A stretch of DNA of 64,000 bases from a virus. Lineage: Duplodnaviria > Caudoviricetes. Shown piece after piece: positions 1 to 64,000 of this stretch. How positions within the stretch are numbered: position 1 is the stretch's first letter; every line of letters starts with the position of its first letter. The notes under the pieces are model-generated. The model saw nothing but the letters and a program-made list of their open reading frames with translations, was not told where the DNA came from and ran no database searches. A program made the position numbers and the translations under genes. Location: the IMG/VR virus record IMGVR_UViG_3300024322_000001; one strand, given 5' to 3'.

Positions 1-1705
1 TCATCGAATTGGAAAGTTCACTTTTAAAAGAGAAATCTGTTACAAATGAGGCTTTACCTCTTGGTGTTATCATTTTATATGTTTCTGGTTGTCCTTCAGG
101 TCTTGGCAGTACTTGTAAATCTATTACCCTACTAGGTCCTAATTCTTTTTTTAGGTAAAAATCATTATAGAGTACAAATTCATTTATTCCTCCTAAACTT
201 GCAGTTACCTTATCTAAAATGATATTCAAATATTCTCCAATACTTTTTTGTGATTCATTATTTTTTCCAGATGGCTCTACTACTTTTTTATAGTCTTGAT
301 ATAAGAAATCAGTACATAACTGTATATCTAATATATCAGCAGCTGTCTTTTTATCTTTACTGAAACCTTTAATGGTAGTGGTTTTTAATCCAAAATCACC
401 CGTCTGTTGGGGAAGTAAGCAGATATATGGATCTATGCTAAAATGATTATCGTAGGTTAAGTAGAAATCCTGTTCAGGTGTTGTATTAAACTTACCTTCG
501 GGTACTATAGTTCCTGAGGAGGGACGGGGTAGGAAGAAGTAGTTTATCATCCCTAAGAAGAATCTCATACTAATGTAATTGAAATTTTTATTACCTGCTT
601 CTTTATTTACATCAGCAAAACCTGCTCTATAGACTTTGAATTCAAAACTATCTCCTTCTGTGGATAATAGTTCAGTTATTCCATCCATTTGAGTTTTATA
701 TTTTTCAAGTCCAGAGTTGATAGGTCCCATATCGCATTCTTCTACGATATTATTTTCATCTGTGTTTTCTTGTTTACCTTTAGTATCAGCTTGTGATATC
801 CTCTTTAAGATCCCACCGAAAGAACTCTCAGGGGTACTTTCAAATTCTACACCTGGGTCAAGTTTAGTACCGTCTTCGTGTTCTGTACCTCCATAAACTT
901 TCTTGATAAATGTAGATACAGCCCCTTTACCTAAAAGTTGTATATCAACTGTATACCCATCTTTTTCGGCACTCCAATTATAATTCTTTATCATGCCAAG
1001 CATATAATCATAATTGTTCTGTGATGACTTTATAAGCTCACTGCCTTTTTCTTTTATTTTTTCTTCTTTTAAATCATCACCAGACGGTACTTCATCTGAA
1101 AATATAGTTTCTGGGTTGTATACTTTTTTGTCATCTAGTTTTGATTTATTACCTGTACCGTAAATAACATGACCCCATTCTACTAAACATTTGAAACCGG
1201 GTCTTAAGTATAATTTTTCGAGTATAGAAAGTTGTTCTAAACTAAAGCATTTTACTTTTATAGAAACGTTACGTGTAAAGCCACTATTACCTGTGTTCTT
1301 AACACTAAAGTCTACTATACCGGGCATTGGGACGTACCCTTCTGCAGGTTTATCTTTTACTTCTCCTGATACTCCATGGGCAAAGTTATACGCTCCTGAA
1401 TTGTTCTCGCTTATGAATGGGTTATCGTTCAATCCTGCTCTCTTACTCTTACCTTTATATAAAACCCCTCCTAAAAGTATATTGTTATGAGCAGCATTAG
1501 GAACATCTTTTACTTCTATACCTGATGTTAATTTTACAAAGGAATTATTTGCATTCAAATACTGTGTCAGGAAATCTCCGTCTCCTGTATATGTTAAGTC
1601 TTTTGCGTAAAGTTTTTCTCTTACTTCTAATTGCTCTCTAACACTTACGTCTAAAGTAGATAATGACGGTAGAGGTCTTTCAAAAAATACTCCTTCTTTT
1701 GCCAT
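1..1705 (-). CDS. Probable baseplate hub/tail-associated protein, truncated by the left window edge
   Basis: Not in the ORF track because it runs off the edge. ATG at 1705 reads MAKEGVFFERPLPSLS...PMPGIVDFSVKNTGNSGFTRNVSIKVKCFSLEQLSILEKLYLRPGFKCLVEWGH. It follows the LysM baseplate gene. Confidence 0.6.
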   Translation of the reverse strand, partial: MAKEGVFFERPLPSLSTLDVSVREQLEVREKLYAKDLTYTGDGDFLTQYLNANNSFVKLTSGIEVKDVPNAAHNNILLGGVLYKGKSKRAGLNDNPFISENNSGAYNFAHGVSGEVKDKPAEGYVPMPGIVDFSVKNTGNSGFTRNVSIKVKCFSLEQLSILEKLYLRPGFKCLVEWGHVIYGTGNKSKLDDKKVYNPETIFSDEVPSGDDLKEEKIKEKGSELIKSSQNNYDYMLGMIKNYNWSAEKDGYTVDIQLLGKGAVSTFIKKVYGGTEHEDGTKLDPGVEFESTPESSFGGILKRISQADTKGKQENTDENNIVEECDMGPINSGLEKYKTQMDGITELLSTEGDSFEFKVYRAGFADVNKEAGNKNFNYISMRFFLGMINYFFLPRPSSGTIVPEGKFNTTPEQDFYLTYDNHFSIDPYICLLPQQTGDFGLKTTTIKGFSKDKKTAADILDIQLCTDFLYQDYKKVVEPSGKNNESQKSIGEYLNIILDKVTASLGGINEFVLYNDFYLKKELGPSRVIDLQVLPRPEGQPETYKMITPRGKASFVTDFSFKSELSNSM

Positions 1706-1707
1706 AA

Positions 1708-2013
1708 CTATCTAATTTCATTTAACTTATTGTATCTATCTATTACAGTTTGAGGGTTAGCTGGTATTCTTAATTGAAGTCCAGGTTTAGCAGATAAGGA
1801 ATCTGTGTTAGTGCCTGGGTTTGCTGTAGAGATGATCCACCATAGTGATTTATCTCCGTAAAACTGTTGTGCTAGGGTATCGTACCTATCTCCTCCTGTG
1901 GCGATTACATATGTGTCATCAGCAGTAGCAGGAATATCGGGATATACAGCGTTAAATACATACCTTCTACCTGTTTCTGTATTAGAGGTTTTTATTTTGT
2001 TATACCTGTTCAT
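1708..2013 (-). CDS. LysM-like baseplate wedge protein (gp53/tail X-like)
   Basis: GDRYDTLAQQFYGDKSLWWIIS..N..PGLQLRIP motif; position after tape measure. Confidence 0.8.
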   Translation of the reverse strand: MNRYNKIKTSNTETGRRYVFNAVYPDIPATADDTYVIATGGDRYDTLAQQFYGDKSLWWIISTANPGTNTDSLSAKPGLQLRIPANPQTVIDRYNKLNEIR

Positions 2014-2016
2014 ATA

Positions 2017-3243
2017 TTACGAATCCTTCCACGGGTTATTAATTCGATCCGGGTTTAATGCCGGTGCCTTTTGAAATAAAGAATCTGGACCTGGTGCTTT
2101 TTTCTCTTCATCCCAATCGTGATATCCTATAAACGGTGTATCGCCTGTTGTTGGTACAAAATTATGAATAGCGCCTAATGTCATACTTACATCTAATACG
2201 TGAGGGAGTATTTGAACATCACCTTCTTTATCGCCTCGCAATTTTACTTCCCATGGGTACTCTATAGCCCATGAAAAAGCTACACTTTCTACGTTACATG
2301 TTTGATTATGCAAGTAATCCCCAACTCTAACTTTAACTAGAGTTCCTCTCATAAAGACACCTGAATTGTCAAAAGTTGGTGCTGTCGTTGAGGCTAATCT
2401 ATTAAGTTTTCTATATAGAGGAAGTAAATCCTTTCTAGTTTCAGCTGCGATTTTAAAACCTAAATTTATATTTCTTTCGAATCCGTTATAACTTTTAAAA
2501 TTTTCAGGCCTGCCTAACATTTGTGTTTTATTCCATTGACCTGAATAGGAATCACTAAGTGATGAAAGATAAGCTCTAAATTGCATACTATCACCACCTA
2601 TAATTCGAAATCCAAATGGTATAATATCACTTGATTCGTCTATTTCTCCTTCGTTATAATTAACTTTATCGTATGCATTTGAGTTATTTGGTTTTTCTAG
2701 GTAGTCTATTTTGCCGAATTTTTTTGCTTCTTCATCTCCTACTTTTAGCTTTTTTGACTTCTTTACTCCTTGAGATATTTGAGTTGAGTGAGATGGGCTT
2801 CTCATTTTCTTTTTTACAACTTCATCAATAGAAGTTAAATACTGACGATCATCTCCATCTGTCTCCAGTAATCCTTTAAATGTATGTATACCTAAGCCGT
2901 TAACTGCTGTTTGTGCTGTATTAGTAACTGCGGTGGCAAGAATATCTTTTGCGTTTCTTAGAACATCTTTTTCTGCGTTATCATATAACTTACCTGTTTC
3001 GGCTGCAGAAATAGTAGTATGTAGTGCCTGTTTAGCAGCATGTGCTAAGCCAGGTTTAGCCACAACGAGTTTTGCCATTCGGACAACATCATCTAATCTC
3101 TTAGCTGCTTGTATACCGATAACATCAAAAGCGTTATTTCGTCCGCCTCGTTGATCTACATCTTTAACGACAAAAGGCTTCCTATTCAGCCCGCTCTCAA
3201 ATTTTAAAGACTTTAGATCTGTTTTTAGATCTACTAAAGCCAT
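2017..3243 (-). CDS. Baseplate/tail tube initiator-like protein
   Basis: C-terminal FRAYLSSLSDSYSGQW...GRPE...YNGFERNINLGF domain typical of contractile-tail tube initiators; synteny. Confidence 0.55.
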   Translation of the reverse strand: MALVDLKTDLKSLKFESGLNRKPFVVKDVDQRGGRNNAFDVIGIQAAKRLDDVVRMAKLVVAKPGLAHAAKQALHTTISAAETGKLYDNAEKDVLRNAKDILATAVTNTAQTAVNGLGIHTFKGLLETDGDDRQYLTSIDEVVKKKMRSPSHSTQISQGVKKSKKLKVGDEEAKKFGKIDYLEKPNNSNAYDKVNYNEGEIDESSDIIPFGFRIIGGDSMQFRAYLSSLSDSYSGQWNKTQMLGRPENFKSYNGFERNINLGFKIAAETRKDLLPLYRKLNRLASTTAPTFDNSGVFMRGTLVKVRVGDYLHNQTCNVESVAFSWAIEYPWEVKLRGDKEGDVQILPHVLDVSMTLGAIHNFVPTTGDTPFIGYHDWDEEKKAPGPDSLFQKAPALNPDRINNPWKDS

Positions 3244-3244
3244 A

Positions 3245-3433
3245 TTACTGTGGAGGGTTATCCATGTATTTAGTTGGTACTGCTCCGTCTAAATCCAATA
3301 CAGAATGATCTGCTGTTTGAGTTTCACCGTTTACATGTACTTTAGAAGTATCTGCTGATGCTCCTTCTCTATTAGGTGGGGTTTCGCCGTTTAATCCTAA
3401 GTTTGTTGAGTTTAATGAATCAATAAGTGCCAT
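3245..3433 (-). CDS. Small hypothetical virion-region protein
   Basis: 62-aa ORF with its own upstream TATTTATA motif, tightly packed. Confidence 0.6.
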   Translation of the reverse strand: MALIDSLNSTNLGLNGETPPNREGASADTSKVHVNGETQTADHSVLDLDGAVPTKYMDNPPQ

Positions 3434-3478
3434 AATTGTTAATTTAATTGTTTAATATAATTATAAATATCTAGTTAT

Positions 3479-6400
3479 TTAGTATCGGGACCCTAAAGCT
3501 TTACCTACTTGGAATCCATCCATCTGTATTACAGTGTCTTTTCTATCTCCTAAAGCTTCGGCAAGTAAGAATGTTTGTCTTCTTAATTCTTTCATTTCTT
3601 TCCTATGTTCTTTAGATTGTTCTTGATTTATTTTTTTAAGCTCTTCTAATTCTCTGTTTGATGAGCTATCTATCGTAGATGTTAATCCTTCTAGCTCTTC
3701 ACTAAATATTGTTTTAGCTGCTATATCTACCTTTATTACCCCTTTACCTACTGTTTTAGCAAATGATCCAAGATCCTCTAATATACTCTTTGCATTAGAT
3801 AAATCTATAGAAGTAGCATCTTTTATTGCCAGCATTGATGTTCTTAAAGATTCAATTTTATTAGTATCTATATCTTCAAGTTTATTAAAAGCATCTATAC
3901 CGTTCCCTAAATCTTCAATACCGTCGTAGAACTTATCAGTATCATTATCAAAAGTACCTAAAGAAGTCATTGCCGTACCAAATGCTTGTAATGCTTCAGC
4001 GTTAGAAATTATTTTTTTTGTTTCTAGTTTAGCATTAGCAAATGCATTCATTTCTTCGTAAGGAATACCGCTAGTACCTCCTAAGGCATCCGTTATGCCG
4101 TCAACTAGTTCACTACCCATCTTACCTAACGACTTGAAGAACCCGCTAGGCACATCTTGAAGTGATGCCATTGCTAAAGCATAAGCTGTTAAAGCCTTTG
4201 CGTTATTACCTATTTTTTCAGCATCTAAATCAGCATTTTCTAATTCTTTTAATTTATCGTAAGGAATACCTCCTAAACCGATAGATTCAGCTAATCCAGT
4301 AACTAATTGACCAGCTGCTTTTCCTAATGAAGCTAAAAATCCACCTGCTTCTGATGATGCTAATTTAGCCATCGCTATGGCATACTCACTTATAGCTTCA
4401 GAATTATTTTTTATTTTATCTTTCTTAAAATCATATCCTTGGAAAATTTTAACTTTATCTAATGGAAGAGGCCCTCCAAGCCCAGCCATTAATCCATCTG
4501 CAAGGTTACCTGCTATGGATGATAAAGATGCTACAGATGATGCAGCTGAACCTCCTGCTAATTTAGCCATACCGATTGCATAACTAGCTATTGCAGAGGC
4601 ATTATTTTTAACTTTCTTAGGGTCGAAGTTATACTTTTGAAATTTATCTACTTTATCTAATGGAAGAGGGCCTCCTACTCCTGCTACAATTCCGTCTACT
4701 ACTGAACCACTTAAAGCTGCTAGCGATGCTACGGATGATGCTGCTGCTCCTCCTGCTAAAGCAGCCATACCTAATGCATAACTTGCTAATGCTGATGCAT
4801 TATTTTTAACTTTATCAGCATCGAAATTATATGTTTGGAATTTAGAAACTTTATCTAATGGAAGAGGGCCTCCTATTCCTGCTACTATTCCATCTACTAG
4901 TGAGCCACCCAGGCCAGCTAAAGAAGATAATGAAGATGCTGCTGATCCTCCTGCTAATGCAGCCATGCCTCTTGCATAACCTGCTATTGCACGAGCGTTA
5001 TTTTCAACTTTATCAGCATCTAAGTTATACTTACCGAATTGCTGTACTTTATCCATTGGAAGATCACCTCCTAGTGTAGATGTAAGTCCGTCTAAGAGTG
5101 CACCGCCTAGGTTAGCTAAACTGGCAATTCCACCGCCTGCTGCTCCGCCAGCTAAAGCTGCCATACCTACTGCGTATCCAGCTACTGCCCGGGCATTGTT
5201 CTCTATCTTATCAGCGTCTAAATTCCACTTACCGAATGCTTGTACTTTATCCATAGGTAGACCTCCTCCTAGCGATGCTGTAAGTCCGTCTAAGAGTGTG
5301 CTACCTAGATTTGCTAATCCTGCTACGGCGCCAGCACCTGCTCCAACTGCTAGTGCTCCCATTGCAAGAGCATATGCTACTACTCCTTTGGCATTATTTT
5401 CTATTTTACCGGCATCAAAGTCATAATTTTTTCCAAACTTCTCTACCTTTTTAAGCATTTCATCAATACCGTCACCACCGAAAAATGATCCAATAGCTCC
5501 CATTAGTCCACCTACTGCTTGAGCTGCTGTACCTGCTGCCATAGCGGTAAGTCCAAGTCCAACTGCTGCCATTCCAGCTCCTGCTTTTATAAGTGCAGAA
5601 CCGTCTAATTCTGCAATTGATTCCATTCCTTTGGCCAATGTTGGTAACGATTTACCCATTAACCAAGAAGCTCCTGCAATACCGGCGCCAATTAATGTAA
5701 TAGCAGCTCCTAGTACTGCTGCACCAGCAAGAACCTGGCCAGAACCAAATGCTTTTATACCAAAAGCTAAACCTTCAAGGATACCTTTTATACCTTTTCC
5801 TATTCCTTTAGCAAAATCGCCTATTCCTTTTCCTATACCCTTTAGCATTCCACCAACACCTCCTGCGGCGCCTCCACCTGCTGCGGACTTACCTGGTGCC
5901 TTTGCAAATCTACCCATTTTGTCTCTAAACCCGGAAGGAGAAGATGCAGATTTTACTAAATCTCCAGAACCTCTCTTCTTAAATACTGATGTTAGCTTGC
6001 TTAATATTCCTCCTCCACCTGCAGCAGCAGCACCTCCTTTTTTGTTTTTAAACATTGAAGTGAATTTGCTGAGTATTCCGGCGGTCTTATCACCTATGTT
6101 TTTTACAAACATTGGCATCATAGGAGTACCTCTCATTTTCTTAAAAATACCACCTATTGCAGAAAGACCTTTAAATCCTATGGTTAAAGCTCCACCTGTC
6201 ATTGTGGCAGCTCCTAATAGCATACCTAACATACTTCCTTTGCCTAACGTATTTTTAAATACTGTATCACCTCCGGTAAATGCATCTTTAAATGTCTTTA
6301 TTACTAGGTCTTTTATTCTGCCTAGTGAACCCATTATATCTTTAGGATCAAATGCATCTCTAATAAGATTGAAAAATTTAAATGCTCCTAATGATAAATC

Positions 6401-8332
6401 TTCAGTAAATTTATTTAATTTATCTGATAAGGAGTTTAGTGTTTTAAATGTATTTAATTGCAGTTGACCTAATTCTTCAGCAGATTTCTTTTTATTCTCA
6501 GCATTTGCTTGGGCAGCAGCAGCATCATTGTTGGCCATCTTAACATTATCTTCAGTAGCGTTTAAGATACCATTCAGTTCTTCTTTACTCATTCCTAAAG
6601 ATGCTGCTAACATCTCTTGAGCTTTTACGTTACCTTTTACAGCATCTGCGTTTTCCATTATGATACGCTTCTGCTCTTCTTGAATTGCAACTTGGTCTCC
6701 TGTTGCTGCTGCAGCTCTTAATTTATCTAAATTTAATTCCTTACCGAGAATTAATTCAGCCTCCATTTCTTTTTGCATAGAATTCTCAAAATCTAATGTA
6801 GATTCTGCTGCATCAGCTATTCTATTCATTTCCATACCCATGGCTCTGGCGCCAGCTGCTGCTTTTATTAAAGCATCTGGGTTGTCTTTCATATTACGGA
6901 GGATCGTACTAGACGCATTGCCCATCTCTTCAAATACAGCTTGAGGGGCGATGGCTGTACCGTTCATAGCGTTAAGCTTAGTTGTTATACCACCAACCTT
7001 TTTTGCCATGTCTTCAAAAGATATTCCAGTTTTAGTAGCAATCTTAAATATCTTAGTTGCGGCACCACTAGATACACCCATATTTCTAGTAAGTCTACCG
7101 AAAGTTGCTACTTGTTCGCTAGTGAAACCTAATGATGTACCTAATGCAGAGTTCATCTGACCTATATAGCCAGATGCTTCTGCTAGAGGAATTCCCATTT
7201 TAGCAGCTGCTCCGCTTGCTGCTTGCATTGCAATTTTAGCATCAATAAGACCTCCTCCTATTCCTTGCTTAACTATTTTAAATGCTTCGGAAGATGTTTT
7301 TGCACCATCAAATGCCATTTTTGCAAAAGAAGTTGCTGCTGCTATAGTAAGTGCTTTAATAGTCCCGGTTAGTGCCTTATACCTCGCTCCTGCTTTACTA
7401 GTACCCTGTGCTACAGCATCTTCAAACATTTTTTGAGCATCAGCTAATTCACCAAATACGGTTTGAAATAATTGACCAAACACAGGTATCATACCTCCTA
7501 TTTTTTGACCAAATTCTGAGAAAGACTTAAGTACGCTACCTCCTGCTTTTTCTATTTTTTGCATTTCGCCATGAAGTTCCTTTGCTTTACCTATTTGCTT
7601 TTCTTGGGCGGCATTGATTTCTTCAGCGCTTCTTTTTTGACCTTCTAGAGCAGATGTTTCTGCTTGTGATTCTTTTACTAAATCTTGTTTTTTATTTATT
7701 AGCTTTTGTGCTGCTGTTTCTTTGGTTTTGGCGTCTGCAGTTAATTTTTTTGCTAAATCATAGTTTTCTTTAGATTTAGCCATCATACTACTATGTGCTT
7801 TTTCTGCGTTTGCTATTTCATCTTTTTTACCAGATGCTATAGCTTTTTGAAGCATTTTATCAGCATCAATCTCTAGCTGGGTTGCTTTGGCTTTATGCTT
7901 GGAAATTCTCTCTTCAAATTCTAGTTGTTCATCTCTAGATTTTTTCCTAAGGATATCGGCTACTTTTTCTAATGCTAAATCTTCTTTTTTTCTTTCTTTT
8001 ATTTCCTTACTAAGGTTTTCAATAACCGTTGCAGTTCCTGCTTGTTCTTTTTCTGCTGCTAGAAGTTGAGTAGCGAATTTTTTTCTTTCTTTAGAAGACT
8101 TTAAAGTAGAGACTGTTATCTCAGACATAGATTTAGTAAGTACCTTCACCTTACTGGTATCTACTCCGATATTCTTATTAGCACCTGCTAGATTAGAAAG
8201 TTCTTTGAATTCCTTAGATAACGCATTTATTTCCTGCCCTGCTTTTTCTGCAGCAGTTCTTATATCATCTAGTTGTTTTTTACGTGCGTCACCACCGGAT
8301 AGATCTCCCTGTATGTTTATTTCATCAGCCAT
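3479..8332 (-). CDS. Tape measure protein
   Basis: 1617 aa, Ala/Gly/Lys-rich and helical, internal 66-aa repeats, lies downstream of tube and chaperone genes. Confidence 0.85.
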   Translation of the reverse strand: MADEINIQGDLSGGDARKKQLDDIRTAAEKAGQEINALSKEFKELSNLAGANKNIGVDTSKVKVLTKSMSEITVSTLKSSKERKKFATQLLAAEKEQAGTATVIENLSKEIKERKKEDLALEKVADILRKKSRDEQLEFEERISKHKAKATQLEIDADKMLQKAIASGKKDEIANAEKAHSSMMAKSKENYDLAKKLTADAKTKETAAQKLINKKQDLVKESQAETSALEGQKRSAEEINAAQEKQIGKAKELHGEMQKIEKAGGSVLKSFSEFGQKIGGMIPVFGQLFQTVFGELADAQKMFEDAVAQGTSKAGARYKALTGTIKALTIAAATSFAKMAFDGAKTSSEAFKIVKQGIGGGLIDAKIAMQAASGAAAKMGIPLAEASGYIGQMNSALGTSLGFTSEQVATFGRLTRNMGVSSGAATKIFKIATKTGISFEDMAKKVGGITTKLNAMNGTAIAPQAVFEEMGNASSTILRNMKDNPDALIKAAAGARAMGMEMNRIADAAESTLDFENSMQKEMEAELILGKELNLDKLRAAAATGDQVAIQEEQKRIIMENADAVKGNVKAQEMLAASLGMSKEELNGILNATEDNVKMANNDAAAAQANAENKKKSAEELGQLQLNTFKTLNSLSDKLNKFTEDLSLGAFKFFNLIRDAFDPKDIMGSLGRIKDLVIKTFKDAFTGGDTVFKNTLGKGSMLGMLLGAATMTGGALTIGFKGLSAIGGIFKKMRGTPMMPMFVKNIGDKTAGILSKFTSMFKNKKGGAAAAGGGGILSKLTSVFKKRGSGDLVKSASSPSGFRDKMGRFAKAPGKSAAGGGAAGGVGGMLKGIGKGIGDFAKGIGKGIKGILEGLAFGIKAFGSGQVLAGAAVLGAAITLIGAGIAGASWLMGKSLPTLAKGMESIAELDGSALIKAGAGMAAVGLGLTAMAAGTAAQAVGGLMGAIGSFFGGDGIDEMLKKVEKFGKNYDFDAGKIENNAKGVVAYALAMGALAVGAGAGAVAGLANLGSTLLDGLTASLGGGLPMDKVQAFGKWNLDADKIENNARAVAGYAVGMAALAGGAAGGGIASLANLGGALLDGLTSTLGGDLPMDKVQQFGKYNLDADKVENNARAIAGYARGMAALAGGSAASSLSSLAGLGGSLVDGIVAGIGGPLPLDKVSKFQTYNFDADKVKNNASALASYALGMAALAGGAAASSVASLAALSGSVVDGIVAGVGGPLPLDKVDKFQKYNFDPKKVKNNASAIASYAIGMAKLAGGSAASSVASLSSIAGNLADGLMAGLGGPLPLDKVKIFQGYDFKKDKIKNNSEAISEYAIAMAKLASSEAGGFLASLGKAAGQLVTGLAESIGLGGIPYDKLKELENADLDAEKIGNNAKALTAYALAMASLQDVPSGFFKSLGKMGSELVDGITDALGGTSGIPYEEMNAFANAKLETKKIISNAEALQAFGTAMTSLGTFDNDTDKFYDGIEDLGNGIDAFNKLEDIDTNKIESLRTSMLAIKDATSIDLSNAKSILEDLGSFAKTVGKGVIKVDIAAKTIFSEELEGLTSTIDSSSNRELEELKKINQEQSKEHRKEMKELRRQTFLLAEALGDRKDTVIQMDGFQVGKALGSRY
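4250..5450 (-). repeat. 198-bp (66-aa) tandem repeats in the tape measure gene
   Basis: ctttatc anchor recurs at 4453, 4651, 4849, 5047 and 5245; unit LP[LM]DKV..F..YN[FL]DADK[VI].NNA.A[IL]A.YA.GMA.LAGG; outer limits approximate. Confidence 0.9.
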
Positions 8333-8369
8333 TTGCTGTATTCTTTTTTATAAATAGTAAAGGCCTCTA

Positions 8370-8630
8370 TTATTTAGAAGCCTTTGTACTATACGATGGA
8401 GAAATATTTGGACCTTTAGGAATATCGTTACTAGAGGTCTGTCCTGTGTTATTTACTTCGTTTTGTTCTTTGTGAAATTCATTAATTGCACCAAAGGTAA
8501 ACTTACGTAACCATATCGGCATATTATACACGGTGCCCCAATCATAGCCGCCTTTACCATGAAACACTATTTCGTGTATTTGCCGGAATAAACCGCTTCT
8601 ATACTCAGCAGCTTGTTTAAGCGTCAGGCC
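8370..8630 (-). CDS. Tail assembly chaperone C-terminal part (gp51/T-like), probably reached by frameshift from the upstream gene
   Basis: Frame is open from the T7 run at 8631-8637: GLTLKQAAEYRSGLFRQIHEIVFHGKGGYDWGTVYNMPIWLRKFTF. The only in-frame start before the conserved core is GTG at 8567. Confidence 0.65.
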   Translation of the reverse strand, partial: GLTLKQAAEYRSGLFRQIHEIVFHGKGGYDWGTVYNMPIWLRKFTFGAINEFHKEQNEVNNTGQTSSNDIPKGPNISPSYSTKASK

Positions 8631-9357
8631 AAAAAAAGTTGATAGTTACCGGAACGTCGATGTCCTCCCCAACACCTTGATCGTTCACATGGTATACACT
8701 AAATTCAACATCTGGCTGTACTCTTGAATATTCCTCTCTTAATGCTCTTGCATCAGCCGCTAATAATCCCTGGTCTACAAATTGTCTGATAGTTGATTGC
8801 TCTCTATCTCCGTTAATTGAGGTGATAAGGTGTTTCATTCTTGTAGTAACCCCTGTCTCATTGTCTCTGCTAATCTTTTTAAGACCTTCTATCTCTCTAT
8901 CTATTTTCTTGTCATCTCCGTGGTTGAGAAGCTTAAATGTCACTTCATTACCGCTTTTAGGGAGACTAAAAACAAACTCTCCTGCTTCATTAGGTTTAAC
9001 GCTAGCGTCAAATTCTTTTTCTTTAATTTCAGATAAATCGACAGTAATCTGCTCTCCTTTATACTCAATATCGTAATCTTTACCGTAAGATAAGATACGT
9101 GCTGCAACCATAATTGCATTCTTATCCCCGATTAATAAATCGTTATAAGGAAAATCAGTAACAATAAGAGATTGAAGTAATTTGTCAATTACTATTCCTT
9201 TAGTTATATAATTCTGGTTAGTTAGGATATCTTCTTCTTTGGCAGTCATATATTTCATTTCGACTTTGCCTTCTTTAAGTGGATGTCCTTCAGGGTAATA
9301 GTGCCCTTTCGATGGTAGGTCTACCGTTTCGGTAGGAATTTTAAATTTTGGTTCCAT
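8617..9357 (-). CDS. Tail assembly chaperone / baseplate hub assembly protein (gp26-like)
   Basis: PTETVDLPSKG..Y, MTAKEEDIL motifs, C-terminal NFFWPDA; lies between tube and tape measure. Confidence 0.75.
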   Translation of the reverse strand: MEPKFKIPTETVDLPSKGHYYPEGHPLKEGKVEMKYMTAKEEDILTNQNYITKGIVIDKLLQSLIVTDFPYNDLLIGDKNAIMVAARILSYGKDYDIEYKGEQITVDLSEIKEKEFDASVKPNEAGEFVFSLPKSGNEVTFKLLNHGDDKKIDREIEGLKKISRDNETGVTTRMKHLITSINGDREQSTIRQFVDQGLLAADARALREEYSRVQPDVEFSVYHVNDQGVGEDIDVPVTINFFWPDA

Positions 9358-9390
9358 AAATTTTATTAATTGTAAACTAGTTTATATATA

Positions 9391-9420
9391 AATATACGAA
9401 GAAATACTTTTGGAACCAAC
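9391..9420 (-). promoter_or_regulatory. Bacteroidota-type promoter GTTG-N20-TATATT
   Basis: Same spacing in five intergenic/upstream copies. Confidence 0.6.
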
Positions 9421-9428
9421 TTCTAAAC

Positions 9429-9454
9429 AAAAAAAAAGCCTGCTAATGCAGGCT
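9429..9454 (-). terminator. Rho-independent terminator after tail tube gene
   Basis: AGCCTGC-ATTA-GCAGGCT stem followed by a T run on the minus strand. Confidence 0.85.
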
Positions 9455-9479
9455 CTTCTATAAATAAATGTATTGTATC

Positions 9480-9965
9480 CTAGTAATTTAAGATGCAGTA
9501 ATCCATGTTGATTGAGATTGCTAAATCAACAACTGCGTCTGATGACCAATCATACTGGCCGAAGTCTCCGTTTGTTACGAATGCTCCTTTGATTATCCAC
9601 TCTCCGATTACGTCACCTACTGGTCCTAATACGTTAAGTGTTAAATCTTTCTTATAGAAGTCAGAATATCCTGCTCTACCGGTTACTGATTCGTACCCTA
9701 GTCTTGCCCATTCCATAACAGCTTGTGCTCCACTTGGAGTGATCGGATCGTAAAGTGTCATAGACATCTCTGCCCATTCTCTTTTACCTCTAATTTTTCT
9801 GTATGAATTGATATGGTCAAGCTTTACTACATTATCTGTAAAAGTAGGAGCTTTGACGTTTTTTATCATGAATGATGGGATCGCATCAATATACATGATA
9901 AATCTGTTTTGTACTTTCGGTTCGAAAGCTCTGAACATTATTTCGTTAGGATCTAATACTGCCAT
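9480..9965 (-). CDS. gp19: Tail tube protein (gp19-like)
   Basis: FEPKVQNRF, LYDPI..., YKKDLTLNVLGPVGDVIGEWIIKGAF motifs; follows sheath. Confidence 0.9.
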   Translation of the reverse strand: MAVLDPNEIMFRAFEPKVQNRFIMYIDAIPSFMIKNVKAPTFTDNVVKLDHINSYRKIRGKREWAEMSMTLYDPITPSGAQAVMEWARLGYESVTGRAGYSDFYKKDLTLNVLGPVGDVIGEWIIKGAFVTNGDFGQYDWSSDAVVDLAISINMDYCILNY

Positions 9966-9982
9966 TTTATTTGTTGTTTAAA

Positions 9983-9990
9983 TATAAATA
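9983..9990 (-). promoter_or_regulatory. Late-promoter-like TATTTATA upstream of tail tube
   Basis: Recurrent upstream octamer. Confidence 0.5.
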
Positions 9991-10003
9991 TCTTATTTTA
10001 AAA

Positions 10004-11746
10004 TTATTCTCCCAATGTAGCTCCAGTTGGTTGGATTACGAAGTCTAAAGTAATGAATTCTGCTGTTTTAGCTGGTTGGATAAAGATTTGACCTACTAAT
10101 TGGTTTCTATCAATAACGTCTGCTGTGTTGTTAGAATCATCCATTATTACTCGGAATGCATAAAGACCTTGTCTTTCAACTACTGATTGTAAATATGGGT
10201 TAACGTTTGCTAAGAAAGTGTTTCTAGTTGCAATAGTATTTTGTTCGAATACTAATGACTTAGCTTGATCTCCTAAGAACTTCTTAAGTGCGATCAATAA
10301 TCTTCTTACGTTTACACGATCAAGAGCTGATTTCTTCTTCTGTAATGTCTTCTGACCGAATACTGAAATACCAGATCCTGGGAATGTAGCTATTGGGTTA
10401 ACGTTTGCAGCATAAAGAGTATCTCTATGAGCTCTAGTTAATTTTCTTTCTGCTTGGATAACGTTAGGAATACCTCCTCTAGTTAAACCTGCTGGTGCAA
10501 ACCATGGTGCTGCTGCGCTATCTGTGAAGGCATATACACCTGGTATTACTACTGATGCTGGAGCGAATTCTAATTTACCTGTTGAACTACCAACTTGTAC
10601 CCAAGGCCAGTAAGATGCTGCATAAGAGTTATTTACTACTGCTGCATGTCCTGCTGCTTGTGCTACTGTTGTTCCATATGGTGATAAATCTACTACTGCG
10701 ATAGCATCTCCTCTGTCTTGTGCTAGAGAAATCATAGAATCTAATTGAGTCTTGTGCTCACCGTAGCTGTAGATAAGACCTGGTGCAGATATAATATTGA
10801 ATAAGTATTCGTCTTGGTTAGTTAGTAAGCTGAATGCAGATTCATAATTTTCAGCTACTAAACCTTGTGTGTTTGTTGCTGAAATATCTTCGAAATGTAA
10901 ATTTACTTCATCATGCTGATAGTTAGTACCTGTTGCGCCGTGGAATGAACCAGAACTAGCAGCTGGTAAAGAACCTGTGTAAGATGCTTCTCTAATATTG
11001 ATACCGTCGTTTGCTAAGTAATTAATAGTTCTTCTATCAACACTTGCTACTCTTACGTAACGTGATCTGTTAACGTAACGACCGTTAGTACTTAAGAATG
11101 CGCCATCTCCGTCGTCTCCAATACTCTTGTACTGATCACCAATAACGCTAGCAATATACCCTTCACTGTTAGGGTCTAAACTTAAATCGTTAAAAGATTC
11201 TAATATAGTTTTTGATTTTGTGCTGTCATCACCTCTTCTGATAATTAAAGAGAATGTTCCTGTTGCTTGGTCAACATTTTGGATTTCCCATCTAATGTTA
11301 TCATCGGAACCTAACTTTAATGAACCATCGCTATTTTCTGCTCCTGGGTCACCAGCTCCAGTAGAAGTATTAAAGAGCTCTCCTTTACCTAAAGTCTGTA
11401 GAGTGAAAGGTTTATCTCCTCCATCTGCTGCGCCAATTGTAGTGCTCGTAGCTCCTGTAAAAGAACCAGAAACAACTCTTGTAATAAGAGCTGTGTTTCC
11501 TCCTTGCTCGAAGTAGGATTTAACTGCAATCGAAGTTAAAAATTCGTATGTTTCAGAACCTGATGAAAAAGTTGTTCCAAATGTTCTTTGGTAGTCTCCG
11601 TAAGAAGTAACAACTGTAGGTTCGAATGTTGGTCCCATTACTGTTGGGCCAACGAAAGCTGCACCTGCTTCTAGTGGGGCTGGTGCAATAAAAGATCTAT
11701 CCTGCTCGCGTGATAGTACCCCTGGTGAGATTAATGATTCTGCCAT
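10004..11746 (-). CDS. gp18: Tail sheath protein (gp18-like)
   Basis: SPGVLSREQD N-terminus, PWFAPAGLTRG, GQKTLQ..SALDRVNVRRLL, FEQN. Confidence 0.95.
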   Translation of the reverse strand: MAESLISPGVLSREQDRSFIAPAPLEAGAAFVGPTVMGPTFEPTVVTSYGDYQRTFGTTFSSGSETYEFLTSIAVKSYFEQGGNTALITRVVSGSFTGATSTTIGAADGGDKPFTLQTLGKGELFNTSTGAGDPGAENSDGSLKLGSDDNIRWEIQNVDQATGTFSLIIRRGDDSTKSKTILESFNDLSLDPNSEGYIASVIGDQYKSIGDDGDGAFLSTNGRYVNRSRYVRVASVDRRTINYLANDGINIREASYTGSLPAASSGSFHGATGTNYQHDEVNLHFEDISATNTQGLVAENYESAFSLLTNQDEYLFNIISAPGLIYSYGEHKTQLDSMISLAQDRGDAIAVVDLSPYGTTVAQAAGHAAVVNNSYAASYWPWVQVGSSTGKLEFAPASVVIPGVYAFTDSAAAPWFAPAGLTRGGIPNVIQAERKLTRAHRDTLYAANVNPIATFPGSGISVFGQKTLQKKKSALDRVNVRRLLIALKKFLGDQAKSLVFEQNTIATRNTFLANVNPYLQSVVERQGLYAFRVIMDDSNNTADVIDRNQLVGQIFIQPAKTAEFITLDFVIQPTGATLGE

Positions 11747-11775
11747 CGTATCTTATATTAGATTATTCGTTCTAT

Positions 11776-11783
11776 AATAAATA
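11776..11783 (-). promoter_or_regulatory. Late-promoter-like TATTTATT upstream of sheath (second copy at 11834-11841)
   Basis: Recurrent upstream octamer. Confidence 0.45.
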
Positions 11784-11875
11784 TCGTTAATAATTCGAAA
11801 CCTTATTTTTAATTAAGTGTTCCTCTTAACGATAATAAATAGGAATAAAAGACCGAAAACAGTCTACTGAGAATA

Positions 11876-12130
11876 TTAAGATGCTGTTGAGTTAAATTCA
11901 CCTGTTGAAAGGTTTACAGTACCTTTGCCGTACTTGTCTTCTAACATCTTTGCAATATCAACTTCTGTGGTTCTTACATTAGTTAGGAATGTTTCTGCTC
12001 GTTCCTCTCTACTTTTCAAATTAAGCTTAGCAAGATGTATTGACCCAAACTCTTTAACTATAGATTCGTTATGTGATTTGAGTTTCTGTAAAGTTTCAAC
12101 TTCCTCTGAGGTAAGTTTAATTATCTTCAT
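11876..12130 (-). CDS. Small coiled-coil protein, paralog of 12117-12431
   Basis: KLT.EE N-terminus, DKYG.GTVNL.TGE C-terminus. Confidence 0.7.
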   Translation of the reverse strand: MKIIKLTSEEVETLQKLKSHNESIVKEFGSIHLAKLNLKSREERAETFLTNVRTTEVDIAKMLEDKYGKGTVNLSTGEFNSTAS

Positions 12131-12431
12131 CAGTATCTTCGATTGGTTGAGTTTTAACTACTGTATCTTCTGCAGGCTGTTCGTCCTGTGTTGTTATTTC
12201 ACCTGTCTGGAGGTCAACAGTCCCAGCTCCGTATTTATCTGTTAGAGCTTTATTTAATTCAGCTTCTCTTTCGCGAATGTTAGCTAAGAATGCTTTTAAG
12301 TTTGTCTCCCTAGATTCGAGTTCGATTTTGTCTAAACCTAGTTTCCCTAGTTCCTGTCTCAGTACCTGGTTATCCTTACTAATGTTAGCAATATTATCTA
12401 TTTCTTCTTGGGTTAATTTAGTTGTAGCCAT
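12117..12431 (-). CDS. Small coiled-coil protein, paralog of 11876-12130
   Basis: KLTQEE N-terminus, DKYGAGTVDLQTGE. Confidence 0.7.
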   Translation of the reverse strand: MATTKLTQEEIDNIANISKDNQVLRQELGKLGLDKIELESRETNLKAFLANIREREAELNKALTDKYGAGTVDLQTGEITTQDEQPAEDTVVKTQPIEDTDEDN

Positions 12432-12453
12432 TTTTATTTTTATTTATTAATAT

Positions 12454-12483
12454 AATATAAGAATTTAATTTTATTTAAGCAAC
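12454..12483 (-). promoter_or_regulatory. Bacteroidota-type promoter GTTG-N20-TATATT
   Basis: Conserved spacing. Confidence 0.6.
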
Positions 12484-12497
12484 TATTAATTTAATTA

Positions 12498-13373
12498 TTA
12501 CTGATTATTAATAGACTTAACTATTTTATTGATGTCGAAAATTTCTTCTAGTCCATTATAAGGTATACTTGATATATCTTCTGATAGTCCAAAAGGCTGA
12601 TATATAGCGTTTTTAATATTAGGTTCTTTAGTAAAGGGGTTTGCCTGTATGTTATCATGAAGTTTATACCCAAATACTTTTGGTTTTGTAGTTACCCAGC
12701 ATACAGTAGACTTTTTGTTCATTGCTGCTGCAAGGTGTTGCCCAAATGAGTCCATAAGTACACGTTTCTTAGATAACCCTATTAATATAGCTATACTTCT
12801 ATAACCATCCATAGCTGCTAATGTATCAGGATATTCATACTGATCCTTTCTTTTTATATGAACAATTGAATAATCATTCTTATAATGCTGTACTAGGCTG
12901 TTTACTGTTATTTGTGGAATATCTCTAGTCCAGGCGTATTTATATCCTTGTTGTTGTGGACCACCATTTGGCTGAATAACCATTACTGGTTTATCTGTTT
13001 TATAGAATGGAGAATAATATTCCTTTTCAGGTTCTGTTAAGTAGATTTGAGGCTGTTCGAAATTATAAGTAAGTCCGTAGATCCTACACCACGTCTTTAA
13101 GAGGTGTTCTTTTTCAGTTAAAAATGAAGTATTACGGTACGGGTCTTCTACAAAAAGCTTACAGTCTTGATCTTTTACATACTTTAAGTACGCACCATTC
13201 ATCTGCTCTATTCTGTAACATTCATTAATAAGTGGATTATTAAGAAAGACATCAGGGTAAGCAGATACTACTACTATATGTGCGTTTTTATAGCGTTTTC
13301 TTATCACTTTAACTACTGCCGTAGCCATAATGCTTTTGCCTAGACCGCCGTCTATTTGAAATATGATATTCAT
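12498..13373 (-). CDS. GT-B glycosyltransferase (GT9/heptosyltransferase-like)
   Basis: GGLG..IMATAVVK.IRKRY.NAHIVVV N-terminus and DSFGQHLAAAM C-terminal motif. Confidence 0.7.
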   Translation of the reverse strand: MNIIFQIDGGLGKSIMATAVVKVIRKRYKNAHIVVVSAYPDVFLNNPLINECYRIEQMNGAYLKYVKDQDCKLFVEDPYRNTSFLTEKEHLLKTWCRIYGLTYNFEQPQIYLTEPEKEYYSPFYKTDKPVMVIQPNGGPQQQGYKYAWTRDIPQITVNSLVQHYKNDYSIVHIKRKDQYEYPDTLAAMDGYRSIAILIGLSKKRVLMDSFGQHLAAAMNKKSTVCWVTTKPKVFGYKLHDNIQANPFTKEPNIKNAIYQPFGLSEDISSIPYNGLEEIFDINKIVKSINNQ

Positions 13374-13409
13374 AAAACTTATTTAATTATAACTAATTTT
13401 AACTCTTTA

Positions 13410-13718
13410 CTACCAAGGTGTACCGGTTGCTGTAGTTTCAGCTGCTATAAGTAGCTTATTGTTGTTGATAGATTCTACCAATTCAGCTTCAATTGCTGCT
13501 TTATCAACATTTGAGTCTACCCAACCTAGTACATTACCCTCTGATAAGTCATCATAAGCAATAAATCCATCGTCAGATGCTGCACCTGTTAGTGTAAATT
13601 CTCCTATTTTTCTAGCAGAGAAATCACCGTCGTTTGATTCGCATCCGTAAGTTACTTTAGTAACTACTCCATCTGCTTTGAGTCTTTCAAGATCGTATAT
13701 TTTCCAAGTGTGTGTCAT
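13410..13718 (-). CDS. Small tail-fibre-associated protein, paralog of 19262-19558
   Basis: W.I..L.R...DG.V, DGFI.YDDL....VLGWV, terminal TPW. Confidence 0.65.
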   Translation of the reverse strand: MTHTWKIYDLERLKADGVVTKVTYGCESNDGDFSARKIGEFTLTGAASDDGFIAYDDLSEGNVLGWVDSNVDKAAIEAELVESINNNKLLIAAETTATGTPW

Positions 13719-13749
13719 TGTAAGTGTGTTTTAATTTATTATAAATATG

Positions 13750-13950
13750 CTATTTTTTTAATTTAGTTGATTTTACCCATAGTCTTTCAAATGAAAAGTA
13801 GCCTACTGTTTTTATGACAGTATCTATGCTCCCAATAGCTAACCCGAATTTCCAATTACCGCTTACTATCCAGCCAGTAAGTATAGTTATCGATGTAGCT
13901 ATAACTCTCCAAATTAAAGTCTTAACTATTGTTTCTTTATAACTTGCCAT
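13750..13950 (-). CDS. DUF2061-like small membrane protein
   Basis: K.LIWRVIAT, two hydrophobic helices, YF.FERLW. Confidence 0.7.
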   Translation of the reverse strand: MASYKETIVKTLIWRVIATSITILTGWIVSGNWKFGLAIGSIDTVIKTVGYFSFERLWVKSTKLKK

Positions 13951-14335
13951 CTTTTTTCATTTGTTCTCTAATCTTAGTAGCAGATATATTTTTTACTTCT
14001 TCAGGTGGGCAATGTTCTATAACGTCATATCCTACTCCTCTTCCTATATTGATTGATTCAATATCCGGTACGATAGTACATTTTACTCTACCTTGCTCTA
14101 TCAAATCTTTTAATTCACGTTCTAAGTTAGTTAATACCTCCTCAGCAGTCCAAGGGTTTTTTTCGTCTGGTGGTATCTCTCTAATGGCTATCCATACGTT
14201 CTTACCTTCTTCTAATCTTTGATCAATAAGCCATCTATGACCTGCATGCCAAGGTTGCCATCTTCCAATATACATTGAGTATTTATTCTCATTGAATGAG
14301 GACTGGAATGCTGCTTGTGCTAAATACTTTTTCAT
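13937..14335 (-). CDS. HxGH (cytidylyltransferase-like) nucleotidyltransferase
   Basis: GRWQPWHAGH and ISATKIR motifs. Confidence 0.85.
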   Translation of the reverse strand: MKKYLAQAAFQSSFNENKYSMYIGRWQPWHAGHRWLIDQRLEEGKNVWIAIREIPPDEKNPWTAEEVLTNLERELKDLIEQGRVKCTIVPDIESINIGRGVGYDVIEHCPPEEVKNISATKIREQMKKDGKL

Positions 14336-14670
14336 ATACCTTTATCTCTTTCTAAATTTATTGCAATAGCCCGTTCTCCAGGTTTCTTTGGATCCATATC
14401 ATTGATTAAATAACGAGGGCCCCTTTCAATACCCATAATTAACCTATGGTACGGTACTTCATTTTCATATAATTCTATTTCAGTATGCATCCTAAGGTAT
14501 TCAGGACGAGCTGTAGTTAAAATTATCATATGACCTTCAACTGAAGCTTTGTCTAAATATTCTATAGTAGATTTTATTCCTTCAGCTTTTGTTGTCTCAT
14601 ATGTTTCAAATTTACGGTATTTGAATATAGTACCATCTATATCACAAAAGTATGTATTTTTTTTCTCCAT
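14332..14670 (-). CDS. Minimal HAD-family phosphatase
   Basis: DIDGT motif I, TTAR motif II, IND motif IV. Confidence 0.8.
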   Translation of the reverse strand: MEKKNTYFCDIDGTIFKYRKFETYETTKAEGIKSTIEYLDKASVEGHMIILTTARPEYLRMHTEIELYENEVPYHRLIMGIERGPRYLINDMDPKKPGERAIAINLERDKGI

Positions 14671-14671
14671 A

Positions 14672-15169
14672 TTAGTTATCTAATTGATAATCTGAAGGTG
14701 GTAATTCATTTAGTAAAGACCCTTCAGGGTATTTTTTAGGTAAATTATTGATTATCTTTTGTAAAGATTCTTCAGGTGTATCGTCTGTAGTATCTATATC
14801 AATAAAATTACCTTGAGGGGCAATATACGCAATTGCTTTCCAATGGTCACGTTCTCTTGCTTCTGTTGTGTGAACATATATTTCTTTAATATTATCACCT
14901 AAAAGGGTTTTGAAATCTTCTCTTTGATCCAAATAAGGTGCTACTAAAGAAACTATAACATCATTTCCTTGATTGTGTAGATAGTGAGCAATACGTTGAG
15001 CTGTACCTACATTTTCAACTCTACCTTTAATAGAGTAGTCTTTATTAGAGAATAATTCTCTCATATCATCTCCATCTATTCTAAAGGCATTAGGTGTGTA
15101 ACGCTCTTGCAATAAATCTCCTAAAATTGTTTTGCCAGCACATGGTTGGCCAGTTAACCAGTATATCAT
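14672..15169 (-). CDS. cysC: Adenylylsulfate (APS) kinase
   Basis: WLTGQPCAGKT P-loop, DGDDMR, DYS..GR.EN, VSLVAPY. Confidence 0.85.
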   Translation of the reverse strand: MIYWLTGQPCAGKTILGDLLQERYTPNAFRIDGDDMRELFSNKDYSIKGRVENVGTAQRIAHYLHNQGNDVIVSLVAPYLDQREDFKTLLGDNIKEIYVHTTEARERDHWKAIAYIAPQGNFIDIDTTDDTPEESLQKIINNLPKKYPEGSLLNELPPSDYQLDN

Positions 15170-15175
15170 ATTATC

Positions 15176-15205
15176 AATATAAGAATTATTTTTGAATTAT
15201 ACAAC
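15176..15205 (-). promoter_or_regulatory. Bacteroidota-type promoter GTTG-N20-TATATT upstream of cysC
   Basis: Conserved spacing. Confidence 0.6.
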
Positions 15206-16522
15206 TATATCTCCTACCTTAATTAACCAGCTCCCATCACAAAAAGTTTTGGTTGGTACTATATTAGTAGGACCATATCCTCCTATAAAGCCTTCTTTAT
15301 TCATTGCAGGGAGAATTGATTCAATTAATTTTTTAACATCTTGTCTTTTTCTATTATTAATATAGGTAAAGAATATATCTGAGAAGCTATCTATAATTTC
15401 TTCCGGAAGATTTGTAAGGTGGTTGACATTATTAAAACTACTTGTATTGTTGCTATAGGCAATTTTAATATCTTCCCAACTTAAATTATTCTTAATATTA
15501 AACTCGTCTTCACCTACATACGAATCGACAGTGTATATGTTTTTAAACAGACCGCTACATCCGAAGAAAAAAGTTGACTCTCCGGTATGACTGTTTATTT
15601 CAATCATTTTAGAATTTTCATCTGTAAAATTACCTATATGCTTTAGTAGATCTGATAGACCGAAGAAGCTATCTCTGTTAAATTTTTGTCGTCCGAAATT
15701 ATACTTCTCTAATACTATTTCAACATGCTGATCAATAATATCTTTTGGGTGTTTAATGTACTGAGCTATGCTCTTATTTATTACATTTCCTTCACTATCA
15801 AAAGAAATACCTATCTTACCGCCGCTTTCTCTATAATCGTTATAGTATGTATCAGAATCTGCATTTGCAGCATCTGCAATATCTGATTTTTGTCTTACTA
15901 GACTGTTAGAAAGGTTAATTATATTATGAGTATTGTAGAAAGTTTCTATATATACATCTGCAGCATACTTAACCGGTATACAGTTATCAGAAAGAGTCTT
16001 AATCATTTGCTTTGTAACTCCGTAGCAATGTGCACCGTTAAAATTAGTCCTGTATCTAGGAATTACAAAATTTTTAGATAGTATTATTCCATGTGATTGT
16101 TCAGTTTTTTTCCCGTACTGTACTATATCCCAGTCGATATCGTTCTGTTCTTTTAGTATTTCCTTGTATATAGGTGTTAGCTTGCTATTCTCTATAAAGG
16201 GAGTTACAAAGAAAATATCGTCTTCTAGAAAAAGTGCATTTTCAACTCCATCCTTTAATGCTTGATCCCAAGCTTTTTTATGTGATAATGCGCAAGCGAA
16301 GATACCTGTAGTCAGCATACCAGTTGGATCAAAAAACGAACTCCCTACTAGACCTTGTTTTTGTAATTCTACTGTTGTTATTTCCTTACCGTCTACAGCT
16401 TCAATAAAAGTAAAATCAATTTCAGGATTTTCCTTAATTAATATATCTCTTCTATCTTTTCTACGTTTTAAATTTATAACGTATATTTTATCAAATCCTA
16501 AAGTACTATTTTTTAAACTCAT
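15197..16522 (-). CDS. GT25 glycosyltransferase fused to a methyltransferase-like C-terminal domain
   Basis: IYVINLKRRKDRR, EAVDG, CALSH, FLEDD, AHCY; C-terminus has EINSHTGEST..VDSY..GFIGG. Confidence 0.8.
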   Translation of the reverse strand: MSLKNSTLGFDKIYVINLKRRKDRRDILIKENPEIDFTFIEAVDGKEITTVELQKQGLVGSSFFDPTGMLTTGIFACALSHKKAWDQALKDGVENALFLEDDIFFVTPFIENSKLTPIYKEILKEQNDIDWDIVQYGKKTEQSHGIILSKNFVIPRYRTNFNGAHCYGVTKQMIKTLSDNCIPVKYAADVYIETFYNTHNIINLSNSLVRQKSDIADAANADSDTYYNDYRESGGKIGISFDSEGNVINKSIAQYIKHPKDIIDQHVEIVLEKYNFGRQKFNRDSFFGLSDLLKHIGNFTDENSKMIEINSHTGESTFFFGCSGLFKNIYTVDSYVGEDEFNIKNNLSWEDIKIAYSNNTSSFNNVNHLTNLPEEIIDSFSDIFFTYINNRKRQDVKKLIESILPAMNKEGFIGGYGPTNIVPTKTFCDGSWLIKVGDIVV

Positions 16523-16523
16523 A

Positions 16524-17558
16524 TTATAACTCTCTAATTAGATTCTCATACTTAGAGTATATATTTTCATTACTTAACTCCTTTAAGTTACTTTCTTGGT
16601 CTGTAAGTAGTCTTTTCAGTATATCTAGTTTTGTTTTATGAAAAATATCTAAGGTATATTCTATTTGTTCAGGTTGATTAGAGATAACATATGGATAATT
16701 CTTTAAATACTCTAATGCAGCGGAGTCTCTTCCTATTATAGGTACTAATCCGTTTAATAGACTCTTAAATGTATAGTAATCGAAGGTATCGTATACTGGG
16801 GTATATAGATATGCAGAATATTTCTTGAAATACTTATTTTCTGAACGTAGTCTTGCTTTAAAAGTAAATTTTGGTATAGTCTGTGTAACGTTGTTAATAA
16901 GAAATTGATTAAGAAAATCCGTTCTTCCGTGAATACCGTAATAGTCTAAACTTAAATTTTCATTCTTCCATATTGTATTTGCAGATATATGAATTCCATT
17001 AGCATATGACGGTACTCCATTGAAAGTAAAATTTGTACCTTTAGTAACGTTGTCTAAATTTACTTTTAAACTTTTCTCACTACCTAGAGGCGGTGGTATA
17101 ACTACTTTTTTAATTCCATCGGGAACTTTATAATAATCTTCAAATAGTTCCTTATCTCTCTTACTAAAGAATACAAATGCATCAGAATGTTTATAGTATA
17201 GGGTATTCTGCTTATCATTAGATAGAGCTACAAATCCTTCCGAAAAAGAAGGTGCAAATTTCTCTAGACATTCAAGATTTAATTTTCTATGAACTTCTGG
17301 TATTGTGTCTATAATAAATATTTTAGGAATCGTGACTTCCCTTAGAAACTCATGATACAGCCCTACACTACTAACTTTGTAATCAAAGCTAATAATTAAA
17401 TGCGAGTAATTCTTATTAATAGTATACTGAGCATTTACGTCCCTAAAGCTAAACGTATCTGCTTCAGTTATACCTATAGCTTTATAGATACTAGTAAAAA
17501 TATTAGTTTCGTTTATTAACCCTTTATTTTCATAATTTGTGACTACACATAACTTCAT
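16524..17558 (-). CDS. Divergent GT-B (GT4-like) glycosyltransferase; start refined to MKLCVV
   Basis: PVYDTFDYYTFKSLLNGLVPII resembles the GT4 E.F....EA..G.P motif; ATG at 17558 avoids overlap with the upstream gene. Confidence 0.55.
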   Translation of the reverse strand: MKLCVVTNYENKGLINETNIFTSIYKAIGITEADTFSFRDVNAQYTINKNYSHLIISFDYKVSSVGLYHEFLREVTIPKIFIIDTIPEVHRKLNLECLEKFAPSFSEGFVALSNDKQNTLYYKHSDAFVFFSKRDKELFEDYYKVPDGIKKVVIPPPLGSEKSLKVNLDNVTKGTNFTFNGVPSYANGIHISANTIWKNENLSLDYYGIHGRTDFLNQFLINNVTQTIPKFTFKARLRSENKYFKKYSAYLYTPVYDTFDYYTFKSLLNGLVPIIGRDSAALEYLKNYPYVISNQPEQIEYTLDIFHKTKLDILKRLLTDQESNLKELSNENIYSKYENLIREL

Positions 17559-17571
17559 CTTACTTGCTGTA

Positions 17572-18315
17572 TTAAATTCCATCCCAGTTTTCATTTTCAG
17601 GTGATAGATGCACACAGTAGCTATCTAAACATATAACCTGGTAGAATATTTTAGAAAATATCCAATCATCGTGGCCTGCATTTTTAGACATAGAAGGGTA
17701 TAGGTGGTGTAAATCGGGGTATACATTTAATAGAGATGGCAAATGAAATAGTTGAAAATAACCATACCCTTTAAACTTCTGTACGATTTCGTCTGTTTTA
17801 CTAAAATATTGCTGTGGTATGAATGGGTCAAAATCCTCTTCTTCGTTGACGTTGACTCTTCCCATCGTGTATAGGTTTAATGCTGAGAAGGGTTCGTCTA
17901 AATACTCTTCATATAAACGGTAATAACCTGTTCTTTCCATGTGTTCTGTTTCAACACATTTCAATTTTCTTAACCCTCTAATTTTTATTCTATTAGTCTC
18001 TTCATCAACAGGGAAAGCATCACTAAAGTTATCCGGTAGTAGTACGTCTGCGTCAATATGCAGATACCAATCGTTAGTGTACCCTAATAAATCAAATGCT
18101 TCGTTAATGGCTTCACCTTTTGAAAATTGACGGTTATAAAGCTTTTCAGAAAATATATACTCTAGGTTATTATCTTCACACAGTTTTATAGTTTCAGTAT
18201 CTTGCTCGGTAGTAACTATAACCCAACGTTTAAAAAAACGATTATTTGCTATACAATACTTAAATAAATGTGCGTAGTTTACACACACAGTAACTGCGTA
18301 TATATCTATATTCAT
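17572..18315 (-). CDS. GT-A (GT2-like) glycosyltransferase
   Basis: FSKGEAINEA, WYLHIDADV (DxD), GYFQLF. Confidence 0.7.
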   Translation of the reverse strand: MNIDIYAVTVCVNYAHLFKYCIANNRFFKRWVIVTTEQDTETIKLCEDNNLEYIFSEKLYNRQFSKGEAINEAFDLLGYTNDWYLHIDADVLLPDNFSDAFPVDEETNRIKIRGLRKLKCVETEHMERTGYYRLYEEYLDEPFSALNLYTMGRVNVNEEEDFDPFIPQQYFSKTDEIVQKFKGYGYFQLFHLPSLLNVYPDLHHLYPSMSKNAGHDDWIFSKIFYQVICLDSYCVHLSPENENWDGI

Positions 18316-18350
18316 AACTAATTTTTCAATAAACTTTTTTTACTGTACTA

Positions 18351-19178
18351 CTAGTACGTATTCCACTTAGAGTAGTCTAGATCAGGATAAAGTGCTTTGA
18401 GTTCATTAACACTATCTTTAAAATAAGCCTTTAAAAATTGTTCAGAAGCTGTATCGATAGTTGTGTCGTAAGATGCAGAATGTATATCTCTATATTCTTT
18501 ATCAAGTGCTAACTCATCTACTCCTAAAAAGCTAAACATTTTATTATATTCAACTGCAGGATTAGCTTTGATTTCTTCCTGTATAGCTACATATACGTTT
18601 TCCGATCCAAAAGTTGCTCTATATTTCTTTAAGTTTTCTACGTATTTACTTCTAAGTAGAATAGAGTTTTTAGCTTTATCGTTAGAAACCTGTTCTGTAC
18701 TTTCGTTGAAGGACTTTCCTTTAAATCTCAATGCAAAATTCGAATTTGGTCTTTGTATATGATTCCAATGGCTAAAACTTCTAGTGATAGGATCTCTAAG
18801 TATAACTATAATCTTAGGTGTTCCTAAAGTTAATGCCATGTTTTTAGCTGTGCTTTCTTGACCTTTTTCATGTAGGTAGAAATAATTTGGTGATGCTTCT
18901 CCTATTGCTTTGGTTGGTCTTGGAAAATAAGACTCGTATAAATCTCTACCTAAATTAAAATTATGTTCTTTATTAAAAAAGTCCATTTCTTTATTAGTCT
19001 CTTCACTTAAGCCTCCTACAAAGTCAGAAGGTTTATAATTATAATGTGCGTTTACTTTTTCCTTCCAGTAAGGCGTTACACAGAATACATCTTCGTGTAA
19101 ATTTAAATTTATAGCAGCAGCAGAGGTGCTACCTTTCATTGCTCCTACTATTATAAAGTTTGGTGTGTTCTTTTTCAT
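18351..19178 (-). CDS. PAPS-dependent sulfotransferase
   Basis: PNFIIVGAMKGSTS (5'-PSB loop), KEMDFF, GEASPNY, ILRDPITRSFSHW (3'-PB). Confidence 0.9.
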   Translation of the reverse strand: MKKNTPNFIIVGAMKGSTSAAAINLNLHEDVFCVTPYWKEKVNAHYNYKPSDFVGGLSEETNKEMDFFNKEHNFNLGRDLYESYFPRPTKAIGEASPNYFYLHEKGQESTAKNMALTLGTPKIIVILRDPITRSFSHWNHIQRPNSNFALRFKGKSFNESTEQVSNDKAKNSILLRSKYVENLKKYRATFGSENVYVAIQEEIKANPAVEYNKMFSFLGVDELALDKEYRDIHSASYDTTIDTASEQFLKAYFKDSVNELKALYPDLDYSKWNTY

Positions 19179-19184
19179 AATTAT

Positions 19185-19214
19185 AATATAATACTTTTCT
19201 TTTTAATAAACAAC
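19185..19214 (-). promoter_or_regulatory. Bacteroidota-type promoter GTTG-N20-TATATT upstream of sulfotransferase
   Basis: Conserved spacing. Confidence 0.55.
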
Positions 19215-19261
19215 TTTTAGAGTAATTTTTTTCTATATAATATAAATAGATAAAAATAACA

Positions 19262-19558
19262 TTAAAAAGGAGTTTCTTGAATTGATTGACTTGTTATTAA
19301 TTTATTAATAGAAGATGATAATTCTGTTTGGATAGAAGGAATATCAAAACTCCCTGTTATCCACCCTAAAACTATATCTTGAGTTAAATCTTCGAAAGGT
19401 ATAAACCCGTCTTCAGATGCGGTCCCTGATATTTCTATGATGCCCCATTTTCGAGCTACAGATCCACTAACGATAGTATCATATGTGTATTCTACATCGT
19501 ATACTAATCCGTCAGATGCGTTTCTAGTTAAGTTATTTATGTGCCAGTTAAATTCCAT
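19262..19558 (-). CDS. Small tail-fibre-associated protein, paralog of 13410-13718
   Basis: WHINNLTR..DGLV, DGFIPFEDLT..IVLGWI, terminal TPF. Confidence 0.65.
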   Translation of the reverse strand: MEFNWHINNLTRNASDGLVYDVEYTYDTIVSGSVARKWGIIEISGTASEDGFIPFEDLTQDIVLGWITGSFDIPSIQTELSSSINKLITSQSIQETPF

Positions 19559-19570
19559 ATTTTATAAATA

Positions 19571-20278
19571 TTATGATGTTACGTCGAGGTATACTTTAAA
19601 TGTTCCTACGTTACTACCGTAAGAAACAAAACTAAATTCTAAAGTATCAACTAATGCTGTGATTGGGCTTCGTAACCAGAAGTTATAGCCCAACATACTT
19701 CCTCCACTAGTTTCTGCATATACATGATAACCAGTTGATTCAACTGTTGTATCTACTGATGTACCTGTTCCTGAAGATGGAGGAATACTATTAGTTACAT
19801 TCCACCTACCCCCACTTGTACCTGTTCCTAACGAAGTCCAGCTTGCTCCACTATATGTACTGGTATTTGTTGTTGTTGTCTGCCATCCTGTTCTACTTTG
19901 AGATAAATCATAAGTAGTATTACCTAAATATATTGTTGCACCGATTTGAAAATCTCCTCGGTAAGAAGTACTCGCTGTACCGTTAGTATACTGTATTACT
20001 AATCTACCGTTTTTACCATCGTAATCACTCAACGTAGAAATTTCACCATCACCTTGGAATATATCCCAAGAGGTAGTTGATGATAAATTTTGTGTATATA
20101 AAGCTGAGGATAATCCTAAAGGGATACTTGAGTACCCGTAAAATTCGGATACAGCATCTGGTGTTGATTTCCCAGCTGTACTGCTCATACTACGTAAAGA
20201 TACGTTTGTACTCGCGGCACTTAGTTCTGTTCTAATTTGGCTAAAACTAAGCGGATTTCCTGCAGAGGGTAGAGCCAT
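19571..20278 (-). CDS. Putative distal fibre adhesin with MAM-like C-terminal domain
   Basis: MALPSAG.PLSFSQI.TEL N-terminus common in fibre-tip proteins; YHVYAETS..FWLRSP; directly follows the fibre gene. Confidence 0.5.
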   Translation of the reverse strand: MALPSAGNPLSFSQIRTELSAASTNVSLRSMSSTAGKSTPDAVSEFYGYSSIPLGLSSALYTQNLSSTTSWDIFQGDGEISTLSDYDGKNGRLVIQYTNGTASTSYRGDFQIGATIYLGNTTYDLSQSRTGWQTTTTNTSTYSGASWTSLGTGTSGGRWNVTNSIPPSSGTGTSVDTTVESTGYHVYAETSGGSMLGYNFWLRSPITALVDTLEFSFVSYGSNVGTFKVYLDVTS

Positions 20279-23200
20279 TATACTTTAGATTTAAGTTCGT
20301 CGATTTGTTTTTGCTGTTCTTTAATTGCTTCAATTAATAAAGGAACAATTTTTTCATAGTTAACAGCTTTATATCCATTATCTCTTGTAGTAACAGCTTC
20401 TGGTAATATTGATTCTATTTCTTGGGCTATAACACCTACATCTCTACCTGTATTACCATGTATTGTTTGTATTTCTTCTTTTGATAAAGATTTCCAGTCA
20501 AATGTATTACCTGATACTCCTATTACTTTACATAAAGCATTTTCAATAGGTTGAATATTTTCTTTTAATCTTCTATCGGAAGTAGCAAATGCTACAACAT
20601 CGTTTGTCGCATCAATTCTACCGGTTGTTGTATTAAGTGTTGTAGTACCCCCTACTTGTAAATGACATGCTACTGTGGCATTGTTCATGTAAGTAGTTTT
20701 TGTTGTAGTAGAAGCTAAACAACACCCTATAGCGTGAGAATAGTCGTGTTTAACACAGTTGCCTCGCCCGACTGTTGAAGCATAATCTGAGTGACATATA
20801 TTGTTCATACAGCCTCCTAGAATAGAGGAATAATTAGAATTAAGGCAAACATTGTTGTACTCACCTCCTATTATGGAAGAAGCATATCCGGTGGCACGAT
20901 TACAAAATCCTCCACCGACAAAAGCAAGTGCTTGATCTTTAATTAAATTACATTTTCCGCCACCTATAGTACTAGCCAAGGCATTGCATATTCTGTTACA
21001 ACATCCACCTGCAATTGTAGCGCCACTGCAATTGCTTCCGCATATACAGTTTTGGATACCACCTCCTATTGTGTTCTGGGAACCATAGCTACAAGTATTT
21101 ATAACGTTAGTAGATCCTCCTGCTATTGTATTGCTAATATATCCGCATATTACATTACTATTTCCACCACCTATGGTATGGTAATTTCCAGCAGTAGAAT
21201 TTTTAATTTGGTTAGCATTACCTCCCAGGATTGAACTCAAGTTTTGACATAATATACTATTACTACATCCTCCTGCTATGGTACCGGAATTAGACACTAA
21301 GATACAGTTAGATCCACCTGAGCCTATAAATGCGAAGCAGGCTCCATCTATTTGATTTCGACAACCTGCTCCTATTATTGCATAGGCAGATCTTGACTCA
21401 CTTTTAGGGTAATTGCAAGCTGTATCTAATATCTTGTTTTCATATCCTCCTACAATTGTTTGAATAGTTCCGAATTCCATTTTATTGTAACAACCTCCTC
21501 CTATAAAGTTTGCACTACACATAGAACCGTTTCCTTTCACGCAGTTTAAAGTACCTCCTACAATTGTATTGTAGTAACCACCACCGGTGGAGATGCAGTT
21601 ACAATTACCAGATGCGACTATACTTTGGTTACCGTTTATATAGTTTAAATTACCTCCGACTATGTTACATGAACCGAATGTTGAATTACCAGATGTTTTG
21701 TTAAGGAATACATTTTTATAATTAGCTACCACACAAATAGCAGAATCAAATGGTTCTGTACCTCCATATTCAAAGGTACATGAAGCAACTTTAACAGCTA
21801 TTGTTTCATCATCATCAGTCATTATCCCTAACTCCCCGCCGAAGTTATCATCACTGATATCGATTTTCCCTAAACCAGCATTATTGCATCCAAATTGACT
21901 ACGATCTGCGAGAAAGTAGTTTCCTAGTGAATCTACACAGAAAGACTGACCGTCGTAAGTTAATCCTGATTCTCCTATAATACTAGTTGTCCCACCAGCA
22001 GTTAGTATCCTATTATTAACTCCACCGGACATTGTAACTGTACCAGTACAAGTAGTAAACGCCGTTGAATTAAATGCATTTGAACCTAATTCTCTAGTTC
22101 CAACATCTCCACTACTGTTAATCATTAATGAAGTTGCTTCTGAATTTTGTGCGGGTTGTAAGGCTATATTCAGCGCAGCAGTCACCAATTTCGTACCATC
22201 CCAAATTAATTTGTTGGTATTACCAAATGATGTAGTTCCGTTATAGAATGGAATATATGTAGATGTACCGTTACCAGTTAATGTACCGGTACAAGTAGTA
22301 AATCCGTAAGTGTTATCCCAATTGGTATTACCATCTGTTATATACCCACATCCGTTAGCTATTTGATTGTTATTATTTGGTATATCAGAACTTATAGCAA
22401 TTGTACCAGTTTGATCAGGTAAAGTATATGTTCTATCTCCAGTTAATAGTCCTGCTAATAAAGTACCTTCGTATGCATCTGCGGCATTTCCTTCGAATAC
22501 AACACCATTTGATGTCGATACAGTTTCTACATTATTAGTTGTTGTTGTTCCTGTTACAACTAAATCACCAGGTATAGTTACTGTATCGGTTGAATCACCA
22601 ATTTGAACTGCGTTTGATCCAAAACCACCTGCTAAACGTATTTTTAAATTAGTAATAGAAACATCATCCACTTTCGTGTTACCTGCCAATGCTGTAGTAG
22701 ATGTTGTACCTAATGTTAAGTTAGAAGTACCAGTACATGTAGTAAACGCTGTTGAATTAAATGCATTTGAACCTAATTCTCTAGTTCCAACTACATTTGA
22801 ACCATTTATCATTACAGCAGTTGATGCTGATGCTTGATTGGCTAGACCTGTAAGAGATAGAGTAGAGCTAATTGTATTAGTTTCTACATCTAAATTATTT
22901 ACAAAAGTATAGTTAGATTTATCTGCTGTTATATCAGAACCTAAAATATGTACATTGGATTTGTCTGCACTAGAGTTATTAAAACCACCTGCTATACTAC
23001 TAGAAGGGAGTATTAAACAGTTATTTTTACCTCCACCTATAAAGTTGTGGAGAGAACTTATATAGTTATCTTCACCTGTTACAATACCACTAAAACATGA
23101 GCTTAGGGTTATATTATTACTACAACCACCTCCTATAAAACTACATGCTCCTGAGCCTGTGTTTAGCATACCGCCTACTATAGTAGCAAAATTACCGTTA

Positions 23201-24249
23201 GCACAGTTTTTACACCCTCCTACAACAATTGTATGTCCACCATCGGTACCGCCGTTATAAGAAATATTGCAAGAACCTCCAGCTATAACATGCCCCTGAT
23301 TAGTTGAAGAAACTATACAGTTATTATACCCTCCTCCTATAACTGTATATCCTCCTGAGCCATGTATACTGTTATACCTACCGCCTCCAATAAAAGCATT
23401 AGTACTTGAGCATATTTCGCTATCACGGCCTCCTGCTATTGAAGAAAAATCATCATATTGGATATTATGTCCTGAACCTATTTGTATATTTGTACTACCT
23501 GATATACCACCAGTTACTGTTAAGCCTATACCTGGTGTGGTCATTGAATTAAATGAAGGGGGTAGAACATACAAACCGTGGGGAGAAAAGTTTGCAGTAT
23601 CTATAAATACGTTATTACATTCTTGTTTAAATGAAATATTACCTTTAGTTTGTCCTGAAGTAGCACAAGCTATTCTACCGTAAATAGCAGCATATAGTTT
23701 ATTTGCAGCTGTACTTTTGCCCCAAAATTGAGCTGTTCCTAAAGTATCATTATCCGCTGGGGAAGCTGAATTTCTACAGAAAGTTAAATCTGGTGCAGAA
23801 GAAGCACCTGCGTCTGTAGAAGTTAATCTTAATAGATCGCCTGTACCTGTGTATGTTAAATCTAGGGTAGTACCATCATATGTAAAATTAGATGAACCAT
23901 CTAAACTAGTAGTACCGTTCCAAGTAGTTACTTGATTATTTACACCTGTGCCAGTTACAGTACCAGTACAAGTAGTAAACGCCGTTGAATTAAATGCGTT
24001 TGAACCTAAAGAATGACGCTCTATCTGACCAGAAGTACTATTTCTTGTTAAAAAGTCTATGCTTGTATTAGCAGTCGAGTCTAGTGATGGTTCTGTACCT
24101 AAGGTAACTAGTCTCTCTAAATAGGTATCTCTTCCTAATTTTGATTCTCTTGAGTATATATCCTGAGCAGAATATATTCCTCCTGAAGATGTTATTTCGT
24201 TTAGTACCGCAGTACTCCCTGAGGTAATTACTTTTTTCCAGTTTGGCAT
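20278..24249 (-). CDS. Long tail fibre with Gly/Cys-rich repeats and C-terminal peptidase S74 (intramolecular chaperone) domain
   Basis: SDRRLKENI, GVIAQEIE..LPEAV, YEKIVPLLIEAIKE; many I.GG..N.I repeats. Confidence 0.85.
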   Translation of the reverse strand: MPNWKKVITSGSTAVLNEITSSGGIYSAQDIYSRESKLGRDTYLERLVTLGTEPSLDSTANTSIDFLTRNSTSGQIERHSLGSNAFNSTAFTTCTGTVTGTGVNNQVTTWNGTTSLDGSSNFTYDGTTLDLTYTGTGDLLRLTSTDAGASSAPDLTFCRNSASPADNDTLGTAQFWGKSTAANKLYAAIYGRIACATSGQTKGNISFKQECNNVFIDTANFSPHGLYVLPPSFNSMTTPGIGLTVTGGISGSTNIQIGSGHNIQYDDFSSIAGGRDSEICSSTNAFIGGGRYNSIHGSGGYTVIGGGYNNCIVSSTNQGHVIAGGSCNISYNGGTDGGHTIVVGGCKNCANGNFATIVGGMLNTGSGACSFIGGGCSNNITLSSCFSGIVTGEDNYISSLHNFIGGGKNNCLILPSSSIAGGFNNSSADKSNVHILGSDITADKSNYTFVNNLDVETNTISSTLSLTGLANQASASTAVMINGSNVVGTRELGSNAFNSTAFTTCTGTSNLTLGTTSTTALAGNTKVDDVSITNLKIRLAGGFGSNAVQIGDSTDTVTIPGDLVVTGTTTTNNVETVSTSNGVVFEGNAADAYEGTLLAGLLTGDRTYTLPDQTGTIAISSDIPNNNNQIANGCGYITDGNTNWDNTYGFTTCTGTLTGNGTSTYIPFYNGTTSFGNTNKLIWDGTKLVTAALNIALQPAQNSEATSLMINSSGDVGTRELGSNAFNSTAFTTCTGTVTMSGGVNNRILTAGGTTSIIGESGLTYDGQSFCVDSLGNYFLADRSQFGCNNAGLGKIDISDDNFGGELGIMTDDDETIAVKVASCTFEYGGTEPFDSAICVVANYKNVFLNKTSGNSTFGSCNIVGGNLNYINGNQSIVASGNCNCISTGGGYYNTIVGGTLNCVKGNGSMCSANFIGGGCYNKMEFGTIQTIVGGYENKILDTACNYPKSESRSAYAIIGAGCRNQIDGACFAFIGSGGSNCILVSNSGTIAGGCSNSILCQNLSSILGGNANQIKNSTAGNYHTIGGGNSNVICGYISNTIAGGSTNVINTCSYGSQNTIGGGIQNCICGSNCSGATIAGGCCNRICNALASTIGGGKCNLIKDQALAFVGGGFCNRATGYASSIIGGEYNNVCLNSNYSSILGGCMNNICHSDYASTVGRGNCVKHDYSHAIGCCLASTTTKTTYMNNATVACHLQVGGTTTLNTTTGRIDATNDVVAFATSDRRLKENIQPIENALCKVIGVSGNTFDWKSLSKEEIQTIHGNTGRDVGVIAQEIESILPEAVTTRDNGYKAVNYEKIVPLLIEAIKEQQKQIDELKSKV
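22040..24009. repeat. Dispersed direct repeats in the fibre gene: 22040-22104, 22727-22791 (65 bp) and 23960-24009 (50 bp)
   Basis: Encode (RE)LGSNAFNSTAFTTCTGT; 1-2 mismatches relative to the 22040 copy. Confidence 0.9.
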
Positions 24250-24260
24250 ATCTTGTCTAT

Positions 24261-24310
24261 TTACGGTTGGCTACTGACTATTCAGTCCACTTCCCTTACG
24301 GGCCAATAAT
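24261..24310 (-). promoter_or_regulatory. Candidate structured 5' leader RNA of the long fibre gene
   Basis: UUGG/CCAA closing stem enclosing CCC-GUAA-GGG and ACUGA-AUAG-UCAGU hairpins; GC-rich island between promoter motif (24319-24326) and ATG (24249). Confidence 0.5.
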
Positions 24311-24349
24311 TAGTTTAATATAAATAGGTAGTATAAGAGGAAAGTATTA

Positions 24350-24535
24350 TTACTTTTTTAACTGTTTAGACAGTTTTGTGAAGATAGAGTAAAACTGTTC
24401 AAATTCAGCTCCTGTAAATTGAGCTGTTTTCATTTTATCTAAAAGAAACTGGATTTCTTTCTTGGTTAGTTCATTATTAACGTTAGAAATAGTAGTTGTC
24501 TTTTTATGAATTAATTTGTTGCTCTTGATTGGCAT
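24350..24535 (-). CDS. Small hypothetical protein
   Basis: 61-aa ORF in operon orientation. Confidence 0.55.
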   Translation of the reverse strand: MPIKSNKLIHKKTTTISNVNNELTKKEIQFLLDKMKTAQFTGAEFEQFYSIFTKLSKQLKK

Positions 24536-24556
24536 AACTTATTCTCTAAGTTTAAG

Positions 24557-24580
24557 CAAGAAAAGGGGGCGTTAGCCCCC
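24557..24580 (-). terminator. Rho-independent terminator
   Basis: GGGGGC-TAAC-GCCCCC followed by TTTTCTT on the minus strand. Confidence 0.75.
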
Positions 24581-24626
24581 CGTTCCTGAATAAAAAATTA
24601 TTTACTAGCAAAAAAACTTGATAGTA

Positions 24627-26195
24627 TTACTCTGTGTAGATGTAAATCTCTCCACCATCTACTCTAATGTTACCATTCTTTCTATAAGCTGCAAGATCTG
24701 AAGTAACTACTGCTGAAGCATAAGCATCTGCTGTAATTGCTGTCTGTCCTTCAGTTGCTCCTGCTGCATCAAATGCCCATCTTTCTTCTGAGTTATCCCA
24801 TCCGAAAGATACACCAGCTCCTTCTACAACTATACCACCATCGGCAGCAGAACCACCATCGTTCAAGTTGATGAATTGATCTGTTACATTTAAGTTAGTT
24901 ACGTCAACAGTAGTAGTATCACCGCTTACTGTTAAATTACCAGTTACTACTAAATCGTTTCCGATAGTAATAGTATCGTTTGAATCTCCAATAGTTAGAG
25001 TACCTAAGTTAGCATTAAGAGCGGCTTTTACGTTAGTAGTATCAGTAACGTCTGCATTATCTTCTACACCTGTTGCAGTTGAGTATGTACTGTTATCTAC
25101 AGTATAAGTACCTGCACCAGTTCTTTTCATAAATCCGTTGGATGTAAAATCTCCATCCATAATAGCACCTGCTGCTGCTACATTAGTTGCATCTGTTATA
25201 TCTGCTAAGGCTTCAATATTAGATAATTTGGATCTTTCTGTTGATGTGATAATTGCTCCTGAACCTACAGAACTAACATCTGATAAATCAGTTACACTCT
25301 CACCAGAAATATCTTGTAAAGCAGTATCTGCTCTACCACCTTGTGCTGCTGTTGCAAAAGTTGATTTATCTTCTATTGCTGCTGTTCCTAAACCTAAAGT
25401 AGCTCTAGCTGTTCCAGCATCTACATCATCAACTAAAGTTGCACCGAAAGTACTTACTTTAGATCCAGGAAAAGCATTATCTGCTTTAATTCCTTGTGCT
25501 GCAGTTGCATAGTCTGAAGAATCAAAAGATTTAACCTGTGCAAGGTTAGTTACTTCTGAATCCATTAATGCACCTGAAATATCTAAAGCTAAAGCTCCGG
25601 AAACTGCTGATAATTCTGCATCTGTTGCAAAGTTAGCATCTAATGAACCAGTGAAAGTATTTAATGCTCCAATCGAACCTCTTTCTGCTGCTGTGATTAT
25701 TTGTCCTGAACCTGCAGAACTTACATCTGTTAAATCAGTTACACTCTCACCAGAAATATCCTGTAAAGCATTATCTGCTGTATTACCTTGTGCTGCTGTT
25801 GCAAAAGCTGATTTATCTTCTAATGCTGCTGATCCTAAACCTAAAGTAGTTTGAGCTGCAGTAGCATTTGCATCATCAACTAAGCTAGCACCAAACGTCG
25901 ATATTGTTGTGTTAGCTGGTAGAGATAATGTTTTAATATCTGCATCAACTTCTGTGTCCATTAATGCTCCAGCTGCTTGTACATTTGTAAAATCAGTTAC
26001 GTCTGCGTTATTTTCAACACCTGTTGCTGTACTATAAGTACCGAAATCACTAATCTGTGATTCAGTAATAGTAATGTCACCTTCATGTGCGGTTACATCT
26101 CCTGATGTGACCGTATAATCGGTTAAGTAATTTGCATCGTTAGCAAGCTGTGCAACGCCACTGCCTGAAACGATAATTTTTTTCCATTCTGCCAT
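24627..26195 (-). CDS. Tail fibre-like structural protein with internal duplication
   Basis: MAEWKKIIVSGS N-terminus, GNLTVSGDTTTV..NL.V.DQFI.LN, duplicated ~68-aa block. Confidence 0.7.
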   Translation of the reverse strand: MAEWKKIIVSGSGVAQLANDANYLTDYTVTSGDVTAHEGDITITESQISDFGTYSTATGVENNADVTDFTNVQAAGALMDTEVDADIKTLSLPANTTISTFGASLVDDANATAAQTTLGLGSAALEDKSAFATAAQGNTADNALQDISGESVTDLTDVSSAGSGQIITAAERGSIGALNTFTGSLDANFATDAELSAVSGALALDISGALMDSEVTNLAQVKSFDSSDYATAAQGIKADNAFPGSKVSTFGATLVDDVDAGTARATLGLGTAAIEDKSTFATAAQGGRADTALQDISGESVTDLSDVSSVGSGAIITSTERSKLSNIEALADITDATNVAAAGAIMDGDFTSNGFMKRTGAGTYTVDNSTYSTATGVEDNADVTDTTNVKAALNANLGTLTIGDSNDTITIGNDLVVTGNLTVSGDTTTVDVTNLNVTDQFINLNDGGSAADGGIVVEGAGVSFGWDNSEERWAFDAAGATEGQTAITADAYASAVVTSDLAAYRKNGNIRVDGGEIYIYTE

Positions 26196-26252
26196 GTTAA
26201 ATAATTTTAAATTTTAATTGTTTTTTGTTACTATAATAAATATGTTATACTT

Positions 26253-26894
26253 CTAAATACCGAAATAAAAATTACCGTCAATATCTCTATACATCCCGCC
26301 ATCTACCGGTGGTGGAGTTACTGATTGAGAAGTAAACACTAATACTCCATTTCCTTGAATTGAAAACATTTGTTTAGAACCTGAATTGATAGTTATCGGA
26401 TCAGATGAACCGTTATATTGGAATTCAATTGAACCGGTAACTTGTAAGTCGTTAGTTGTTGAATATGCTGAACCTGTTGCAGTAAATATACCGCTTGTAG
26501 CTAATCCATTAATTGCATTGATAAAGTGACTAGAGCCTGTGTCTAATGATAGAGTAGCAGCACCTGAATTTGCTCCTCCTGATAATCCGTCACCTGCAGT
26601 AACAGCAGTTATATCTCCTGATCCGTCGCCACCTCCTCCAGGCCATGCGAAACTTTCAAATGTATACGTACTAAATGGAAATGAACCGGCAATTACTAAT
26701 TGGTATAATTCTTCTGTTCCATTAATATAGAAAATTTGACCATTCGTCAGCTTTCCTTTTAATGTAGCACTACCTGTATAAGCATTCATATCAGCTACAG
26801 TATCAACTGTCTGCCATCCACCTTGTATTGCGGTAATGTCTGTTAACTTACCGCCTGTGGTTATCGCTATATCTGTACTAATGTTTATTGGCAT
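26253..26894 (-). CDS. Virion structural protein (fibre-associated)
   Basis: GDITAVTAGDGLSGG motif, Gly/Ser/Thr-rich, synteny. Confidence 0.55.
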   Translation of the reverse strand: MPINISTDIAITTGGKLTDITAIQGGWQTVDTVADMNAYTGSATLKGKLTNGQIFYINGTEELYQLVIAGSFPFSTYTFESFAWPGGGGDGSGDITAVTAGDGLSGGANSGAATLSLDTGSSHFINAINGLATSGIFTATGSAYSTTNDLQVTGSIEFQYNGSSDPITINSGSKQMFSIQGNGVLVFTSQSVTPPPVDGGMYRDIDGNFYFGI

Positions 26895-26906
26895 ATTCTA
26901 TAGGTA

Positions 26907-29900
26907 TTATTGTGTTGATGATGGAGCCGAACCACTCGACGCCATTAGAAAATAAGTTATATCAGATGTTGCATCTCCTTGTGTAAATAATACTCCAAAT
27001 CGATCAATAGAAGTGTTAGGGTAAGTATTACCGCTGTCAAAGTCAAAATATCTTACATAAGCAGATTGTGGTGCATCATTAATTCCTGTTCCAACCCTAT
27101 CTGCAAATAGAACATATTCTCCTGCTGTTGCTCCTCCTACACTATTTGCCATTGTTTTAGGTAGAGTAAAGTCTGAACCAGAAGGGAATACAATTACTAA
27201 ACTTGAATTTCCTTGTGAACCTGTAGCTTGATTTAAATCACTAAGTAGAGCAGTTGTTCTATCTCCGCTTAATCCTAATCCGCTTCCAACTTCTATTGTC
27301 TTAGTAATACCTAGCCCACTATGTATTGTATGAGTTATGGTACCTTGACCTATATTACCTCCTGCAAAAGCAGCAAATGTACTGTTAGCATCTGTTGTTC
27401 CGTCATCGTTTGCATCTCCTAACATTGTCAAAGCATTAGCTTCAGATGTAGCATAAACTCCACCTTCATACATATAAGCATACCAGCTCACTGCTGGTGC
27501 TGCAACTGTTATACTATCACTATCTGTTCCAACTTTATCAAATGAATCAGTTGCATTTGCAGTAAACGAATAAGTGCCAGCTGTTAACGAACTATTTGCT
27601 GTAATATTCCAAAGAGTACCGTTTTCGTTTGCCGATGTTACAGTAAAGTCTGAAGCATCTGTTCCTGATAAAGTTAATGTTATAGGGTAGTCTGATTCAG
27701 TATCTCCAACTGAGATAGTACCTACATTGGTTCCGTTGCTTATTTCTCCTTCTTTTAATCCGCTAGATAATGATATAGATACTGATGGGGCTAAATTAGC
27801 AAATACATTAGCTGTTACAGTACCAGAGCCTATATTACCAAATTGATCTTGATATGTTATAGTACTTACTATTGTATCACCCGAGCTTGTTGCAGAACCG
27901 CTTATATCAACTCCTAAACTTAAATTACCATTACTATTAATTACTATGGCTGCGTTAGAAGAAGTAAATGCTTGGACTGAAGGTGAACCGTATGACGTTG
28001 AATAGCTTACTCCTACGTCTGCTGCATTACCGTTATTATATCCAGTTGCATCTCTAAATACGTCTCCTGATTCAGCTGACTCTATTACGTATATTGTTGT
28101 GTCACCATTTAAGGTACCGTTGTCTGCTTGTGCTACTGTAAATGAATCTGATTCTGTACTAGTAGCAAATCCATGTTCATCTGTTATAGAGACAGAGTAT
28201 GTATAAGTAGCTGCTGGTAAATTAGTATTAGGCTGTATAAGGTAACTATTTCCACTTTTTACTGCATTAAGTTTACCTGAAGCATCTGTTAATATAAATG
28301 AACCATAATCAATTCCGTCTCCTTCATTATCTGAGAATGAAACCGTAGTTAAAGTATTGCCTGGTCTTGCTAAGTTCGTATTATGATTGCCAGCAGTATC
28401 ACTAAAGTATATAGTTGGTGCTGCATTATCAGTTATATTAACTGTAATTGATCCGCTTCCTATATTACCGTATTGATCTTGGAAATTAATAGTTGATGAT
28501 ATAGTACTACCTCCTACATTTCCACTGCCGCTAATATCGTTTCCAACAGTTAAGTTACCATTAGAATTAACAGCAATTAGTGCGTTAGATGAAGTAAATG
28601 CTTGCACTGCTTGACTACCATATGATGGTGAGTATGCTACGCTTAAATCTCCTTGGGTACCGCTTCTACCGCTTGTACCTAATACTATACTGTCTCCACT
28701 TTCTGCTGATTCAATTACGTATAAAGTTCCGTTTACACTTAATGAACCAACTACTGCTTGTGCAATAGTAAAGTTGTGAGTAGATGTTCTAGTAGCAAAT
28801 CCTTGTTGATCTGATATACTTGCTGTAATTTGGTAATTACCTGCTGCAAGCGTATCTGTAGCTCTAATTAAGTAGCTATCTCCTGATTTTACTGCGGTAA
28901 GATTAGCGCCTGCAAAAGTAGCAGAGAATGAGTCATGGTCTAAAGCATTTCCTTCTGGGTCAGAAAATGTAATAGTAACTAAGTTATTACTATTTGCTCT
29001 AGCTTTGTTTGTATTTAAATTAGCACTAGTATTACTAAACGTAATATTAGGTGCTTGATTATCTGTTACGTTAACAGAAAATGCTTGAGTAGAAAATGAA
29101 CCAAATGAATTAGTTGCTGTTACTACTCCATCTATTTGGGATCCTCCTGCTGTGGCAGAACCTGAAATATCTCTACCTGCAAATAAGTAACCAGAAGAAT
29201 CTATAGTAAAGTCGTTAGATGAGCTGACTGACCATGTTACTGATTGGTTAGATGAGAATATCGAGACAGTACCCGAGTATCCATTACTATTATCGTAAAT
29301 ATTATCTCCATTGACTGCAGACTCTATTACATATAATGTTGTGTCTCCACTTATTGAAGGAGTGGTATCATCAGCAATCGGTATACTTATCAGACCTTTA
29401 TCTGTACCTGTATTATATGCGTCAGTTACCCTTACTTCATATATGTACTTATTAATTATATCAGAGTTTAATAGAACTCCAGCTTTCCTTGTTACTACTC
29501 CATTAGTAGATATAGAAAAGGCATCTTCATGTGGATCTGTTGCTGCTGAAGTACCAGAGTAGGAACCAGTTGCTACTGGGTTTCCATCTAGTTCTAAACT
29601 ATGTAATCTAGCGTTTGCAAAAGTAATAGTATTTCCTTCTGGATCTGTTGCGGTGATGCTTCCTGCTGTTGTTCCATCGATACTACTTTCATTAACACCA
29701 GTAAGTGTTTGGTTATTAACAGTTGGCTGTGCATTATCTACTACTGTGATACTTATAGGTAGCATTGTTACTGCATCAGCATCGTCTCCTGCAACTGCAT
29801 GTTCATCAGAAGCAGTTATTGACATGTTGTACGATGTTATACTTTCATAATCTAAAGATGAAGTGACCTGTCTCAATTCTACGTAAGTAGCGTACTTAGT

Positions 29901-31400
29901 AAGACTAAAATGTCCTGATGCATCTGAGGCTGATGTGATAGTAATAGAATCGCTTTCTGAATCCGTAAAATATATTCTACTTACTAGCCCAGATACTGCA
30001 CTTTCATTTCTAGATGTGCTAAATGAACTAATTTGATTACCCGATATAGAAGTTTCTCTAAATATAGGGGCAGTGTTAGCAGTAACATTTAAATATATTG
30101 TTTTAGTACTAAATCCTCCAATTGTGTCTGTTGCTCTAATTACGACCGGGTGTGCTAGTGTTCCATCACCTCTATTGTCTGTATTAAAGTTTTCTGCTAT
30201 CGGTAAAACATTTAGTTTTAACACTCCATTCTCTATAGTAGCAAAATTCTCTGTATAAGTAGGGTCTATTGTAAAAGTAATAGCTTGAGATTCAGCATCT
30301 GAACCTGCTAAAGTTACTATTGAACTTCCAGAAGGAGTAAATTCTGCAATTGTTTGATTACCTGTTGTGATAGATGGTGCAGAGTTTGGATAAAACATTG
30401 CATCCAAGAAATCTGTTACTGTTCCTTCACTTCCAGGATTAAATGTATTGAATAAAGGATGAGCTGTGTTAGAAATTATTCTATTACCGTCATATGCAAC
30501 ATCTGAAGATGTTATAAACCCAAATTCTTCAATTTGTGCTGATGAGGATACTGTTCCTGAGGGTATACTTGCTCCACTTCCAGCATTTGCTAATTCAACC
30601 CACTCTCCGTTATGAGCAAAGTATGCTTTACCTGTTGCATGTACATGAGCAAACATTCCGTGATATGTAGATGCATTAGGTAAATCTGCTAATTGAGAAT
30701 ATACATTTCCAAATAGGACTTTGTTACCCCCCATATCTAAATCACCAGAAGTTACTGCTGATAGTATCTGAGTTGAAGATGATACTGTGCCTTCGGGAGT
30801 GCTGTCTCCACCTGCACCAAATCCTAAAGCAGATATTTGTGCTGAAGATGAAATAATACTTGAAGGTATACCTACTAAGTCATCATATGTACTTCCTGTT
30901 ATAAATCCTAATTCACTTATCTGTAAAGAAGATGATACTGTCCCACTTGGTACTTCTGCATCTACATCAAATCCTAAAGCAGTTATTTGTTCAGAAGATG
31001 ATATAATAAGTGCTGGTAACTCATTTAAAAATCCTAATCCTGATATTTGAGCAGAAGAGGATATTACATTACTTAAATCAGAGTCAACTAAATAAGAAGA
31101 AGTTGCTGCATTAAGTCCAGATATAGAGTTATTTAAAGAAGAAGAAAGAACATCTACTTCGTTTGATATAGAACCTGTAAAGTTATTTAAAGGAAGTAAG
31201 GAAGTGGTACTGCCACCGCCTGATTCTAATGCTTCAATACGATTTATTACATCAGTACCGTTGAAAGTTAATTTAGAACCCGTTATATTTAGAGAACCAG
31301 TTAAATGTAGGGATTCTATACCAGGGATAAGCTGGATAGGAGTTGAGCCGCTTCTTTCGAATGCTAACGAGCCTGATAATTTGCCGGTGAACTTAGTCAT
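26907..31400 (-). CDS. Large virion protein with tandem cadherin/Ig-like repeats
   Basis: 1497 aa; ~100-aa repeats with N.AP, D.EG motifs; N-terminal SSS.QI..LGF repeats. Confidence 0.7.
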   Translation of the reverse strand: MTKFTGKLSGSLAFERSGSTPIQLIPGIESLHLTGSLNITGSKLTFNGTDVINRIEALESGGGSTTSLLPLNNFTGSISNEVDVLSSSLNNSISGLNAATSSYLVDSDLSNVISSSAQISGLGFLNELPALIISSSEQITALGFDVDAEVPSGTVSSSLQISELGFITGSTYDDLVGIPSSIISSSAQISALGFGAGGDSTPEGTVSSSTQILSAVTSGDLDMGGNKVLFGNVYSQLADLPNASTYHGMFAHVHATGKAYFAHNGEWVELANAGSGASIPSGTVSSSAQIEEFGFITSSDVAYDGNRIISNTAHPLFNTFNPGSEGTVTDFLDAMFYPNSAPSITTGNQTIAEFTPSGSSIVTLAGSDAESQAITFTIDPTYTENFATIENGVLKLNVLPIAENFNTDNRGDGTLAHPVVIRATDTIGGFSTKTIYLNVTANTAPIFRETSISGNQISSFSTSRNESAVSGLVSRIYFTDSESDSITITSASDASGHFSLTKYATYVELRQVTSSLDYESITSYNMSITASDEHAVAGDDADAVTMLPISITVVDNAQPTVNNQTLTGVNESSIDGTTAGSITATDPEGNTITFANARLHSLELDGNPVATGSYSGTSAATDPHEDAFSISTNGVVTRKAGVLLNSDIINKYIYEVRVTDAYNTGTDKGLISIPIADDTTPSISGDTTLYVIESAVNGDNIYDNSNGYSGTVSIFSSNQSVTWSVSSSNDFTIDSSGYLFAGRDISGSATAGGSQIDGVVTATNSFGSFSTQAFSVNVTDNQAPNITFSNTSANLNTNKARANSNNLVTITFSDPEGNALDHDSFSATFAGANLTAVKSGDSYLIRATDTLAAGNYQITASISDQQGFATRTSTHNFTIAQAVVGSLSVNGTLYVIESAESGDSIVLGTSGRSGTQGDLSVAYSPSYGSQAVQAFTSSNALIAVNSNGNLTVGNDISGSGNVGGSTISSTINFQDQYGNIGSGSITVNITDNAAPTIYFSDTAGNHNTNLARPGNTLTTVSFSDNEGDGIDYGSFILTDASGKLNAVKSGNSYLIQPNTNLPAATYTYSVSITDEHGFATSTESDSFTVAQADNGTLNGDTTIYVIESAESGDVFRDATGYNNGNAADVGVSYSTSYGSPSVQAFTSSNAAIVINSNGNLSLGVDISGSATSSGDTIVSTITYQDQFGNIGSGTVTANVFANLAPSVSISLSSGLKEGEISNGTNVGTISVGDTESDYPITLTLSGTDASDFTVTSANENGTLWNITANSSLTAGTYSFTANATDSFDKVGTDSDSITVAAPAVSWYAYMYEGGVYATSEANALTMLGDANDDGTTDANSTFAAFAGGNIGQGTITHTIHSGLGITKTIEVGSGLGLSGDRTTALLSDLNQATGSQGNSSLVIVFPSGSDFTLPKTMANSVGGATAGEYVLFADRVGTGINDAPQSAYVRYFDFDSGNTYPNTSIDRFGVLFTQGDATSDITYFLMASSGSAPSSTQ

Positions 31401-31471
31401 CTACTTTTATTAATTTTATCTATAGGTATAACCGACGGAATTTCACCCTTTACAATAAATAGGACCTTTCT

Positions 31472-32329
31472 TTAAAGATCAGTCTCTGTTTCTGCACCAA
31501 ATTTTAACTCAGATTTAGTATAGAATTTTCTATTATTATGCGGGTGTGCGTTAATTGCGTCAGTTATTATATGTCCTAATAGGTTTATTTGAAATTCTGT
31601 TTTTATTATTCTATCATTACCTTGTACTATCTCTGCTGATGTAGTATAGTTGTTAATTTGTGCTCTAAATCTAAATTTACTTGGATCTCCCCAGTAGGAA
31701 TCAGAAGCAAAGTTAATACCTTCTATTATTTTGTTGTTTTGTTCAACATAATCGGTAAATATAATACAAGAATATACAATGTTTACATAATCAGGAATAG
31801 CAACTGCGTAATATTCCTCTACAGGCTTTCTACTATTAAGTACACCGAATCTATCGTAAATATTCTTCTTTGAAAATTCTTTTTTGAAGATGCCGAAGTT
31901 ATTTGGATTATTACCATCCATCTTATTACCTAACTGCCTGTTTTTTTCTAAACTATCCCTTCTAAACACAATTAACGGTGCTTGCATTTTACCGTTTTTA
32001 TCTCTATAGTATCCATCTTTCTGCATCGAAGCCCATCTTTCGGGAGATCCATATACAAGTGGTACGTTTATAGTTTTTCCGTTCTGTATTACTTGAGGTC
32101 TTAGTATTTCATTAAAATAAAAGTAAATAGATTCATCTATATCTTTTATCCCGACAGTTATGTTTTTAACTTTATCGTTTTTTCTACTTATTTGATTAGC
32201 CCTACTTTTAGTAGAATCTACTTCATACTTTCCGTTGATTGGAGCGCCAGTATCTGGATTAACATAGTTTTTTAGGCTATCTTGTGATAACCTTGCTTGA
32301 CTTTTCGGTGTTGGTTTATTTCCTGCCAT
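31472..32329 (-). CDS. Tail terminator/sheath stabiliser (gp15-like)
   Basis: VPLVYGSPERW motif, neck-cluster synteny. Confidence 0.6.
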   Translation of the reverse strand: MAGNKPTPKSQARLSQDSLKNYVNPDTGAPINGKYEVDSTKSRANQISRKNDKVKNITVGIKDIDESIYFYFNEILRPQVIQNGKTINVPLVYGSPERWASMQKDGYYRDKNGKMQAPLIVFRRDSLEKNRQLGNKMDGNNPNNFGIFKKEFSKKNIYDRFGVLNSRKPVEEYYAVAIPDYVNIVYSCIIFTDYVEQNNKIIEGINFASDSYWGDPSKFRFRAQINNYTTSAEIVQGNDRIIKTEFQINLLGHIITDAINAHPHNNRKFYTKSELKFGAETETDL

Positions 32330-32330
32330 A

Positions 32331-32816
32331 TTATCTTACTTCTGTTAGTCCTACTCTATCTGCTCTTGTTAAATGGCAATCAACAGTTATAGAAACTGAT
32401 GATCCAAATCCAGAAGCATAGTTAGATAGGTTATACGATTTATCTCTACCTAAGAATAGTTGATTTTCTCTTACTGAATCTACTTCATAGAAGTCATTAT
32501 GCCATTGAATGATGTCTCCTACTTCCGGAACTACCTGAGAGTCTGCTAAATCCTGTCTAATAAATGCAAATGATGCTTCTCTACCTAAATCTACACCAAA
32601 TTCCTGTACATCGTATACTTGATCACCTCTGGTTATTAAGCAATACATCTTAATTGCATTCCAATATGTCTTTTCTAATGCTTCTCCGTATAAATTAACG
32701 TCTAAATCCTCTAAACTGAGTTTATGGTATAGTACTTCCTGTTCAATTATGTCTTTTAAAAGCTCACGATTGATGTTTACAAGTAAATCAAAGTCTCTAT
32801 TAGATCCAAATAGCAT
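32331..32816 (-). CDS. Head closure/neck protein (gp14-like)
   Basis: NLYGEA, FGVD, PEVGDII.W...FYEV. Confidence 0.65.
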   Translation of the reverse strand: MLFGSNRDFDLLVNINRELLKDIIEQEVLYHKLSLEDLDVNLYGEALEKTYWNAIKMYCLITRGDQVYDVQEFGVDLGREASFAFIRQDLADSQVVPEVGDIIQWHNDFYEVDSVRENQLFLGRDKSYNLSNYASGFGSSVSITVDCHLTRADRVGLTEVR

Positions 32817-33115
32817 TATTTTTCTTCTATTGTTTGTTCACCTACTTCTATCACAGCTATATCACTGTATTTAGCTTTGGCATTAGTTTTTAAAGCGTCA
32901 AAAGCTTCTTTAGCTTCTTTTTGGCTTATTATCTTTACTTTATAGGTAGCTCTATTATTAGTACTGTCTTTAGAAGCTACAGTACAGGTAGTTACACCAG
33001 GTAAAGCACGAATAGCATCGTCATACCCTTCAGGGCCGTCTTCAGTAAAGGTAACTTGTACCATTGCCTCGTACGTTCTGTACTCTATTTCTAATATAAT
33101 ATCTAATAACTTCAT
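32816..33115 (-). CDS. Hypothetical protein with MKLxxIILE leader
   Basis: 99 aa; IRALPGVT core. Confidence 0.65.
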   Translation of the reverse strand: MKLLDIILEIEYRTYEAMVQVTFTEDGPEGYDDAIRALPGVTTCTVASKDSTNNRATYKVKIISQKEAKEAFDALKTNAKAKYSDIAVIEVGEQTIEEK

Positions 33116-34257
33116 TAACCTACGTATATTGTCATTGGAATTGATTTTAAGATGTTTTCTACATCTTCTGATTCTTTAGCTTGTGCATCCAACTGGGCTG
33201 ACCTACCTGTTGAGGTTAAAGTTTCTCTTAATTGAGTTAAGAGTGCTGTTTTTTCTGCCCTAGCATCGGTTAATAAGTCGGCTTGATTGAGAGTCGCTTC
33301 AGAACCAGGTACTGGTACTGTTTGATACTTACCTCTTATATAACCTAGCACCTCTTTTGATAAAGCTAACGTGTAGTTGAATATCCATTGACGTCCTACG
33401 CTGTTTATACCTTTATATTCTGGGTTAGAGTAAGGTACTTCTCCTATATTTGTTATAAGACCTGGGTCATTGTTAAAGTTTAGCTTAGATTTATCAACAT
33501 TCTTATAGTATTCGAAGTGCATCTTACCATTTCGACTAGGTATAGGGAATAATCTAAGAGTATTATTTACTATTTCAAAGGAATAAGTAGATTTTCTTAC
33601 TTGATCGTTAAATTCAATAGCTTGAGTCTTTAATATGTCATAAGATGTAGGCATCATTAAGAAATTGACACCGGGACTAAATGATCCGAAGTCAAAAGCT
33701 GTCATTAAAGACTGTACTCCTGTACCTGTACCGGCATATGGGTCAAAATAACGTAATATTGCTGGTGGTGCTTCGTAATACACCTTTCTTATCTCTATAC
33801 CACCTGTTATTCCTTCATTCTCTGCCCATTCATTTAAATCGTAATTCTGTTGATTACCTATAGTATCTATAGAACCTGTATACCTATTTACATTACCGCC
33901 AACTCCTGCTTCAGTCCCGTAATGTCTTGATATTTCAACTATTCTGCTGATGGTAGGATCTACTAATTGATTATTTACTTGACTCCCTGTTGAGACTCCT
34001 TCTAGGCTTAGATAATTTTCTCTAATCTTATAAGTAAATACTTCATTACCGTAAGTTGTTATTGCTTCTTCAAAGCATGCAAACATTTGTTCTTGCTTTA
34101 ACTCTACATCCATAAGAGGGTATCCTAAACGAGTACCCACAAATTTTGCTACTTTTACAGCATCAGATTGAAAAGCCTGATCACTATCGTAGAACCCGAA
34201 AGGAGTATCTCCTGGGGTAAACGTAGCAGTGCCGTCCCATATTTGTATATTTGCCAT
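33115..34257 (-). CDS. Neck/head-tail adaptor protein (gp13-like)
   Basis: RLGYPLMDVEL, WIFNYTLALSKE.LG.IRGKY. Confidence 0.75.
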   Translation of the reverse strand: MANIQIWDGTATFTPGDTPFGFYDSDQAFQSDAVKVAKFVGTRLGYPLMDVELKQEQMFACFEEAITTYGNEVFTYKIRENYLSLEGVSTGSQVNNQLVDPTISRIVEISRHYGTEAGVGGNVNRYTGSIDTIGNQQNYDLNEWAENEGITGGIEIRKVYYEAPPAILRYFDPYAGTGTGVQSLMTAFDFGSFSPGVNFLMMPTSYDILKTQAIEFNDQVRKSTYSFEIVNNTLRLFPIPSRNGKMHFEYYKNVDKSKLNFNNDPGLITNIGEVPYSNPEYKGINSVGRQWIFNYTLALSKEVLGYIRGKYQTVPVPGSEATLNQADLLTDARAEKTALLTQLRETLTSTGRSAQLDAQAKESEDVENILKSIPMTIYVG

Positions 34258-34271
34258 TACTTAAAGTTTTA

Positions 34272-34279
34272 TATAAATA
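34272..34279 (-). promoter_or_regulatory. Late-promoter-like TATTTATA upstream of neck gene
   Basis: Recurrent upstream octamer. Confidence 0.5.
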
Positions 34280-34283
34280 GCGT

Positions 34284-34970
34284 TTAATCTCTAAAGGTTT
34301 TATATACGTTCAATAGAGGTGCAACTATATCATGTCTGTGGTTCTTAGCTAGTGAATGAGTCACAAAGCCCTCTACTTGTTCTTCTAACCTACTTAGGAA
34401 GCTAAATCCTGTATCTCTTTTGTCTCTTAAGTCGATTTGAGCTAAGTCTCCACATATAGCCATCTTAGAACCTTGCCCTAACCTGCCTATTACTGTTTCC
34501 ATTTGAGAATGAGTAACATTCTGTGCTTCATCTACGATTACAAAAGAATTTAGAAAAGTTCTACCTCTCATAAAAGCAAAAGGTACTATTTCTATATTAC
34601 CATTATCCATTTCCTTACGTACCTTTGCCTCATTATACAGCATGAATAAATTATGATAGATTGGTGCTAACCATGGGTCCATTTTTTCACGTATATCTCC
34701 TGGTAGAAATCCTATCTCTTCTTTAGCTACTGTTGGACGGGTTATTATTATCTTATCTATACGTTTGGTAAATAGTAAATCGAGAGCAACTTGTGTAGCT
34801 ACTAGAGTTTTTCCGCTTCCGGCCATTCCTTTCAAAACTGTTACAGGATTTTCTAGTATTAATTTTTTTGCTTTCTTCTGCTCTTCATTAAGTTGGACTT
34901 TAAACTTTATTGGATTCTTCGGTCTTCTCTTATTTGCGAAAACCTCGTCGTGGTAGTTGTTACTAGCCAT
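34284..34970 (-). CDS. phoH: PhoH-family ATPase
   Basis: GMAGSGKT, IGFLPGD, AFMRGRTF, DEAQN, GDLAQID. Confidence 0.95.
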   Translation of the reverse strand: MASNNYHDEVFANKRRPKNPIKFKVQLNEEQKKAKKLILENPVTVLKGMAGSGKTLVATQVALDLLFTKRIDKIIITRPTVAKEEIGFLPGDIREKMDPWLAPIYHNLFMLYNEAKVRKEMDNGNIEIVPFAFMRGRTFLNSFVIVDEAQNVTHSQMETVIGRLGQGSKMAICGDLAQIDLRDKRDTGFSFLSRLEEQVEGFVTHSLAKNHRHDIVAPLLNVYKTFRD

Positions 34971-35016
34971 ATATAAGTGTATTAAAACTATTACTGTTTC
35001 TTACTTATAAATAGAC

Positions 35017-35042
35017 AAAAAAAAAGAGGCCCGAAGGCCTCT
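35017..35042 (-). terminator. Rho-independent terminator after the major capsid gene
   Basis: AGAGGCC-TTCG-GGCCTCT (C-UUCG-G tetraloop) followed by a T run on the minus strand. Confidence 0.9.
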
Positions 35043-35066
35043 CTTTATAAAAAATCTAAGTTTAGA

Positions 35067-36650
35067 TTATACCTGAGCTAAATCAGATACGTAAATCTTA
35101 CCGTAGAATTCTGGACGAATCATCTTCTTAGCATAACGAGTCATCAATCCTTTACGTGGAGTAAAGGTATCTGGATCGTATACTAGAGGAGTCATCATTA
35201 ATGGTACGTAAGGAGCATATACTGCACCTGCTTCCAAGAACTGTCCACCTCTATAACCAGTTAAGATTACGTTTTCAGTCATGTAAGGGTTTTTGTATAC
35301 TTGGAATCTGTTCGCTAAAGAACCGATTTTCTGTACGCCCATTGCAAATTGAGCTTTATCACCGTCAGTTTGTGCAGCATATCCAGGAATTGATTCTAGG
35401 ATTGTTGCAACAGAAGGAGAACATACTACGAAATTTGCTCCACCTCTTAACGTTTTTTGGTGAATCTTGTTAGAAACTTTCTGTAGTTTAGTACCTAAAG
35501 TTTGGAACCACTGACCTTGAGTGTTGTAGAAATCAGAAGTACCTGTAGACCAAGCTGATCCATCCCATACTTTATTGTTTTCTGCAGACCACTTTTCAGT
35601 TGTAGCAGCACCTTGGATTAACATATCAAGTAATTCAAGATCGATCTCCATAGAGATGTACTCAGATAACATTGAAGTCAATTCTGCTTCAGCGTCAATT
35701 GAATGATAAGCATTCAAATCTTGAGCGAATTCTGGAGTCCACTGTGCTTTTAACTTTCTAGTCTTAGCAACAATCGCCTCAGAAGCTAACTGTACGTCGA
35801 TTTCTGGAATAGAAACTGAAGGACTTACATTGTTACCGTCTGCTCCAGAAGCTTCAAAGTCACCTCTTGTGTTATCACCTGGTTGTACGTGGTATTTGAT
35901 TTTCTTGTTACCTGAAGAACCAGCGTCTCCAGTTGCAACAACGAATACGATGTCTGAACCATCTACTCTTGTGTACTGTCCGTAAGAAGCAATACCGTCA
36001 AGTTGGAAAGCTCTTACACCTTCTAAATCTGCATCAGCAGGAGCTGCTAATGTTACAGTATCGAAAGCAGTTAAGTCTAAACTTGCATCGTATCCTACAT
36101 CTGCTAATGAAGCAGTTGCTTGTACAGTTGCAGAAATGTTTCCTGAAGTTTTCTCGTTAATAGAGTAACCGAACTGTCCAGCGCCGTAAAGACCACCAGC
36201 AACGTCAGTATCTACTGCCATTTTAGATGATGCTTCAGTTACGTTACCGTACATGTTGTCTCCGTCACCTCTACCGTTTACAGCAGAACCATATTTAAAG
36301 TCTAGATAAAATACTAGACCTGAAGGTAGGTTCATTGGTTGTACACTTACAAAGTCTTGCGCTACGATTTGAGCGAATACTTTTCTTACAAGTGGTAAAG
36401 CAACACCAGCCCACTGCTCACCTGCACCAGCTGTAAAGCCAGCACCTGTTCCAGAAGCACCTGTGTTGTTTGCTTCAGCTACGATTTGTTTTGCTTGGTT
36501 TTCAAGTACCATTGCCATGTTGTTTTTGGCTTTTTCGTCTTGAATTCCTTCCAACAAACCAGAAGCTGACCACTTATCAGCCAAACGCGCTGCGTCTGCC
36601 TGTAGGCTCTTAAAATTGTTAGAGCTTTCTAATAATTGGTTTAATTCCAT
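35067..36650 (-). CDS. gp23: Major capsid protein (gp23-like)
   Basis: VQPMNLPSGLVFYLDF, AKTRKLKAQWTPEFAQDLNAYH.IDAEAEL, YAPYVPL, TRYA. Confidence 0.95.
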   Translation of the reverse strand: MELNQLLESSNNFKSLQADAARLADKWSASGLLEGIQDEKAKNNMAMVLENQAKQIVAEANNTGASGTGAGFTAGAGEQWAGVALPLVRKVFAQIVAQDFVSVQPMNLPSGLVFYLDFKYGSAVNGRGDGDNMYGNVTEASSKMAVDTDVAGGLYGAGQFGYSINEKTSGNISATVQATASLADVGYDASLDLTAFDTVTLAAPADADLEGVRAFQLDGIASYGQYTRVDGSDIVFVVATGDAGSSGNKKIKYHVQPGDNTRGDFEASGADGNNVSPSVSIPEIDVQLASEAIVAKTRKLKAQWTPEFAQDLNAYHSIDAEAELTSMLSEYISMEIDLELLDMLIQGAATTEKWSAENNKVWDGSAWSTGTSDFYNTQGQWFQTLGTKLQKVSNKIHQKTLRGGANFVVCSPSVATILESIPGYAAQTDGDKAQFAMGVQKIGSLANRFQVYKNPYMTENVILTGYRGGQFLEAGAVYAPYVPLMMTPLVYDPDTFTPRKGLMTRYAKKMIRPEFYGKIYVSDLAQV

Positions 36651-36673
36651 GATTTAATTTTTTTTGGATAATG

Positions 36674-37699
36674 TTATTTAATAATTCCAGCTAATTTTTG
36701 CATTCTCTGAACTGCAGAGGAAACTTCGCTAATCACTTCTGGCTTACTTGCTGTAGTTCCAGTTGCTTTGCTTGCTCTTCCTTTGTGTTCTTTGATAGTA
36801 GTCTCTTTTTTAATAACTACATTTTCGTTAACTGTTTCAAATACTAACTTAACTTCTTTAACTGTTTCAGCTTTATCGAAAGCAGCAATAATGTTTACTT
36901 TTTGTGCTTCGTTTAAGTTGTTAGCTTTGAAAATTTTGTTTACATAAAGTAACTTAGAGTTTAGTAAATTAACTTCGTTAAGTTCACTTCTCAAAGTTTC
37001 GATAGTTTCTAAAGCGCTTTTAAGTTCTTCTTTAGTTTCTTCATTAACAGGAGCTTCAATTGCAACTTCTTCCATTGCATCTTCTTCTTTCTTACCTTCT
37101 TCCATTTCTTCTTCGCTTTCGCCTTCTGAAATAGCATCAAGTTCTGCTAATAATTCGTCTAAGTCAATCTCTTCGTCACCTTCTTCGCCAGCCATAGGAT
37201 CGCCCTCGCCTGGTTCTTCTAATTCTGCTCCAGCGTCTAAATCAGCTCCAACTTCAGCTCCCATATCTTCAGCACCTCCGCCCATTTCTTGTGCGATAAT
37301 GTCTCTGATTAGGTCTTTGAAATCTTCAACTGAAAGATCTGATAGATCTTCGTCGTCTGCTGGCTCATCCTCAGATGCAACTTCTTCTTCTTCAGCCTCG
37401 TCTGCAGCTTCTTCTGCATCATCCTCAGCTTCTTCCATTGCTTCTTCTTCACTGTAAGATCCTTCTTCTACTTCTTCTTCGGCTACTTCAGTAGTTACTT
37501 CTTCTACATCATCTTCCATTTCGTTTACTACTTCTTCTTCAACAGATGAATCTTCCATCTCTTGTAGTTTAGCAGCTAACATATCTTTTAGATGAGGAGT
37601 CAAAGACTCTTCTAAAGCTTCCTTAGCGTTAGCAATAGCGGCTTCTCTTACAGACTTAGCTTCAGCAATAGCTTGCTTGAATAAATCTTTGTTTGCCAT
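36674..37699 (-). CDS. Prohead scaffolding/core protein (gp22-like role)
   Basis: Very acidic, coiled-coil, directly upstream of MCP, C-terminal RMQKLAGI. Confidence 0.75.
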   Translation of the reverse strand: MANKDLFKQAIAEAKSVREAAIANAKEALEESLTPHLKDMLAAKLQEMEDSSVEEEVVNEMEDDVEEVTTEVAEEEVEEGSYSEEEAMEEAEDDAEEAADEAEEEEVASEDEPADDEDLSDLSVEDFKDLIRDIIAQEMGGGAEDMGAEVGADLDAGAELEEPGEGDPMAGEEGDEEIDLDELLAELDAISEGESEEEMEEGKKEEDAMEEVAIEAPVNEETKEELKSALETIETLRSELNEVNLLNSKLLYVNKIFKANNLNEAQKVNIIAAFDKAETVKEVKLVFETVNENVVIKKETTIKEHKGRASKATGTTASKPEVISEVSSAVQRMQKLAGIIK

Positions 37700-37723
37700 T
37701 TTTTAAAATAATTGTTTGATTTC

Positions 37724-37786
37724 TGTAGTTATTGAGAACTACAATAGGAAATTTAAATAAAATCGATACAGTATAAGAGACTGTAT
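37724..37786 (-). promoter_or_regulatory. Twin hairpins in the 5' leader of the scaffold-capsid operon
   Basis: Perfect 7-bp stems at 37724-37743 and 37766-37786 with similar loops; TATTTATA motif at 37794-37801. Confidence 0.55.
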
Positions 37787-37828
37787 ATTCTTATATAAAT
37801 ATATACTTTTTCAGAAAACTGAAAATAT

Positions 37829-38356
37829 TTATGCAGATGCTGCAACAGCACCAGCTATCTCTGCTCCGACTACTGCTATATCTCTTCCTTTTAGTGCTGC
37901 TTTTACTGCTCCTATAGTAGCGGTTGCTACATTAGCACCTCTAAGAGCTTGCATTGCTCCTATACCTGCTTTGATACCTAATCCTGCTAACATAGCTATA
38001 AATAATCCTTTAGCAACTAATTCTCTTTTCTTTTCATCTCTTACGAAAGGCTTAATAAAACCTGAGATAGCTTTAACTATGTTAACTTCATTATTATGTG
38101 CCCATTTATGAACTGCATCAGCTTTATCAGCTGCTTTATCTAAACCTAGTTTTTTAAGTCCTTTAGCAGCATACTTACCTAAAACGTCTAGTACTGTATT
38201 AGAAGCAAGTGCCCATCCTAATATACCTACTACAGATATAACTTCATTAACTTGTCCTTCTTCTCCTTGTTTACCAAACTCGGCTTCCATAGCTTTTGCT
38301 AATTCTTGACCTAATTGAGTTTCGTCGCTTTCTAATATTATGTGTGCTAATTTCAT
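37829..38356 (-). CDS. Hypothetical protein with MKLxxIILE leader and hydrophobic helices
   Basis: MKLAHIILE.S; VISVVGILGWALA and GLFIAMLAGLGI segments. Confidence 0.65.
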   Translation of the reverse strand: MKLAHIILESDETQLGQELAKAMEAEFGKQGEEGQVNEVISVVGILGWALASNTVLDVLGKYAAKGLKKLGLDKAADKADAVHKWAHNNEVNIVKAISGFIKPFVRDEKKRELVAKGLFIAMLAGLGIKAGIGAMQALRGANVATATIGAVKAALKGRDIAVVGAEIAGAVAASA

Positions 38357-38934
38357 TATGCTCTTAATATATCATTTATAATAGAATCTAAGTTTTGAAA
38401 TTTAGATACTTTTATTTTACCTTCTGATAATGCTACTGGGTTCATAAATGCACCGTGAGTAGAAGGATTTGAAACAAAATCCCAACATACTAGTTCGAAA
38501 TCGTCTTGCACTTCTAATGCACCTTCATTTGTTTGCTGTACTGATCCTGTACCTCTAGATGAGATACCGATTGTATGGCCTGCTTTTATGATTTCTTTTA
38601 CGATGTTTCCGGAAGGAGTATTTAATAACTCTACACGTCCCATAAGGTCGTTTCCTTTCCACCATAAGTCTTTTACTATGTGAGAGGCGTTCTTAAGAGA
38701 GACAATAGGAGACTCAGGGTGATCAAGTTCTCCGAATGCATTACCATTCTCTACAAACTCTTTTATGTACTTTGAGCATTCTCTCTCTAAAATAGGCTTA
38801 CTATATGTACGTCCATTTTGGTTTTTAGATACTGCTCTCTGCATAACCCCTTCGACTTCGTATACACCGGGTCTTTCCTTAGATTCTCTAAGAATTGATT
38901 TGAATGGTGTTACGTCTACTAATAATTGTGCCAT
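38356..38934 (-). CDS. gp21: Prohead maturation protease (gp21-like)
   Basis: NQNGRTY, GELDHP, GISSRGTGS, DFVSNPS. Confidence 0.92.
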   Translation of the reverse strand: MAQLLVDVTPFKSILRESKERPGVYEVEGVMQRAVSKNQNGRTYSKPILERECSKYIKEFVENGNAFGELDHPESPIVSLKNASHIVKDLWWKGNDLMGRVELLNTPSGNIVKEIIKAGHTIGISSRGTGSVQQTNEGALEVQDDFELVCWDFVSNPSTHGAFMNPVALSEGKIKVSKFQNLDSIINDILRA

Positions 38935-38945
38935 GTTGTATTATT

Positions 38946-39356
38946 TTATTGAAAAATATCGTACGCTACTCCTTCGAATACTGAATATGTTAATTTATGT
39001 TCAGTTCCTTCTGGGGTATAGTCCCCATAGAATCCGTCTTCATAGGATACTGGGAATTCTCTGTCTGATTCTTCAGATTTATAATCAGCTACTGTTGATA
39101 GTCTGTGTTTCTCTAATCGCTTAGCTACTACTGCTGCTGGTTCAGGTTCTCCGATATCTACTTGTCCTCCTCCGAGGCCTGCTGTTCCACCGTCCATTTC
39201 AGCTACTATAACATCTTTAGTTATATCGACACCAAATTTTCGAAAAGCTTGCTCAACAGAGTAATCTGCATCTTCCACTACTTCTTCGTTTAATTGTCTA
39301 CTGTTAGTAGTTAAGTTGTTTTCTGTTAAGAACTTTCTTAGGTTAAAATTGTTCAT
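38946..39356 (-). CDS. Putative capsid-internal protein, MNNF-leader family
   Basis: MNNFNLRKFLTENNLTTNSRQLNE leader. Confidence 0.7.
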   Translation of the reverse strand: MNNFNLRKFLTENNLTTNSRQLNEEVVEDADYSVEQAFRKFGVDITKDVIVAEMDGGTAGLGGGQVDIGEPEPAAVVAKRLEKHRLSTVADYKSEESDREFPVSYEDGFYGDYTPEGTEHKLTYSVFEGVAYDIFQ

Positions 39357-39373
39357 TGTGTTTGATTATTAAA

Positions 39374-41683
39374 TTATAATGCTCCGTTGATTGTAGGTGC
39401 TGAAAATACTGTTTGTTTTTCTTCTTCTCCTAAAGGCCTTTCGCCTGAGTTATGAGCATCGATATCTGCTTGAGATATTACTCTAACTTTAGGTTGATCT
39501 AATCCTTTAGTAAACCCTCCTTTAACAGCAGGTCTTAAATCTTTATTGAATGCTTGTTCAATTGCGGGTGCTAGAAAGCCTCCTACTTTTAAACCTTCTT
39601 CATTTCTTATATCTCCTAGAGTGTTGTATACCTTTTGTATCTTACTTCTAGTTTTATCGTAATAAGATTCAATATCAGTTACAATATCCTGTAGAGCTAT
39701 AATAGCTTGTTTCATTCCTTCGTAGCCTCCGTATGTATCAGAGAATTCTGCTAATGCATTAGTTGCAGCTTCATTTATTACTCCTTCTTCTAATACTTTA
39801 AATATAATAGCTTTAATATTCTCTTTAACAGCTTCATCTTTACCCATCGCTTTTTTGATAGCTTTGTCTTTAGCTGCCATATAATCATCTTTATCTACAT
39901 CTCCATCTCCGTCATGATCTTTACCTTTAGCTTCTTCTAGGTTCTCAACCATAAATTGAGTTTCTAAATATTCTAATACGTCTTTTTTAGCAAACTCTAT
40001 CATTCCAGGTTCTGTCATTGGGCCCATTTTCCATTCTTCCCAAGCTTTAATTAACATATTAACACCTTTGTCAAATAAAGGTCCCATGCTCTCTACATAC
40101 CCTCCAGTTTCGTAATCGTTTTCAGTAACTACTTTACCTCCTTGAGATTTTCTGCGTCTACCTTCGTTTACTCCATTGTCGTCATCCCAAGGACCTTTCA
40201 TAATATCAACACCAATGTTGTAATGATCTCCTATGGCGTACATTACCTCTTCAGCTTCTTCTCTTTCTGAAGTATCGTTTTCTTCAGCTCTGTCTTGAAT
40301 AAGAGCAATAAACTCCTGTAGGCTACCTACTCTTTCGTTGATTACTTCTTCAACATCTGCTAAACCTTCATCATCGTCTAAATCTGCTGTCATATCAGTA
40401 TTAACTGGATCTGAACCTTCAAGTTGTTTTCTAACTTTAGAAACACCTTCGTTGAAACTACTTAAAGTCTTTTTAATAGCCGCTCTGAATTTCTTTAAGT
40501 TATCTAATACTTCTGCTTTATTACCTTCTTTAGCAGCATCGATTGCATAAGATAGATGACTACCTTCTGTGTGGTAATTAACATCTTCGAATGAATCAAA
40601 TAATGCTTGCATTTTATCTATCGGTGTGTTTAATCTAACTTTTAATCCTGCTTTGAGCATTCCTTCGTAATCAAAATCACTAGAAAACATTTGACCAAGC
40701 TTGTATAACTTGTCAATTGATTTCATATCTGTATCTTTACCGTATTTAGCAATTCTAGCCATTTCATCATCAGACATAGCTTCTTTAACAAACTTAGCTT
40801 TAGCAGCATCAAAATCTCCTTTATGGAGACTATCAACTACTTTTCTACCTAAAGTTTCTAATTGATCTGCATCTAGTGAATGAGGCTTATTAAATCCTTT
40901 TAAGTACCCTTGGCCTATTGCTCCATAATCTGCTGGGTCAATAACATCTTCTGCAGACTTAGCAACTTTTTCTTGCATATAATCAGCTCCTGATTCGTAA
41001 TTTACTGATAAAAACTCTTGAAAGTTATCCATTACGGCTTGCATGCCTTCATCAGAACCATCTGCTTGTTCTTCCCATTCTGGGTGAGTTTTATAAAAGT
41101 CGTTAATGATTTCATCATCAATTAAACTCTTACCGGTTTTAGGATTAGCATAATATTTTTTAATATAATCAGCTACTGAATCTGCTTGATCATATTCGTT
41201 TACTGGTTTAGTATGATTTTCTTTTAAATCAGCTTTCTTAAGTCCATTATGAACATCTACTTCATTACCTTTTTTAGGCTCAACCATTTGGTCGTGTTTA
41301 TCTACCTTAGAAGATTCTCCTGCTATTAAGTTAATATAGTGATTAGCATCTTTCTGTAAATTAGCAATTACTTTAATTCTAGCTTTCATGTAATCTTCTT
41401 TAGATACATTCCCAGTAGAGTCTATACCCTGTGCTTCCAGTTCTGCATCAATTCCTCTTTCAACTACATTTATAGGAAATTGATCTGCTAATACATCAAT
41501 ATCTTTCTTAACTTCTTTCTTTTCAAAAATAAGACTCTTTTGTTTAAGAATAGATACGGAATCTTTATACCCGTTCCATTGAGTGATGAATTGCGGATAT
41601 GCTTGTCTCATTTGACGGACAAATTCTGCTTCTTGAAGTTTACCTTCTAATACCGCATGATATTTTTGTGTTGCTGTTTTCAT
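39374..41683 (-). CDS. Large acidic modular head-region protein (putative polyprotein) with DxDxDG motif
   Basis: 769 aa; many [ILVM]-x-E sites; DHDGDGDVDKDD. Confidence 0.65.
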   Translation of the reverse strand: MKTATQKYHAVLEGKLQEAEFVRQMRQAYPQFITQWNGYKDSVSILKQKSLIFEKKEVKKDIDVLADQFPINVVERGIDAELEAQGIDSTGNVSKEDYMKARIKVIANLQKDANHYINLIAGESSKVDKHDQMVEPKKGNEVDVHNGLKKADLKENHTKPVNEYDQADSVADYIKKYYANPKTGKSLIDDEIINDFYKTHPEWEEQADGSDEGMQAVMDNFQEFLSVNYESGADYMQEKVAKSAEDVIDPADYGAIGQGYLKGFNKPHSLDADQLETLGRKVVDSLHKGDFDAAKAKFVKEAMSDDEMARIAKYGKDTDMKSIDKLYKLGQMFSSDFDYEGMLKAGLKVRLNTPIDKMQALFDSFEDVNYHTEGSHLSYAIDAAKEGNKAEVLDNLKKFRAAIKKTLSSFNEGVSKVRKQLEGSDPVNTDMTADLDDDEGLADVEEVINERVGSLQEFIALIQDRAEENDTSEREEAEEVMYAIGDHYNIGVDIMKGPWDDDNGVNEGRRRKSQGGKVVTENDYETGGYVESMGPLFDKGVNMLIKAWEEWKMGPMTEPGMIEFAKKDVLEYLETQFMVENLEEAKGKDHDGDGDVDKDDYMAAKDKAIKKAMGKDEAVKENIKAIIFKVLEEGVINEAATNALAEFSDTYGGYEGMKQAIIALQDIVTDIESYYDKTRSKIQKVYNTLGDIRNEEGLKVGGFLAPAIEQAFNKDLRPAVKGGFTKGLDQPKVRVISQADIDAHNSGERPLGEEEKQTVFSAPTINGAL

Positions 41684-41910
41684 AAGTAGTCAACTAATTT
41701 AGTATTTGATGGTCGTTTAGGACGACTAACCTTTTTATATCCTAACTTCTTTAATGCATTTTTAGCTCTATTACCTTTACCAAAAGCAAAGGGTGTAGCA
41801 TAATTCATTCCCTGTCCAGGAGTAAATGTAGCTGACCCTCCGGTAACGTTAGCTTCGTCTAACTCAGTCATTACTTCTTTAACTAATGATGTAAGCTCTG
41901 ATCTTTTCAT
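41680..41910 (-). CDS. Small head-region protein
   Basis: MKRSELTSLVKEVMTELDE leader, YATPFAF. Confidence 0.65.
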   Translation of the reverse strand: MKRSELTSLVKEVMTELDEANVTGGSATFTPGQGMNYATPFAFGKGNRAKNALKKLGYKKVSRPKRPSNTKLVDYL

Positions 41911-42764
41911 TACAGAGTTTTTAATTCATTAACTAAATCGTAAAATTGCATTAAATTAACCAAGTGGGTGTCGCCAATTTTTTCAGTCTTTTTTACAGGA
42001 TTGATTGCTTTGGCTACTTCCTCTAATTTTATTTTTATTACTTCATCTGTTACTTTAGATGAAAGCTCATTTACCTGAATTCTCAATTTAGTCAATTCTT
42101 CATTAACTATAGTGTGTAAACGTTTTTTTGAATTAACTGAGGTGATAAATTCTTTAAGTATGTTTTTCTGTTCTGGCAGTAAATCTTTATATGTACTGTT
42201 AAACTTCTCTAATAAAATTTTAAACGTTAGTAGTTTAAGATCTTTATCATATTTAGAATACTCTTCGATTAACGTATCTTTAACGTCATTTGTATCTTGA
42301 GTTTTATCTGTTAGGTGTTCTAAAATAGTAACTTTATTGTCTACTAAGTACTTAGGGTCAACTAGCTCTTCATTATTTTGAGCCTCTAATAAACAGTACA
42401 TAGCAGCTAGTGCTTTGTAGTCTCTAACTTGGATACTAAAAAACTCATCTACATCATAGTGTTTTTTAATTTCTGATATTAGTTTGTATTTTTGACTTTT
42501 GAGAGCATCTTGATTTAGTTTTCTAGATACTTCAGTAATAGTTGAAACTATTGCTTCTGCTCTTCTCTGTGTTACTCCTTTAGACTTTGTTACTAAGTCG
42601 TATAGTTTATATTCTTTTGCAAGCGAAGTTTTACTTGCATAGAATTCTTTGAGAATACCGACAGCCGGCGATTCTGCTCCAGAGAGAGTATCAGCCGCAA
42701 TCTGCTTAACTAACAATTCAAATATTAGTCCAGTATTTCTATACTTAGAATGCTTTATTTTCAT
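41910..42764 (-). CDS. Conserved head-assembly-region protein
   Basis: MKIKHSKYRNTGLIFELL N-terminus; directly downstream of portal. Confidence 0.6.
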   Translation of the reverse strand: MKIKHSKYRNTGLIFELLVKQIAADTLSGAESPAVGILKEFYASKTSLAKEYKLYDLVTKSKGVTQRRAEAIVSTITEVSRKLNQDALKSQKYKLISEIKKHYDVDEFFSIQVRDYKALAAMYCLLEAQNNEELVDPKYLVDNKVTILEHLTDKTQDTNDVKDTLIEEYSKYDKDLKLLTFKILLEKFNSTYKDLLPEQKNILKEFITSVNSKKRLHTIVNEELTKLRIQVNELSSKVTDEVIKIKLEEVAKAINPVKKTEKIGDTHLVNLMQFYDLVNELKTL

Positions 42765-42793
42765 CTTATACGTTTACTATATATAAATATGCA

Positions 42794-44683
42794 CTACTTA
42801 CCTAAATCCTTTATTTGATCTTCGTTTAATAGTCCCTCGTTGTCCTCACTCGTATCTTTAGTAAAAACAATTTTCTTTAAAAGATCTTCGTTTTTAGCTA
42901 AAATAGTCTTTGCTACTGTGTTTTCATTGACATTATCGGCATCGCTAGGAAAACCACCTTTCATACCATGTTGACCTAAAGGATCACGTCCTCCTAGTCC
43001 TGCTGTAGTACCGTATACAGAAGCTTTTTCTTTTGGTCTTCCGCCTTCTGGGCCTGGCTGTCCCCATTCGCTATACCCTGCTGGTAGATTAGCTTGTTCT
43101 CCACCTTTTGGTGTAGCTGTTGCTCTTCTACCGTACATAGAGGCTAAGTCGTGTGGTGTACCGTAAGTTACTCCAGATGAAGCTGGGTCGTTACCTTCTG
43201 CTTCTATCTGTGCTCTTCTAAATTTACGTTTTTCATCTTCTACCATTAGATCTCTCATTTCCATATAAGCATCTTCTGATAAGTCAAATATATTTTCGTA
43301 AATATAATCTGTAGAGAATAATTTAGAATCCTTCATTTGAGTAGCTAAATCTACTTTTTCTTTAAGTAGTGCAACTTTCTCTTGTTCAAATATAATAGAA
43401 GGAGTAGTTAACTTGATTTCAAAGTTAGTAAGTGATTCACCTGAGAATCCTTGAGTGTATAAGTGAACTAGAGCTATCTTAGTAAGCTCTGATTCCATGA
43501 TTCTTTGAATACGTTCTACTGTTCTTGCAAATCTAATATCTTCTGCAGCTAAAGTAGCTTTACCACTTAAGTCACCTTCGTAGCCAAAGTATGCTTTAGG
43601 TATCTTTAATGCTGCAAATAACTTAGATTGTAAGTATTGAACGTCATTAGTACCATCGTAATCTAATCCTTTGGTAGTTTCTATTTTAGTAGCTGTATCT
43701 CCTCCTCGTACAGGTAGATAGAAATCTTCCATCATATTCTGCATATTGAACTTCAAGTTATATTGACCTGTTTCTGGATCAACATAAGGAGTTTTCTTCA
43801 TTCCATTGATAGTCTTTTGCATAAACTGCTCAACTTCATTTGGAGGAATAGAACCTACATTAATATAAAACATTCTCTTTTCTGGTGCTCTCATGATTCT
43901 ATGAATCAACATTGCATCTTCCATTAAAGAGGTTTGTTTAAATATTTTTCTAGCTGGCTCTAAATAAGATCTACCGTAAGGTAGGTAATGAGTATCAGAT
44001 ATTAATCTGAAGTGAGCCATTTCGTAATTATCAATCGTAATATTATTATTACGTTTTCTTCCTCCAGGCATATAGTTAGAATCAGTAGATGCTGCTATAC
44101 CGTCAGGATCTAATTCAAATTCTACTTTTTGAGGATTTTCAGGATCGTTACCTTCATGTCTAGCGATGTGGTAAACTGTATAGGGTAAGACGTTATAAAC
44201 ACCGTACTTCTCTGCTATCTCTAGCTTTAAGAAAAAGTCTCCGTATTTAACCATATTTCTAGTCCAAGACCAGAGGTTAAACTCAATATTTAAAACGTCA
44301 TAAAATAAGTTGTAAAGTACTCTTTGAATATTTTCATCAGAAGATTTAATTCCTAGTACTTCATTTTGATCATTCTTTACTGTTGCTTCATCTGCTATAA
44401 TATCGAGTGCAGAAGCTATAATTGGATCAGTATCCATTGCCTCGTAATCAGAATATAATTGAATACGTAGAGTCTGATAATTAAGGTTTGGATTAAATAT
44501 GTTTGCTTTGTTGTAAGTATATAAACGAGTAAACCTATCCATTAAAGAATTGGTTTGATACTTACCTGTCGTCTGTATATTATTTGTGTCTACAACTTTT
44601 AGTTGTGTTCCACCCACATTACGTATTACTACGTCGGTAGAAAAAAGTCTTTGTAAACGTCCAAATAGCGATTTATCTGCCAT
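42794..44683 (-). CDS. gp20: Portal protein (gp20-like)
   Basis: MEDAMLIHRIMRAPEKRMFYINVG, EDFYLPVR, ALKIP, EDIRFARTV. Confidence 0.95.
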   Translation of the reverse strand: MADKSLFGRLQRLFSTDVVIRNVGGTQLKVVDTNNIQTTGKYQTNSLMDRFTRLYTYNKANIFNPNLNYQTLRIQLYSDYEAMDTDPIIASALDIIADEATVKNDQNEVLGIKSSDENIQRVLYNLFYDVLNIEFNLWSWTRNMVKYGDFFLKLEIAEKYGVYNVLPYTVYHIARHEGNDPENPQKVEFELDPDGIAASTDSNYMPGGRKRNNNITIDNYEMAHFRLISDTHYLPYGRSYLEPARKIFKQTSLMEDAMLIHRIMRAPEKRMFYINVGSIPPNEVEQFMQKTINGMKKTPYVDPETGQYNLKFNMQNMMEDFYLPVRGGDTATKIETTKGLDYDGTNDVQYLQSKLFAALKIPKAYFGYEGDLSGKATLAAEDIRFARTVERIQRIMESELTKIALVHLYTQGFSGESLTNFEIKLTTPSIIFEQEKVALLKEKVDLATQMKDSKLFSTDYIYENIFDLSEDAYMEMRDLMVEDEKRKFRRAQIEAEGNDPASSGVTYGTPHDLASMYGRRATATPKGGEQANLPAGYSEWGQPGPEGGRPKEKASVYGTTAGLGGRDPLGQHGMKGGFPSDADNVNENTVAKTILAKNEDLLKKIVFTKDTSEDNEGLLNEDQIKDLGK

Positions 44684-44698
44684 TAATGTGTATTTTTA

Positions 44699-44706
44699 TA
44701 TAAATA
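44699..44706 (-). promoter_or_regulatory. Late-promoter-like TATTTATA upstream of portal
   Basis: Recurrent upstream octamer. Confidence 0.5.
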
Positions 44707-44708
44707 GT

Positions 44709-46283
44709 CTATTTTAATAACCACGAAATATCTTCTGTGGTTCGTCCATTATCTATAATATAAGGATTATTTTGCGGACTTCCAACTGATTTTATTATAG
44801 CTTTATTCTTAGCATTTAGATTAGTAAATGAAGATAATTGAGCTCTAGCTAGGTCCATCCCTTGTTGTCTTAATCTTAATGCAGTATCTCTAACATATAG
44901 AGCAGTTGCTGCAGAGATAAGTAAATCATCATTATAATTAGTTTGTGCTTGAGGTTTTCCGTTTTTCCATACAAATACTCTCATCTCTCCTAAAAGCCTT
45001 TTAGACTGTATAGTAACGCCTCTTTCTCTAATATACTCAATCATCTTAGCAATTACTAAAGGTCTTGTTCTTACGGACATAGTAAAGCCTGGGACTAATT
45101 TATCTCTTTCATACTTGCTCATATAAGACTCTACAGTTTCCATTTGAGATGTAGAACTATAGTATAAATTACTATATTGACGTTCCATCACCTGTTCTAT
45201 TGTAGCCCATCCTATATTTGCGTTTTCTATTACTAACAATGCTTGATTGTATTCTGTCGCTATTCCTACTAAGACATTTCCGTAATCCTTAGGAGATAAT
45301 TTACCTTTATATTCTGCTACTTGAGTACAAGTTTCTACGTCAAATACGTGAAATGCAGAATAATCCGCAGAGTCTCCTCTAGCAACATCTGCTACTACCA
45401 TATATGATTTTGTGTAGTCAACTCCTTCCCATATCCATAAATTACCATCTACACCTCTTCTCTCTAAAGGATCTTTTAAGTATGTTTGTTCATAAAACAT
45501 CATGTCGTCTGGTTCAAATACTGTATCACCAGAAGCTAAGAAATCGCAATCACATTCCTGTCCTGCCATTCTAGGACCTAAATCTGAGTCTTGTTTTTCT
45601 CGCCATTCTTGGTCCCTTTCAGGATGTACTGTCCATGGTAATCTTATAGGTAAAAATGAATTCTCACCACTTTCTGCTTTATCCCAAGTCTGATGAAACC
45701 AGTTACCAATTCCGTTAGGAGTTGATAATGCCATACACTGTCCACCTGTTGCTAAGGTTTGTTGTGCTGCTGTAAACGTTTCTTGAATGTTATCAATAAA
45801 GGCTGCTTCATCGATAAGCAGTAGTGATACTGCCTCTGACCTTGCGGCATCGGCGTTAGAAGATTTAGCTGTAATTTTCGATCCATTCTTTAGTCTAAGT
45901 GATAATTTATTTTTCTCTACTGCTGGTAATCTTAACCATTTAGGTAGTTGATCATACATAAACATAGTCTTAGATACTAAGTTTCTTGCAGTAGCTTGAG
46001 TTGTTGCTAGAGCAAGTACGTTCTTATCCTTATGAAACAACATAAGCCACAGAGAGTAACCTGCAGCTAAAGTGGATATACCTAACTGTCTTGACTTGAG
46101 AGTAATTAGATATTGATGATCTCTAAATAAATGTAATACTTTATCCTGAAATGGATATAAATTAAATAATATACGTCCTCTTGTAGGATGCTGTATATAG
46201 CAATACTTCCTCATGAAGTAGGCCGGATCTTTAGCACACTTAAAGTACTCTTGTGCTATTATTTTTTTTATATCTTTTGCCAT
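44709..46283 (-). CDS. gp17: Terminase large subunit (gp17-like)
   Basis: LYPFQ, KSRQLGIST, LLIDEAAF, STPNG, ADVARG, DDL. Confidence 0.95.
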   Translation of the reverse strand: MAKDIKKIIAQEYFKCAKDPAYFMRKYCYIQHPTRGRILFNLYPFQDKVLHLFRDHQYLITLKSRQLGISTLAAGYSLWLMLFHKDKNVLALATTQATARNLVSKTMFMYDQLPKWLRLPAVEKNKLSLRLKNGSKITAKSSNADAARSEAVSLLLIDEAAFIDNIQETFTAAQQTLATGGQCMALSTPNGIGNWFHQTWDKAESGENSFLPIRLPWTVHPERDQEWREKQDSDLGPRMAGQECDCDFLASGDTVFEPDDMMFYEQTYLKDPLERRGVDGNLWIWEGVDYTKSYMVVADVARGDSADYSAFHVFDVETCTQVAEYKGKLSPKDYGNVLVGIATEYNQALLVIENANIGWATIEQVMERQYSNLYYSSTSQMETVESYMSKYERDKLVPGFTMSVRTRPLVIAKMIEYIRERGVTIQSKRLLGEMRVFVWKNGKPQAQTNYNDDLLISAATALYVRDTALRLRQQGMDLARAQLSSFTNLNAKNKAIIKSVGSPQNNPYIIDNGRTTEDISWLLK

Positions 46284-46290
46284 AACTATC

Positions 46291-47814
46291 CTATATTGGA
46301 TTTATTTTTTCTATTTCTAAAGTGCCTTGAGTATTACCATTGTTCCTTGCACTTATCTGGACGAAGTGTGGTTTACCTCGTTTTAGTATGTGAAATAATA
46401 TTCTTACTCCTCCGTAACTATCTGTATCTAATATCTTAATATCTTTATAATCCCCTTCTTTATTGTAGAGAACTATATTAGTACCTTGAGGGTATGATTC
46501 TACTGTAGCATTAGTTCCTGATGAGTTACCAATTATTTTAAAAAAACCAGGGTTAACATCAGTTAAAGACATTGCAAAGCCTGCTAATGCAACTACTGCG
46601 TCAGCTATTTTACCCGGTGGAAACTTCTTAAATAGGAATTCAATAGCTTTCAAAGCCGCATATTTTCCTCTAAGTTGATCTATATCAAAATCTTCTAAAC
46701 TTATACTTTCTAAGCTGTACGACACATTATCTGCAGATCCAACTAAAGAGCTTATTTTACTCCTTAATGGTACGATTGCTTCTTTAAACTGATCTACATC
46801 GTACCCTTTTTCATCATTAGTTAAATTATAATCTGATCTAACTTTAGAGTATTTAGCAAGAAGACCTTTTGCTTTTCCACCTTGTGCTTTTTGCTGTTTT
46901 AAAGAAACTGCTACTAAAGAAGCTTCTTCACCTGCTACGTTTGTAGTACCTCCCCATTCTTGCACAAAGAAATTATTAATTATTTCAATATTGTCTGCAG
47001 AATTAATATCGGGTATACCTTTTAATTGTACGTATAAATCTCCGGGGCACCATTTGTCTTTATCATATCCGGTAAGTTGTTTGGCCTTACTTCTTATCTC
47101 ATCAAATTTTCCTGAACGTATAAGTTTAGCTTTAGGGTATTTTTCCTTAATAGCAAGAGCACTAGATAGAGGTTGGTTAACAAAGTTTACATGCGAGTTT
47201 TTAGGTTCAAGCGCTGATAAGTATGAAACAATTTTTTTGGTGCTAGTTGAATCTTCTCCAGGAATTTCTGCTGGCATTGTACTTATTAAACGTTCTGCTC
47301 TTTCTGAAATGTTTTCTACTGTAAATGGTGAAGTAATATCACTAACATAGAATAAAGAAACTAAACCTTCTTTTACATCTGTATCTGCACTATCTTCTGC
47401 TGCTGTTCCTTTTACTATAATCGAATAATCATTTCCCCTAAACGTGAGTAATGATTGTCCTACTGAAGAACTCGATGATCTGGCTTTAGTGTAAGAGGTT
47501 ATGTCTTCTTCTTGGTTAGCTAGTTTTTCTAATTCTGTAAATACCTCTCCTCTAAGTGTGCTTGAACTTGCTCCTCTAGATGGAATTTCAGAAAATTTTA
47601 AAACAATCTTAGATGTACCTGCAGTAGCTTCTATATCACCGTATCTGTTTATTTTACTCTTAATAAGGTTTACTAGATCTTTATTTTCATTTAATAAAGG
47701 AATAAAACCAAACATAGATTCAAACAAAGCCATATCCTCTTGACTATTAATGTCAGGATATCCTTTTTTGGTCTTATATGACCATTCTAATATGACTCTA
47801 TCGATAAGATTCAT
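46291..47814 (-). CDS. Putative PD-(D/E)xK nuclease with an N-terminal leader
   Basis: DKWCPGDLY...VAVSLKQ restriction-endonuclease-like motif; leader MNLIDRVILEWSY...LLNE. Confidence 0.5.
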   Translation of the reverse strand: MNLIDRVILEWSYKTKKGYPDINSQEDMALFESMFGFIPLLNENKDLVNLIKSKINRYGDIEATAGTSKIVLKFSEIPSRGASSSTLRGEVFTELEKLANQEEDITSYTKARSSSSSVGQSLLTFRGNDYSIIVKGTAAEDSADTDVKEGLVSLFYVSDITSPFTVENISERAERLISTMPAEIPGEDSTSTKKIVSYLSALEPKNSHVNFVNQPLSSALAIKEKYPKAKLIRSGKFDEIRSKAKQLTGYDKDKWCPGDLYVQLKGIPDINSADNIEIINNFFVQEWGGTTNVAGEEASLVAVSLKQQKAQGGKAKGLLAKYSKVRSDYNLTNDEKGYDVDQFKEAIVPLRSKISSLVGSADNVSYSLESISLEDFDIDQLRGKYAALKAIEFLFKKFPPGKIADAVVALAGFAMSLTDVNPGFFKIIGNSSGTNATVESYPQGTNIVLYNKEGDYKDIKILDTDSYGGVRILFHILKRGKPHFVQISARNNGNTQGTLEIEKINPI

Positions 47815-47826
47815 TATATTTACTTT

Positions 47827-48825
47827 TTAATGATCGTCTTCGTCTTCGTCTTCATCATCACTATAAAATTGGTCATAATCAGTTCCAAAACTCATAGCAA
47901 GATCTTGCATAAGCCAATTAGGTACCTCATCACCTTCGAATTTACCTCCTTTAGCATAAGATCTTAAATCATTTTGAAAAGATTCAACTGTATCATAATA
48001 CTGTTCTATACTTTCATACTCGTGTCCCTGTTCATCAGCAAGACCTAATAATTCTTGGGTAGCAGTAAGGTACTTATTATAATTAGGATCAAGTACATAA
48101 TGTTCAAAGCTTTTATCATTTTCAAAATCATATCCACTTACATAAAAAGCACCTTCTTGTGGTTTATCGCCTAATACTTTATATCCCTTACCGTGTGAAG
48201 GGCTAGAGGGATCAAACCATTGTTCTTCTTCAAATAAGAGGCCTTCAGCTAAATAAGCTTTTTTCAATTGATGTTGCATAGCTTCTCTTTCTTCCCTGTC
48301 ATACTGAAATGAATTGGGGATTATATGATCAAAATCGTATGCATTTTTTATTTTTCCAAATTGTCTAACGTAGCGTTCTAAATCTTCTTGTGTATCAGTA
48401 ACACCGTAAGGGTTAAGGTAAACATCTACAAATTTATCAAAAGCTTTTTTTTGACCTTTATCTAACCCACTTAAATCAACATTAGATAAATCATGTCTTT
48501 TTCTTGGTGCTGATGGGTTACTGTCTCCAGCCATTTCATCGTTATAGTAATCAACTGCCATATCTACGATATCACCAGAAGGTACATCTTCTTCTTTTTC
48601 ATCAGAGTAATATTCTACAGAACTATCTATGATTGCTTTTAAATCTTTATCAGAAATATCTGGTAATTGTCTTTTAATACCTGCTTCTACTTCTGCTTTA
48701 TAAGCAGGATCATAGATGGCATCATTAACCTCATCAAAATCGTAAGTTAATTCTTCTTTTAATAGCTTACTATTAGAAGTAAGTTTATTTTCTTTTAAAA
48801 ATTTTCTTAGGTTAAAGTTATTCAT
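47827..48825 (-). CDS. Putative capsid-internal protein, MNNF-leader family
   Basis: MNNFNLRKFLKENKLTSNSKLLKE leader; acidic. Confidence 0.7.
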   Translation of the reverse strand: MNNFNLRKFLKENKLTSNSKLLKEELTYDFDEVNDAIYDPAYKAEVEAGIKRQLPDISDKDLKAIIDSSVEYYSDEKEEDVPSGDIVDMAVDYYNDEMAGDSNPSAPRKRHDLSNVDLSGLDKGQKKAFDKFVDVYLNPYGVTDTQEDLERYVRQFGKIKNAYDFDHIIPNSFQYDREEREAMQHQLKKAYLAEGLLFEEEQWFDPSSPSHGKGYKVLGDKPQEGAFYVSGYDFENDKSFEHYVLDPNYNKYLTATQELLGLADEQGHEYESIEQYYDTVESFQNDLRSYAKGGKFEGDEVPNWLMQDLAMSFGTDYDQFYSDDEDEDEDDH

Positions 48826-48844
48826 TGTATTTGCTTTAAATCTT

Positions 48845-49141
48845 TTAATATTCTACTTCTTTTCCTTCAGCGTTAAATTTATATATAACTGCATTATCTC
48901 CATCTCTCATTTCGATAGCTACTACTTCATCCTCTTCTCTCTCATTTTCTGGGACTGGTGTGATAGTATCTATTCTCATACCGTCGTAGTTGGTGTATTC
49001 TCCTACTGTATATACCTCTCCGGTTGGAAAAGTAACAGAATTAATAATTTCTTTTTTAGTAAATTTTACTTCACTTAAAAGTTTAGTAGAGTTAGTATCT
49101 CTATTTTCTATTAAAAATTTTCTTAAATCAAAGTTATTCAT
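48845..49141 (-). CDS. Putative capsid-internal protein, MNNF-leader family
   Basis: MNNFDLRKFLIENRDTNSTKLLSE leader. Confidence 0.7.
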   Translation of the reverse strand: MNNFDLRKFLIENRDTNSTKLLSEVKFTKKEIINSVTFPTGEVYTVGEYTNYDGMRIDTITPVPENEREEDEVVAIEMRDGDNAVIYKFNAEGKEVEY

Positions 49142-49177
49142 TGTATTTGTTTTTATATATTTAGACTACTAATTATC

Positions 49178-49441
49178 TTAATCCTCAGGACCTTCGATCT
49201 TATCTCCTTTTCTAACTACAAGCCAATCTTTAATTCTATCATGGTACTTATCATCTACATCATCCAATGCAACTAATTTACCGTGTTTATCAGAATAGTA
49301 TAGATCTGCAGGGGCAATTTCGCCAGGGAAATAAAGTGTTATTCCTGGGGTTTCATTAAGTTCATCTTCATTTTCTACTGCTCTACTATTAGAGGTAAGT
49401 TTATTTTCAGTTAAAAATTTTCTTAAATCAAAGTTATTCAT
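49178..49441 (-). CDS. Putative capsid-internal protein, MNNF-leader family
   Basis: MNNFDLRKFLTENKLTSNSR leader. Confidence 0.7.
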   Translation of the reverse strand: MNNFDLRKFLTENKLTSNSRAVENEDELNETPGITLYFPGEIAPADLYYSDKHGKLVALDDVDDKYHDRIKDWLVVRKGDKIEGPED

Positions 49442-49468
49442 TTTATTTATTTTTATTTGATGTTTATA

Positions 49469-50158
49469 CTAATCTAAATCTCCTAAAGAGTTGAGAAAGT
49501 AATTAGCTATTTCAATTCCATCTTCATCGTCTCTCTCTTCAAAGTATTCTAAGTATTGATCTGCAGAAAGAATAAGAGCTTGGACATCATCAATACCGTC
49601 TTTTCTAAACGGCTTAGTTCCCATTATAATTTTTCTTCCTTGAGGTGTAGACTTATACATATCGGTTAACTTTTTAGCTACTTTCAAGTATTTCGGATCT
49701 CCAGTCTCTGGTTGATGTACAGGTTTCACTGGTTTACTTGCTTTTTTCCAAACTTTAACAGCTCGTGTAATCCACAAACGATTACCATAGTTGTCTAATC
49801 CATCAAAATATTTTACTTCTCCATTTTCATCTTTTACTAAATCCCTTGTTCCTGTGTGACCAATTTTTTTAGTATGTGATTCTTTCCTTTTATTTTTATA
49901 ATAATCTCTTACTTCTTCTTCTGAATTCAACTTCATAATTTCATCAGCATAGAATTGATAATCATACTTAGAATTGTACGGAACTGGGAATGCACGGCCG
50001 TAACTTTCATCTTCCCACTTAATCAGCGCTATTTGTTGAGGTGTTGCTCCTGAGATATTTACTGTATAATCTGCAATACCACTAGACGTATATGTATCTG
50101 CACTATTAGAAGTAAGTCTATTTTCTGTTAAGAATTTTCTTAAATCAAAGTTATTCAT
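49469..50158 (-). CDS. Putative capsid-internal protein, MNNF-leader family
   Basis: MNNFDLRKFLTENRLTSNS leader. Confidence 0.7.
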   Translation of the reverse strand: MNNFDLRKFLTENRLTSNSADTYTSSGIADYTVNISGATPQQIALIKWEDESYGRAFPVPYNSKYDYQFYADEIMKLNSEEEVRDYYKNKRKESHTKKIGHTGTRDLVKDENGEVKYFDGLDNYGNRLWITRAVKVWKKASKPVKPVHQPETGDPKYLKVAKKLTDMYKSTPQGRKIIMGTKPFRKDGIDDVQALILSADQYLEYFEERDDEDGIEIANYFLNSLGDLD

Positions 50159-50173
50159 TTTATTAATTTTATA

Positions 50174-52462
50174 TTAAGCTTCTGGATCTTCTCCTGGTTC
50201 TTCAAAGTCTATTGGTTCTCCGCCTAAGTCTGCACCTCCGGCATCATCTGCTGGTGCTTCATCTCCTCCAGCGTCTCCACCAAGAGCATCAACTCCTGCA
50301 TCATCTCCTCCGCCTCCTGCATCAGAACCAGGGAAGTCGCCTCCTCCACCTCCACCGGAACTTCCAGTATCGGTATCAGCAGCTTCTGCATCTCCAGACC
50401 CGCCCATTGGTCCTTCTTTGTAAAGCCTAGCCAACTTATCTAAAGCTTGTTGATAATCATCTATCTTATCGATGTAATAGCGTTTACCTAGTATCTGAGC
50501 TTCAAATGCTGTTCCAGTCCACTTAAGAATATAAGATTGACCGTTTTTAATGTTCACCCTAAATGATGATGGTCTAGGCGAAATCCAGTCAATACTGGTT
50601 ACAAATTCTTTAAACTGATCAGTTTGTAGCTTGATTATAGCTTTTTTTAATGTTGGGAACTTCCCTAGTATAATATCTGTTGCATCCTCTAATATAGTCT
50701 CTTTAGGAGCATCCATATCAGGTTCTTCTTCTGGTACTGTTTCTTCTTTTATTACTCCTTCTTGATAATACTCATCATCGTCGTAATCATCATAGTCATC
50801 GTAATCATCTTCTTCTTCAAATTCAGGCTCATAATCAAATATACCTCCTAAAGTATTCTTGGTGTACTCTCCTTCTTTTGACTCTATATAGTCTAAGATA
50901 GAAATTAGCACATCTTTGATTGTTTTTTCGTAATCAGTACCTTCTTTAAATATTTTTGCTACTACAGCTCTTAATGGATGATTTGCGTTAACTAAAAATG
51001 AGTGAGCAGGTCCGGCAGTTTCAATACCATATCCTGTAAAATATTCATCACCGTCGTTATAGTATCTATAAATAATTCTATTGATAGCTCTTAACATTTC
51101 ACCTTCTACTGTTTCTGCATCTCCGTTTCCAGGTACTAACTTATCGTATAAAGGTTCGTTTCTATCTTCTAATTCTTTACCTACAAATTCAGTAACTACA
51201 TCTTCAGTAGTATAAGCATCGTATCTATCTTGATCACTTTGTGCTGCATTTAGCATATCGTTTAGGTCATGATCTTTTTGGAAAGCAGAATTTTTTAAAG
51301 TTACTGCGTTAGGTAAATCATCTCCTCTACCTATGTGGAGTTCAAAATCCTGTCCTTCTTTATAGTTAGATTGTAAATGATCAACTACATCCTGTATTCT
51401 ATCTAAATCGTACCCAAAGGTAACTAATTCCTCATATGCTTCATTTATCTTTCCTACTGCTTGATCATACGACATATTCTTGTTATATACTGATGCTGCT
51501 TTTTCAATAGCATTATCAATCTTATTTAATTGATCACCGTACATATCAGCTACTGGTCCTCCTGTTGGTTCGATTTCTGGATCGTTTTCCATATCGCTCA
51601 TTACTTGAGCTCTTTTAATCTTTAACTTACGAACAATCTCTCTTGCTTTCTCTTCTTTTCTTTGTCCGCTAGCATATGCTCTTGCAGCTGCTTTGCCTTC
51701 AGGAGATTTTTTATAAGCGTCTAATTTTTTCATATCATCAGCTCTCATCTTAGCAACTCTTGCTCTCATAAGAACTGGATCGTTATAGTCTAATGCTTCT
51801 TGTACAGGTTTTACTCTGTCGCTAGGAAATCTTTTAACTGTGCTACCGTCGAATCGTACAAAGGTTTTGTCACCTTCTACTTTTTCAACAGAACCAGTAC
51901 CGAACATTCTACCGTCTTTATCGTATACATGAACTAAGTCATAATGATCGTTGATACCTTCTTCTATTGAAGTAAAAGCTTTCTCAATACCTTCCATCAT
52001 TCTCTGCATCTTAAGCAGATTATACTGTTCAGGTCTCTCTGTTCTTAAGTATCTTTGTAATTTTCTGAAATTAGTTCTGGTTAACTCGAAAAACTCTCTA
52101 GCTGCTTCATCTTTTCTAATATCATCAGACCCCATTAACTTTTTAATATCGCCTATAATATCTGAGAAATTTTTATAAAGAGAACCAAATGAAGGTAGTG
52201 TTATTACCTTATGTCCAATAGTACCTGTTGTAGTATTTTTCTCTGAAGCTTTAAAGTATGTTGACATATCACTACTAAAGAAATCGTGTTTACCATCAAA
52301 CTTTGGTTCACCATACCTTTTGACGATACCTGCTCTTTGCTTATCCGTAAGATCCTCCCATTGAGTAGTTCTGTTACCAGTCTCTTTTTCAATTTGAGCT
52401 TTTGACATTTCATCAATGACTTCGCTGTACGATTCTAATATTAGTTTTTCAAGCTTATGCAT
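50174..52462 (-). CDS. Large modular head-region protein (putative polyprotein)
   Basis: 762 aa; leader MHKLEKLILE; modules bounded by VIDE, SIEE, PVQE, KINE, VVTE, VIKE, TILE; Gly/Asp-rich tail. Confidence 0.65.
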   Translation of the reverse strand: MHKLEKLILESYSEVIDEMSKAQIEKETGNRTTQWEDLTDKQRAGIVKRYGEPKFDGKHDFFSSDMSTYFKASEKNTTTGTIGHKVITLPSFGSLYKNFSDIIGDIKKLMGSDDIRKDEAAREFFELTRTNFRKLQRYLRTERPEQYNLLKMQRMMEGIEKAFTSIEEGINDHYDLVHVYDKDGRMFGTGSVEKVEGDKTFVRFDGSTVKRFPSDRVKPVQEALDYNDPVLMRARVAKMRADDMKKLDAYKKSPEGKAAARAYASGQRKEEKAREIVRKLKIKRAQVMSDMENDPEIEPTGGPVADMYGDQLNKIDNAIEKAASVYNKNMSYDQAVGKINEAYEELVTFGYDLDRIQDVVDHLQSNYKEGQDFELHIGRGDDLPNAVTLKNSAFQKDHDLNDMLNAAQSDQDRYDAYTTEDVVTEFVGKELEDRNEPLYDKLVPGNGDAETVEGEMLRAINRIIYRYYNDGDEYFTGYGIETAGPAHSFLVNANHPLRAVVAKIFKEGTDYEKTIKDVLISILDYIESKEGEYTKNTLGGIFDYEPEFEEEDDYDDYDDYDDDEYYQEGVIKEETVPEEEPDMDAPKETILEDATDIILGKFPTLKKAIIKLQTDQFKEFVTSIDWISPRPSSFRVNIKNGQSYILKWTGTAFEAQILGKRYYIDKIDDYQQALDKLARLYKEGPMGGSGDAEAADTDTGSSGGGGGGDFPGSDAGGGGDDAGVDALGGDAGGDEAPADDAGGADLGGEPIDFEEPGEDPEA

Positions 52463-52465
52463 ATC

Positions 52466-55400
52466 TTATTTATTTCTACAGTGAGACTTTCCTTTTAAAA
52501 AAGGTCTTTTACAGTTTCCTTTAACATGTACTCTACCGCATTTACCGCAGCATGTTGCTCCTTCAGTTAATTCGTCCTTGTTTACTAAGGTTAATTTAAA
52601 AGAGTCATGTAAGCCAGTTTTCCTTTTACCTGGTTTGCCGTTAATAACTCTAACATAAGCATCATGTCTTCCAACTTTTCCATCTACTCTTTGATAAATA
52701 TTACCGTGTTGATTTTTAACATAATCTCCAGGCATAATTTGACCTCCTTTAGCTTCGTTTATATCAGCATCTAATTCAAACTTCTTAAATTTATTTAAAT
52801 CGTTTAAACTTTTCAATTCAACTCTTTTGCCGTCATTATCTAATCCGTAAATATTACCATCATACTTACCCATTCCATCAGAACGTTTACCTGCTAATTT
52901 TTGTTTTAATTCAGCTCCTGCTCTACGTTTAGATACTGATGAAGTCATTCCTAGGTCTTGTCTAGTAGCTTCTTCCATATGCCTCTTTCCTAGTCCAGGT
53001 AAGTTTCTTAGATCTTGTACATATTGATCTGTTTTAACTAAAATAGTACCTAAATTATGACCCTCATCATTTTCATCTACTTTCATTAAGGTAATTTCTG
53101 ATACGCCAGGATTAAAGTCTGGATCTTTATCTTTAAAGTTACTATTGTAGTATTGTTTTTGATGCATTCTATATTTTTGACCTTCATGCTCTAAATTATG
53201 ATATTGCATGTGAACAAACATTGGTGCGTATTGACCCATTCTAGCTTTGATACCACTCTTATCATGTTTCTTTAAAGCTTCAAATGCATCGTTTTCACTA
53301 GCTACCCCTTTAGGTAATAGATCTGCAAATAATTGTTTACCGAACATATCAGGCGCTCTTTTGTTAGCATCGTCGATTACTTCTGAACCTTTAAATCTAT
53401 CATCAGTAAATTCTTTTAATACTGATTCGTTAGTATATACTTCTCCGTCTTCGATTTCATATCCTTCTTCTTCTAATCTGTCTACAAAGCCTCCTAGAGT
53501 GACATCGTATCTATTACCTGAATACATGTTATTAAAAGCACCGTAAGCATCTAATCTTGATAGCTCGTTAGGAAATGTATGTCTAACTACTTCTCTTGCT
53601 TCTTCTCCTTTAGACTCGATTTCATCGATTAAATCTCTTAACTCTCTAATTGCATCTTGAACTTCGTCTTCAGTAACTTCTGTTAGTTCCTGACTATGGT
53701 GTGTACCGGCTACTGCTCTTTCTAATTCAGCTTCTAGTTTCTTTTTAGTTATAGTAAGAGATCTAAGTTGGTCAACAACTGATTTATCACCTGCTTTGTA
53801 TTTCTTAGCAAGATCTTTCATTATACTAATTACCTTACCGTAAGCTGTTTGAATCTTAGCAGCGGATGCTTCGTCCATATTTTTACGTCTAGGTATTTGA
53901 GTTGACATATCCTTTAAGTCACCTTGTACCGATTGCATTGCTCTAGCTAATGTTGAAAACTCTTCTGCAGGAACATGAATATAATCCCCACCGTAAGTAA
54001 TCTGTACCATTAATCCTCTTTTACCGCCAGAGAATCTTTTTATATTGATACCATTTTTATCATATAATTCAGTACCTTCATTCATTGCATGCTCTAAAGC
54101 TAGTTTATCAATAAGAGGTTGTTTTTCTTCTGAATCTAAATAATGGTAAGCTGCAGACATATAGTCTCTAGCTAAGATTAATTTCTTTTGCCACCAGTTA
54201 GGAAAATCTACTTCTCCATCTACTTGATCATATTGAGCTAATTTCTTTGCTAATTTAGCAGCATAAGTAGCTGTTTCAAAAGCAGATGACTTTAACATAC
54301 TAGGCTCATCATCTTGATGTCCTATGTCTAAATCTTCTCCTAAAGGTCTTCCGTCATCATCATATGCTACTCCATGATCTTCTTCATCATCTTTCTGTTC
54401 TTGATCAGGATCGTAGTTTTCATCCATATCAGCAGATGAATCTACTACTGTGATATCGTTAGCTCGTAAATCCATTACTACATCGTACATAAATGCACTT
54501 GGATCTTCATCTGGTTCTTGGTAGAATTCTGGGTTTTCTTTTCCTTCTGGATCGTCGTACATATCGTCAAATCCATATTCGTGTCTAAATACAAAGTATA
54601 TAATTACATTTCCAGCTCCGTCATTGTCAACAACCTCCATTTTAACATAAGTTGGATCTACATTTTGATCTAAGATAGACATAGCTTTCTTATAATCTCC
54701 TCTAGATACTTTTAAGTAGTGGTGATCGTCTCCTTCTCCTTCTTTAACTCCTACTTTATCTCTTTTGGCAAATACCTTTTCTTTATCTTTATCAGATAAT
54801 TTACTGAAGCTTACACCATCGAATTCACGATGTGCAATTAAATCTAATCTATCTTCTTCTTCGTGGCTTAATTTTCTGCCTTTGAAATTATACTCTTCAG
54901 ATAATGATTTAAAGTGTTTTAATAGTTCATTTGCTAGTACATCCCTGTTAATGATTGCCTCTCCCGAAGGTTTAACACCTACCTCTACTAATTCTTTATC
55001 GAAGGAAAAATCTACTAAATGTAATGCATCATCTATAATATAGAAAGAGAATTCATCCATATTACCTTCTGCTTTATACTCTACGTGTATATCAAAGCTG
55101 TTTGGCTCTATATGATGAGCTTTCATTGATTCTAACTCATCTCCACCTTTCTTTAACGCTATAGCTAAAGATTTACCTACTTCTTTTGCTATCTTCTTAG
55201 TTTCGTTTTGATCAAACTCTACTCCGTTATTTTTCTTAAAAAGACTATTTTCTTTAACTTCTTCTCCTGCTGCTGTCTTTATCTTATCGACATCATCGGA
55301 AGATTTAAGTGCAGTAACTTCGTCATCTGATAGTTTAGCTAATGTAGGTTTACCTCCTTTTGGTGTGAGTAGGTAGGATTCTTCTTCTTTAAGTATTTTT

Positions 55401-55552
55401 TTATATTTCTTGATGCTTTCTTTAAGTACTTTAATTACTTTGTTTACATCTTTAGAATCGCCTTTGTCCTTAGTAGACACTCCTTTGGTTTGTATTAACT
55501 CTAAAGTCACTTGACATTTGTTAAGGCGCTTTTTTATTTCCTCGTAGTTCAT
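52466..55552 (-). CDS. Large modular head-region protein (putative polyprotein)
   Basis: 1028 aa; about 13 modules bounded by [ILVM]-x-E; Cys/His-rich basic tail. Confidence 0.65.
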   Translation of the reverse strand: MNYEEIKKRLNKCQVTLELIQTKGVSTKDKGDSKDVNKVIKVLKESIKKYKKILKEEESYLLTPKGGKPTLAKLSDDEVTALKSSDDVDKIKTAAGEEVKENSLFKKNNGVEFDQNETKKIAKEVGKSLAIALKKGGDELESMKAHHIEPNSFDIHVEYKAEGNMDEFSFYIIDDALHLVDFSFDKELVEVGVKPSGEAIINRDVLANELLKHFKSLSEEYNFKGRKLSHEEEDRLDLIAHREFDGVSFSKLSDKDKEKVFAKRDKVGVKEGEGDDHHYLKVSRGDYKKAMSILDQNVDPTYVKMEVVDNDGAGNVIIYFVFRHEYGFDDMYDDPEGKENPEFYQEPDEDPSAFMYDVVMDLRANDITVVDSSADMDENYDPDQEQKDDEEDHGVAYDDDGRPLGEDLDIGHQDDEPSMLKSSAFETATYAAKLAKKLAQYDQVDGEVDFPNWWQKKLILARDYMSAAYHYLDSEEKQPLIDKLALEHAMNEGTELYDKNGINIKRFSGGKRGLMVQITYGGDYIHVPAEEFSTLARAMQSVQGDLKDMSTQIPRRKNMDEASAAKIQTAYGKVISIMKDLAKKYKAGDKSVVDQLRSLTITKKKLEAELERAVAGTHHSQELTEVTEDEVQDAIRELRDLIDEIESKGEEAREVVRHTFPNELSRLDAYGAFNNMYSGNRYDVTLGGFVDRLEEEGYEIEDGEVYTNESVLKEFTDDRFKGSEVIDDANKRAPDMFGKQLFADLLPKGVASENDAFEALKKHDKSGIKARMGQYAPMFVHMQYHNLEHEGQKYRMHQKQYYNSNFKDKDPDFNPGVSEITLMKVDENDEGHNLGTILVKTDQYVQDLRNLPGLGKRHMEEATRQDLGMTSSVSKRRAGAELKQKLAGKRSDGMGKYDGNIYGLDNDGKRVELKSLNDLNKFKKFELDADINEAKGGQIMPGDYVKNQHGNIYQRVDGKVGRHDAYVRVINGKPGKRKTGLHDSFKLTLVNKDELTEGATCCGKCGRVHVKGNCKRPFLKGKSHCRNK

Positions 55553-55581
55553 ATAATATAAATTTTATATACGTATATAAT

Positions 55582-55589
55582 TATAAATA
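55582..55589 (-). promoter_or_regulatory. Late-promoter-like TATTTATA upstream of the 1028-aa gene
   Basis: Recurrent upstream octamer. Confidence 0.5.
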
Positions 55590-55591
55590 GA

Positions 55592-56221
55592 TCAATTACT
55601 CCAAATAACGTTTTTGAATTTCTCAGGAGAGAGACCAAAATAGTTAGTTCTCCATTGAGTCTGTTCAAAAAAATCTAAGTCGTACCACTGGTCACGTATA
55701 CTCCATAAAGACTTTGCTACATCGTCCCAATCTAATTTAAGAATAAATTCTTCAATTTCCAACTTTTTTTCAATAACTGCATCATAGTCAAAGCTATCCC
55801 ATTCATAATGGAATACTTCAAATACTGCATCTTTAGAAACATAATCTATTGATATATCGATTCCCCATTTAGGTTTCATTTTCACAAGTTTATATAACAT
55901 CGGATTATATTCCTGAGCAATTGCTTCGATTTGTTCTTTAGCTACAGATTTAAATCCTTTTCTTTCAAATAAATCAGAATGATTAATATGAGCACCGTCT
56001 TTCTTATCCCAGGTAAACCAATCGTACCTCATACAATCTTCATGGCGACGTTCGAATTGTTTATAACCATTACAAACCAAAAAAGCCTGTTCGGCTTTTG
56101 TTAAGTGGTAACCATTTTGGTCAAATAAATCTACAGAGTTAGTATTTTTTAAAACGTCTATGTCTTCTGTTGGGTCTAAAAAATAAGCTTCCTTATGTAG
56201 TTTATTATCTGATAATATCAT
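55592..56221 (-). CDS. Hypothetical protein
   Basis: 209-aa ORF; LFDQNGY, INHS.LFER, KPKWGIDISIDY. Confidence 0.65.
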   Translation of the reverse strand: MILSDNKLHKEAYFLDPTEDIDVLKNTNSVDLFDQNGYHLTKAEQAFLVCNGYKQFERRHEDCMRYDWFTWDKKDGAHINHSDLFERKGFKSVAKEQIEAIAQEYNPMLYKLVKMKPKWGIDISIDYVSKDAVFEVFHYEWDSFDYDAVIEKKLEIEEFILKLDWDDVAKSLWSIRDQWYDLDFFEQTQWRTNYFGLSPEKFKNVIWSN

Positions 56222-56439
56222 TTTTTACCTGATTTCATATTAGCGCACCAGTGATACATCTTACCTTTTTCTCCTCCGTACTTTTTTGCTTTCGCTCTTA
56301 ACGAAGTAACTGAACCTTTACAGGAGGCTCCTGATTTTTTAACTCTACCGGGTTTAGACTTACCTTTAACTTTACCGTCTTTAAAGTTTTCTACGGTAAG
56401 TACTTCTCTTATTAATTCTGTAAGTTGAGTTCTAGTCAT
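56218..56439 (-). CDS. Small basic protein with leader
   Basis: MTRTQLTELIREVLTVE then a Lys/Gly-rich body. Confidence 0.65.
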   Translation of the reverse strand: MTRTQLTELIREVLTVENFKDGKVKGKSKPGRVKKSGASCKGSVTSLRAKAKKYGGEKGKMYHWCANMKSGKK

Positions 56440-56845
56440 TTCTTTCTTGCCAATCCAGTGATACTTCGTTCTTTGTAATCGGTCCTCCTTTAGCCCATGT
56501 TCTACAACTACGAGCAGAGTGACATTTAAAATGATGCATCCAGCAGTACCCTAATCTACCTTCATCATCAGAAGTAACTCCTGGCATACAATCGTCCATT
56601 CTAGGAGAAATGTCAAAAGCAACACAGTTACTACAATTAGTTCCTTTTGCTGCTTCTTCAGTTGTATTCCAGTATTTAGCTATATCTTTCCAATAACTAC
56701 CAGGTTCAGATACATTTAAAGGACCATATTGAATATGCTCTGCTTTGATAGCTGAATCTCTATTTTTAGTATTGAGTTCGAGATCTTGAGTGGCTGCTGG
56801 GCATGCTTCTCTTTTCATCTCTTTTAAAATTCTACTAAGTTTCAT
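56432..56845 (-). CDS. Cys-rich protein with HiPIP-like CxxC..C..CxxW pattern; start refined to MKLSRILKE
   Basis: NCSNCVAF...GYCWMHHFKCHSARSCRTW. Confidence 0.6.
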   Translation of the reverse strand: MKLSRILKEMKREACPAATQDLELNTKNRDSAIKAEHIQYGPLNVSEPGSYWKDIAKYWNTTEEAAKGTNCSNCVAFDISPRMDDCMPGVTSDDEGRLGYCWMHHFKCHSARSCRTWAKGGPITKNEVSLDWQERND

Positions 56846-56846
56846 A

Positions 56847-57689
56847 TTACTTCTTTTTCCAGATTTCACCTCTTCTACATCTAACTACTGCTCCTGAAGC
56901 ATAAGCTGATGGCCATGTATCGTATTTACTTTTAGCTAATCTAGTACATCTATCGTCTTTCTCCATTAGTACCTCGTTAGTCCCAATGAACTTTATAATA
57001 TCATCATTCTGATCTGCCCAAGCTAGTGCTCTTTCAGGGTCTTCATAGTACATGTCCTCAAAAACATCTAAAAGCTCGTTTGCAGTTTTGTAAACTGCTA
57101 AGTTGTCTGGGCTGCGCTGTAATCCGTGGTGTCCTAATTGATTTAAATCAGTAAATAAATCATCTGATGGAAGGTACCTATAATAAGGTCCTTTTTTTAA
57201 TACCTTAAAGTTAGTATTTTGCATTTCATGTACCATTCCAACCACTAAGTTTTGAATATCTTCTTTTGTCTGTTTCTTCCAATCAAAACCTGTGCCTTTA
57301 ATTGTAGAACCAGCTTTAGGATCTGAACCGGCAAATTTGTCCGCTTCTTTTCTATCTTTTGTCGCTTGTGACATTGGCCATTTATAATTACTGCCTTGAT
57401 GTTTACCTTTATACTCTTCTTTTTTTACTGTTGCTTTTTTTGTATTTTTCACGACTGTCTTTCCTTTTTTACCTGCCTTCTTTTTCTTAGCTGCGGTTGC
57501 TGCTCTTTCACCTTTAGTTAAACTTTGTGCTTTTGCTTTCGGTAAGCATCTATCAGGATTCTTCTTATTTTTAGAAGTACCGCATGGGCCAGCTATATTA
57601 CCAGAAGAAGAGATGCGTACCCACTTCTCTTTCTTAAACCAGTCTCTTAAAGACTCTGATACTATATTTGCTATCTCCTTATTTGTCAT
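56847..57689 (-). CDS. Basic modular protein with leader
   Basis: MTNKEIANIVSE then LRDWFKKEKWV..CG..RCLP module and C-terminal WPSAYASGAVVRCR module. Confidence 0.65.
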   Translation of the reverse strand: MTNKEIANIVSESLRDWFKKEKWVRISSSGNIAGPCGTSKNKKNPDRCLPKAKAQSLTKGERAATAAKKKKAGKKGKTVVKNTKKATVKKEEYKGKHQGSNYKWPMSQATKDRKEADKFAGSDPKAGSTIKGTGFDWKKQTKEDIQNLVVGMVHEMQNTNFKVLKKGPYYRYLPSDDLFTDLNQLGHHGLQRSPDNLAVYKTANELLDVFEDMYYEDPERALAWADQNDDIIKFIGTNEVLMEKDDRCTRLAKSKYDTWPSAYASGAVVRCRRGEIWKKK

Positions 57690-58042
57690 TGCTGTTTTAA
57701 TACTTCGGAAAGTAATTTAATTATTACTCCTGCTAATCCTGTAAATAATATCCAAAGAGCTTTAGTTACACCTTCCTTCCATCTTTTAAGCTCTTCTACC
57801 TCTATCATCTTAGTAACAAAGTCTTTATCACCTTGCTGCATTTTGCGTCTAAAAGCTGTGTTTTGATTAGTCTTTACTATAACACCATCTTCTGGGTTGA
57901 GTAGCGTATATTTGAGATCGGAGAGATCTTCTTTAAGACCTTCCATATCCTTTTGCATTTGGATAAGTTCTCCATTGGGCATGCTCTTCTTAATAGAGCT
58001 AAGTTCTTTGAGTACTGACTCAAGTAGTTGCTTCTGTGTCAT
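57686..58042 (-). CDS. Coiled-coil protein with a C-terminal transmembrane helix (holin-like?)
   Basis: ALWILFTGLAGVIIKLL. Confidence 0.45.
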   Translation of the reverse strand: MTQKQLLESVLKELSSIKKSMPNGELIQMQKDMEGLKEDLSDLKYTLLNPEDGVIVKTNQNTAFRRKMQQGDKDFVTKMIEVEELKRWKEGVTKALWILFTGLAGVIIKLLSEVLKQQ

Positions 58043-58074
58043 CGATAAGACTTTAACTATAAATAGAGCTAATT

Positions 58075-58653
58075 TTACTTAGTATGGTCTTTAAGTAGGC
58101 TAATATAGTTTCTTAAGTCTTCAGTAATTCTACTTTTGTAATCTTTAGATACATCACCCCAATCTTCCTTGTCACCTGCTTCTGTAACCATTGAAATGTT
58201 ATCCTGTAGGCTTTCTGTAACCCATGCTTCTAGGTTTACAATAAATGCTTCAATATTTCCTTTGGTCATTTGCTTTTCATACTCATCATAAAGACCTGCA
58301 TGTTTCAAGCTTGTTTCATATACCACTACACAGTCTAAACAAAATCCATGTATCTTATACATTTTTTCATCTAAACGTTTTTTCATTCTAGTACCACACT
58401 TAGGGCAGCATAACGGCATTCTTATAGCTTTTTTGGCTTTATCTAACTTTGTAATATTCTGCTTAATGCCATTTTTTATAGTCCATTGCTTACCGCCTTC
58501 TTCCCAAATGTCACCTTCTTTGTAATGAGAGTATTTTTTTTGATATCCGGTTTGAGATTTAGTTTTTGCAGAGAAGTCTTTATTTACTATATTTCTAACT
58601 CTTTGTACATCTGCTTGCTTAAACTCTTTTTTAAGTAGAGATTCTTTACTCAT
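58075..58653 (-). CDS. Hypothetical zinc-finger protein
   Basis: CPKC...CLDC. Confidence 0.6.
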   Translation of the reverse strand: MSKESLLKKEFKQADVQRVRNIVNKDFSAKTKSQTGYQKKYSHYKEGDIWEEGGKQWTIKNGIKQNITKLDKAKKAIRMPLCCPKCGTRMKKRLDEKMYKIHGFCLDCVVVYETSLKHAGLYDEYEKQMTKGNIEAFIVNLEAWVTESLQDNISMVTEAGDKEDWGDVSKDYKSRITEDLRNYISLLKDHTK

Positions 58654-59191
58654 ATCCTAATTCTTTTAATCCTTCGATTGCAGGACCGATATCACCGCCT
58701 TTTACTCTAAAAGCTATTCCACCAGAAGCAATCCATTCTTTTATATTTGATTTTTTATCGTCTATTAATATACTGTTAGGATTAGCGTACCTTTGTTTAT
58801 CTGCTGAGTATGCAAATATAACTTTAGGGTTAGGAGATAGATTGTCCTTAGCCCACATATTTTTACCCAGCCTAGATCCATTATCTCTAGAAGGGGAGGT
58901 AAGTAGTGATGGATTATACTTAGAAATAAAGCTCCATAACTCTTGACCTCTTGGCATCCATGGCATTTTACTCCAAAACTTGATACCTACTTTTACGTCT
59001 ATAAGATTCCAGAATCCAGTGGTACCGTATTTATTTTCATACTCTTTAGGAGTCATTCCAGTGTAATGATCAAATCTACTTTCGAAGTCAGTTAATACTC
59101 CGTCCATATCGCAGTATATTTTATACTTCGGTAATTCTTTTTTTTCCGGTATTGGATAAGCTTCCAATAAGTCTACTATACTATTTTTCAT
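58646..59191 (-). CDS. HAD-family 5'(3')-nucleotidase-like phosphatase
   Basis: IYCDMDGVLTDF, LLTSP, ILIDD. Confidence 0.85.
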   Translation of the reverse strand: MKNSIVDLLEAYPIPEKKELPKYKIYCDMDGVLTDFESRFDHYTGMTPKEYENKYGTTGFWNLIDVKVGIKFWSKMPWMPRGQELWSFISKYNPSLLTSPSRDNGSRLGKNMWAKDNLSPNPKVIFAYSADKQRYANPNSILIDDKKSNIKEWIASGGIAFRVKGGDIGPAIEGLKELGYE

Positions 59192-59574
59192 GCAAATATT
59201 TTATAATTTTTTTCTTCGTTATAAGCAGCTACTTCATACGGGTGATTATTATAATCATAACCCATAGAGTAGTACCTTTTCATCCATAACGGAGACTGTA
59301 AATAATGTTGGTATTCATGAATAAGAGTTTCGATAATATGTTTTCTACTCTTCATATTAGGATAGTATACAACTATACTATTATCAGTATTATCAAACTC
59401 AGCATGACAACCATCTTCATCTCCTTGAGCATCTTCTTCTCCGCTATATCTAGCATAAATGTTATGATGTAACTCTACATAAGGAGTACAGTCGTAGAAC
59501 TTAGAATACCCATAGTACTTTTCAATCTTAGGATAAACTTCTTTAATAATACTGTTTACTTGTTCTCTAGTCAT
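59188..59574 (-). CDS. Zincin-like metallopeptidase
   Basis: TLIHEYQHYLQ...HPYEVAAY. Confidence 0.7.
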   Translation of the reverse strand: MTREQVNSIIKEVYPKIEKYYGYSKFYDCTPYVELHHNIYARYSGEEDAQGDEDGCHAEFDNTDNSIVVYYPNMKSRKHIIETLIHEYQHYLQSPLWMKRYYSMGYDYNNHPYEVAAYNEEKNYKIFA

Positions 59575-59593
59575 AACCTTTATTTTATATATA

Positions 59594-59623
59594 AATATAC
59601 GAAAAAATTAGGTAGTCTCCAAC
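59594..59623 (-). promoter_or_regulatory. Bacteroidota-type promoter GTTG-N20-TATATT overlapping a TATTTATA motif
   Basis: Conserved spacing. Confidence 0.6.
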
Positions 59624-60180
59624 TTTTCCAGTATGTCTTTTGAATTTATTTTTACTTTATATTGAATTTGAAGCTGCTTTATAACTGCTTCTTTTGCCCT
59701 ATTGTTACCTTTAAAAAAACTAAATACTAATGAAGATTGTAATTTATTTACTTTTCCTTCTATTGCAGAACAGCTATCTTCTAATAGTTTAGAATCCTCT
59801 TCTGTAATATCTACTTCTATATCGTTTTGAGTAGCATAGTTAATCAATCCCAAGTAATCATTATCTTCATAGTAAGTTTTAACAGTATTAAATTCATCTA
59901 CATTACCTCCTTTATCTGGATGTGCTTTTACTGATACTTTCCTGTATAATTTTTTTATTCTTTCTGGAGTTTTAGGTTTCGTAACTACTTCCTCGGGTTT
60001 ATCTTGTCTTATTTCTCCAGTTTCTTCGTTTCTCCAAAACTCTTTTTGAATATTATTAAAGTACTTACCAAATATATCTGTCCATTCTGTATGGTAATTA
60101 TCAAATTCTTTTTGTAAGTCTTCTAACTCTAACTTTAAAAATTCGTACTTATAGGAGTATTTCTTGAGTATACGAGACAT
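59608..60180 (-). CDS. J-domain (DnaJ-like) protein
   Basis: IKKLYRKVSVKAHPDKGG. Confidence 0.75.
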   Translation of the reverse strand: MSRILKKYSYKYEFLKLELEDLQKEFDNYHTEWTDIFGKYFNNIQKEFWRNEETGEIRQDKPEEVVTKPKTPERIKKLYRKVSVKAHPDKGGNVDEFNTVKTYYEDNDYLGLINYATQNDIEVDITEEDSKLLEDSCSAIEGKVNKLQSSLVFSFFKGNNRAKEAVIKQLQIQYKVKINSKDILEKLETT

Positions 60181-60185
60181 ACATC

Positions 60186-61514
60186 TTAATTAATATGTCC
60201 GTTAATTAACTTAGCAAGACCTTCTGCTAATAACTTAGCTTCATCCTGGAGTGGGTATATAGGGGTAGGTGTTTTTAGGGCTTCTTTAGGTTTGGTGGTA
60301 TTTTCATTTAAAGCATCATCTCCGTTTTTTAAACTATCTTCCCAATTTCTAAAGGTAATATTTCCGATTAGGTATGCTTCTTTTTCTATTTCAAGCAAGC
60401 TATCATCCTCGTTGGTATTTGTTGTACCGTACGTCTTTAGCCTACCTTCTATGTTTTGCATATGATGAACCATTTCATGTGAAAAGGATCTTACTATATC
60501 TTTATTATGTCTACCTTTAACGTATAAAACGATTTCCTTATTATTCGGATCATAATATGCTGTTTTACCAAAAAAGTTATTTGCAGCTACATCATCTTTT
60601 CTAAGCTTAACTTCAGGTAGAGGAACTATATTCATTTTCTGATCAAGCATATACTCTAATAAAGATGCTATATACTCTTTAAGTTTTGGAGCTCTCAACT
60701 CATCATCATTGTTAGATTCTGTAATTGGTACGTCAAACTTAACTACTATATTATCACTGTTAAGGTTTATATTAGTACCGCTAGGAATTAATCGAGATAT
60801 ATAATCATAAAGAAAGTTAAGTTTCTTTTTATCTACTGAACGAGTTATTTCTTCTATAGAGGTATCTTCTTTTTCAAAGTAACCTTCTACAAATCCAGAT
60901 AAATTACTACTTAATATTTCTGCAACTATTTTATCTTTTAAATCTGATAGTATGTTTAGGATTTCTTCTCTAGATAAAACTTCAGGAAAAAAATCTATAA
61001 TATTATCTAAATCACCGGCTAAAATACTTTTTCTAAAATCTGTTGCTCTTACTCCTGATCCGGGTGCTGCTGCTAATGCTAATCCTTGTACGTTAGGTGC
61101 ATTTTTAAAAGTTGTTACTCTTCTTAAGTCAACAAAATCTTTATCTCCTCTAATACCGGTTACAGATACAAACTCTTGATCAGGGTTAGCTTGTGCATAA
61201 TCTTTTGCAGCAAACATTGGATTAGATTCTCCATCGCGTATTTCAACATTACCTAAGTACTTAGAGTATACCTCCCATATAGACATTGATTCTTCCTTAC
61301 TTATACCGTTTCTCTCACCTGCTCCAACAAATACTATAACTTTATCTATCTTAGGTTTTTCACTACTTCTGCCTTTAAGAAGTTCTGCACCTGTTTCTTT
61401 GTAATTATCTTTATTGTATACAGAACCATTATAAGATCCATCTAGTAAAGATTTCACTACATTGAAATGACCTCTGTGAGGTGGTTTATATGCTCCTGGA
61501 TATAATGCTATCAT
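60186..61514 (-). CDS. HxGH nucleotidyltransferase fused to a zincin-like (HExxH) domain
   Basis: YPGAYKPPHRGH, VRATDFR; C-terminal RSFSHEMVHHMQ...EKEAY. Confidence 0.75.
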   Translation of the reverse strand: MIALYPGAYKPPHRGHFNVVKSLLDGSYNGSVYNKDNYKETGAELLKGRSSEKPKIDKVIVFVGAGERNGISKEESMSIWEVYSKYLGNVEIRDGESNPMFAAKDYAQANPDQEFVSVTGIRGDKDFVDLRRVTTFKNAPNVQGLALAAAPGSGVRATDFRKSILAGDLDNIIDFFPEVLSREEILNILSDLKDKIVAEILSSNLSGFVEGYFEKEDTSIEEITRSVDKKKLNFLYDYISRLIPSGTNINLNSDNIVVKFDVPITESNNDDELRAPKLKEYIASLLEYMLDQKMNIVPLPEVKLRKDDVAANNFFGKTAYYDPNNKEIVLYVKGRHNKDIVRSFSHEMVHHMQNIEGRLKTYGTTNTNEDDSLLEIEKEAYLIGNITFRNWEDSLKNGDDALNENTTKPKEALKTPTPIYPLQDEAKLLAEGLAKLINGHIN

Positions 61515-62452
61515 GCTAAAAATGCTTGTACTTTTGTATTTATTTCTGCTACTGAGGAATGTTTTAATTTTTCTTGAAATGTTGGGTTATAAATCATTTC
61601 TACAATATTATCTAGTACTTGATCTGCTTTTTCTTTTCTTTTTTTACTACTCTCTCTGTACTTATCAACTGTAGCTTTGAGTTTATCTTGCCCTGGGCCT
61701 ACTCCGTTTTTTCTGTAAGCTTTTAAAAATGCTATTTTTATAGCTTTATCTTCTGATCTGTTCTCTTTATCCCAACTTATACTACCTACATGTTTTATAA
61801 ATTCTTGTTCTTCCTCAGGTGTCATTTCTACTGGTACAAAGAATGAAGATCCTCCAACGTTATTATCTTCGTTAAATTTTTCTAAGTAATCTTTTACTCC
61901 ACTTAAGCCGGTTTTAGCAGCTTTGTCAAATCCTTCAACTTCTTTTTTGTACTTTCCTCCTCTATCACTAACGAATATAGATAAATTACCTTTTAATTGT
62001 CCATTAAAATCTTCTATTTTAGCATACACGTTTCTCCAGGTTGCAAAAACAGAGTCTCCAGGTATATTTCTTTCTCTAGCCATAAAGTTAGATACGTATG
62101 AGATCATAGGATGAGCATACACCATAACCATATAGACTTCATACCCTAAAGCAAGTAGTTTATCTAAGTTTTTTTGGAAACCTGCTCCTGATGCGGTAGT
62201 GTCCCAAACAAAGCTAATTTTTTCTTCTGCTGCTGCCATTGCGTCTTTGGACGTTTGGTTGGCTGCTGGTCCTAGTTTGTTGTAGTACGGGTGATCTTTG
62301 TCCTCCACGTACTTGTCTGGGTTGAATTGTATTAGGCTGTCTAGGGACAGTTGGTTTAATAAGTATGTTTTCCCTGACCCTGCTCCTCCTGCCATTATTA
62401 CTGCCTTCGGGGACGACTTGTCTTCTAGTATTAGTGTTGATAGCTTTATCAT
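61511..62452 (-). CDS. P-loop kinase (zeta toxin/AAA_33-like) with leader
   Basis: AGGAGSGKT, NPDKY, VWDTT, RER; leader MIKLSTLILE. Confidence 0.75.
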   Translation of the reverse strand: MIKLSTLILEDKSSPKAVIMAGGAGSGKTYLLNQLSLDSLIQFNPDKYVEDKDHPYYNKLGPAANQTSKDAMAAAEEKISFVWDTTASGAGFQKNLDKLLALGYEVYMVMVYAHPMISYVSNFMARERNIPGDSVFATWRNVYAKIEDFNGQLKGNLSIFVSDRGGKYKKEVEGFDKAAKTGLSGVKDYLEKFNEDNNVGGSSFFVPVEMTPEEEQEFIKHVGSISWDKENRSEDKAIKIAFLKAYRKNGVGPGQDKLKATVDKYRESSKKRKEKADQVLDNIVEMIYNPTFQEKLKHSSVAEINTKVQAFLA

Positions 62453-63044
62453 TGTTATTAAGTATTACTCTTTTATTATAATTAGTTCTTCTATTAGTAT
62501 TACTACTACTATTACGGCTAGTTGATAATCTAGAAGTTCTATATCCGTTAATATATGAAATATTTTCTCTTCTACTGTTATTCCATATTACATTATATCC
62601 TGGGTTGTTCCAAGGGCTTTGGTACCAATTCCTATAACCACTCCACCAATAGCTATTACTTCTCCAATAAGGTCTATTCCAACTATGCCAATTATTATAA
62701 GGGTACCCCCATACCCAATCATTCCACATTTGTGTTCTATCCCAATAGTAACTATAACCCCAATAGGGTCTATTCCAGTTATATCTATTACCTAGTAAAC
62801 GATTATTCCAATCAAATGAAGCTGGTTGGGATAAAGCATATTGTGCAAAATCGTATCTAAAATTAAAATCAGTTCTTAATTTATTCCGAACTTGAAATTC
62901 ATTTAGAGTATCTACTGTATAGTCTCCAGAAGAATAAATACCGTCTATATGACCAGCATGGTTTAATGCTGTATATTTAAATTGAACACCACAGCTAGTT
63001 AGTACTGATGTAATAAATAATGCTAATAGTATTCCTTTTTTCAT
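62214..63044 (-). CDS. Lipoprotein, Trp/Tyr/Asn-rich middle and Arg-rich tail
   Basis: Signal peptide II MKKGILLALFITSVLTS-C. Confidence 0.7.
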   Translation of the reverse strand: MKKGILLALFITSVLTSCGVQFKYTALNHAGHIDGIYSSGDYTVDTLNEFQVRNKLRTDFNFRYDFAQYALSQPASFDWNNRLLGNRYNWNRPYWGYSYYWDRTQMWNDWVWGYPYNNWHSWNRPYWRSNSYWWSGYRNWYQSPWNNPGYNVIWNNSRRENISYINGYRTSRLSTSRNSSSNTNRRTNYNKRVILNNNDKAINTNTRRQVVPEGSNNGRRSRVRENILIKPTVPRQPNTIQPRQVRGGQRSPVLQQTRTSSQPNVQRRNGSSRRKN

Positions 63045-63047
63045 ATA

Positions 63048-63830
63048 TTATAATTTTAGAGTTGTAGGGTAACTATTATAAATAGGTTCAACAACAGGAT
63101 GTTCTAAACTATATAATTTATATATCATTTTAAATAGTTCAAAATTCTTTTCAATTTCATCTATTTGAAGTACTTTCCATCCTTTTCCTTGGATAACATT
63201 TTTCTGTTTAGAAGGTCCTCTAGAATGAGCTTTTAACCATACGATACCTGTTCTTTCTATCTTTACTCCTTTTGATTCTTCTAACGCTTTAGCATAAGAT
63301 GCTAACTGTAAATCATAAGACTTATGAATAGAATTAGAAGTTTTAATATCTAGTAGCCAAACTTCTCCGTCAATCTTACATACTATATCTGCAGTTCCTG
63401 CATACTTATGTTCGTCAGACCATACAAATTCTTCTGCTGATATAAGTTCAGGTTTATATGTAGTCCAGAAATCATGAAACTTTAAAATCATTTCCCATAC
63501 TATTTGAGAGTATTTAGCATTTCCGTAATCATCCATCCAAGATACCTCTTCTCCTAGTATAAGTTTTTCACAAGCTTCATGTACTTGAGTTCCTTGTTTT
63601 CCTGCTCTTCGCATAATAAGATCGGCGTTATGCCCAACGTCTTTAAGCCAAGACTCAAAAAACTTATTTTTGGGCATATACTGGAGTATAGTGGTTACGG
63701 AAGGATAGTATACTCCTTCGCCTCTCTTATAAACTCTTCTATCTAAGAAATTAATCTGTTTAAGTTGTGGATTAAAATCTAATCTTTTCTTCTCATTTTG
63801 TTCAAGAATATTCATTCCTTGTTTTATCAT
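63048..63830 (-). CDS. PD-(D/E)xK exonuclease
   Basis: YPSVTTIL, GTQVH, YAGTADIV, LLDIKTS, QLASY. Confidence 0.85.
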   Translation of the reverse strand: MIKQGMNILEQNEKKRLDFNPQLKQINFLDRRVYKRGEGVYYPSVTTILQYMPKNKFFESWLKDVGHNADLIMRRAGKQGTQVHEACEKLILGEEVSWMDDYGNAKYSQIVWEMILKFHDFWTTYKPELISAEEFVWSDEHKYAGTADIVCKIDGEVWLLDIKTSNSIHKSYDLQLASYAKALEESKGVKIERTGIVWLKAHSRGPSKQKNVIQGKGWKVLQIDEIEKNFELFKMIYKLYSLEHPVVEPIYNSYPTTLKL

Positions 63831-64000
63831 AGGTCTAGTTTTTGCAACATTATTTTAGTAAAATCTAATTCTGTTGCATGCTGTACTAATTCGGTGAAGG
63901 CTTTAAAACCCATATCGGACGGGTCCTTACCGTTTAGCTCAATTAAAAATACTCTAAATCCTGCTGCTATAAGTTTTTCAGCTATCTCTAAAGCTTGGGT
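63827..64000 (-). CDS. DNA primase C-terminus (TOPRIM), truncated by the right window edge
   Basis: Manual translation TQALEIAEKLIAAGFRVFLIELNGKDPSDMGFKAF...KLDL*; ATGA overlap with the exonuclease. Confidence 0.65.
   Translation of the reverse strand, partial: TQALEIAEKLIAAGFRVFLIELNGKDPSDMGFKAFTELVQHATELDFTKIMLQKLDL

What the first reader, a model, noticed from the sequence alone, without database searches (positions are those of the whole stretch)
32816..62452. Genome-scale capsid-cargo system: about 15 unrelated ORFs carry short leaders ending in prohead-protease-type [ILV]-x-E sites
Seen: three leader classes on otherwise unrelated ORFs around the head genes. Class 1, MNNF[DN]LRKFLxE: 38946, 47827, 48845, 49178, 49469. 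Class 2, M..L..[IL][IL]xE: MKLLDIILE 32816, MKLAHIILE 37829, MNLIDRVILE 46291, MHKLEKLILE 50174, MKLSRILKE 56432, MKNSIVDLLE 58646, MIKLSTLILE 61511. Class 3, M....L..[IL][IV]xE: MKRSELTSLVKE 41680, MTRTQLTELIRE 56218, MTNKEIANIVSE 56847, MTREQVNSIIKE 59188. The MCP itself starts MELNQLLE. Established: T4 internal proteins use a ~10-aa capsid-targeting sequence (MKTYQEFIAE type) removed by gp21, which cuts after [IL]-x-E; a gp21 homolog is at 38356-38934. Inference: this phage has greatly expanded that logic into a tagging code that loads many proteins, including enzymes (kinase, nucleotidase, nuclease, peptidase), into the head for co-injection with the DNA.
Basis: partly seen in the sequence, partly recalled or inferred. 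Interest (0 to 1): 0.9.

Follow-up and report, generated by a model that had tools for sequence, protein, structure and literature searches.

The report
Capsid-address leaders on many phage proteins
In this marine Flavobacterium-type phage about sixteen otherwise unrelated proteins, a few enzymes among them, start with a short conserved tag ending in a cutting site for the phage's head protease, most likely a much enlarged version of the phage T4 system that loads proteins into the virus head, though no experiment has yet shown it.

Summary
All 16 listed N-termini are in the sequence. A fixed test motif (two hydrophobic residues, any residue, Glu at residue 7-14) fits 15 of 63 ORFs against 3.1% at internal positions. 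It fits 0 of 29 tail-side ORFs and 15 of 34 head-side ORFs.

The pattern repeats in the cultured relative vB_FspM_immuto. It is absent from an unrelated AT-rich Flavobacteriia phage. It is weaker in T4, where the same test recovers the known gp21 substrates.

- The leaders are conserved in about 160 related metagenomic loci.
- The cut-site residue is Glu, not Asp (422 against 29).
- Synonymous codons vary within the leaders.
- AlphaFold leaves the leaders outside the enzyme folds.
- The leaders sit on many unrelated proteins. Class 1 is on 19 body families in these loci and on 1,442 database clusters.
- One relative puts a class-2 leader on a complete superoxide dismutase.

The window encodes a T4-type head module, including a prohead protease 40% identical to T4 gp21.

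Best reading (0.65): these are T4-type capsid-targeting propeptides, used on a much larger scale than in T4. Packaging, cleavage and co-injection are untested. "Nuclease" cargo is unsupported, and "genome-scale" overstates roughly 8-10% of genes. First-stage notes on this genome had flagged the same stretch.

The parts
38356..38934 (-). Prohead protease, T4 gp21 type
   Evidence: Pfam Peptidase_S77 E 1.3e-35. PHROG 207 head maturation protease. 40% identity to T4 gp21 over 156 aa, with the residues aligned to T4 His85 and Ser140 conserved. It carries its own conserved SILRE|S site at residue 17.
35067..36650 (-). Major capsid protein, gp23 type. Candidate sites at E8, E34, E50 and E59.
   Evidence: Pfam Gp23 E 2.7e-82. 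The T4 cleavage site FLTE|A aligns with window QIVAE|A at E59. MELNQLLE|S is invariant in 10 homologues.
36674..37699 (-). Candidate scaffold protein: acidic, helical, lying between protease and MCP
   Evidence: Its position matches T4 gp22. It has the highest [ILV]xE density in the window, 6.2 per 100 aa. The N-terminus QAIAE|AK resembles T4 gp22 QLIAE|AQ. The C-terminal RMQKLAGII tail is invariant in 17 relatives. BLAST against gp22 gives no significant match, E 0.17.
38946..39356 (-). Class-1 leader ORF (136 aa), next to the protease
   Evidence: Starts MNNFNLRKFLTE|N. Homology to other class-1 proteins is confined to the leader.
47827..50158 (-). Array of four class-1 leader ORFs (332, 98, 87 and 229 aa) with unrelated bodies
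   Evidence: F4, L6, F9, L10 and E12 are invariant in 26 sequences. DNA identity runs from about -12 to +57 relative to the start codon. Codons vary synonymously.
37829..38356 (-). Class-2 leader ORF (175 aa) with a Gly/Ala-rich hydrophobic body, between protease and scaffold
   Evidence: The ILE|SDE junction is invariant in 11 homologues. In L006 the orthologue carries a class-1 leader in front (..ETEILKE|SDE). In immuto the homologous body carries a class-3 leader.
41680..41910 (-). Class-3 leader ORF (76 aa, mature pI 10.1), in the position of T4 gp67/68
   Evidence: MKRSEL..LVKE|V is kept in 38 of 38 distinct homologue N-termini.
50174..52462 (-). Class-2 leader ORF (762 aa) with a mosaic body
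   Evidence: MHKLEKLILE|S is conserved on bodies of 353-869 aa that share only some modules.
46291..47814 (-). ORF (507 aa) with VILE at residue 10, inside a conserved 45-aa N-terminal domain. Weaker candidate.
   Evidence: Conservation runs on past the Glu (..LEWSYKTKKGYPDIN..). Variants with LYTEW lack the aliphatic P3 residue.
32816..33115 (-). Class-2 leader ORF (99 aa) after the head completion gene
   Evidence: Starts MKLLDIILE|I. The only homologue found (immuto) has LVNE|V at residue 8.
56218..56439 (-). Class-3 leader ORF (73 aa, mature pI 10.3)
   Evidence: ELIRE|V is kept in 88% of homologues. Its basic KGKS.PGRVKK module also ends other leader-bearing proteins.
56432..56845 (-). 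Class-2 leader ORF (137 aa from the ATG), Cys-rich
   Evidence: Homologues start at the ATG (MKFISILKE|M) or carry ..LVIE|G at residue 13.
56847..57689 (-). Class-3 leader ORF (280 aa), Lys-rich, pI 9.7
   Evidence: Leaders vary from 12 to 22 aa, but the junction [ILV]xE|SLRDWFKKEKWV is invariant.
57686..58042 (-). It has a hydrophobic C-terminal segment.
   Evidence: The motif is kept in 58 of 58 homologue N-termini. The hydrophobic C-terminus makes a capsid cargo role less obvious.
58646..59191 (-). 5'(3')-deoxyribonucleotidase-like HAD enzyme with a leader
   Evidence: PHROG 2643 matches residues 22-165. AF2 gives pLDDT 90 overall, but residues 1-20 score 58-68, with a helix at 5-10 and beta1 at 24. 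The Foldseek top hits include deoxyribonucleotidases, ranks 3-6. SIVDLLE|AYP is kept in 98% of 54 homologues.
59188..59574 (-). Class-3 leader ORF (128 aa) with an HEYQH motif
   Evidence: Atlas label 'SprT-like', a lead only. The leader is partly conserved; some homologues have non-canonical forms.
61511..62452 (-). P-loop kinase (zeta-toxin / polynucleotide-kinase-like) with a class-2 leader
   Evidence: Pfam Zeta_toxin E 3e-12. L4 and E10 are invariant, I8 is nearly so, and residues 11-14 vary across 29 homologues. AF2 gives residues 1-10 pLDDT 48, with beta1 at 16-21. Foldseek matches are weak.
39374..41683 (-). ORF (769 aa) between portal and protease with AVLE|G at residue 13. Mosaic body.
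   Evidence: The motif is present in most homologues but not all (AVKNG, AVKQG occur).

Best explanation
The window is the head and tail half of a T4-like-headed myovirus of the Flavobacterium phage immuto lineage. About 16-20 of its proteins start with an 8-13 residue amphipathic leader of the form M-x(3-9)-hydrophobic-[ILV]-x-E.

Proposed mechanism, by analogy with the T4 capsid targeting sequence:
1. The leader docks the protein onto the scaffold core while the prohead assembles.
2. Once the shell has closed, the gp21-type serine protease at 38356-38934 cuts after the Glu and frees the mature protein inside the head.
3. Some freed proteins stay with the DNA and enter the host with it. Others may be degraded or expelled, as scaffold fragments are.

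The lineage uses several interchangeable leader classes. It attaches them to fast-evolving small proteins, to large mosaic proteins and to complete enzymes.

Shown here: the motif, its enrichment, its conservation, its preference for Glu, its modularity, its position outside the folded domains, and a T4-type protease and head module.

Inferred: docking, cleavage, retention in the virion and injection.
For: Enrichment and its location. Controls behave as expected: T4 positive, phi14:2 negative.

Family-by-family conservation of the [ILV]xE junction across about 160 IMG/VR loci.

Glu, not Asp, at P1: 422 against 29 at N-termini, compared with 1.3:1 internally. This matches the T4 result that Asp at CTS position 10 blocks processing (PMC9026906).

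Selection acts on the protein: codons vary synonymously and P2 is free.

Modularity:
- Class 1 sits on 19 unrelated body clusters in these loci and on 1,442 50%-identity clusters in the database.
- Class 2 sits on 22 unrelated bodies and class 3 on 7.
- Leader classes are swapped on one homologous body.
- A complete Fe/Mn superoxide dismutase in relative L088 carries an 11-residue leader.

AF2 leaves the invariant leaders of the kinase and the nucleotidase unstructured and outside the fold.

The protease is 40% identical to T4 gp21, with the His and Ser conserved. The T4 gp23 cleavage site aligns with an I-V-A-E|A site in the MCP.

The scaffold has the highest site density in the window.

In immuto and in at least 117 metagenome clusters, a further leader copies the scaffold's invariant C-terminal tail and is followed by I-T-E.

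A promoter-like TATTTATA precedes tail genes, head genes and the 52466, 57686 and 59188 operons alike.
Against: - There are no proteomic, N-terminal or fusion data for this phage or for immuto. Cleavage and packaging are inferred.
- The class 2 and 3 patterns are loose, so a few members may be chance matches. In exonuclease 63048 the motif is not kept in register, and in 46291 the motif lies in a conserved folded-looking domain.
- 57686 ends in a hydrophobic segment and 37829 is largely hydrophobic, which is unusual for soluble head cargo.
- The leaders are too short to show homology with the T4 CTS, and the scaffold shows no sequence similarity to gp22.
- Entering the core does not mean being injected. 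T4 gp22, gp67 and gp68 are cut and lost.
- The whole genome was not available, so the genome-wide count is unknown.
Confidence: 0.65

Rival explanations
1. The leaders are propeptides recognised by the prohead protease, or tags for core assembly. The tagged proteins are transient assembly or regulatory factors: they enter the core or are cut, and are then degraded or expelled. They are not an injected payload. Enzymes may simply be switched on or off late in infection.
For: In T4, gp22, gp67 and gp68 carry the same kind of site and are lost after cleavage (PMC9026906). Several leader ORFs lie in the gp67/68 position. Site density is highest in the scaffold and in 41910.
Against: The leaders sit on hundreds of fast-evolving, unrelated bodies and on complete enzymes such as SOD, a kinase and a nucleotidase. 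This fits an accessory payload like the T4 IPs and Alt better than essential assembly factors. T4 gp21 is regarded as active only inside proheads (own knowledge).
Confidence: 0.17
2. The motifs are ordinary N-terminal amphipathic helices. Their apparent excess comes from paralogy, AT-rich 5' coding bias in a Shine-Dalgarno-less host, and class definitions made after the fact.
For: The genome is AT-rich (GC 0.32-0.39) and leader codons are AT-rich. The class 2 and 3 definitions are loose. At least one match (63048) is not conserved in register.
Against: - 0/29 ORFs in the tail half of the same window and 5.8% in the rest of immuto.
- No excess in phi14:2, a 29.6% GC phage of a Flavobacteriia host.
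- The excess survives counting paralogues once.
- The E:D ratio is 14.6 at N-termini against 1.3 internally.
- The junction is invariant next to variable linkers.
- AF2 does not pack the leaders onto the domains.
Confidence: 0.08
3. The class-1 leader is mainly a DNA-level cassette junction: a conserved start region that promotes recombinational exchange of downstream genes or carries a translation signal. On this reading its peptide has no targeting role.
For: The five copies share near-identical DNA from about -12 to +57. Bodies differ between close relatives.
Against: Synonymous codons vary while the amino acids stay fixed. The motif also occurs in-frame inside longer proteins, flanked by further LxE sites. 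Other leader classes share the peptide pattern but not the DNA. The two roles are not exclusive.
Confidence: 0.05

Closest known systems
Phage T4 capsid targeting sequence (CTS) of internal proteins IPI/II/III and Alt, removed by gp21
   Same: - An N-terminal leader of about 10 residues ending hydrophobic-[IL]-x-E (T4: MKTYQEFIAE, MELITELFDE).
- A Peptidase_S77 protease and a gp20/gp23-type head module.
- The leader is conserved while the mature proteins are diverse (PMC3012670, PMC9026906).
- An enzyme, Alt, is among the cargo.
   Different: - The host and lineage are very distant: a Flavobacteriia phage whose MCP shows about 30-34% identity to gp23 in local BLASTP alignments.
- There are several leader classes rather than one, and a far higher density: 15 of 34 ORFs here against about 8 of 271 in T4.
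- The class-1 leader is 12 residues, often followed by a second site near residue 24.
- The leaders are attached to complete metabolic-type enzymes.
- Nothing has been tested experimentally.
Polymorphic internal-protein loci of T-even phages (diverse IPs that share only the CTS)
   Same: Arrays of unrelated small genes that share a conserved leader and vary between close relatives (PMC3012670; window 47827-50158).
   Different: The scale is far larger: 1,442 clusters at 50% identity carry the class-1 leader. Among the 150 best-scoring of these clusters, about half (74) also carry the leader internally, in polyprotein-like chains.
Processed head, inner-body and ejection proteins of giant phages (phiKZ gp175, 201phi2-1, SPN3US gp245)
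   Same: Many head proteins (19 in 201phi2-1) are cut after Glu by a gp21-related protease. Propeptides carry redundant sites (PMC9026906).
   Different: From my own knowledge, those sites are S/A/G-x-E rather than aliphatic-x-E. No short shared N-terminal address tag has been described for them. Their genomes and capsids are much larger.
Encapsulin cargo-loading peptides (from my own knowledge)
   Same: A short conserved peptide added to diverse enzymes directs them into an HK97-fold shell.
   Different: The encapsulin tags are usually C-terminal, are not removed by a protease, and do not involve a virus or DNA.

Membership tests
T4-type CTS / gp21-processed prohead core proteins | A Peptidase_S77 (gp21-type) prohead protease with its catalytic His and Ser | tested here: met
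   Pfam PF03420 E 1.3e-35. 40% identity to T4 gp21, with the residues aligned to His85 and Ser140 conserved. That these two are the catalytic residues is from my own knowledge.
T4-type CTS / gp21-processed prohead core proteins | T4-type head module: gp20 portal, small core proteins, protease, scaffold, gp23 MCP | tested here: met
   Portal_T4 E 4.6e-73, Gp23 E 2.7e-82 and Terminase_6N. Gene order 44709 / 42794 / 41910 / 41680 / 39374 / 38946 / 38356 / 37829 / 36674 / 35067. The scaffold is assigned by position and composition only.
T4-type CTS / gp21-processed prohead core proteins | An N-terminal propeptide of 10-19 residues ending [LI]-x-E | tested here: met
   Leaders of 8-13 residues ending [ILV]-x-E on 16 or more ORFs.
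T4-type CTS / gp21-processed prohead core proteins | Glu strictly required at P1 (Asp is not processed) | tested here: met
   Statistical only: E 422 against D 29 at N-terminal sites, compared with 1.3:1 internally. E10 is invariant in the kinase family and E12 in class 1.
T4-type CTS / gp21-processed prohead core proteins | The leader is conserved while the mature parts are diverse and unrelated | tested here: met
   19 (class 1), 22 (class 2) and 7 (class 3) unrelated body clusters. 1,442 database clusters. Leader swapping on one body.
T4-type CTS / gp21-processed prohead core proteins | The MCP is matured at a site of the same type | tested here: met
   T4 gp23 FLTE|A aligns with window QIVAE|A at E59. 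This is sequence only; cleavage was not observed.
T4-type CTS / gp21-processed prohead core proteins | The leader is sufficient to encapsidate a foreign protein, and is removed in the prohead | not testable with these tools
   Needs fusion and packaging experiments and N-terminal mapping of virion proteins.
T4-type CTS / gp21-processed prohead core proteins | Sequence homology of the leaders to the T4 CTS | tested here: inconclusive
   Only the pattern is alike: aromatic or aliphatic at P4, aliphatic at P3, Glu at P1. Ten residues are too few to show common descent.
Giant-phage (phiKZ-type) processed head proteins | Cleavage motif S/A/G-x-E (small residue at P3) | tested here: not met
   P3 here is I, L or V in nearly all conserved sites. 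The phiKZ motif is taken from my own knowledge and from the description in PMC9026906.
Sec/Tat/lipoprotein signal peptides | A positively charged n-region, a hydrophobic core of 10 or more residues, and a signal peptidase site | tested here: not met
   Read directly from the sequence: the leaders are 8-13 residues, amphipathic, hold charged residues throughout and end in Glu.

The most novel reading that the evidence does not exclude
An abundant marine phage lineage runs a multi-class, plug-and-play address system. It uses T4-CTS-like leaders, plus a leader that copies the scaffold's own C-terminal tail. The system loads dozens of proteins per phage, drawn from well over a thousand cargo families in nature, into the capsid for delivery with the DNA. 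The cargo would include complete enzymes (superoxide dismutase, P-loop kinase, deoxyribonucleotidase, an HExxH protease) and protease-cut polyproteins.
Probability: 0.4. Interest if true: 0.85.

Novelty: new variant of a known kind. Interest (0 to 1): 0.66.

Why it matters
If the leaders work as proposed, one short sequence rule would pick out the injected protein arsenal of a very common group of ocean phages directly from metagenomes. Such proteins are likely anti-defence and host-takeover factors. Today they are nearly all "hypothetical".

It would also show that the T4 capsid-targeting principle is ancient and has expanded greatly outside the enterobacterial T-even phages. It would offer natural short tags, and a cultured phage (immuto), for packaging foreign proteins in a Bacteroidota system.

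The scaffold-tail-mimic leader suggests a second, independently testable way of entering a capsid.

Tried and rejected
- **Whole genome:** none is held for this window, so counts outside the window come from immuto only.
- **The look-up of encoding contigs:** I could not check the genomic context of the two-leader 'polyprotein' database hits, nor whether they are true fusions.
- **Family searches:** Pfam and PHROGs gave nothing for most cargo bodies.
- **Scaffold against T4 gp22:** BLAST found no significant similarity.
- **Exonuclease 63048 as a leader protein:** rejected. NILE alternates with NILKQ and NILKE among homologues.
- **46291:** downgraded, because conservation continues 35 residues past the Glu and variants lack an aliphatic P3.
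- **52466 (1028 aa):** has no N-terminal leader.
- **NMN-adenylyltransferase-like 60186 and 59608:** have no leader, so 'peptidase cargo' cannot rest on them.
- **AT-rich coding bias:** rejected as the explanation on the controls.
- **Cultured phages:** tblastn of a class-1 protein against 50,697 phage records found only immuto.
- **Literature:** the full-text search found no paper that holds the class-1 motif.

Full report
**What the window is.** All genes lie on the minus strand. The nearest named relative is Flavobacterium phage vB_FspM_immuto, 160 kb, with about 74% DNA identity over the head genes. Its full annotation was fetched.

Positions 32-46 kb hold a T4-type head module:
- terminase, 44709-46283
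- gp20-type portal, 42794-44683
- Peptidase_S77 protease, 38356-38934
- an acidic candidate scaffold, 36674-37699
- gp23-type MCP, 35067-36650

The protease is 40% identical to T4 gp21. The residues aligned to T4 His85 and Ser140 are conserved. Positions 1-32 kb hold tail, baseplate and glycosylation genes.

**The observation.** For 56432 the ORF list starts at a GTG, but homologues begin at the internal ATG that gives MKLSRILKE.

To avoid classes drawn after the fact, I fixed one regex before counting: [ILVFM][ILV].E with the Glu at residue 7-14.

| Genome or region | ORFs that fit | Comparison |
|---|---|---|
| Window, all ORFs | 15/63 | 3.1% at internal offsets, p 8e-10 |
| Window, class-1 paralogues counted once | 11/59 | p 2e-6 |
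| Window 1-32330 against 32331-64000 | 0/29 against 15/34 | Fisher 1.6e-5 |
| immuto 100-135 kb against the rest | 13/38 against 11/191 | 0/25 in the tail block |
| Cellulophaga phage phi14:2 (crAss-like, 29.6% GC) | 4/120 | equal to its background |
| T4 | 20/271 | 3.4% background |

The T4 hits include ipII, ipIII, alt, gp21, gp22, gp24 and gp68. It is specific to this lineage and to the head-side half of the window, and it is denser than in T4.

**Conservation.** Two scans of IMG/VR gave 160 related loci, around TerL and around the nucleotidase gene. Read family by family, the [ILV]-x-E junction is kept:
- ILE|SDE in the 37829 family
- LVKE|V in the 41680 family (38 of 38)
- MHKLEKLILE|S on bodies of 353-869 aa
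- [ILV]xE|SLRDWFKKEKWV behind leaders of 12-22 residues in the 56847 family
- LILE, then a variable 4-residue linker, then the P-loop in the kinase. L4 and E10 are invariant in 29 sequences and I8 is nearly so.
- SIVDLLE|AYP in the nucleotidase

Where the motif looks accidental, as in exonuclease 63048, it drifts between NILE, NILKQ and NILKE.

The site residue is Glu 422 times and Asp 29 times at N-termini of 1,171 non-redundant ORFs. Internally the ratio is 1.3:1. In T4, Asp at this position blocks processing (PMC9026906).

In the class-1 core the amino acids are fixed while codons vary: Leu uses TTA, CTT, CTC and CTA; Phe uses TTT and TTC; Glu uses GAA and GAG. P2 is free. Selection therefore acts on the peptide.

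**Modularity.**
- The class-1 leader has F4, L6, F9, L10 and E12 invariant. It is found on 45 ORFs that fall into 19 mutually unrelated body clusters.
- Between the window and immuto, class-1 proteins are alike only in their first 24-40 residues.
- A profile of the leader finds 1,442 clusters at 50% identity among 1.84 billion representatives.
- In my own loci the class-1 core is N-terminal 49 times and internal 0 times.
- Among the 150 best database hits, 74 also have an internal copy, often preceded by another LxE site (..ALQE|G-FDLRKFL..). These look like polyproteins.
- Class 2 sits on 22 unrelated body clusters and class 3 on 7.
- Leaders are exchanged on one homologous body. 37829 has MKLAHIILE|SDE. 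Its orthologue in L006 (TerL 96% identical) has a class-1 leader in front of ..EILKE|SDE. Its immuto homologue has a class-3 leader.
- In relative L088 a complete Fe/Mn superoxide dismutase carries the 11-residue leader MKLSKLILENK. The Sod_Fe_N profile positions 1-82 match residues 12-92.

**Leaders lie outside the folds.**
- Nucleotidase: the AlphaFold2 model has mean pLDDT 90, but only 58-68 for residues 1-20. A short helix lies at 5-10 and the first strand at 24. Its Foldseek top hits include 5'(3')-deoxyribonucleotidases, at ranks 3-6.
- Kinase: mean pLDDT 85, but 48 for residues 1-10, with the first strand at 16-21. It weakly resembles zeta/PezT toxins and polynucleotide kinase.

Invariant residues in a segment that the model does not pack onto the domain point to a linear motif.

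**Links to the assembly machinery.**
- The T4 gp23 maturation site FLTE|A aligns with QIVAE|A (E59) in the window MCP. The protease's specificity is therefore probably conserved.
- The candidate scaffold has the highest [ILV]xE density, 6.2 per 100 residues. Its N-terminus (..QAIAE|AK) resembles that of T4 gp22 (..QLIAE|AQ).
- The scaffold's C-terminal tail RMQKLAGII is invariant in 17 relatives. The same nine residues, followed by T-E, form the N-terminus of two immuto ORFs. They also begin at least 117 metagenome protein clusters whose bodies diverge after the Glu. A cargo tag that copies the scaffold's own tail is independent support for a capsid address. That scaffold tails bind coat proteins is from my own knowledge of other phages.
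- A promoter-like TATTTATA occurs 21 of 23 times on the gene strand. It lies before tail genes, head genes and the 52466, 57686 and 59188 operons. This suggests co-expression with structural genes, as an inference.

No data show cleavage, encapsidation or injection.
- Entry into the core need not mean delivery. T4 gp22, gp67 and gp68 are cut and lost.
- 57686 has a hydrophobic C-terminus and 37829 is largely hydrophobic.
- 46291 carries the motif inside a conserved 45-residue domain.
- 'Nuclease' cargo has no support. 'Peptidase' rests on an HEYQH motif and an Atlas label.
- The NMN-adenylyltransferase-like 60186 has no leader.
- 'Genome-scale' overstates roughly 8-10% of genes.

**Comparison with what is known.** The T4 CTS, the diversity of T-even internal proteins that share only the CTS, and the suggestion that the CTS is a general way for T4-like phages to load proteins are all published (PMC3012670, PMC9026906). 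Extensive Glu-specific processing is known in giant phages.

The following appear to be undescribed:
- these leader families
- their number per genome
- their spread over more than a thousand cargo clusters
- their attachment to complete enzymes
- the scaffold-tail mimic

No paper in the searched library holds the class-1 motif, and among 50,697 phage records only immuto carries it.

I file this as a new variant of a known kind. Confidence is 0.65 for the capsid-targeting mechanism. It is higher for the class-1 and head-module proteins and lower for the enzyme block at 56-62 kb.

Noticed in passing
window 36674-36715 (scaffold C-terminus); L001:11675-12139 and L002:25061-25456 (immuto): The scaffold's invariant C-terminal tail RMQKLAGII recurs as the core of an N-terminal leader (MKKQILSEQF.RMQKLAGIITE|S). 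It is found on two immuto ORFs and on at least 117 metagenome protein clusters with divergent bodies. This is a possible scaffold-mimic capsid tag. No such leader-bearing ORF lies in this window.
   Followed up: partly
L088:8495-9139: A relative encodes a complete Fe/Mn superoxide dismutase with an 11-residue class-2 leader in front of the canonical N-terminus.
   Followed up: yes
database proteins P0002-P0046: Many metagenome proteins carry the class-1 leader twice, once at the N-terminus and once internally. The internal copy often has no Met and is preceded by another LxE site, as in protease-cut polyproteins. Their contigs could not be inspected.
   Followed up: partly
window, 21 sites on the minus strand, e.g. 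8349, 9983, 34272, 42782, 44699, 55582, 58058, 59590: TATTTATA lies in short intergenic gaps upstream of tail, head and cargo operons: 21 of 23 copies are on the gene strand, against 14.5 expected on both strands. It is a candidate phage promoter element. It is the reverse complement of the T4 late promoter TATAAATA.
   Followed up: partly
window 39374-41683, 47827-48825, 50174-52462, 52466-55552: These four large ORFs and their relatives share modules in different orders and vary greatly in length between close relatives (353-1336 aa). 52466 has no N-terminal leader.
   Followed up: partly
window 37829-38356: The 175-aa protein between protease and scaffold has a leader followed by Gly/Ala-rich hydrophobic stretches. 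It may be a membrane-active ejection protein.
   Followed up: no
window 56218-56439 and relatives (L126, L109, L121, L141): A very basic module (..NFKDGK.KGKS.PGRVKK..) forms the whole body of the 73-aa protein. It also forms the C-terminal end of several longer, otherwise unrelated leader-bearing proteins.
   Followed up: no
L165:18966-19130 (T4 gene 61.1): The T4 hypothetical protein gp61.1 (54 aa) starts MKTFKEFIKE, a near copy of the IP capsid targeting sequence.
   Followed up: no
window 41910-42764: This 284-aa protein directly after the portal has a highly conserved N-terminus with LIFE|L at residue 16. Its [ILV]xE density is the second highest, 5.6 per 100 aa. It may be a second core or scaffold protein.
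   Followed up: no

Follow-up and report, generated by a model that had tools for sequence, protein, structure and literature searches.

Our analysis of the head region of an uncultured T4-like phage with Flavobacterium-type hosts identified five genes that begin with a common 24-residue tag. Judging from DNA comparisons, related phages exchange such tagged genes at the tag, with switch points that fall within this leader. We propose that the leader is probably a cleavable capsid-targeting propeptide that doubles as a recombination handle.

Five genes with a common leader

The window, by which we mean the whole 64,000-nucleotide stretch of DNA that was analysed, contains five minus-strand ORFs beginning MNNF[DN]LRKFLxEN, encoding 229, 87, 98, and 332 aa in tandem and 136 aa 8.5 kb off:

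49469..50158, minus strand: cassette 1, leader and 229-aa cargo gene; sole site FLTE at residues 9-12
49178..49441, minus strand: cassette 2, leader and cargo gene (87 aa), with sites ending at residues 12 and 30
48845..49141, minus strand: cassette 3, leader and cargo gene (98 aa), with sites ending at residues 12 and 24 (LLSE)
47827..48825, minus strand: cassette 4, leader and 332-aa gene composed of two cargo modules
38946..39356, minus strand: fifth gene with the leader (136 aa), adjoining the prohead protease gene on its upstream side, at a second hotspot
48754-48825, 50087-50158, 49370-49441, 49070-49141, and 39285-39356, minus strand: the 72-nt (24-codon) leader segments taken for the alignment, the codon view, and the identity table

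A six-frame motif scan found no sixth leader copy in the window, and a repeat finder grouped the five leaders as one five-copy family. Within their first 39 nt, the four tandem leaders are mutually 87-95% identical, and the copy at 39356 shares 77-85% identity with them; by nt 73-144 of the five genes, identity is down to 22-40%. The tandem leaders differ among themselves by only 0-2 synonymous changes, and across the first 13 codons the leader of the 136-aa gene shows 5-7 synonymous and 1-2 nonsynonymous changes relative to the array leaders. The ORFs, the motif scan, and the repeat family thus agree with a preliminary description of this DNA, which had claimed a near-identical leader on four tandem genes and a fifth copy elsewhere. 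The start context CAAA[TC]ACA-ATG that it had noticed in three copies is indeed found 3 times, against 0.08 expected.

The same description held the bodies, in genes of 87-332 aa, to be unrelated. BLASTP clustering detected no body-to-body similarity among the five genes, and every probability in the profile-profile comparison was below 10%, with shallow profiles; both results bear the claim out. The 332-aa gene is itself a two-module fusion: module A (about residues 25-196) aligns with the cargo that stands alone in L084_199, module B (about residues 197-332) has a stand-alone leader-tagged counterpart (P0095, 51% identity over 125 aa), and the junction, YLAE, fits L-x-E. The 229-aa gene has 226-aa orthologues at another array position in the relatives L029 and L046, and in a collection of 5.8 billion proteins its product has only close homologues (83-100%). 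The AF2 model of this protein is of mediocre confidence (pLDDT 62), with residues 6-12 helical, and a Foldseek search of the PDB with it gave no match at E <= 0.001. None of the five bodies matched Pfam or PHROG, the 332- and 229-aa proteins had no credible sequence match in the PDB, the ESM Atlas yielded no usable match for the cargo, and Pfam run over 143 leader-bearing representatives returned stray matches only. An anti-defence role of the bodies accordingly drew no supporting domain, fold, or sequence match in these searches. The window bodies are acidic (pI 4.2-5.8) and so do not resemble the small, highly basic cargo of IPI-III type; across the family the median pI is 4.5, with 65 of 78 bodies below pI 6.

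Cassette exchange among relatives

The array lies between two conserved genes:

46291..47814, minus strand: conserved 507-aa flanking gene, whose ATG bounds the variable array on its downstream side
50174..52462, minus strand: conserved flanking gene (762 aa) on the upstream side of the array

In the closest relatives, identity is 93-96% for the terminase and 97-99% for the 507-aa flank, yet the arrays, of one to four cassettes, differ in copy number, content, and order. Written as protein lengths, the order is 229-87-98-332 in the window, 98-226-115-73 in L029, 98-226-157-105 in L046, and 98-199-73-104 in L084; L080 and L018 have one cassette each, that of L018 (L018_76) being a homologue of the 87-aa cassette. 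Blocks of shared homology stop 48-72 nt inside the leader of the next gene. The 98-aa cassette, for example, belongs to a 415-nt block that is 95% identical to L029; the block starts 27 nt ahead of the ATG and extends 72 nt into the following leader. The homology of the window to L029 and L046 begins at the 3' end of the 762-aa gene, takes in the first 48 nt of the first leader, and ends there. At the other edge, the window DNA is 98-99% identical to that of L029 and L084 from position 47815 or 47822 onward, and the cassette just upstream has no homology. One and the same intergenic spacer precedes differing bodies. That blocks end at the leader is partly to be expected, because the leader is the only sequence common to all of these genes. 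The preliminary description had supposed that cargo genes are gained, lost, or swapped through the leader; the array is in fact not invariant among relatives, its homology blocks end in the leader, and the bodies do not behave as diverged paralogs. As to transcription, we rejected a late promoter for each cassette, since the T4-type TATAAATA box is absent from the coding strand before the window cassettes.

Spread of the leader and selection on the peptide

A search with the leader motif, which the preliminary description had suggested, retrieved many unrelated bodies: 31 body clusters among IMG/VR leader proteins and 1069 clusters at 50% identity among public metagenome proteins in a large protein library. 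The leader occurs at N-termini, in frame inside fused two-cargo proteins, and at the C-termini of fused proteins; 66 of the 150 top representatives have two copies each. In L080_386 and P0155, an in-frame internal leader separates modules that elsewhere are separate leader genes. P0155 is encoded on a 165-kb contig.

Across 80 distinct leader DNAs, synonymous codons vary freely and the peptide stays fixed, so the peptide is the object of selection. Lineage L055 retains the core NFDLRKFLTENKLT intact, with terminase, capsid protein, and protease only 48-56% identical. The region upstream of the leader is merely A-rich across the family. A tblastn search of 50,697 phage records with the leader matched immuto phages only, and the leader is confined to the phage lineage that carries an S77 protease, where it lies mostly in the head module. 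A cellular origin was considered and rejected: 596 Gb of prokaryote genomes gave 9 pattern matches, of which only one was a genuine leader; it lies on a MAG contig of probable phage origin.

Head genes around the leader genes

The window covers the head region of a T4-like myophage, with an S77 protease, Gp23, a T4 portal, and a T4-type terminase. The closest cultured relative is Flavobacterium phage immuto, whose large terminase is 76% identical.

38356..38934, minus strand: prohead core protease of T4 gp21 type (Pfam Peptidase_S77, E 1.3e-35; PHROG 207 head maturation protease, E 5.7e-54)
36674..37699, minus strand: 341-aa acidic protein encoded where T4 has its scaffold gene (gp22), flanked by the genes for the protease and the major capsid protein
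35067..36650, minus strand: major capsid protein, Gp23 family (Pfam Gp23, E 2.7e-82; match starts at residue 78)
42794..44683, minus strand: T4-type portal (Pfam Portal_T4, E 4.6e-73), conserved, downstream of the array
44709..46283, minus strand: large terminase (Pfam Terminase_6N, E 4e-11), conserved, downstream of the array

The gp21-type protease is presumably the enzyme that removes the leader. The 341-aa protein had no match in a Pfam search, and several relatives match it at 93-98% identity over the N-terminal ~50 residues; we infer from its position that it is the scaffold and a candidate docking partner of the leader. The N-terminal extension of the major capsid protein contains IVAE at about residue 58. 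Head genes adjoin the leader gene in 72 of 94 viral loci, which reveal two hotspots for leader genes, one upstream of the terminase and one beside the protease, where relatives hold different leader genes. Immuto, whose host is Flavobacterium sp. LMO8, has four tagged genes, with the products gp076, gp077, gp003, and gp092; 2 of the four lie among replication genes rather than head genes.

Protease-type motifs in the leader

All five window leaders contain L-x-E at residues 10-12, a point that the preliminary description had missed. A second site, which it had reported at the end of the shared sequence, is present in four of the five genes: [LIV]-x-E ends at residue 24 in three and at residue 30 in the 87-aa gene (ELNE), and the 229-aa protein has none. 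The pattern is general. The top 150 database representatives contain 216 leader copies, of which 215 have the first L-x-E at residues 10-12 and 197 have a second [LIV]-x-E, most commonly at +22 (160 copies). In IMG/VR, 77 of 85 proteins have a [LIV]-x-E at the end of the leader, compared with 25% of background segments, and in the same top 150 representatives 62 of 68 internal polyprotein leaders have a [LIV]-x-E no more than 14 residues before them. The motif returns precisely at the variable boundary even when the spacer sequence differs. Within bodies, the observed/expected ratio for [LIV]-x-E is 0.92, against 1.11 in controls, so depletion is not clear, while the 229-aa body has 0 internal sites against 2.8 expected.

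We assume that the specificity of this protease can be carried over from T4, which would make the L-x-E and [LIV]-x-E of the leader cutting motifs of T4 type. Since the tag ends in an aliphatic-x-Glu site and the phage encodes the matching S77 protease type, the capsid-targeting reading fits.

Proposed mechanism

Based on these findings, we propose a mechanism for the loading and exchange of tagged proteins. During prohead assembly, residues 1-12 (M-N-N-F-[DN]-L-R-K-F-L-x-E) would dock the protein on the scaffolding core. The gp21-type S77 protease would then make two cuts, one following Glu12 and the other following the second [LIV]-x-E, near residue 24; the leader fragments would exit, the cargo would remain in the head, and it would probably enter the host together with the DNA. 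Because the tag would act as a peptide, it may sit N-terminally or in frame between fused modules. In the DNA, homology for recombination may come from the 40-70 nt of near-identical leader together with a short upstream stretch, the unit exchanged being a whole cassette: a body, an intergenic spacer, and the beginning of the following leader. Through this homology, whole cassettes could be gained, lost, reordered, or fused. The preliminary description had already called the leader both a capsid-targeting tag and a recombination handle. The adjacent S77 protease, the enriched [LIV]-x-E, and the shuffled arrays speak for that view, whereas its cleavage, packaging, and injection steps are drawn by analogy with T4. 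Points against our preferred reading include the acidic bodies, the immuto copies in the replication module, the single site of the 229-aa protein, and the lack of clear [LIV]-x-E depletion.

Alternative explanations

The leader might target its proteins to the prohead without their being injected, if they were accessory core or scaffold components that are degraded and expelled. In T4, gp22, gp67, and gp68 are core and scaffold proteins that are chopped up and expelled at maturation, and core genes 67 and 68 lie directly upstream of the protease. One leader gene occupies just that place, the bodies are as acidic as scaffold and core proteins are, and they are not depleted in [LIV]-x-E. Proteins of this kind would be expected to be conserved, yet here content and copy number vary at ~95% terminase identity, there are more than 1000 body clusters, and the 229-aa body is free of internal sites; we consider this explanation unlikely. 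It is rather improbable, too, that the leader is a handle for a non-capsid partner or process, such as a phage chaperone, a localisation factor, or regulated degradation, with L-x-E incidental in an amphipathic helix. Such a handle would account for a peptide clearly under selection and for the two immuto copies in the replication module, but not readily for [LIV]-x-E placed exactly at the variable boundary despite spacer differences and again ahead of internal leaders, or for a leader restricted to the S77-protease lineage and found mostly in the head module.

The 87-95% DNA identity of the tandem copies, with so few synonymous differences, and the upstream CAAAYACA context that they have in common would suit a DNA or RNA element, acting in translation initiation or regulation or purely as a recombination site, of which the peptide is a by-product. 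Family-wide, however, the DNA varies synonymously around a fixed peptide and the upstream region keeps only its A-richness, in-frame leaders lie mid-ORF far from any start, and no stable or common RNA fold emerged beyond shuffled controls (z -1.1 to +1.8), which makes this explanation very improbable. We find it scarcely credible that the five genes are diverged full-length paralogs of which only the N-termini are still recognisable: the tandem arrangement and common start would fit, but the bodies are dissimilar by BLASTP and by profile-profile comparison (<10%, from shallow profiles), the lengths range from 87 to 332 aa, and each body has its own orthologues elsewhere, differently combined. 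Sec/Tat and lipoprotein signal peptides have a hydrophobic core of ~10-15 residues following a basic N-region; the leader, polar and charged, lacks any hydrophobic run, and we rejected this identity.

Comparison with known systems

Our preferred reading, a cleavable capsid-targeting propeptide, recalls the capsid-targeting sequence (CTS) of T4. In T4, gp21 cuts the sequence MKTYQEFIAE once (PMC8442874); residues 4 and 7 of this sequence are important in targeting, residues 8 and 10 in processing (PMC9026906). The T-even internal proteins are diverse, with only that tag in common (PMC3012670). Like the CTS of IPI, IPII, IPIII, and Alt, which gp21 removes, the leader is a short N-terminal tag on unrelated proteins with an aliphatic-x-Glu end. 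The likeness to MKTYQEFIAE is a pattern seen by eye only, an aromatic residue at position 4 followed by F-[IL]-x-E, with no sequence homology detected. Unlike the T4 sequence, which has 10 residues and one site, the leader has 24 residues and two sites and also occurs internally and C-terminally in fused proteins. T4 IPI-III are basic proteins, whereas the cargo here is mostly acidic.

The T-even internal-protein locus is variable and multi-gene, and Repoila et al. (1994, as cited in PMC3012670) reportedly described it. As there, gene content differs between close relatives that keep the same targeting leader, a plausible exchange site; unlike there, we find up to four tandem cassettes, two hotspots, reordering, and two-cargo fusions. 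The preliminary description had contrasted this array with the T-even locus, a contrast that holds only as a difference of degree. Short repeats also flank small genes in the PeSL (promoter-stem-loop) cassettes, which mediate modular gene shuffling in T4-type phages and offer homology for cassette exchange in hyperplastic regions; PeSL repeats are noncoding and regulatory, whereas the repeat here is translated and under protein-level selection.

Cutting at more than one site has precedents, in Alt, which is processed at both ITE-6 and LTE-619, and in the multi-site propeptides of giant phages (PMC5694885). The ejection proteins of phiKZ, 201phi2-1, and SPN3US have multi-site propeptides, all cut after Glu, and the SPN3US paralogs gp53 and gp54 have an identical N-terminus, MANFVKSKLARESVE (PMC5694885, PMC9026906), whose M-x-N-F-x3-K-x3-E spacing is that of our leader. 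The giant phages differ in using an S80-family protease with A/S/G-x-E sites, against an S77 protease and L, I, or V at P3 here, and their propeptides are not one portable tag across hundreds of unrelated bodies.

Implications

A broader view, which we hold tentatively and at somewhat short of an even chance, is that an aquatic Bacteroidota T4-like lineage uses one portable 24-residue, protease-site-bracketed capsid-loading adaptor, at N-termini, between modules, and at C-termini, to load and exchange more than 1000 families of mostly acidic, domain-less proteins as injected effectors, the adaptor being more conserved than the capsid proteins. If the tag does carry proteins into the head, it would list candidate injected proteins of abundant aquatic phages, 1069 clusters that are almost all domain-less, in a catalogue that needs no homology to known effectors. 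The leader would also be a candidate portable packaging tag for Bacteroidota phages, as the T4 tag serves in E. coli phage engineering, and it would provide a natural case of a translated tag doubling as a cargo-shuffling handle, including the fusion and fission of cassettes.

A shared leader peptide on five unlike genes

The sequence MNNF[DN]LRKFLxEN starts five open reading frames (ORFs), all within a run of minus-strand genes:

49469-50158, minus strand, leader gene, 229 aa
49178-49441, minus strand, leader gene, 87 aa
48845-49141, minus strand, leader gene, 98 aa
47827-48825, minus strand, leader gene, 332 aa
38946-39356, minus strand, distant fifth leader gene, 136 aa

A six-frame scan of the whole 64 kb (up to 3 mismatches) found no sixth copy, and a repeat finder placed the five sites in one repeat family. 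Over their first 39 nt the four tandem leaders match each other at 87-95% and differ by 0-2 synonymous codons; the fifth is 77-85% identical to them there, with 5-7 synonymous and only 1-2 non-synonymous differences. So few synonymous differences among the tandem leaders, compared with the fifth, fit either a common origin inside the array or exchange in recent times. Past nt 72 the genes are only 22-40% identical, the five bodies (the remainder of each protein) fall into five separate BLAST clusters, and profile-profile comparison of the bodies found no similarity (all probabilities <10%). The shared leader on five unlike genes is therefore real, as the preliminary description had claimed, and far beyond chance; the CAAA[TC]ACA-ATG start context that it noted at three copies was also confirmed (3 found versus 0.08 expected).

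The spread of the motif in viral protein databases, a point raised earlier, was followed by an IMG/VR scan and a profile search. The scan, using a degenerate DNA pattern with all synonymous codons allowed, gave 106 matches on 94 viral stretches, nearly all 1-5 codons past an ATG; the profile, built from the first 32 leader residues, matched 1069 proteins at E <= 0.001 and 63 at E <= 1e-10 among 1.84 billion cluster representatives. GenBank phage records hold the leader only in phages of the immuto group (Flavobacterium phage vB_FspM_immuto is the nearest cultured relative), at four places in each. Of nine matches of the DNA pattern in 596 Gb of prokaryote genomes, eight lie away from starts and are due to chance; the ninth, on a MAG contig, is a true leader. 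The papers searched do not mention the motif, and Pfam and PHROGs lack a model for the leader.

Across 80 distinct leader DNAs, synonymous codons are free to vary (Asn, AAT 51 and AAC 29; Phe, TTT 42 and TTC 38; Leu, CTT, TTA or CTA), and leader positions outside the search pattern are also conserved (K12, L13, T14, S17, K/R18, E22). In the lineage of L055 (L-numbers denote leader-bearing viral stretches compared with the window), the core NFDLRKFLTENKLT is unchanged, though identity to the window is no more than 47-56% for terminase, portal, capsid protein and protease. RNA folding of the leader region gave nothing stable or shared, and upstream DNA across the family holds nothing beyond A-richness. 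Selection acts on the peptide, not on the DNA.

A protease motif in the leader

T4 gp21 cleaves after the Glu of aliphatic-x-Glu, as at the Alt sites ITE-6 and LTE-619 (PMC5694885), and the T4 tag MKTYQEFIAE is taken off internal proteins (PMC8442874). L-x-E stands at residues 10-12 of every window leader (FLTE, FLKE or FLIE). The second site, at which similarity had been said usually to stop, ends at residue 24 in three of them (QLNE, LLKE, LLSE) and at residue 30 in the 87-aa protein; the 229-aa protein has none, although its L029 and L046 orthologues carry LVKE there. A second [LIV]-x-E ending within aligned positions 14-32 occurs in 77/85 distinct IMG/VR leader proteins (mode 22, minor mode 17 where the spacer is shorter) versus only 25% of equally long body segments. 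Among the 216 leader copies of the 150 best database representatives, 215 have the first site and 197 the second, 160 at +22. The second site is kept despite a wholly different spacer (...ENRNSVKE..., ...ENKQPIQE..., ...ENKLKE...); such persistence would be expected of a cleavage site at the tag/body boundary.

Separately, [LIVM]-x-E ends at residues 8-13 in 21 of 33 proteins from the head-side half (window 32816-63830) and in 0/28 encoded below 32.8 kb (window 1-32800). Typical head-side N-termini are MKLAHIILE, MKLLDIILE, MHKLEKLILE, MIKLSTLILE and, in the capsid protein, MELNQLLE. These look like a second, shorter N-terminal propeptide class; if so, many proteins here, enzymes included, would be protease substrates.

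Gene neighborhood

The window covers the head genes of a T4-like myophage. Its Gp23 major capsid protein (E 2.7e-82), T4 portal (E 4.6e-73) and T4-type terminase were recognized by Pfam; the large terminase shares 76% identity with its immuto counterpart and <=51% with the next relatives. Directly after the fifth leader gene lies the protease gene:

38356-38934, minus strand, Peptidase_S77 prohead protease, T4 gp21 type (E 1.3e-35; PHROG 207)

Of the 94 viral stretches, 72 have head-module genes flanking the leader gene, with one hotspot from the 762-type gene (upstream of the array) to the 507-type gene (downstream) or terminase and another directly before or after the protease. This placement is not absolute: the two immuto copies outside its array are found beside the DNA polymerase/SSB genes and near the primase gene.

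In the scaffold candidate (341 aa, 36674-37699), the acidic middle diverges among several relatives that keep the N-terminal ~50 residues at 93-98% identity; the leader being equally conserved, this N-terminal end is a candidate surface for its docking.

Reshuffling of cassettes

Variation of the array among relatives, a check proposed in the preliminary description, was examined between the same two flanking genes.

Arrays between the 762-type and 507-type genes (protein lengths in aa; identity to the window)
Window: 229-87-98-332
L029: 98-226-115-73; terminase 95%, 507-aa flank 97%
L046: 98-226-157-105; terminase 95%
L084: (98)-199-73-104; terminase 96%, flank 99%
L080: single fused 386; terminase 93%
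L018: single 76 (87-type)

In immuto the array is 333-99, with the 507-type gene on its opposite side. Between the window and L029, BLASTN blocks start just upstream of a cassette ATG, cross body and intergenic spacer, and stop inside the next leader:

49168..48754, 95.4% identity, ending 72 nt into the next leader
50164..49384, 85% identity, ending 58 nt in the next leader
50748..50111, 80% identity, ending 48 nt in the next leader

The downstream flank is 98% identical from the exact ATG of the 507-aa gene onward. The spacer after the 98 cassette is common to the window, L029, L046 and L084 and is followed by unlike bodies; the spacer after the 229/226 cassette is likewise conserved before unlike bodies. 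Content, number and order thus differ, and the blocks end inside the leader, the outcome that the preliminary description would count in favor of a recombination handle. Homology would end there whatever the mechanism, because the leader is the sole sequence that all cassettes share; it is the reordering, together with conserved spacers joined to unlike bodies, that shows real exchange. Immuto encodes a RecA/RadA-type recombinase.

Cassettes also fuse and split, as three cases show. In L080, a 386-aa ORF joins three parts: module one of the 332-aa protein seen in the window, an in-frame leader (...NEISNFNLRKFLVENKLTSNSRSVNE...), and a module that L095 encodes separately as a 180-aa leader gene. 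P0155 (334 aa; P-numbers are leader-bearing database proteins) runs from a 229-type body through an internal leader to a cargo known elsewhere as a stand-alone gene. The window's 332-aa protein has two modules joined at YLAE, which fits L-x-E, and the second is the stand-alone, leader-tagged P0095 (51% identity over 125 aa). Among the 150 best representatives, 66 have a second leader copy, internal or C-terminal, besides the N-terminal one, and 62/68 internal copies have another [LIVM]-x-E within the 14 residues before them. The tag is thus position-independent, and its retention between fused modules speaks for a function as an excised peptide rather than as a signal marking starts.

The plus strand of the window carries TATAAATA (coding-strand reading, TATTTATA) 21 times, the minus strand 2 times; intergenic DNA, ~1.8 kb in all, holds 16 of the 21 sites, most of them 14-35 nt before a gene start. 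Examples of the intergenic sites, all plus strand, are:

34272-34279
42782-42789
44699-44706
58058-58065
59590-59597

It may serve the phage as a late-type promoter or as some other signal near gene starts. The leader cassettes have no such site in front of them and so are probably transcribed together with upstream genes.

Cargo and related proteins

Bodies of leader genes are 69 to 385 aa long and mostly acidic (pI 4.2-5.8 in the window; family median 4.5; below 6 in 65/78), and a few have a hydrophobic helix. No domain, sequence or fold match was found for any body. Inside the bodies [LIV]-x-E is not clearly depleted (observed/expected 0.92, versus 1.11 in controls). T4 IPI* is an anti-defense precedent (PMC3012670), and by analogy an anti-defense role of the bodies is a reasonable guess, though none of these domain, sequence or fold searches supports it.

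Immuto gp003 (L099:1803-2318), which is encoded not in the head module but between the genes for DNA polymerase and SSB, forms with loci L009, L048 and L075 a cargo family having a Gly/Ala-rich hydrophobic helix after the leader. Immuto gp077 (L001:12606-13607) is leader-tagged, coiled-coil-like and Glu/Lys-rich; its GenBank name, "cob(I)alamin adenosyltransferase, PduO," looks spurious, and Pfam gave no PduO match on 143 leader-bearing representatives of the wider family, a set that excludes gp077. Many gp077 relatives carry the leader at both ends (P0015, P0017, P0019, P0028, P0030, P0045, P0055; P0051, P0085, P0086, P0091), with a stop directly past the second site (...SRTQE) or after ...FLAENRK. 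The C-terminal leader either reflects loss of a cargo where leader and body meet or is a true C-terminal propeptide of the kind seen in T4 Alt.

The 769-aa protein (39374-41683), encoded between portal and protease, starts with MKTATQKYHAVLEG and its immuto counterpart (L001:18553-19635) with MRTLQEKYNAIQEG, both closer to MKTYQEFIAE than the main leader is. In the IMG/VR stretches L050, L068, L085 and L091 the homologue of the 769-aa protein has a leader remnant at its C-terminus (...NNTNFDLRKFLKENK, then stop), and the protease gene follows directly downstream.

Interpretation

By analogy with T4, we consider it rather likely that the leader is a capsid-targeting propeptide removed by the S77 protease, with leader DNA doubling as a recombination handle. 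In the T4 tag, targeting depends on residues 4 and 7, and processing on residues 8 and 10 (PMC9026906). Leader residues Phe4, Phe9, Leu10 and Glu12 would be the counterparts of T4 Tyr4, Phe7, Ile8 and Glu10, a likeness of pattern only. The second half of the leader would act as a spacer that includes a back-up site; giant-phage propeptides also have redundant sites (PMC9026906, PMC5694885).

The tagged proteins might instead be expendable core components, which seems unlikely, or the leader a peptide handle for another partner, which we regard as quite unlikely. It is very improbable that the leader is a nucleic-acid element. That genes with such unlike bodies are diverged paralogs is extremely improbable.

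The principle itself is already established for T-even phages, where cargo genes at a variable locus share a targeting tag and a gp21-type protease is present. The new features here are a different, longer leader with two sites, its presence inside fused proteins, cargo that is acidic and lacks domains, the documented reshuffling, and the scale of the system in aquatic phages of Bacteroidota.

Follow-up and report, generated by a model that had tools for sequence, protein, structure and literature searches.

The window, by which we mean the whole stretch of DNA analysed here, consists of 64,000 nucleotides of IMG/VR record IMGVR_UViG_3300024322_000001, and its source is an uncultured marine T4-like myovirus (Duplodnaviria; Caudoviricetes) related to Flavobacterium phage immuto. 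The original prediction, made from the letters of this window, claimed a 1028-aa open reading frame (ORF) encoding a polyprotein. The ORF, designated P0001, is present and lies on the minus strand (55552-52466), where it starts with ATG and is open over 3087 nt. The genes listed below have been used in the analysis; a slash within a site or leader marks the predicted cut.

35067-36650, minus strand: Gp23-type major capsid protein, with candidate maturation sites MVLE/N (50) and IVAE/A (59)
36674-37699, minus strand: very acidic 341-aa protein with 24 [ILVM]xE motifs, between the protease and capsid genes
38356-38934, minus strand: prohead protease (Pfam Peptidase_S77, PF03420, 1.3e-35; aligns with T4 gp21, PDB 5jbl, 1.3e-24)
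39374-41683, minus strand: 769-aa ORF between portal and protease, whose residues 325-407 are a module shared with family member P0193
49178-49441, minus strand: 87-aa cassette gene, with leader MNNFDLRKFLTE/...ELNE/ and then the body
50174-52462, minus strand: adjacent 762-aa ORF, with leader MHKLEKLILE/S
52466-55552, minus strand: whole putative polyprotein ORF P0001, stop codon included

A gp21-type protease had been expected in this genome, and the S77 enzyme found here has the expected His and Ser. Its His72 and Ser125 stand where the 5jbl crystal chain has Ala, at positions which we take to be the catalytic H85 and S140 of T4 gp21, mutated in that crystal. This protease is presumed to be the processing enzyme of P0001. 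The two candidate sites of the capsid protein fall at the position where the T4 gp23 propeptide ends. The 341-aa acidic protein is probably a scaffold; its likeness to gp22 is limited to position and composition.

The 762-aa ORF has modules in common with 144 of the P0001 relatives that were sampled, and its residues 218-421, which start after PVQE/A, are 83% identical to P0021; by these sequence comparisons it appears to be a second polyprotein of the same system. Over its body, the 87-aa gene has 77% identity to residues 737-791, an internal stretch of polyprotein P0132. Phage immuto is a cultured relative with the same gene (immuto35A_191), and the gene has a fixed position upstream of terminase, portal and protease both in immuto and in the other relatives.

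Module organization of P0001

Every [ILVM]-x-E site proposed for P0001 was found in its translation, and the claimed number of about 13 small modules is supported by homology breakpoints, de novo segmentation and fold prediction. The overall composition is acidic, and the C-terminus is the basic Cys/His peptide that had been pointed out, GATCCGKCGRVHVKGNCKRPFLKGKSHCRNK. The modules are as follows.

55385-55552, minus strand: N-terminal extension, residues 1-56, Lys-rich, two helices; sites VLKE/S (45) and ILKE/E (56)
55250-55384, minus strand: rest of module A, residues 57-101, ends EVKE/N; the junction is a low-confidence linker (96-108)
54896-55249, minus strand: module B, residues 102-219, alpha+beta domain (pLDDT >90), ends SLSE/E
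54740-54895, minus strand: module C, residues 220-271, two helices, ends GVKE/G
54419-54739, minus strand: module D, residues 272-378, acidic alpha/beta domain (pI 4.1), ends DMDE/N
54335-54418, minus strand: module E, residues 379-406, 28-aa disordered acidic spacer, ends PLGE/D
54077-54334, minus strand: module F, residues 407-492, helical hairpin, ends AMNE/G
53870-54076, minus strand: module G, residues 493-561, four strands and a helix, ends NMDE/A
53669-53869, minus strand: module H, residues 562-628, basic helical hairpin, ends in tandem sites ELTE/VTE/D
53411-53668, minus strand: module I, residues 629-714, acidic, helical, ends VLKE/F
52970-53410, minus strand: module J, residues 715-861, 17-kDa alpha/beta domain, ends HMEE/A
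52754-52969, minus strand: module K, residues 862-933, basic (pI 9.3), ends DINE/A
52562-52753, minus strand: module L, residues 934-997, small basic beta module (pI 9.8), ends ELTE/G
52469-52561, minus strand: module M, residues 998-1028, basic Cys/His peptide (pI 10.1)

P0001 starts with a helical extension of 45-56 aa and not with a 10-aa leader of T4 style. Residues 47-56 align with the 9-aa leader MKKLIRIVE/A of the immuto homologue, and we propose residues 1-56 as a long targeting leader. Modules A and B are N-terminal in nearly every relative carrying them. In some stand-alone genes the spacer of module E separates the leader from the body, and module F is also present in phage immuto (54% identity). 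For module I, de novo segmentation gave a possible extra cut, RLEE/E at 695. Module J is the most conserved module, with 25 invariant residues in 74 sequences; invariant His, Gln and Tyr residues form a cluster in it. Module M, probably a zinc knuckle, is internal in the immuto homologue and is followed there by FKNE/A.

In the AlphaFold prediction of the whole P0001 chain (pTM 0.30), 10 of the 12 junctions lie in segments with pLDDT<50, which make up 19% of the protein (binomial p = 3e-6), and module J predicted alone reached pLDDT 92.4 and pTM 0.86. The independent domains that had been anticipated thus take the form of confidently predicted domains on flexible linkers. No match was found for P0001 in Pfam and PHROGs, nor for its modules in Pfam, PHROGs, PDB sequences or known folds, and a protein atlas search gave no usable match. 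The whole-chain fold search found no PDB match, the BFVD search returned uncharacterised phage proteins only, and residues 555-621 gave generic helical-hairpin matches only. For module J, no profile-search match to PDB sequences had an E below 0.79, the best Foldseek match in PDB was weak (E 0.012, the Sm-like beta part), the best VIA-align Z was 4.6, and TM in the ESM atlas was <=0.44; such failed matches of P0001 and module J do not establish new folds.

Junction motifs and homology breakpoints

The P1 Glu residues of the 13 sites listed in the original prediction are 101, 219, 271, 378, 406, 492, 561, 625, 628, 714, 861, 933 and 997. The motifs themselves did not turn out to be a signal: P0001 has 22 [ILVM]xE against 19.9 +/- 3.8 expected (2000 shuffles), and because this is the chance level, the count alone is not evidence. 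It is the placement that carries the signal. When 1007 BLAST breakpoints of P0001 against approximately 250 relatives were collected, 63% lay within 6 aa of the 13 listed sites, compared with 16% for random sites and 5% for the other nine motif sites of the protein, and only 0.1% of random 13-of-22 motif subsets matched the score of the listed sites. Breakpoint peaks are at 218, 266, 378, 402, 488, 555, 626, 707, 862, 933 and 995, with smaller ones at 909, 957 and 1018. Site 101 is beyond the reach of this method, since modules A and B are never found apart. De novo segmentation of P0001, built from all-vs-all breakpoints, gave 1-219, 220-271, 272-378, 379-406, 407-492, 493-561, 562-628, 629-695, 715-861, 862-933, 934-997 and 998-1028.

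The listed set is therefore strongly non-random in placement, and it missed two conserved N-terminal sites (45 and 56). Glu of VLKE/S at residue 45 is kept in 97% of relatives, and ILKE/E at residue 56 falls, in the alignment, on the predicted cut site of the leader in cultured immuto.

The coincidence of alignment breakpoints with xE sites, suggested as a check, was found across the family as well as in P0001. In the all-vs-all comparison of 258 proteins, HSP ends pile on the P1 Glu of [ILVM]xE (3.9 per site vs a background of approximately 0.4) and HSP starts concentrate on P3, and the control motifs xD, xK, xQ and non-hydrophobic-xE gave a flat profile. A motif lies within 4 aa of 66% of the 2282 family-wide de novo cuts, compared with 19% for background. 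The motif directly precedes module J in 69 of 70 instances, module K in 30 of 31 and module G in 16 of 17, the sequence upstream of it being diverse; in independent IMG/VR loci it stands before J in all of 52 distinct ORFs, in which the start of J varies between residues 11 and 993. The junction logo has L/V/I/M at P3, Glu at P1 and mostly Gly or Ala at P1'.

The same protein is found without any difference on 19 contigs, and its relatives form more than 1300 clusters at 50% identity. Together with the breakpoint placement and the Glu-specific HSP ends, this refutes the reading that P0001 shows chance motifs in an ordinary large protein, or small ORFs joined by an assembly or gene-call artefact. 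A motif count equal to the shuffle expectation would suit such a reading, to which the extreme positional statistics and the long open frame leave a probability close to nil.

The breakpoint signal alone indicates modules and not cleavage, because domain boundaries in any mosaic protein attract breakpoints. The ratio for [ILVM]xE inside modules was 0.97 (1.11-1.34 for xD, xK, xQ and xN; 0.89-0.90 for other Glu spacings), and since the motif is not clearly depleted there, it gives no independent sign of selection against internal cutting. These points, as well as the chance-level motif count, would agree with an uncut multidomain virion or accessory protein, a "polyvalent"-style string of domains in which hydrophobic-x-Glu is a linker, a domain-capping element or a by-product of recombination. 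Phages commonly have mosaic multidomain proteins of 2-15 domains, and some of these, such as N4 vRNAP, are packaged unprocessed (PMC5512222). On the other side, the signal is specific for Glu, with nothing for Asp, Lys and Gln, which matches the rule of the T4 protease, and a motif of three codons, the middle one free, is too short to direct recombination.

Modules in relatives and as separate genes

Homologs of P0001 are not colinear over the full length; modules are reordered or duplicated in 84 of 256 relatives. Module content is hypervariable between near-identical phages, and the family-wide pool contains at least 76 module families.

Segments were also found as stand-alone small ORFs, as had been suggested, including module J and the window's own 87-aa gene. 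Module J occurs as complete genes of 153-171 aa with leaders of the form MIKLK.ILKE/ (e.g., MIKLKNILKE/) or MKKS.LK.IIKEE..VLKE/, and its first residue is identical in these genes and inside polyproteins. At least five further module types have stand-alone forms, and J and other modules carry leaders of 10-20 aa in this state. At locus L001, the same leader is common to unrelated neighbouring genes, and 21 small ORFs with leaders match stretches from the interior of large proteins of the family. Modules thus appear, from sequence comparison, to move between polyproteins, neighbouring genes and single genes with their own predicted-cleavable leader, and behave as a shared pool.

These forms bear directly on the uncut multidomain protein described above. 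The same three-residue motif closes short N-terminal leaders of unrelated small genes, and a mere linker does not explain why J starts at the same residue in leader genes and in polyproteins. In addition, Pfam search at E<=0.001 found no family in any of 43 diverse family members (approximately 45,000 residues in total), and no signature domain of polyvalent proteins was found among them. An uncut protein is, in our judgement, rather improbable.

Proposed capsid cargo and known systems

We consider it likely that P0001 is a head-packaged polyprotein that is cut at maturation. One gene would probably give many small proteins inside the capsid, because almost every joint carries the motif of a T4-type head protease. 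We infer packaging, cleavage, retention and ejection of the P0001 pieces, and any host function of theirs, along the following lines. The gene is directly upstream of the head genes, with an intergenic motif, and late co-expression with them is assumed. The conserved residues 1-219 would carry the chain into the assembling prohead, as the 10-aa capsid targeting sequence (CTS) does in T4; this targeting role is proposed from position and the immuto alignment only. A complex prediction of residues 1-219 with the 341-aa scaffold candidate had a score of 0.00, which gives no answer either way on binding. The gp21-type serine protease would then cut after Glu in exposed [L/V/I/M]-x-E linkers and release approximately 13-15 folded pieces of 3-17 kDa, acidic and basic, the last of which would be the zinc-knuckle-like peptide. 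The pieces would remain with the DNA and, most likely, be carried into the host along with it. The anti-defence or host-takeover role put forward in the original prediction would be one possible function of the pieces there.

Proteins of the core or scaffold type, such as T4 gp22, gp67 and gp68, are extended, largely helical and acidic, and are cut into short peptides leaving the head. P0001 could likewise be cut by the prohead protease as an assembly protein and not as cargo, its pieces being discarded or serving head construction only. It is acidic, its gene is within the head-morphogenesis block, its first 220 residues show the conservation of a structural part, and multiple propeptide-clearing cuts are documented in giant phages (PMC10052503, PMC9026906). 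We regard this as quite improbable, since the pieces are predicted to be confidently folded domains of 6-17 kDa (alpha/beta and beta) and not short peptides, and a separate, very acidic scaffold candidate adjoins the protease. The hypervariable module content also suits accessory cargo better than an essential scaffold, and several modules exist as optional small leader-tagged genes, like T4 internal proteins.

We put at slightly better than even the wider reading of a plug-and-play capsid cargo system in marine Bacteroidota T4-like phages, in which the at least 76 modules are exchanged between leader-tagged genes and polyproteins, one address loads the string, the head protease dices it, and a dozen small proteins are delivered with the DNA. 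If true, a tailed phage would be using a polyprotein strategy, and the modules would form a large reservoir of uncharacterised small proteins, possibly host-directed. If the cuts occur, the T4 rule of one leader for one internal protein extends to one address for many cargo proteins, which would explain how many small proteins can be packed and diversified at little regulatory cost. The sites would then give exact mature boundaries for at least 76 uncharacterised small phage protein families common in ocean metagenomes, making these families candidates for early-acting host-directed or DNA-associated functions; the arrangement would also serve as a natural template for filling phage heads with several proteins. 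A full-text literature search found no description of polyprotein cargo in tailed phages, and the claim of novelty holds against the literature searched; related ideas are already known in the form of giant-phage propeptides cut several times and of "polyvalent" virion proteins. A virion proteome of a relative was not found; in PMC7077304, on Baltic Sea Flavobacterium phages and with immuto unmentioned, a term search gave neither "mass spectrometry" nor a virion proteome.

Among the closest known systems is that of T4, in which the internal proteins IPI, IPII, IPIII and Alt have their CTS removed by the gp21 prohead protease. The two systems share the S77 protease family, the Gp23 capsid family, a hypervariable cargo repertoire, short [IL]xE-ending leaders on small, unrelated genes that lie near the head genes and evolve fast, and the cut rule, predicted for P0001, of hydrophobic P3 and Glu P1 with Asp not accepted. 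Processing of the T4 CTS depends on its residues 8 and 10 and is blocked when position 10 is Asp (PMC9026906). This block matches the absent xD signal in the P0001 family. In contrast, each T4 cargo has its own gene, one leader and one N-terminal cut (Alt also has a C-terminal cut), whereas P0001 strings up to approximately 13-15 putative cargo modules together in a single ORF that has a site at every joint, and its N-terminal address is apparently a conserved region of 56-219 aa and not 10 aa. P0001 has no sequence similarity to any T4 internal protein.

In phiKZ and SPN3US, the ejection and inner-body proteins of the head have N-terminal targeting propeptides of 111-130 aa, within which a gp21-related protease cuts at several x-x-Glu sites (PMC7411985, PMC10052503, PMC9026906). 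The processing proteases of these two phages are gp175 and gp245. Giant phages thus resemble what is proposed for the P0001 family in having large head-internal proteins with long targeting propeptides and multiple x-x-Glu cuts, but their multiple cuts are within a discarded propeptide and leave one mature protein. Thomas et al. are said to have given A/S/G-x-E as the giant-phage cut motif in 2012. Module shuffling between junctions is not described in PMC7411985, PMC10052503 and PMC9026906.

Polyvalent proteins have mosaic, rearranged domains, are encoded beside virion genes and are proposed to be delivered with the DNA, and processing into separate domains has been proposed for some of them (Iyer, Burroughs, Anand, de Souza, Aravind 2017, PMC5512222). 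The P0001 family is alike in having many mosaic, rearranging domains in one polypeptide and a virion-gene context. Polyvalent proteins differ in being defined by known conflict domains (MPTase, ART, ParB-like, BECR RNases and others) and in their proposed self-processing via their own peptidase domain, whereas Pfam families are present in 0 of the 43 members of the P0001 family, whose junctions fit a trans-acting head protease.

Polyproteins cut by picornavirus 3C and retroviral PR have one ORF, a virus protease and short linear sites in flexible linkers. P0001 resembles those of eukaryotic RNA viruses and retroviruses in its single ORF, the virus's own protease and linker sites between folded products, its cutting being predicted; in retroviruses the cutting takes place inside the assembled particle, as proposed for P0001. 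There is no homology with P0001, and the products of eukaryotic viruses are core replication or structural proteins, whereas those of P0001 would be accessory capsid cargo in a dsDNA phage and are combinatorially shuffled. As for products of a viral polyprotein, the modules are found also as independent genes, and their boundaries coincide with the motif of the predicted sites.

The 1028-aa ORF and its surroundings

A single minus-strand ORF of 1028 aa (window 55552..52466; hereafter P0001) fills the segment that the original prediction had read as a polyprotein, and it is embedded within a long series of minus-strand genes.

Gene order around P0001, in the direction of transcription
Upstream of P0001 (-): exonuclease, ATPase-like gene and small genes
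55552..52466 (-): P0001
Directly downstream of P0001 (-): 762-aa ORF, then four small genes and two mid-size ORFs
Further downstream (-): large terminase, T4-type portal, and 284-aa, 76-aa and 769-aa ORFs
Next (-): Peptidase_S77 prohead protease, then 175-aa and 341-aa acidic proteins
Then (-): Gp23-type major capsid protein and head-tail adaptor

Judged from the order of the terminase, portal, S77 protease and Gp23-type capsid genes, the head module of this phage is T4-like. The protease, which had been proposed to be of the gp21 type, aligns with T4 gp21 across residues 21-173; it has His72 and Ser125 where two Ala stand in the crystallised chain. T4 gp23 could be aligned with the capsid protein, in which the mature gp23* start maps near residue 55, between MVLE/N (50) and IVAE/A (59), where a slash marks a proposed cut after the P1 Glu. 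In Flavobacterium phage vB_FspM_immuto (genus Immutovirus) a hypothetical protein is the sole named relative of P0001, and its gene occupies the matching place in that genome.

Motif positions and module order

All sites originally listed were found in P0001. The number of [ILVM]xE motifs is at chance level (22 against 19.9 +/- 3.8 in shuffles), and therefore a positional test was needed, drawing on the large family of relatives. A word-indexed search gave 640 relatives, and an exhaustive search gave 1365 clusters at 50% identity, 244 of which were below 1e-30. BLAST of P0001 against 257 relatives yielded 1007 internal breakpoints with main peaks at 218, 266, 378, 402, 488, 555, 626, 707, 862, 933 and 995 and minor peaks at 909, 957 and 1018. 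As had been predicted, the breakpoints coincide with the motifs: the share falling no more than 6 aa from one of the 13 listed sites is 63%, where random positions give 16%, random Glu residues 22% and the nine unlisted motif sites 5%, and only 0.1% of random subsets of 13 of the 22 motifs scored as well as the listed set. Site 101 was outside the reach of this test, yet it falls within a linker and shows conservation (Glu 80%); additional conserved N-terminal sites are VLKE/S at 45 (Glu 97%) and ILKE/E at 56.

In an all-versus-all comparison of the relatives, which is independent of the original choice of sites, alignment ends cluster precisely at the Glu of [ILVM]xE (3.9 ends per site, background about 0.4), starts cluster at P3, and neither accumulates at [ILVM]xD, xK, xQ or non-hydrophobic-xE. 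Segmentation of all proteins at the breakpoint peaks regained the proposed P0001 modules (A-M) almost exactly, and of the 2282 cuts, 66% have a motif no more than 4 aa away (background 19%). The junction logo has L45/V22/I16/M16 at P3, Glu at P1 and Gly or Ala (37%) at P1'. Among the sampled proteins, 76 module clusters have at least 3 members and 29 at least 10, with a median length of 79 aa.

The homologues are not colinear, and modules are reordered or duplicated in 84 of 256 relatives (for example ABCD-JK-H, ABED-JK-F-LM and JKLKLM). Where the upstream neighbour is unlike that in P0001, the upstream sequence is diverse and hydrophobic-x-Glu is retained before J in 69 of 70 cases, before K in 30 of 31 and before G in 16 of 17. 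The motif also precedes J in all 52 distinct ORFs taken from independent IMG/VR contigs, where J starts at residue 11, 21, 85, 212 or 993.

The immuto protein immuto35A_191 (L006 11947-14472; 841 aa) has module F twice and, in its interior, a Cys/His knuckle with FKNE/A right behind it, and its C-terminus is Gly/Ala/Glu-rich, like the tail of the window's 762-aa ORF. Since the immuto N-terminus, MKKLIRIVE/A, aligns with P0001 residues 47-56, a copy of a short leader seems to lie inside P0001, preceded by a helical extension of 46 residues.

Predicted folds and stand-alone genes

The whole P0001 chain was modelled by AlphaFold2, supplied with 63 aligned relatives of largely colinear order (A3), giving a mean pLDDT of 70 and a pTM of 0.30. 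The anticipated independent domains were recovered as confident domains without fixed mutual arrangement. Ten of the 12 junctions fall within segments of pLDDT<50, which make up 19% of the chain (p = 3e-6), and the other two (219 and 492) are at helix ends where confidence drops; eight of the nine unlisted motif sites are within helices or strands, and site 56, the ninth, falls in a linker. Predicted products have masses of 3.2 to 17 kDa and pI values of 4.1 to 10.1; the three at the C-terminal end are basic, with a conserved Cys/His pattern in the final 31 residues of the chain.

Module J (P0001 715-861; window 52970-53410) folded alone gave a pLDDT of 92.4 and a pTM of 0.86. Fold and sequence searches with J and with the whole chain gave no convincing match; the beta half of J has weak Sm-like matches. 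Over 74 sequences down to 45% identity, 25 residues of J are invariant, including H67, Q69, Q86, N89, N91 and the motif YAPMFVH.QYH, and the cluster looks like a ligand or metal site more than a purely structural core.

Segments also occur as small separate ORFs, as expected from the original prediction. Module J is found as complete genes of 153-171 aa, with leaders MIKLK[DNH]ILKE/ or MKKS.LK.IIKEE..VLKE/ and a body beginning at the same [FYLM]TD as within polyproteins. One of them, a full ORF, comes from a Tara contig, and the two genes after it are unrelated but start with the same leader, MIKLKNILLE/. On L001 (132-1302), a Tara contig of 1.4 kb, three small genes in a row have a common 10-aa leader, MIKLKNIL[KL]E, and unrelated bodies, the middle one being a shortened J-like protein containing an unresolved stretch (X). 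In total, 21 different small ORFs with leaders, representing six or more module types, could be matched to internal segments of large family proteins. A 28-aa acidic piece of P0001 (379-406; window 54335-54418; ..YDPDQ.QKDDEE.HGVAYDD.GRPLGE) recurs between leader and body of some stand-alone genes (L039, L044, L070) and behaves as a portable spacer with a putative site at each end.

Within the window, the 87-aa gene at 49178-49441 (MNNFDLRKFLTE/...ELNE/) shares 77% identity with the stretch 737-791 of the family member P0132, and the 762-aa ORF has the leader MHKLEKLILE/ and modules in common with 144 sampled relatives. The 769-aa ORF (39374-41683, -), between portal and protease, shares a module with the family member P0193 and may be a third member of the polyprotein system; it has 25 [ILVM]xE motifs against 15.9 expected, and its counterparts at the same position in relatives are 753 and 703 aa long. 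In the 280-aa ORF (56847-57689, -), which has no obvious cleavable leader, residues 91-140 (50 aa) are 96% identical to an internal segment of the relative P0048, located there just upstream of module J.

Proposed processing, related systems and a shared octamer

The closest known system is that of the T4 internal proteins with their capsid targeting sequence (CTS) and gp21, which likewise attach one general, cleavable address to cargo that varies (PMC3012670, PMC9026906), whereas here the same cargo units also occur chained. In T4, CTS residues 4 and 7 are needed for targeting and residues 8 and 10 for processing, which Asp at position 10 blocks (PMC9026906); the Glu-only junction signal agrees with this block. 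Because A and B always keep the N-terminal place in relatives, the A+B region (residues 1-219) would serve as the signal that directs the chain to the prohead, and would in this resemble the propeptides (111-130 aa) found on SPN3US ejection proteins (PMC7411985). Giant-phage head proteins undergo several cuts, but inside discarded propeptides. Polyvalent proteins share a mosaic, virion-linked logic with the P0001 family but are defined by known domains and self-processing, both lacking here. We found no prior description of chained mature cargo modules that a prohead protease sets free, in a search that covered few subscription journals. The polyprotein interpretation is partly supported: sequence comparisons and structural evidence speak strongly for its modular architecture and for the logic of the cut sites, it is probable that P0001 is packaged in the head and cut by the protease, and the modules might act as effectors.

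An octamer, TATAAATA when written on the plus strand and TATTTATA in coding orientation, precedes P0001 by 30 nt (window 55582-55589) and the portal, 284-aa and adaptor genes by 15-18 nt. This sharing is a weak hint of co-regulation, and the octamer may be a late-promoter-like element; its total count in the window (23 against 14 +/- 4) is without significance by itself. Besides 55582-55589, its positions include 34272, 42782, 44699, 58058 and 59590. There are 21 copies on the plus strand and 2 on the minus strand, and 16 of the 21 precede the start of a minus-strand ORF by 5-70 nt, the polyprotein, portal and adaptor genes being among these ORFs.
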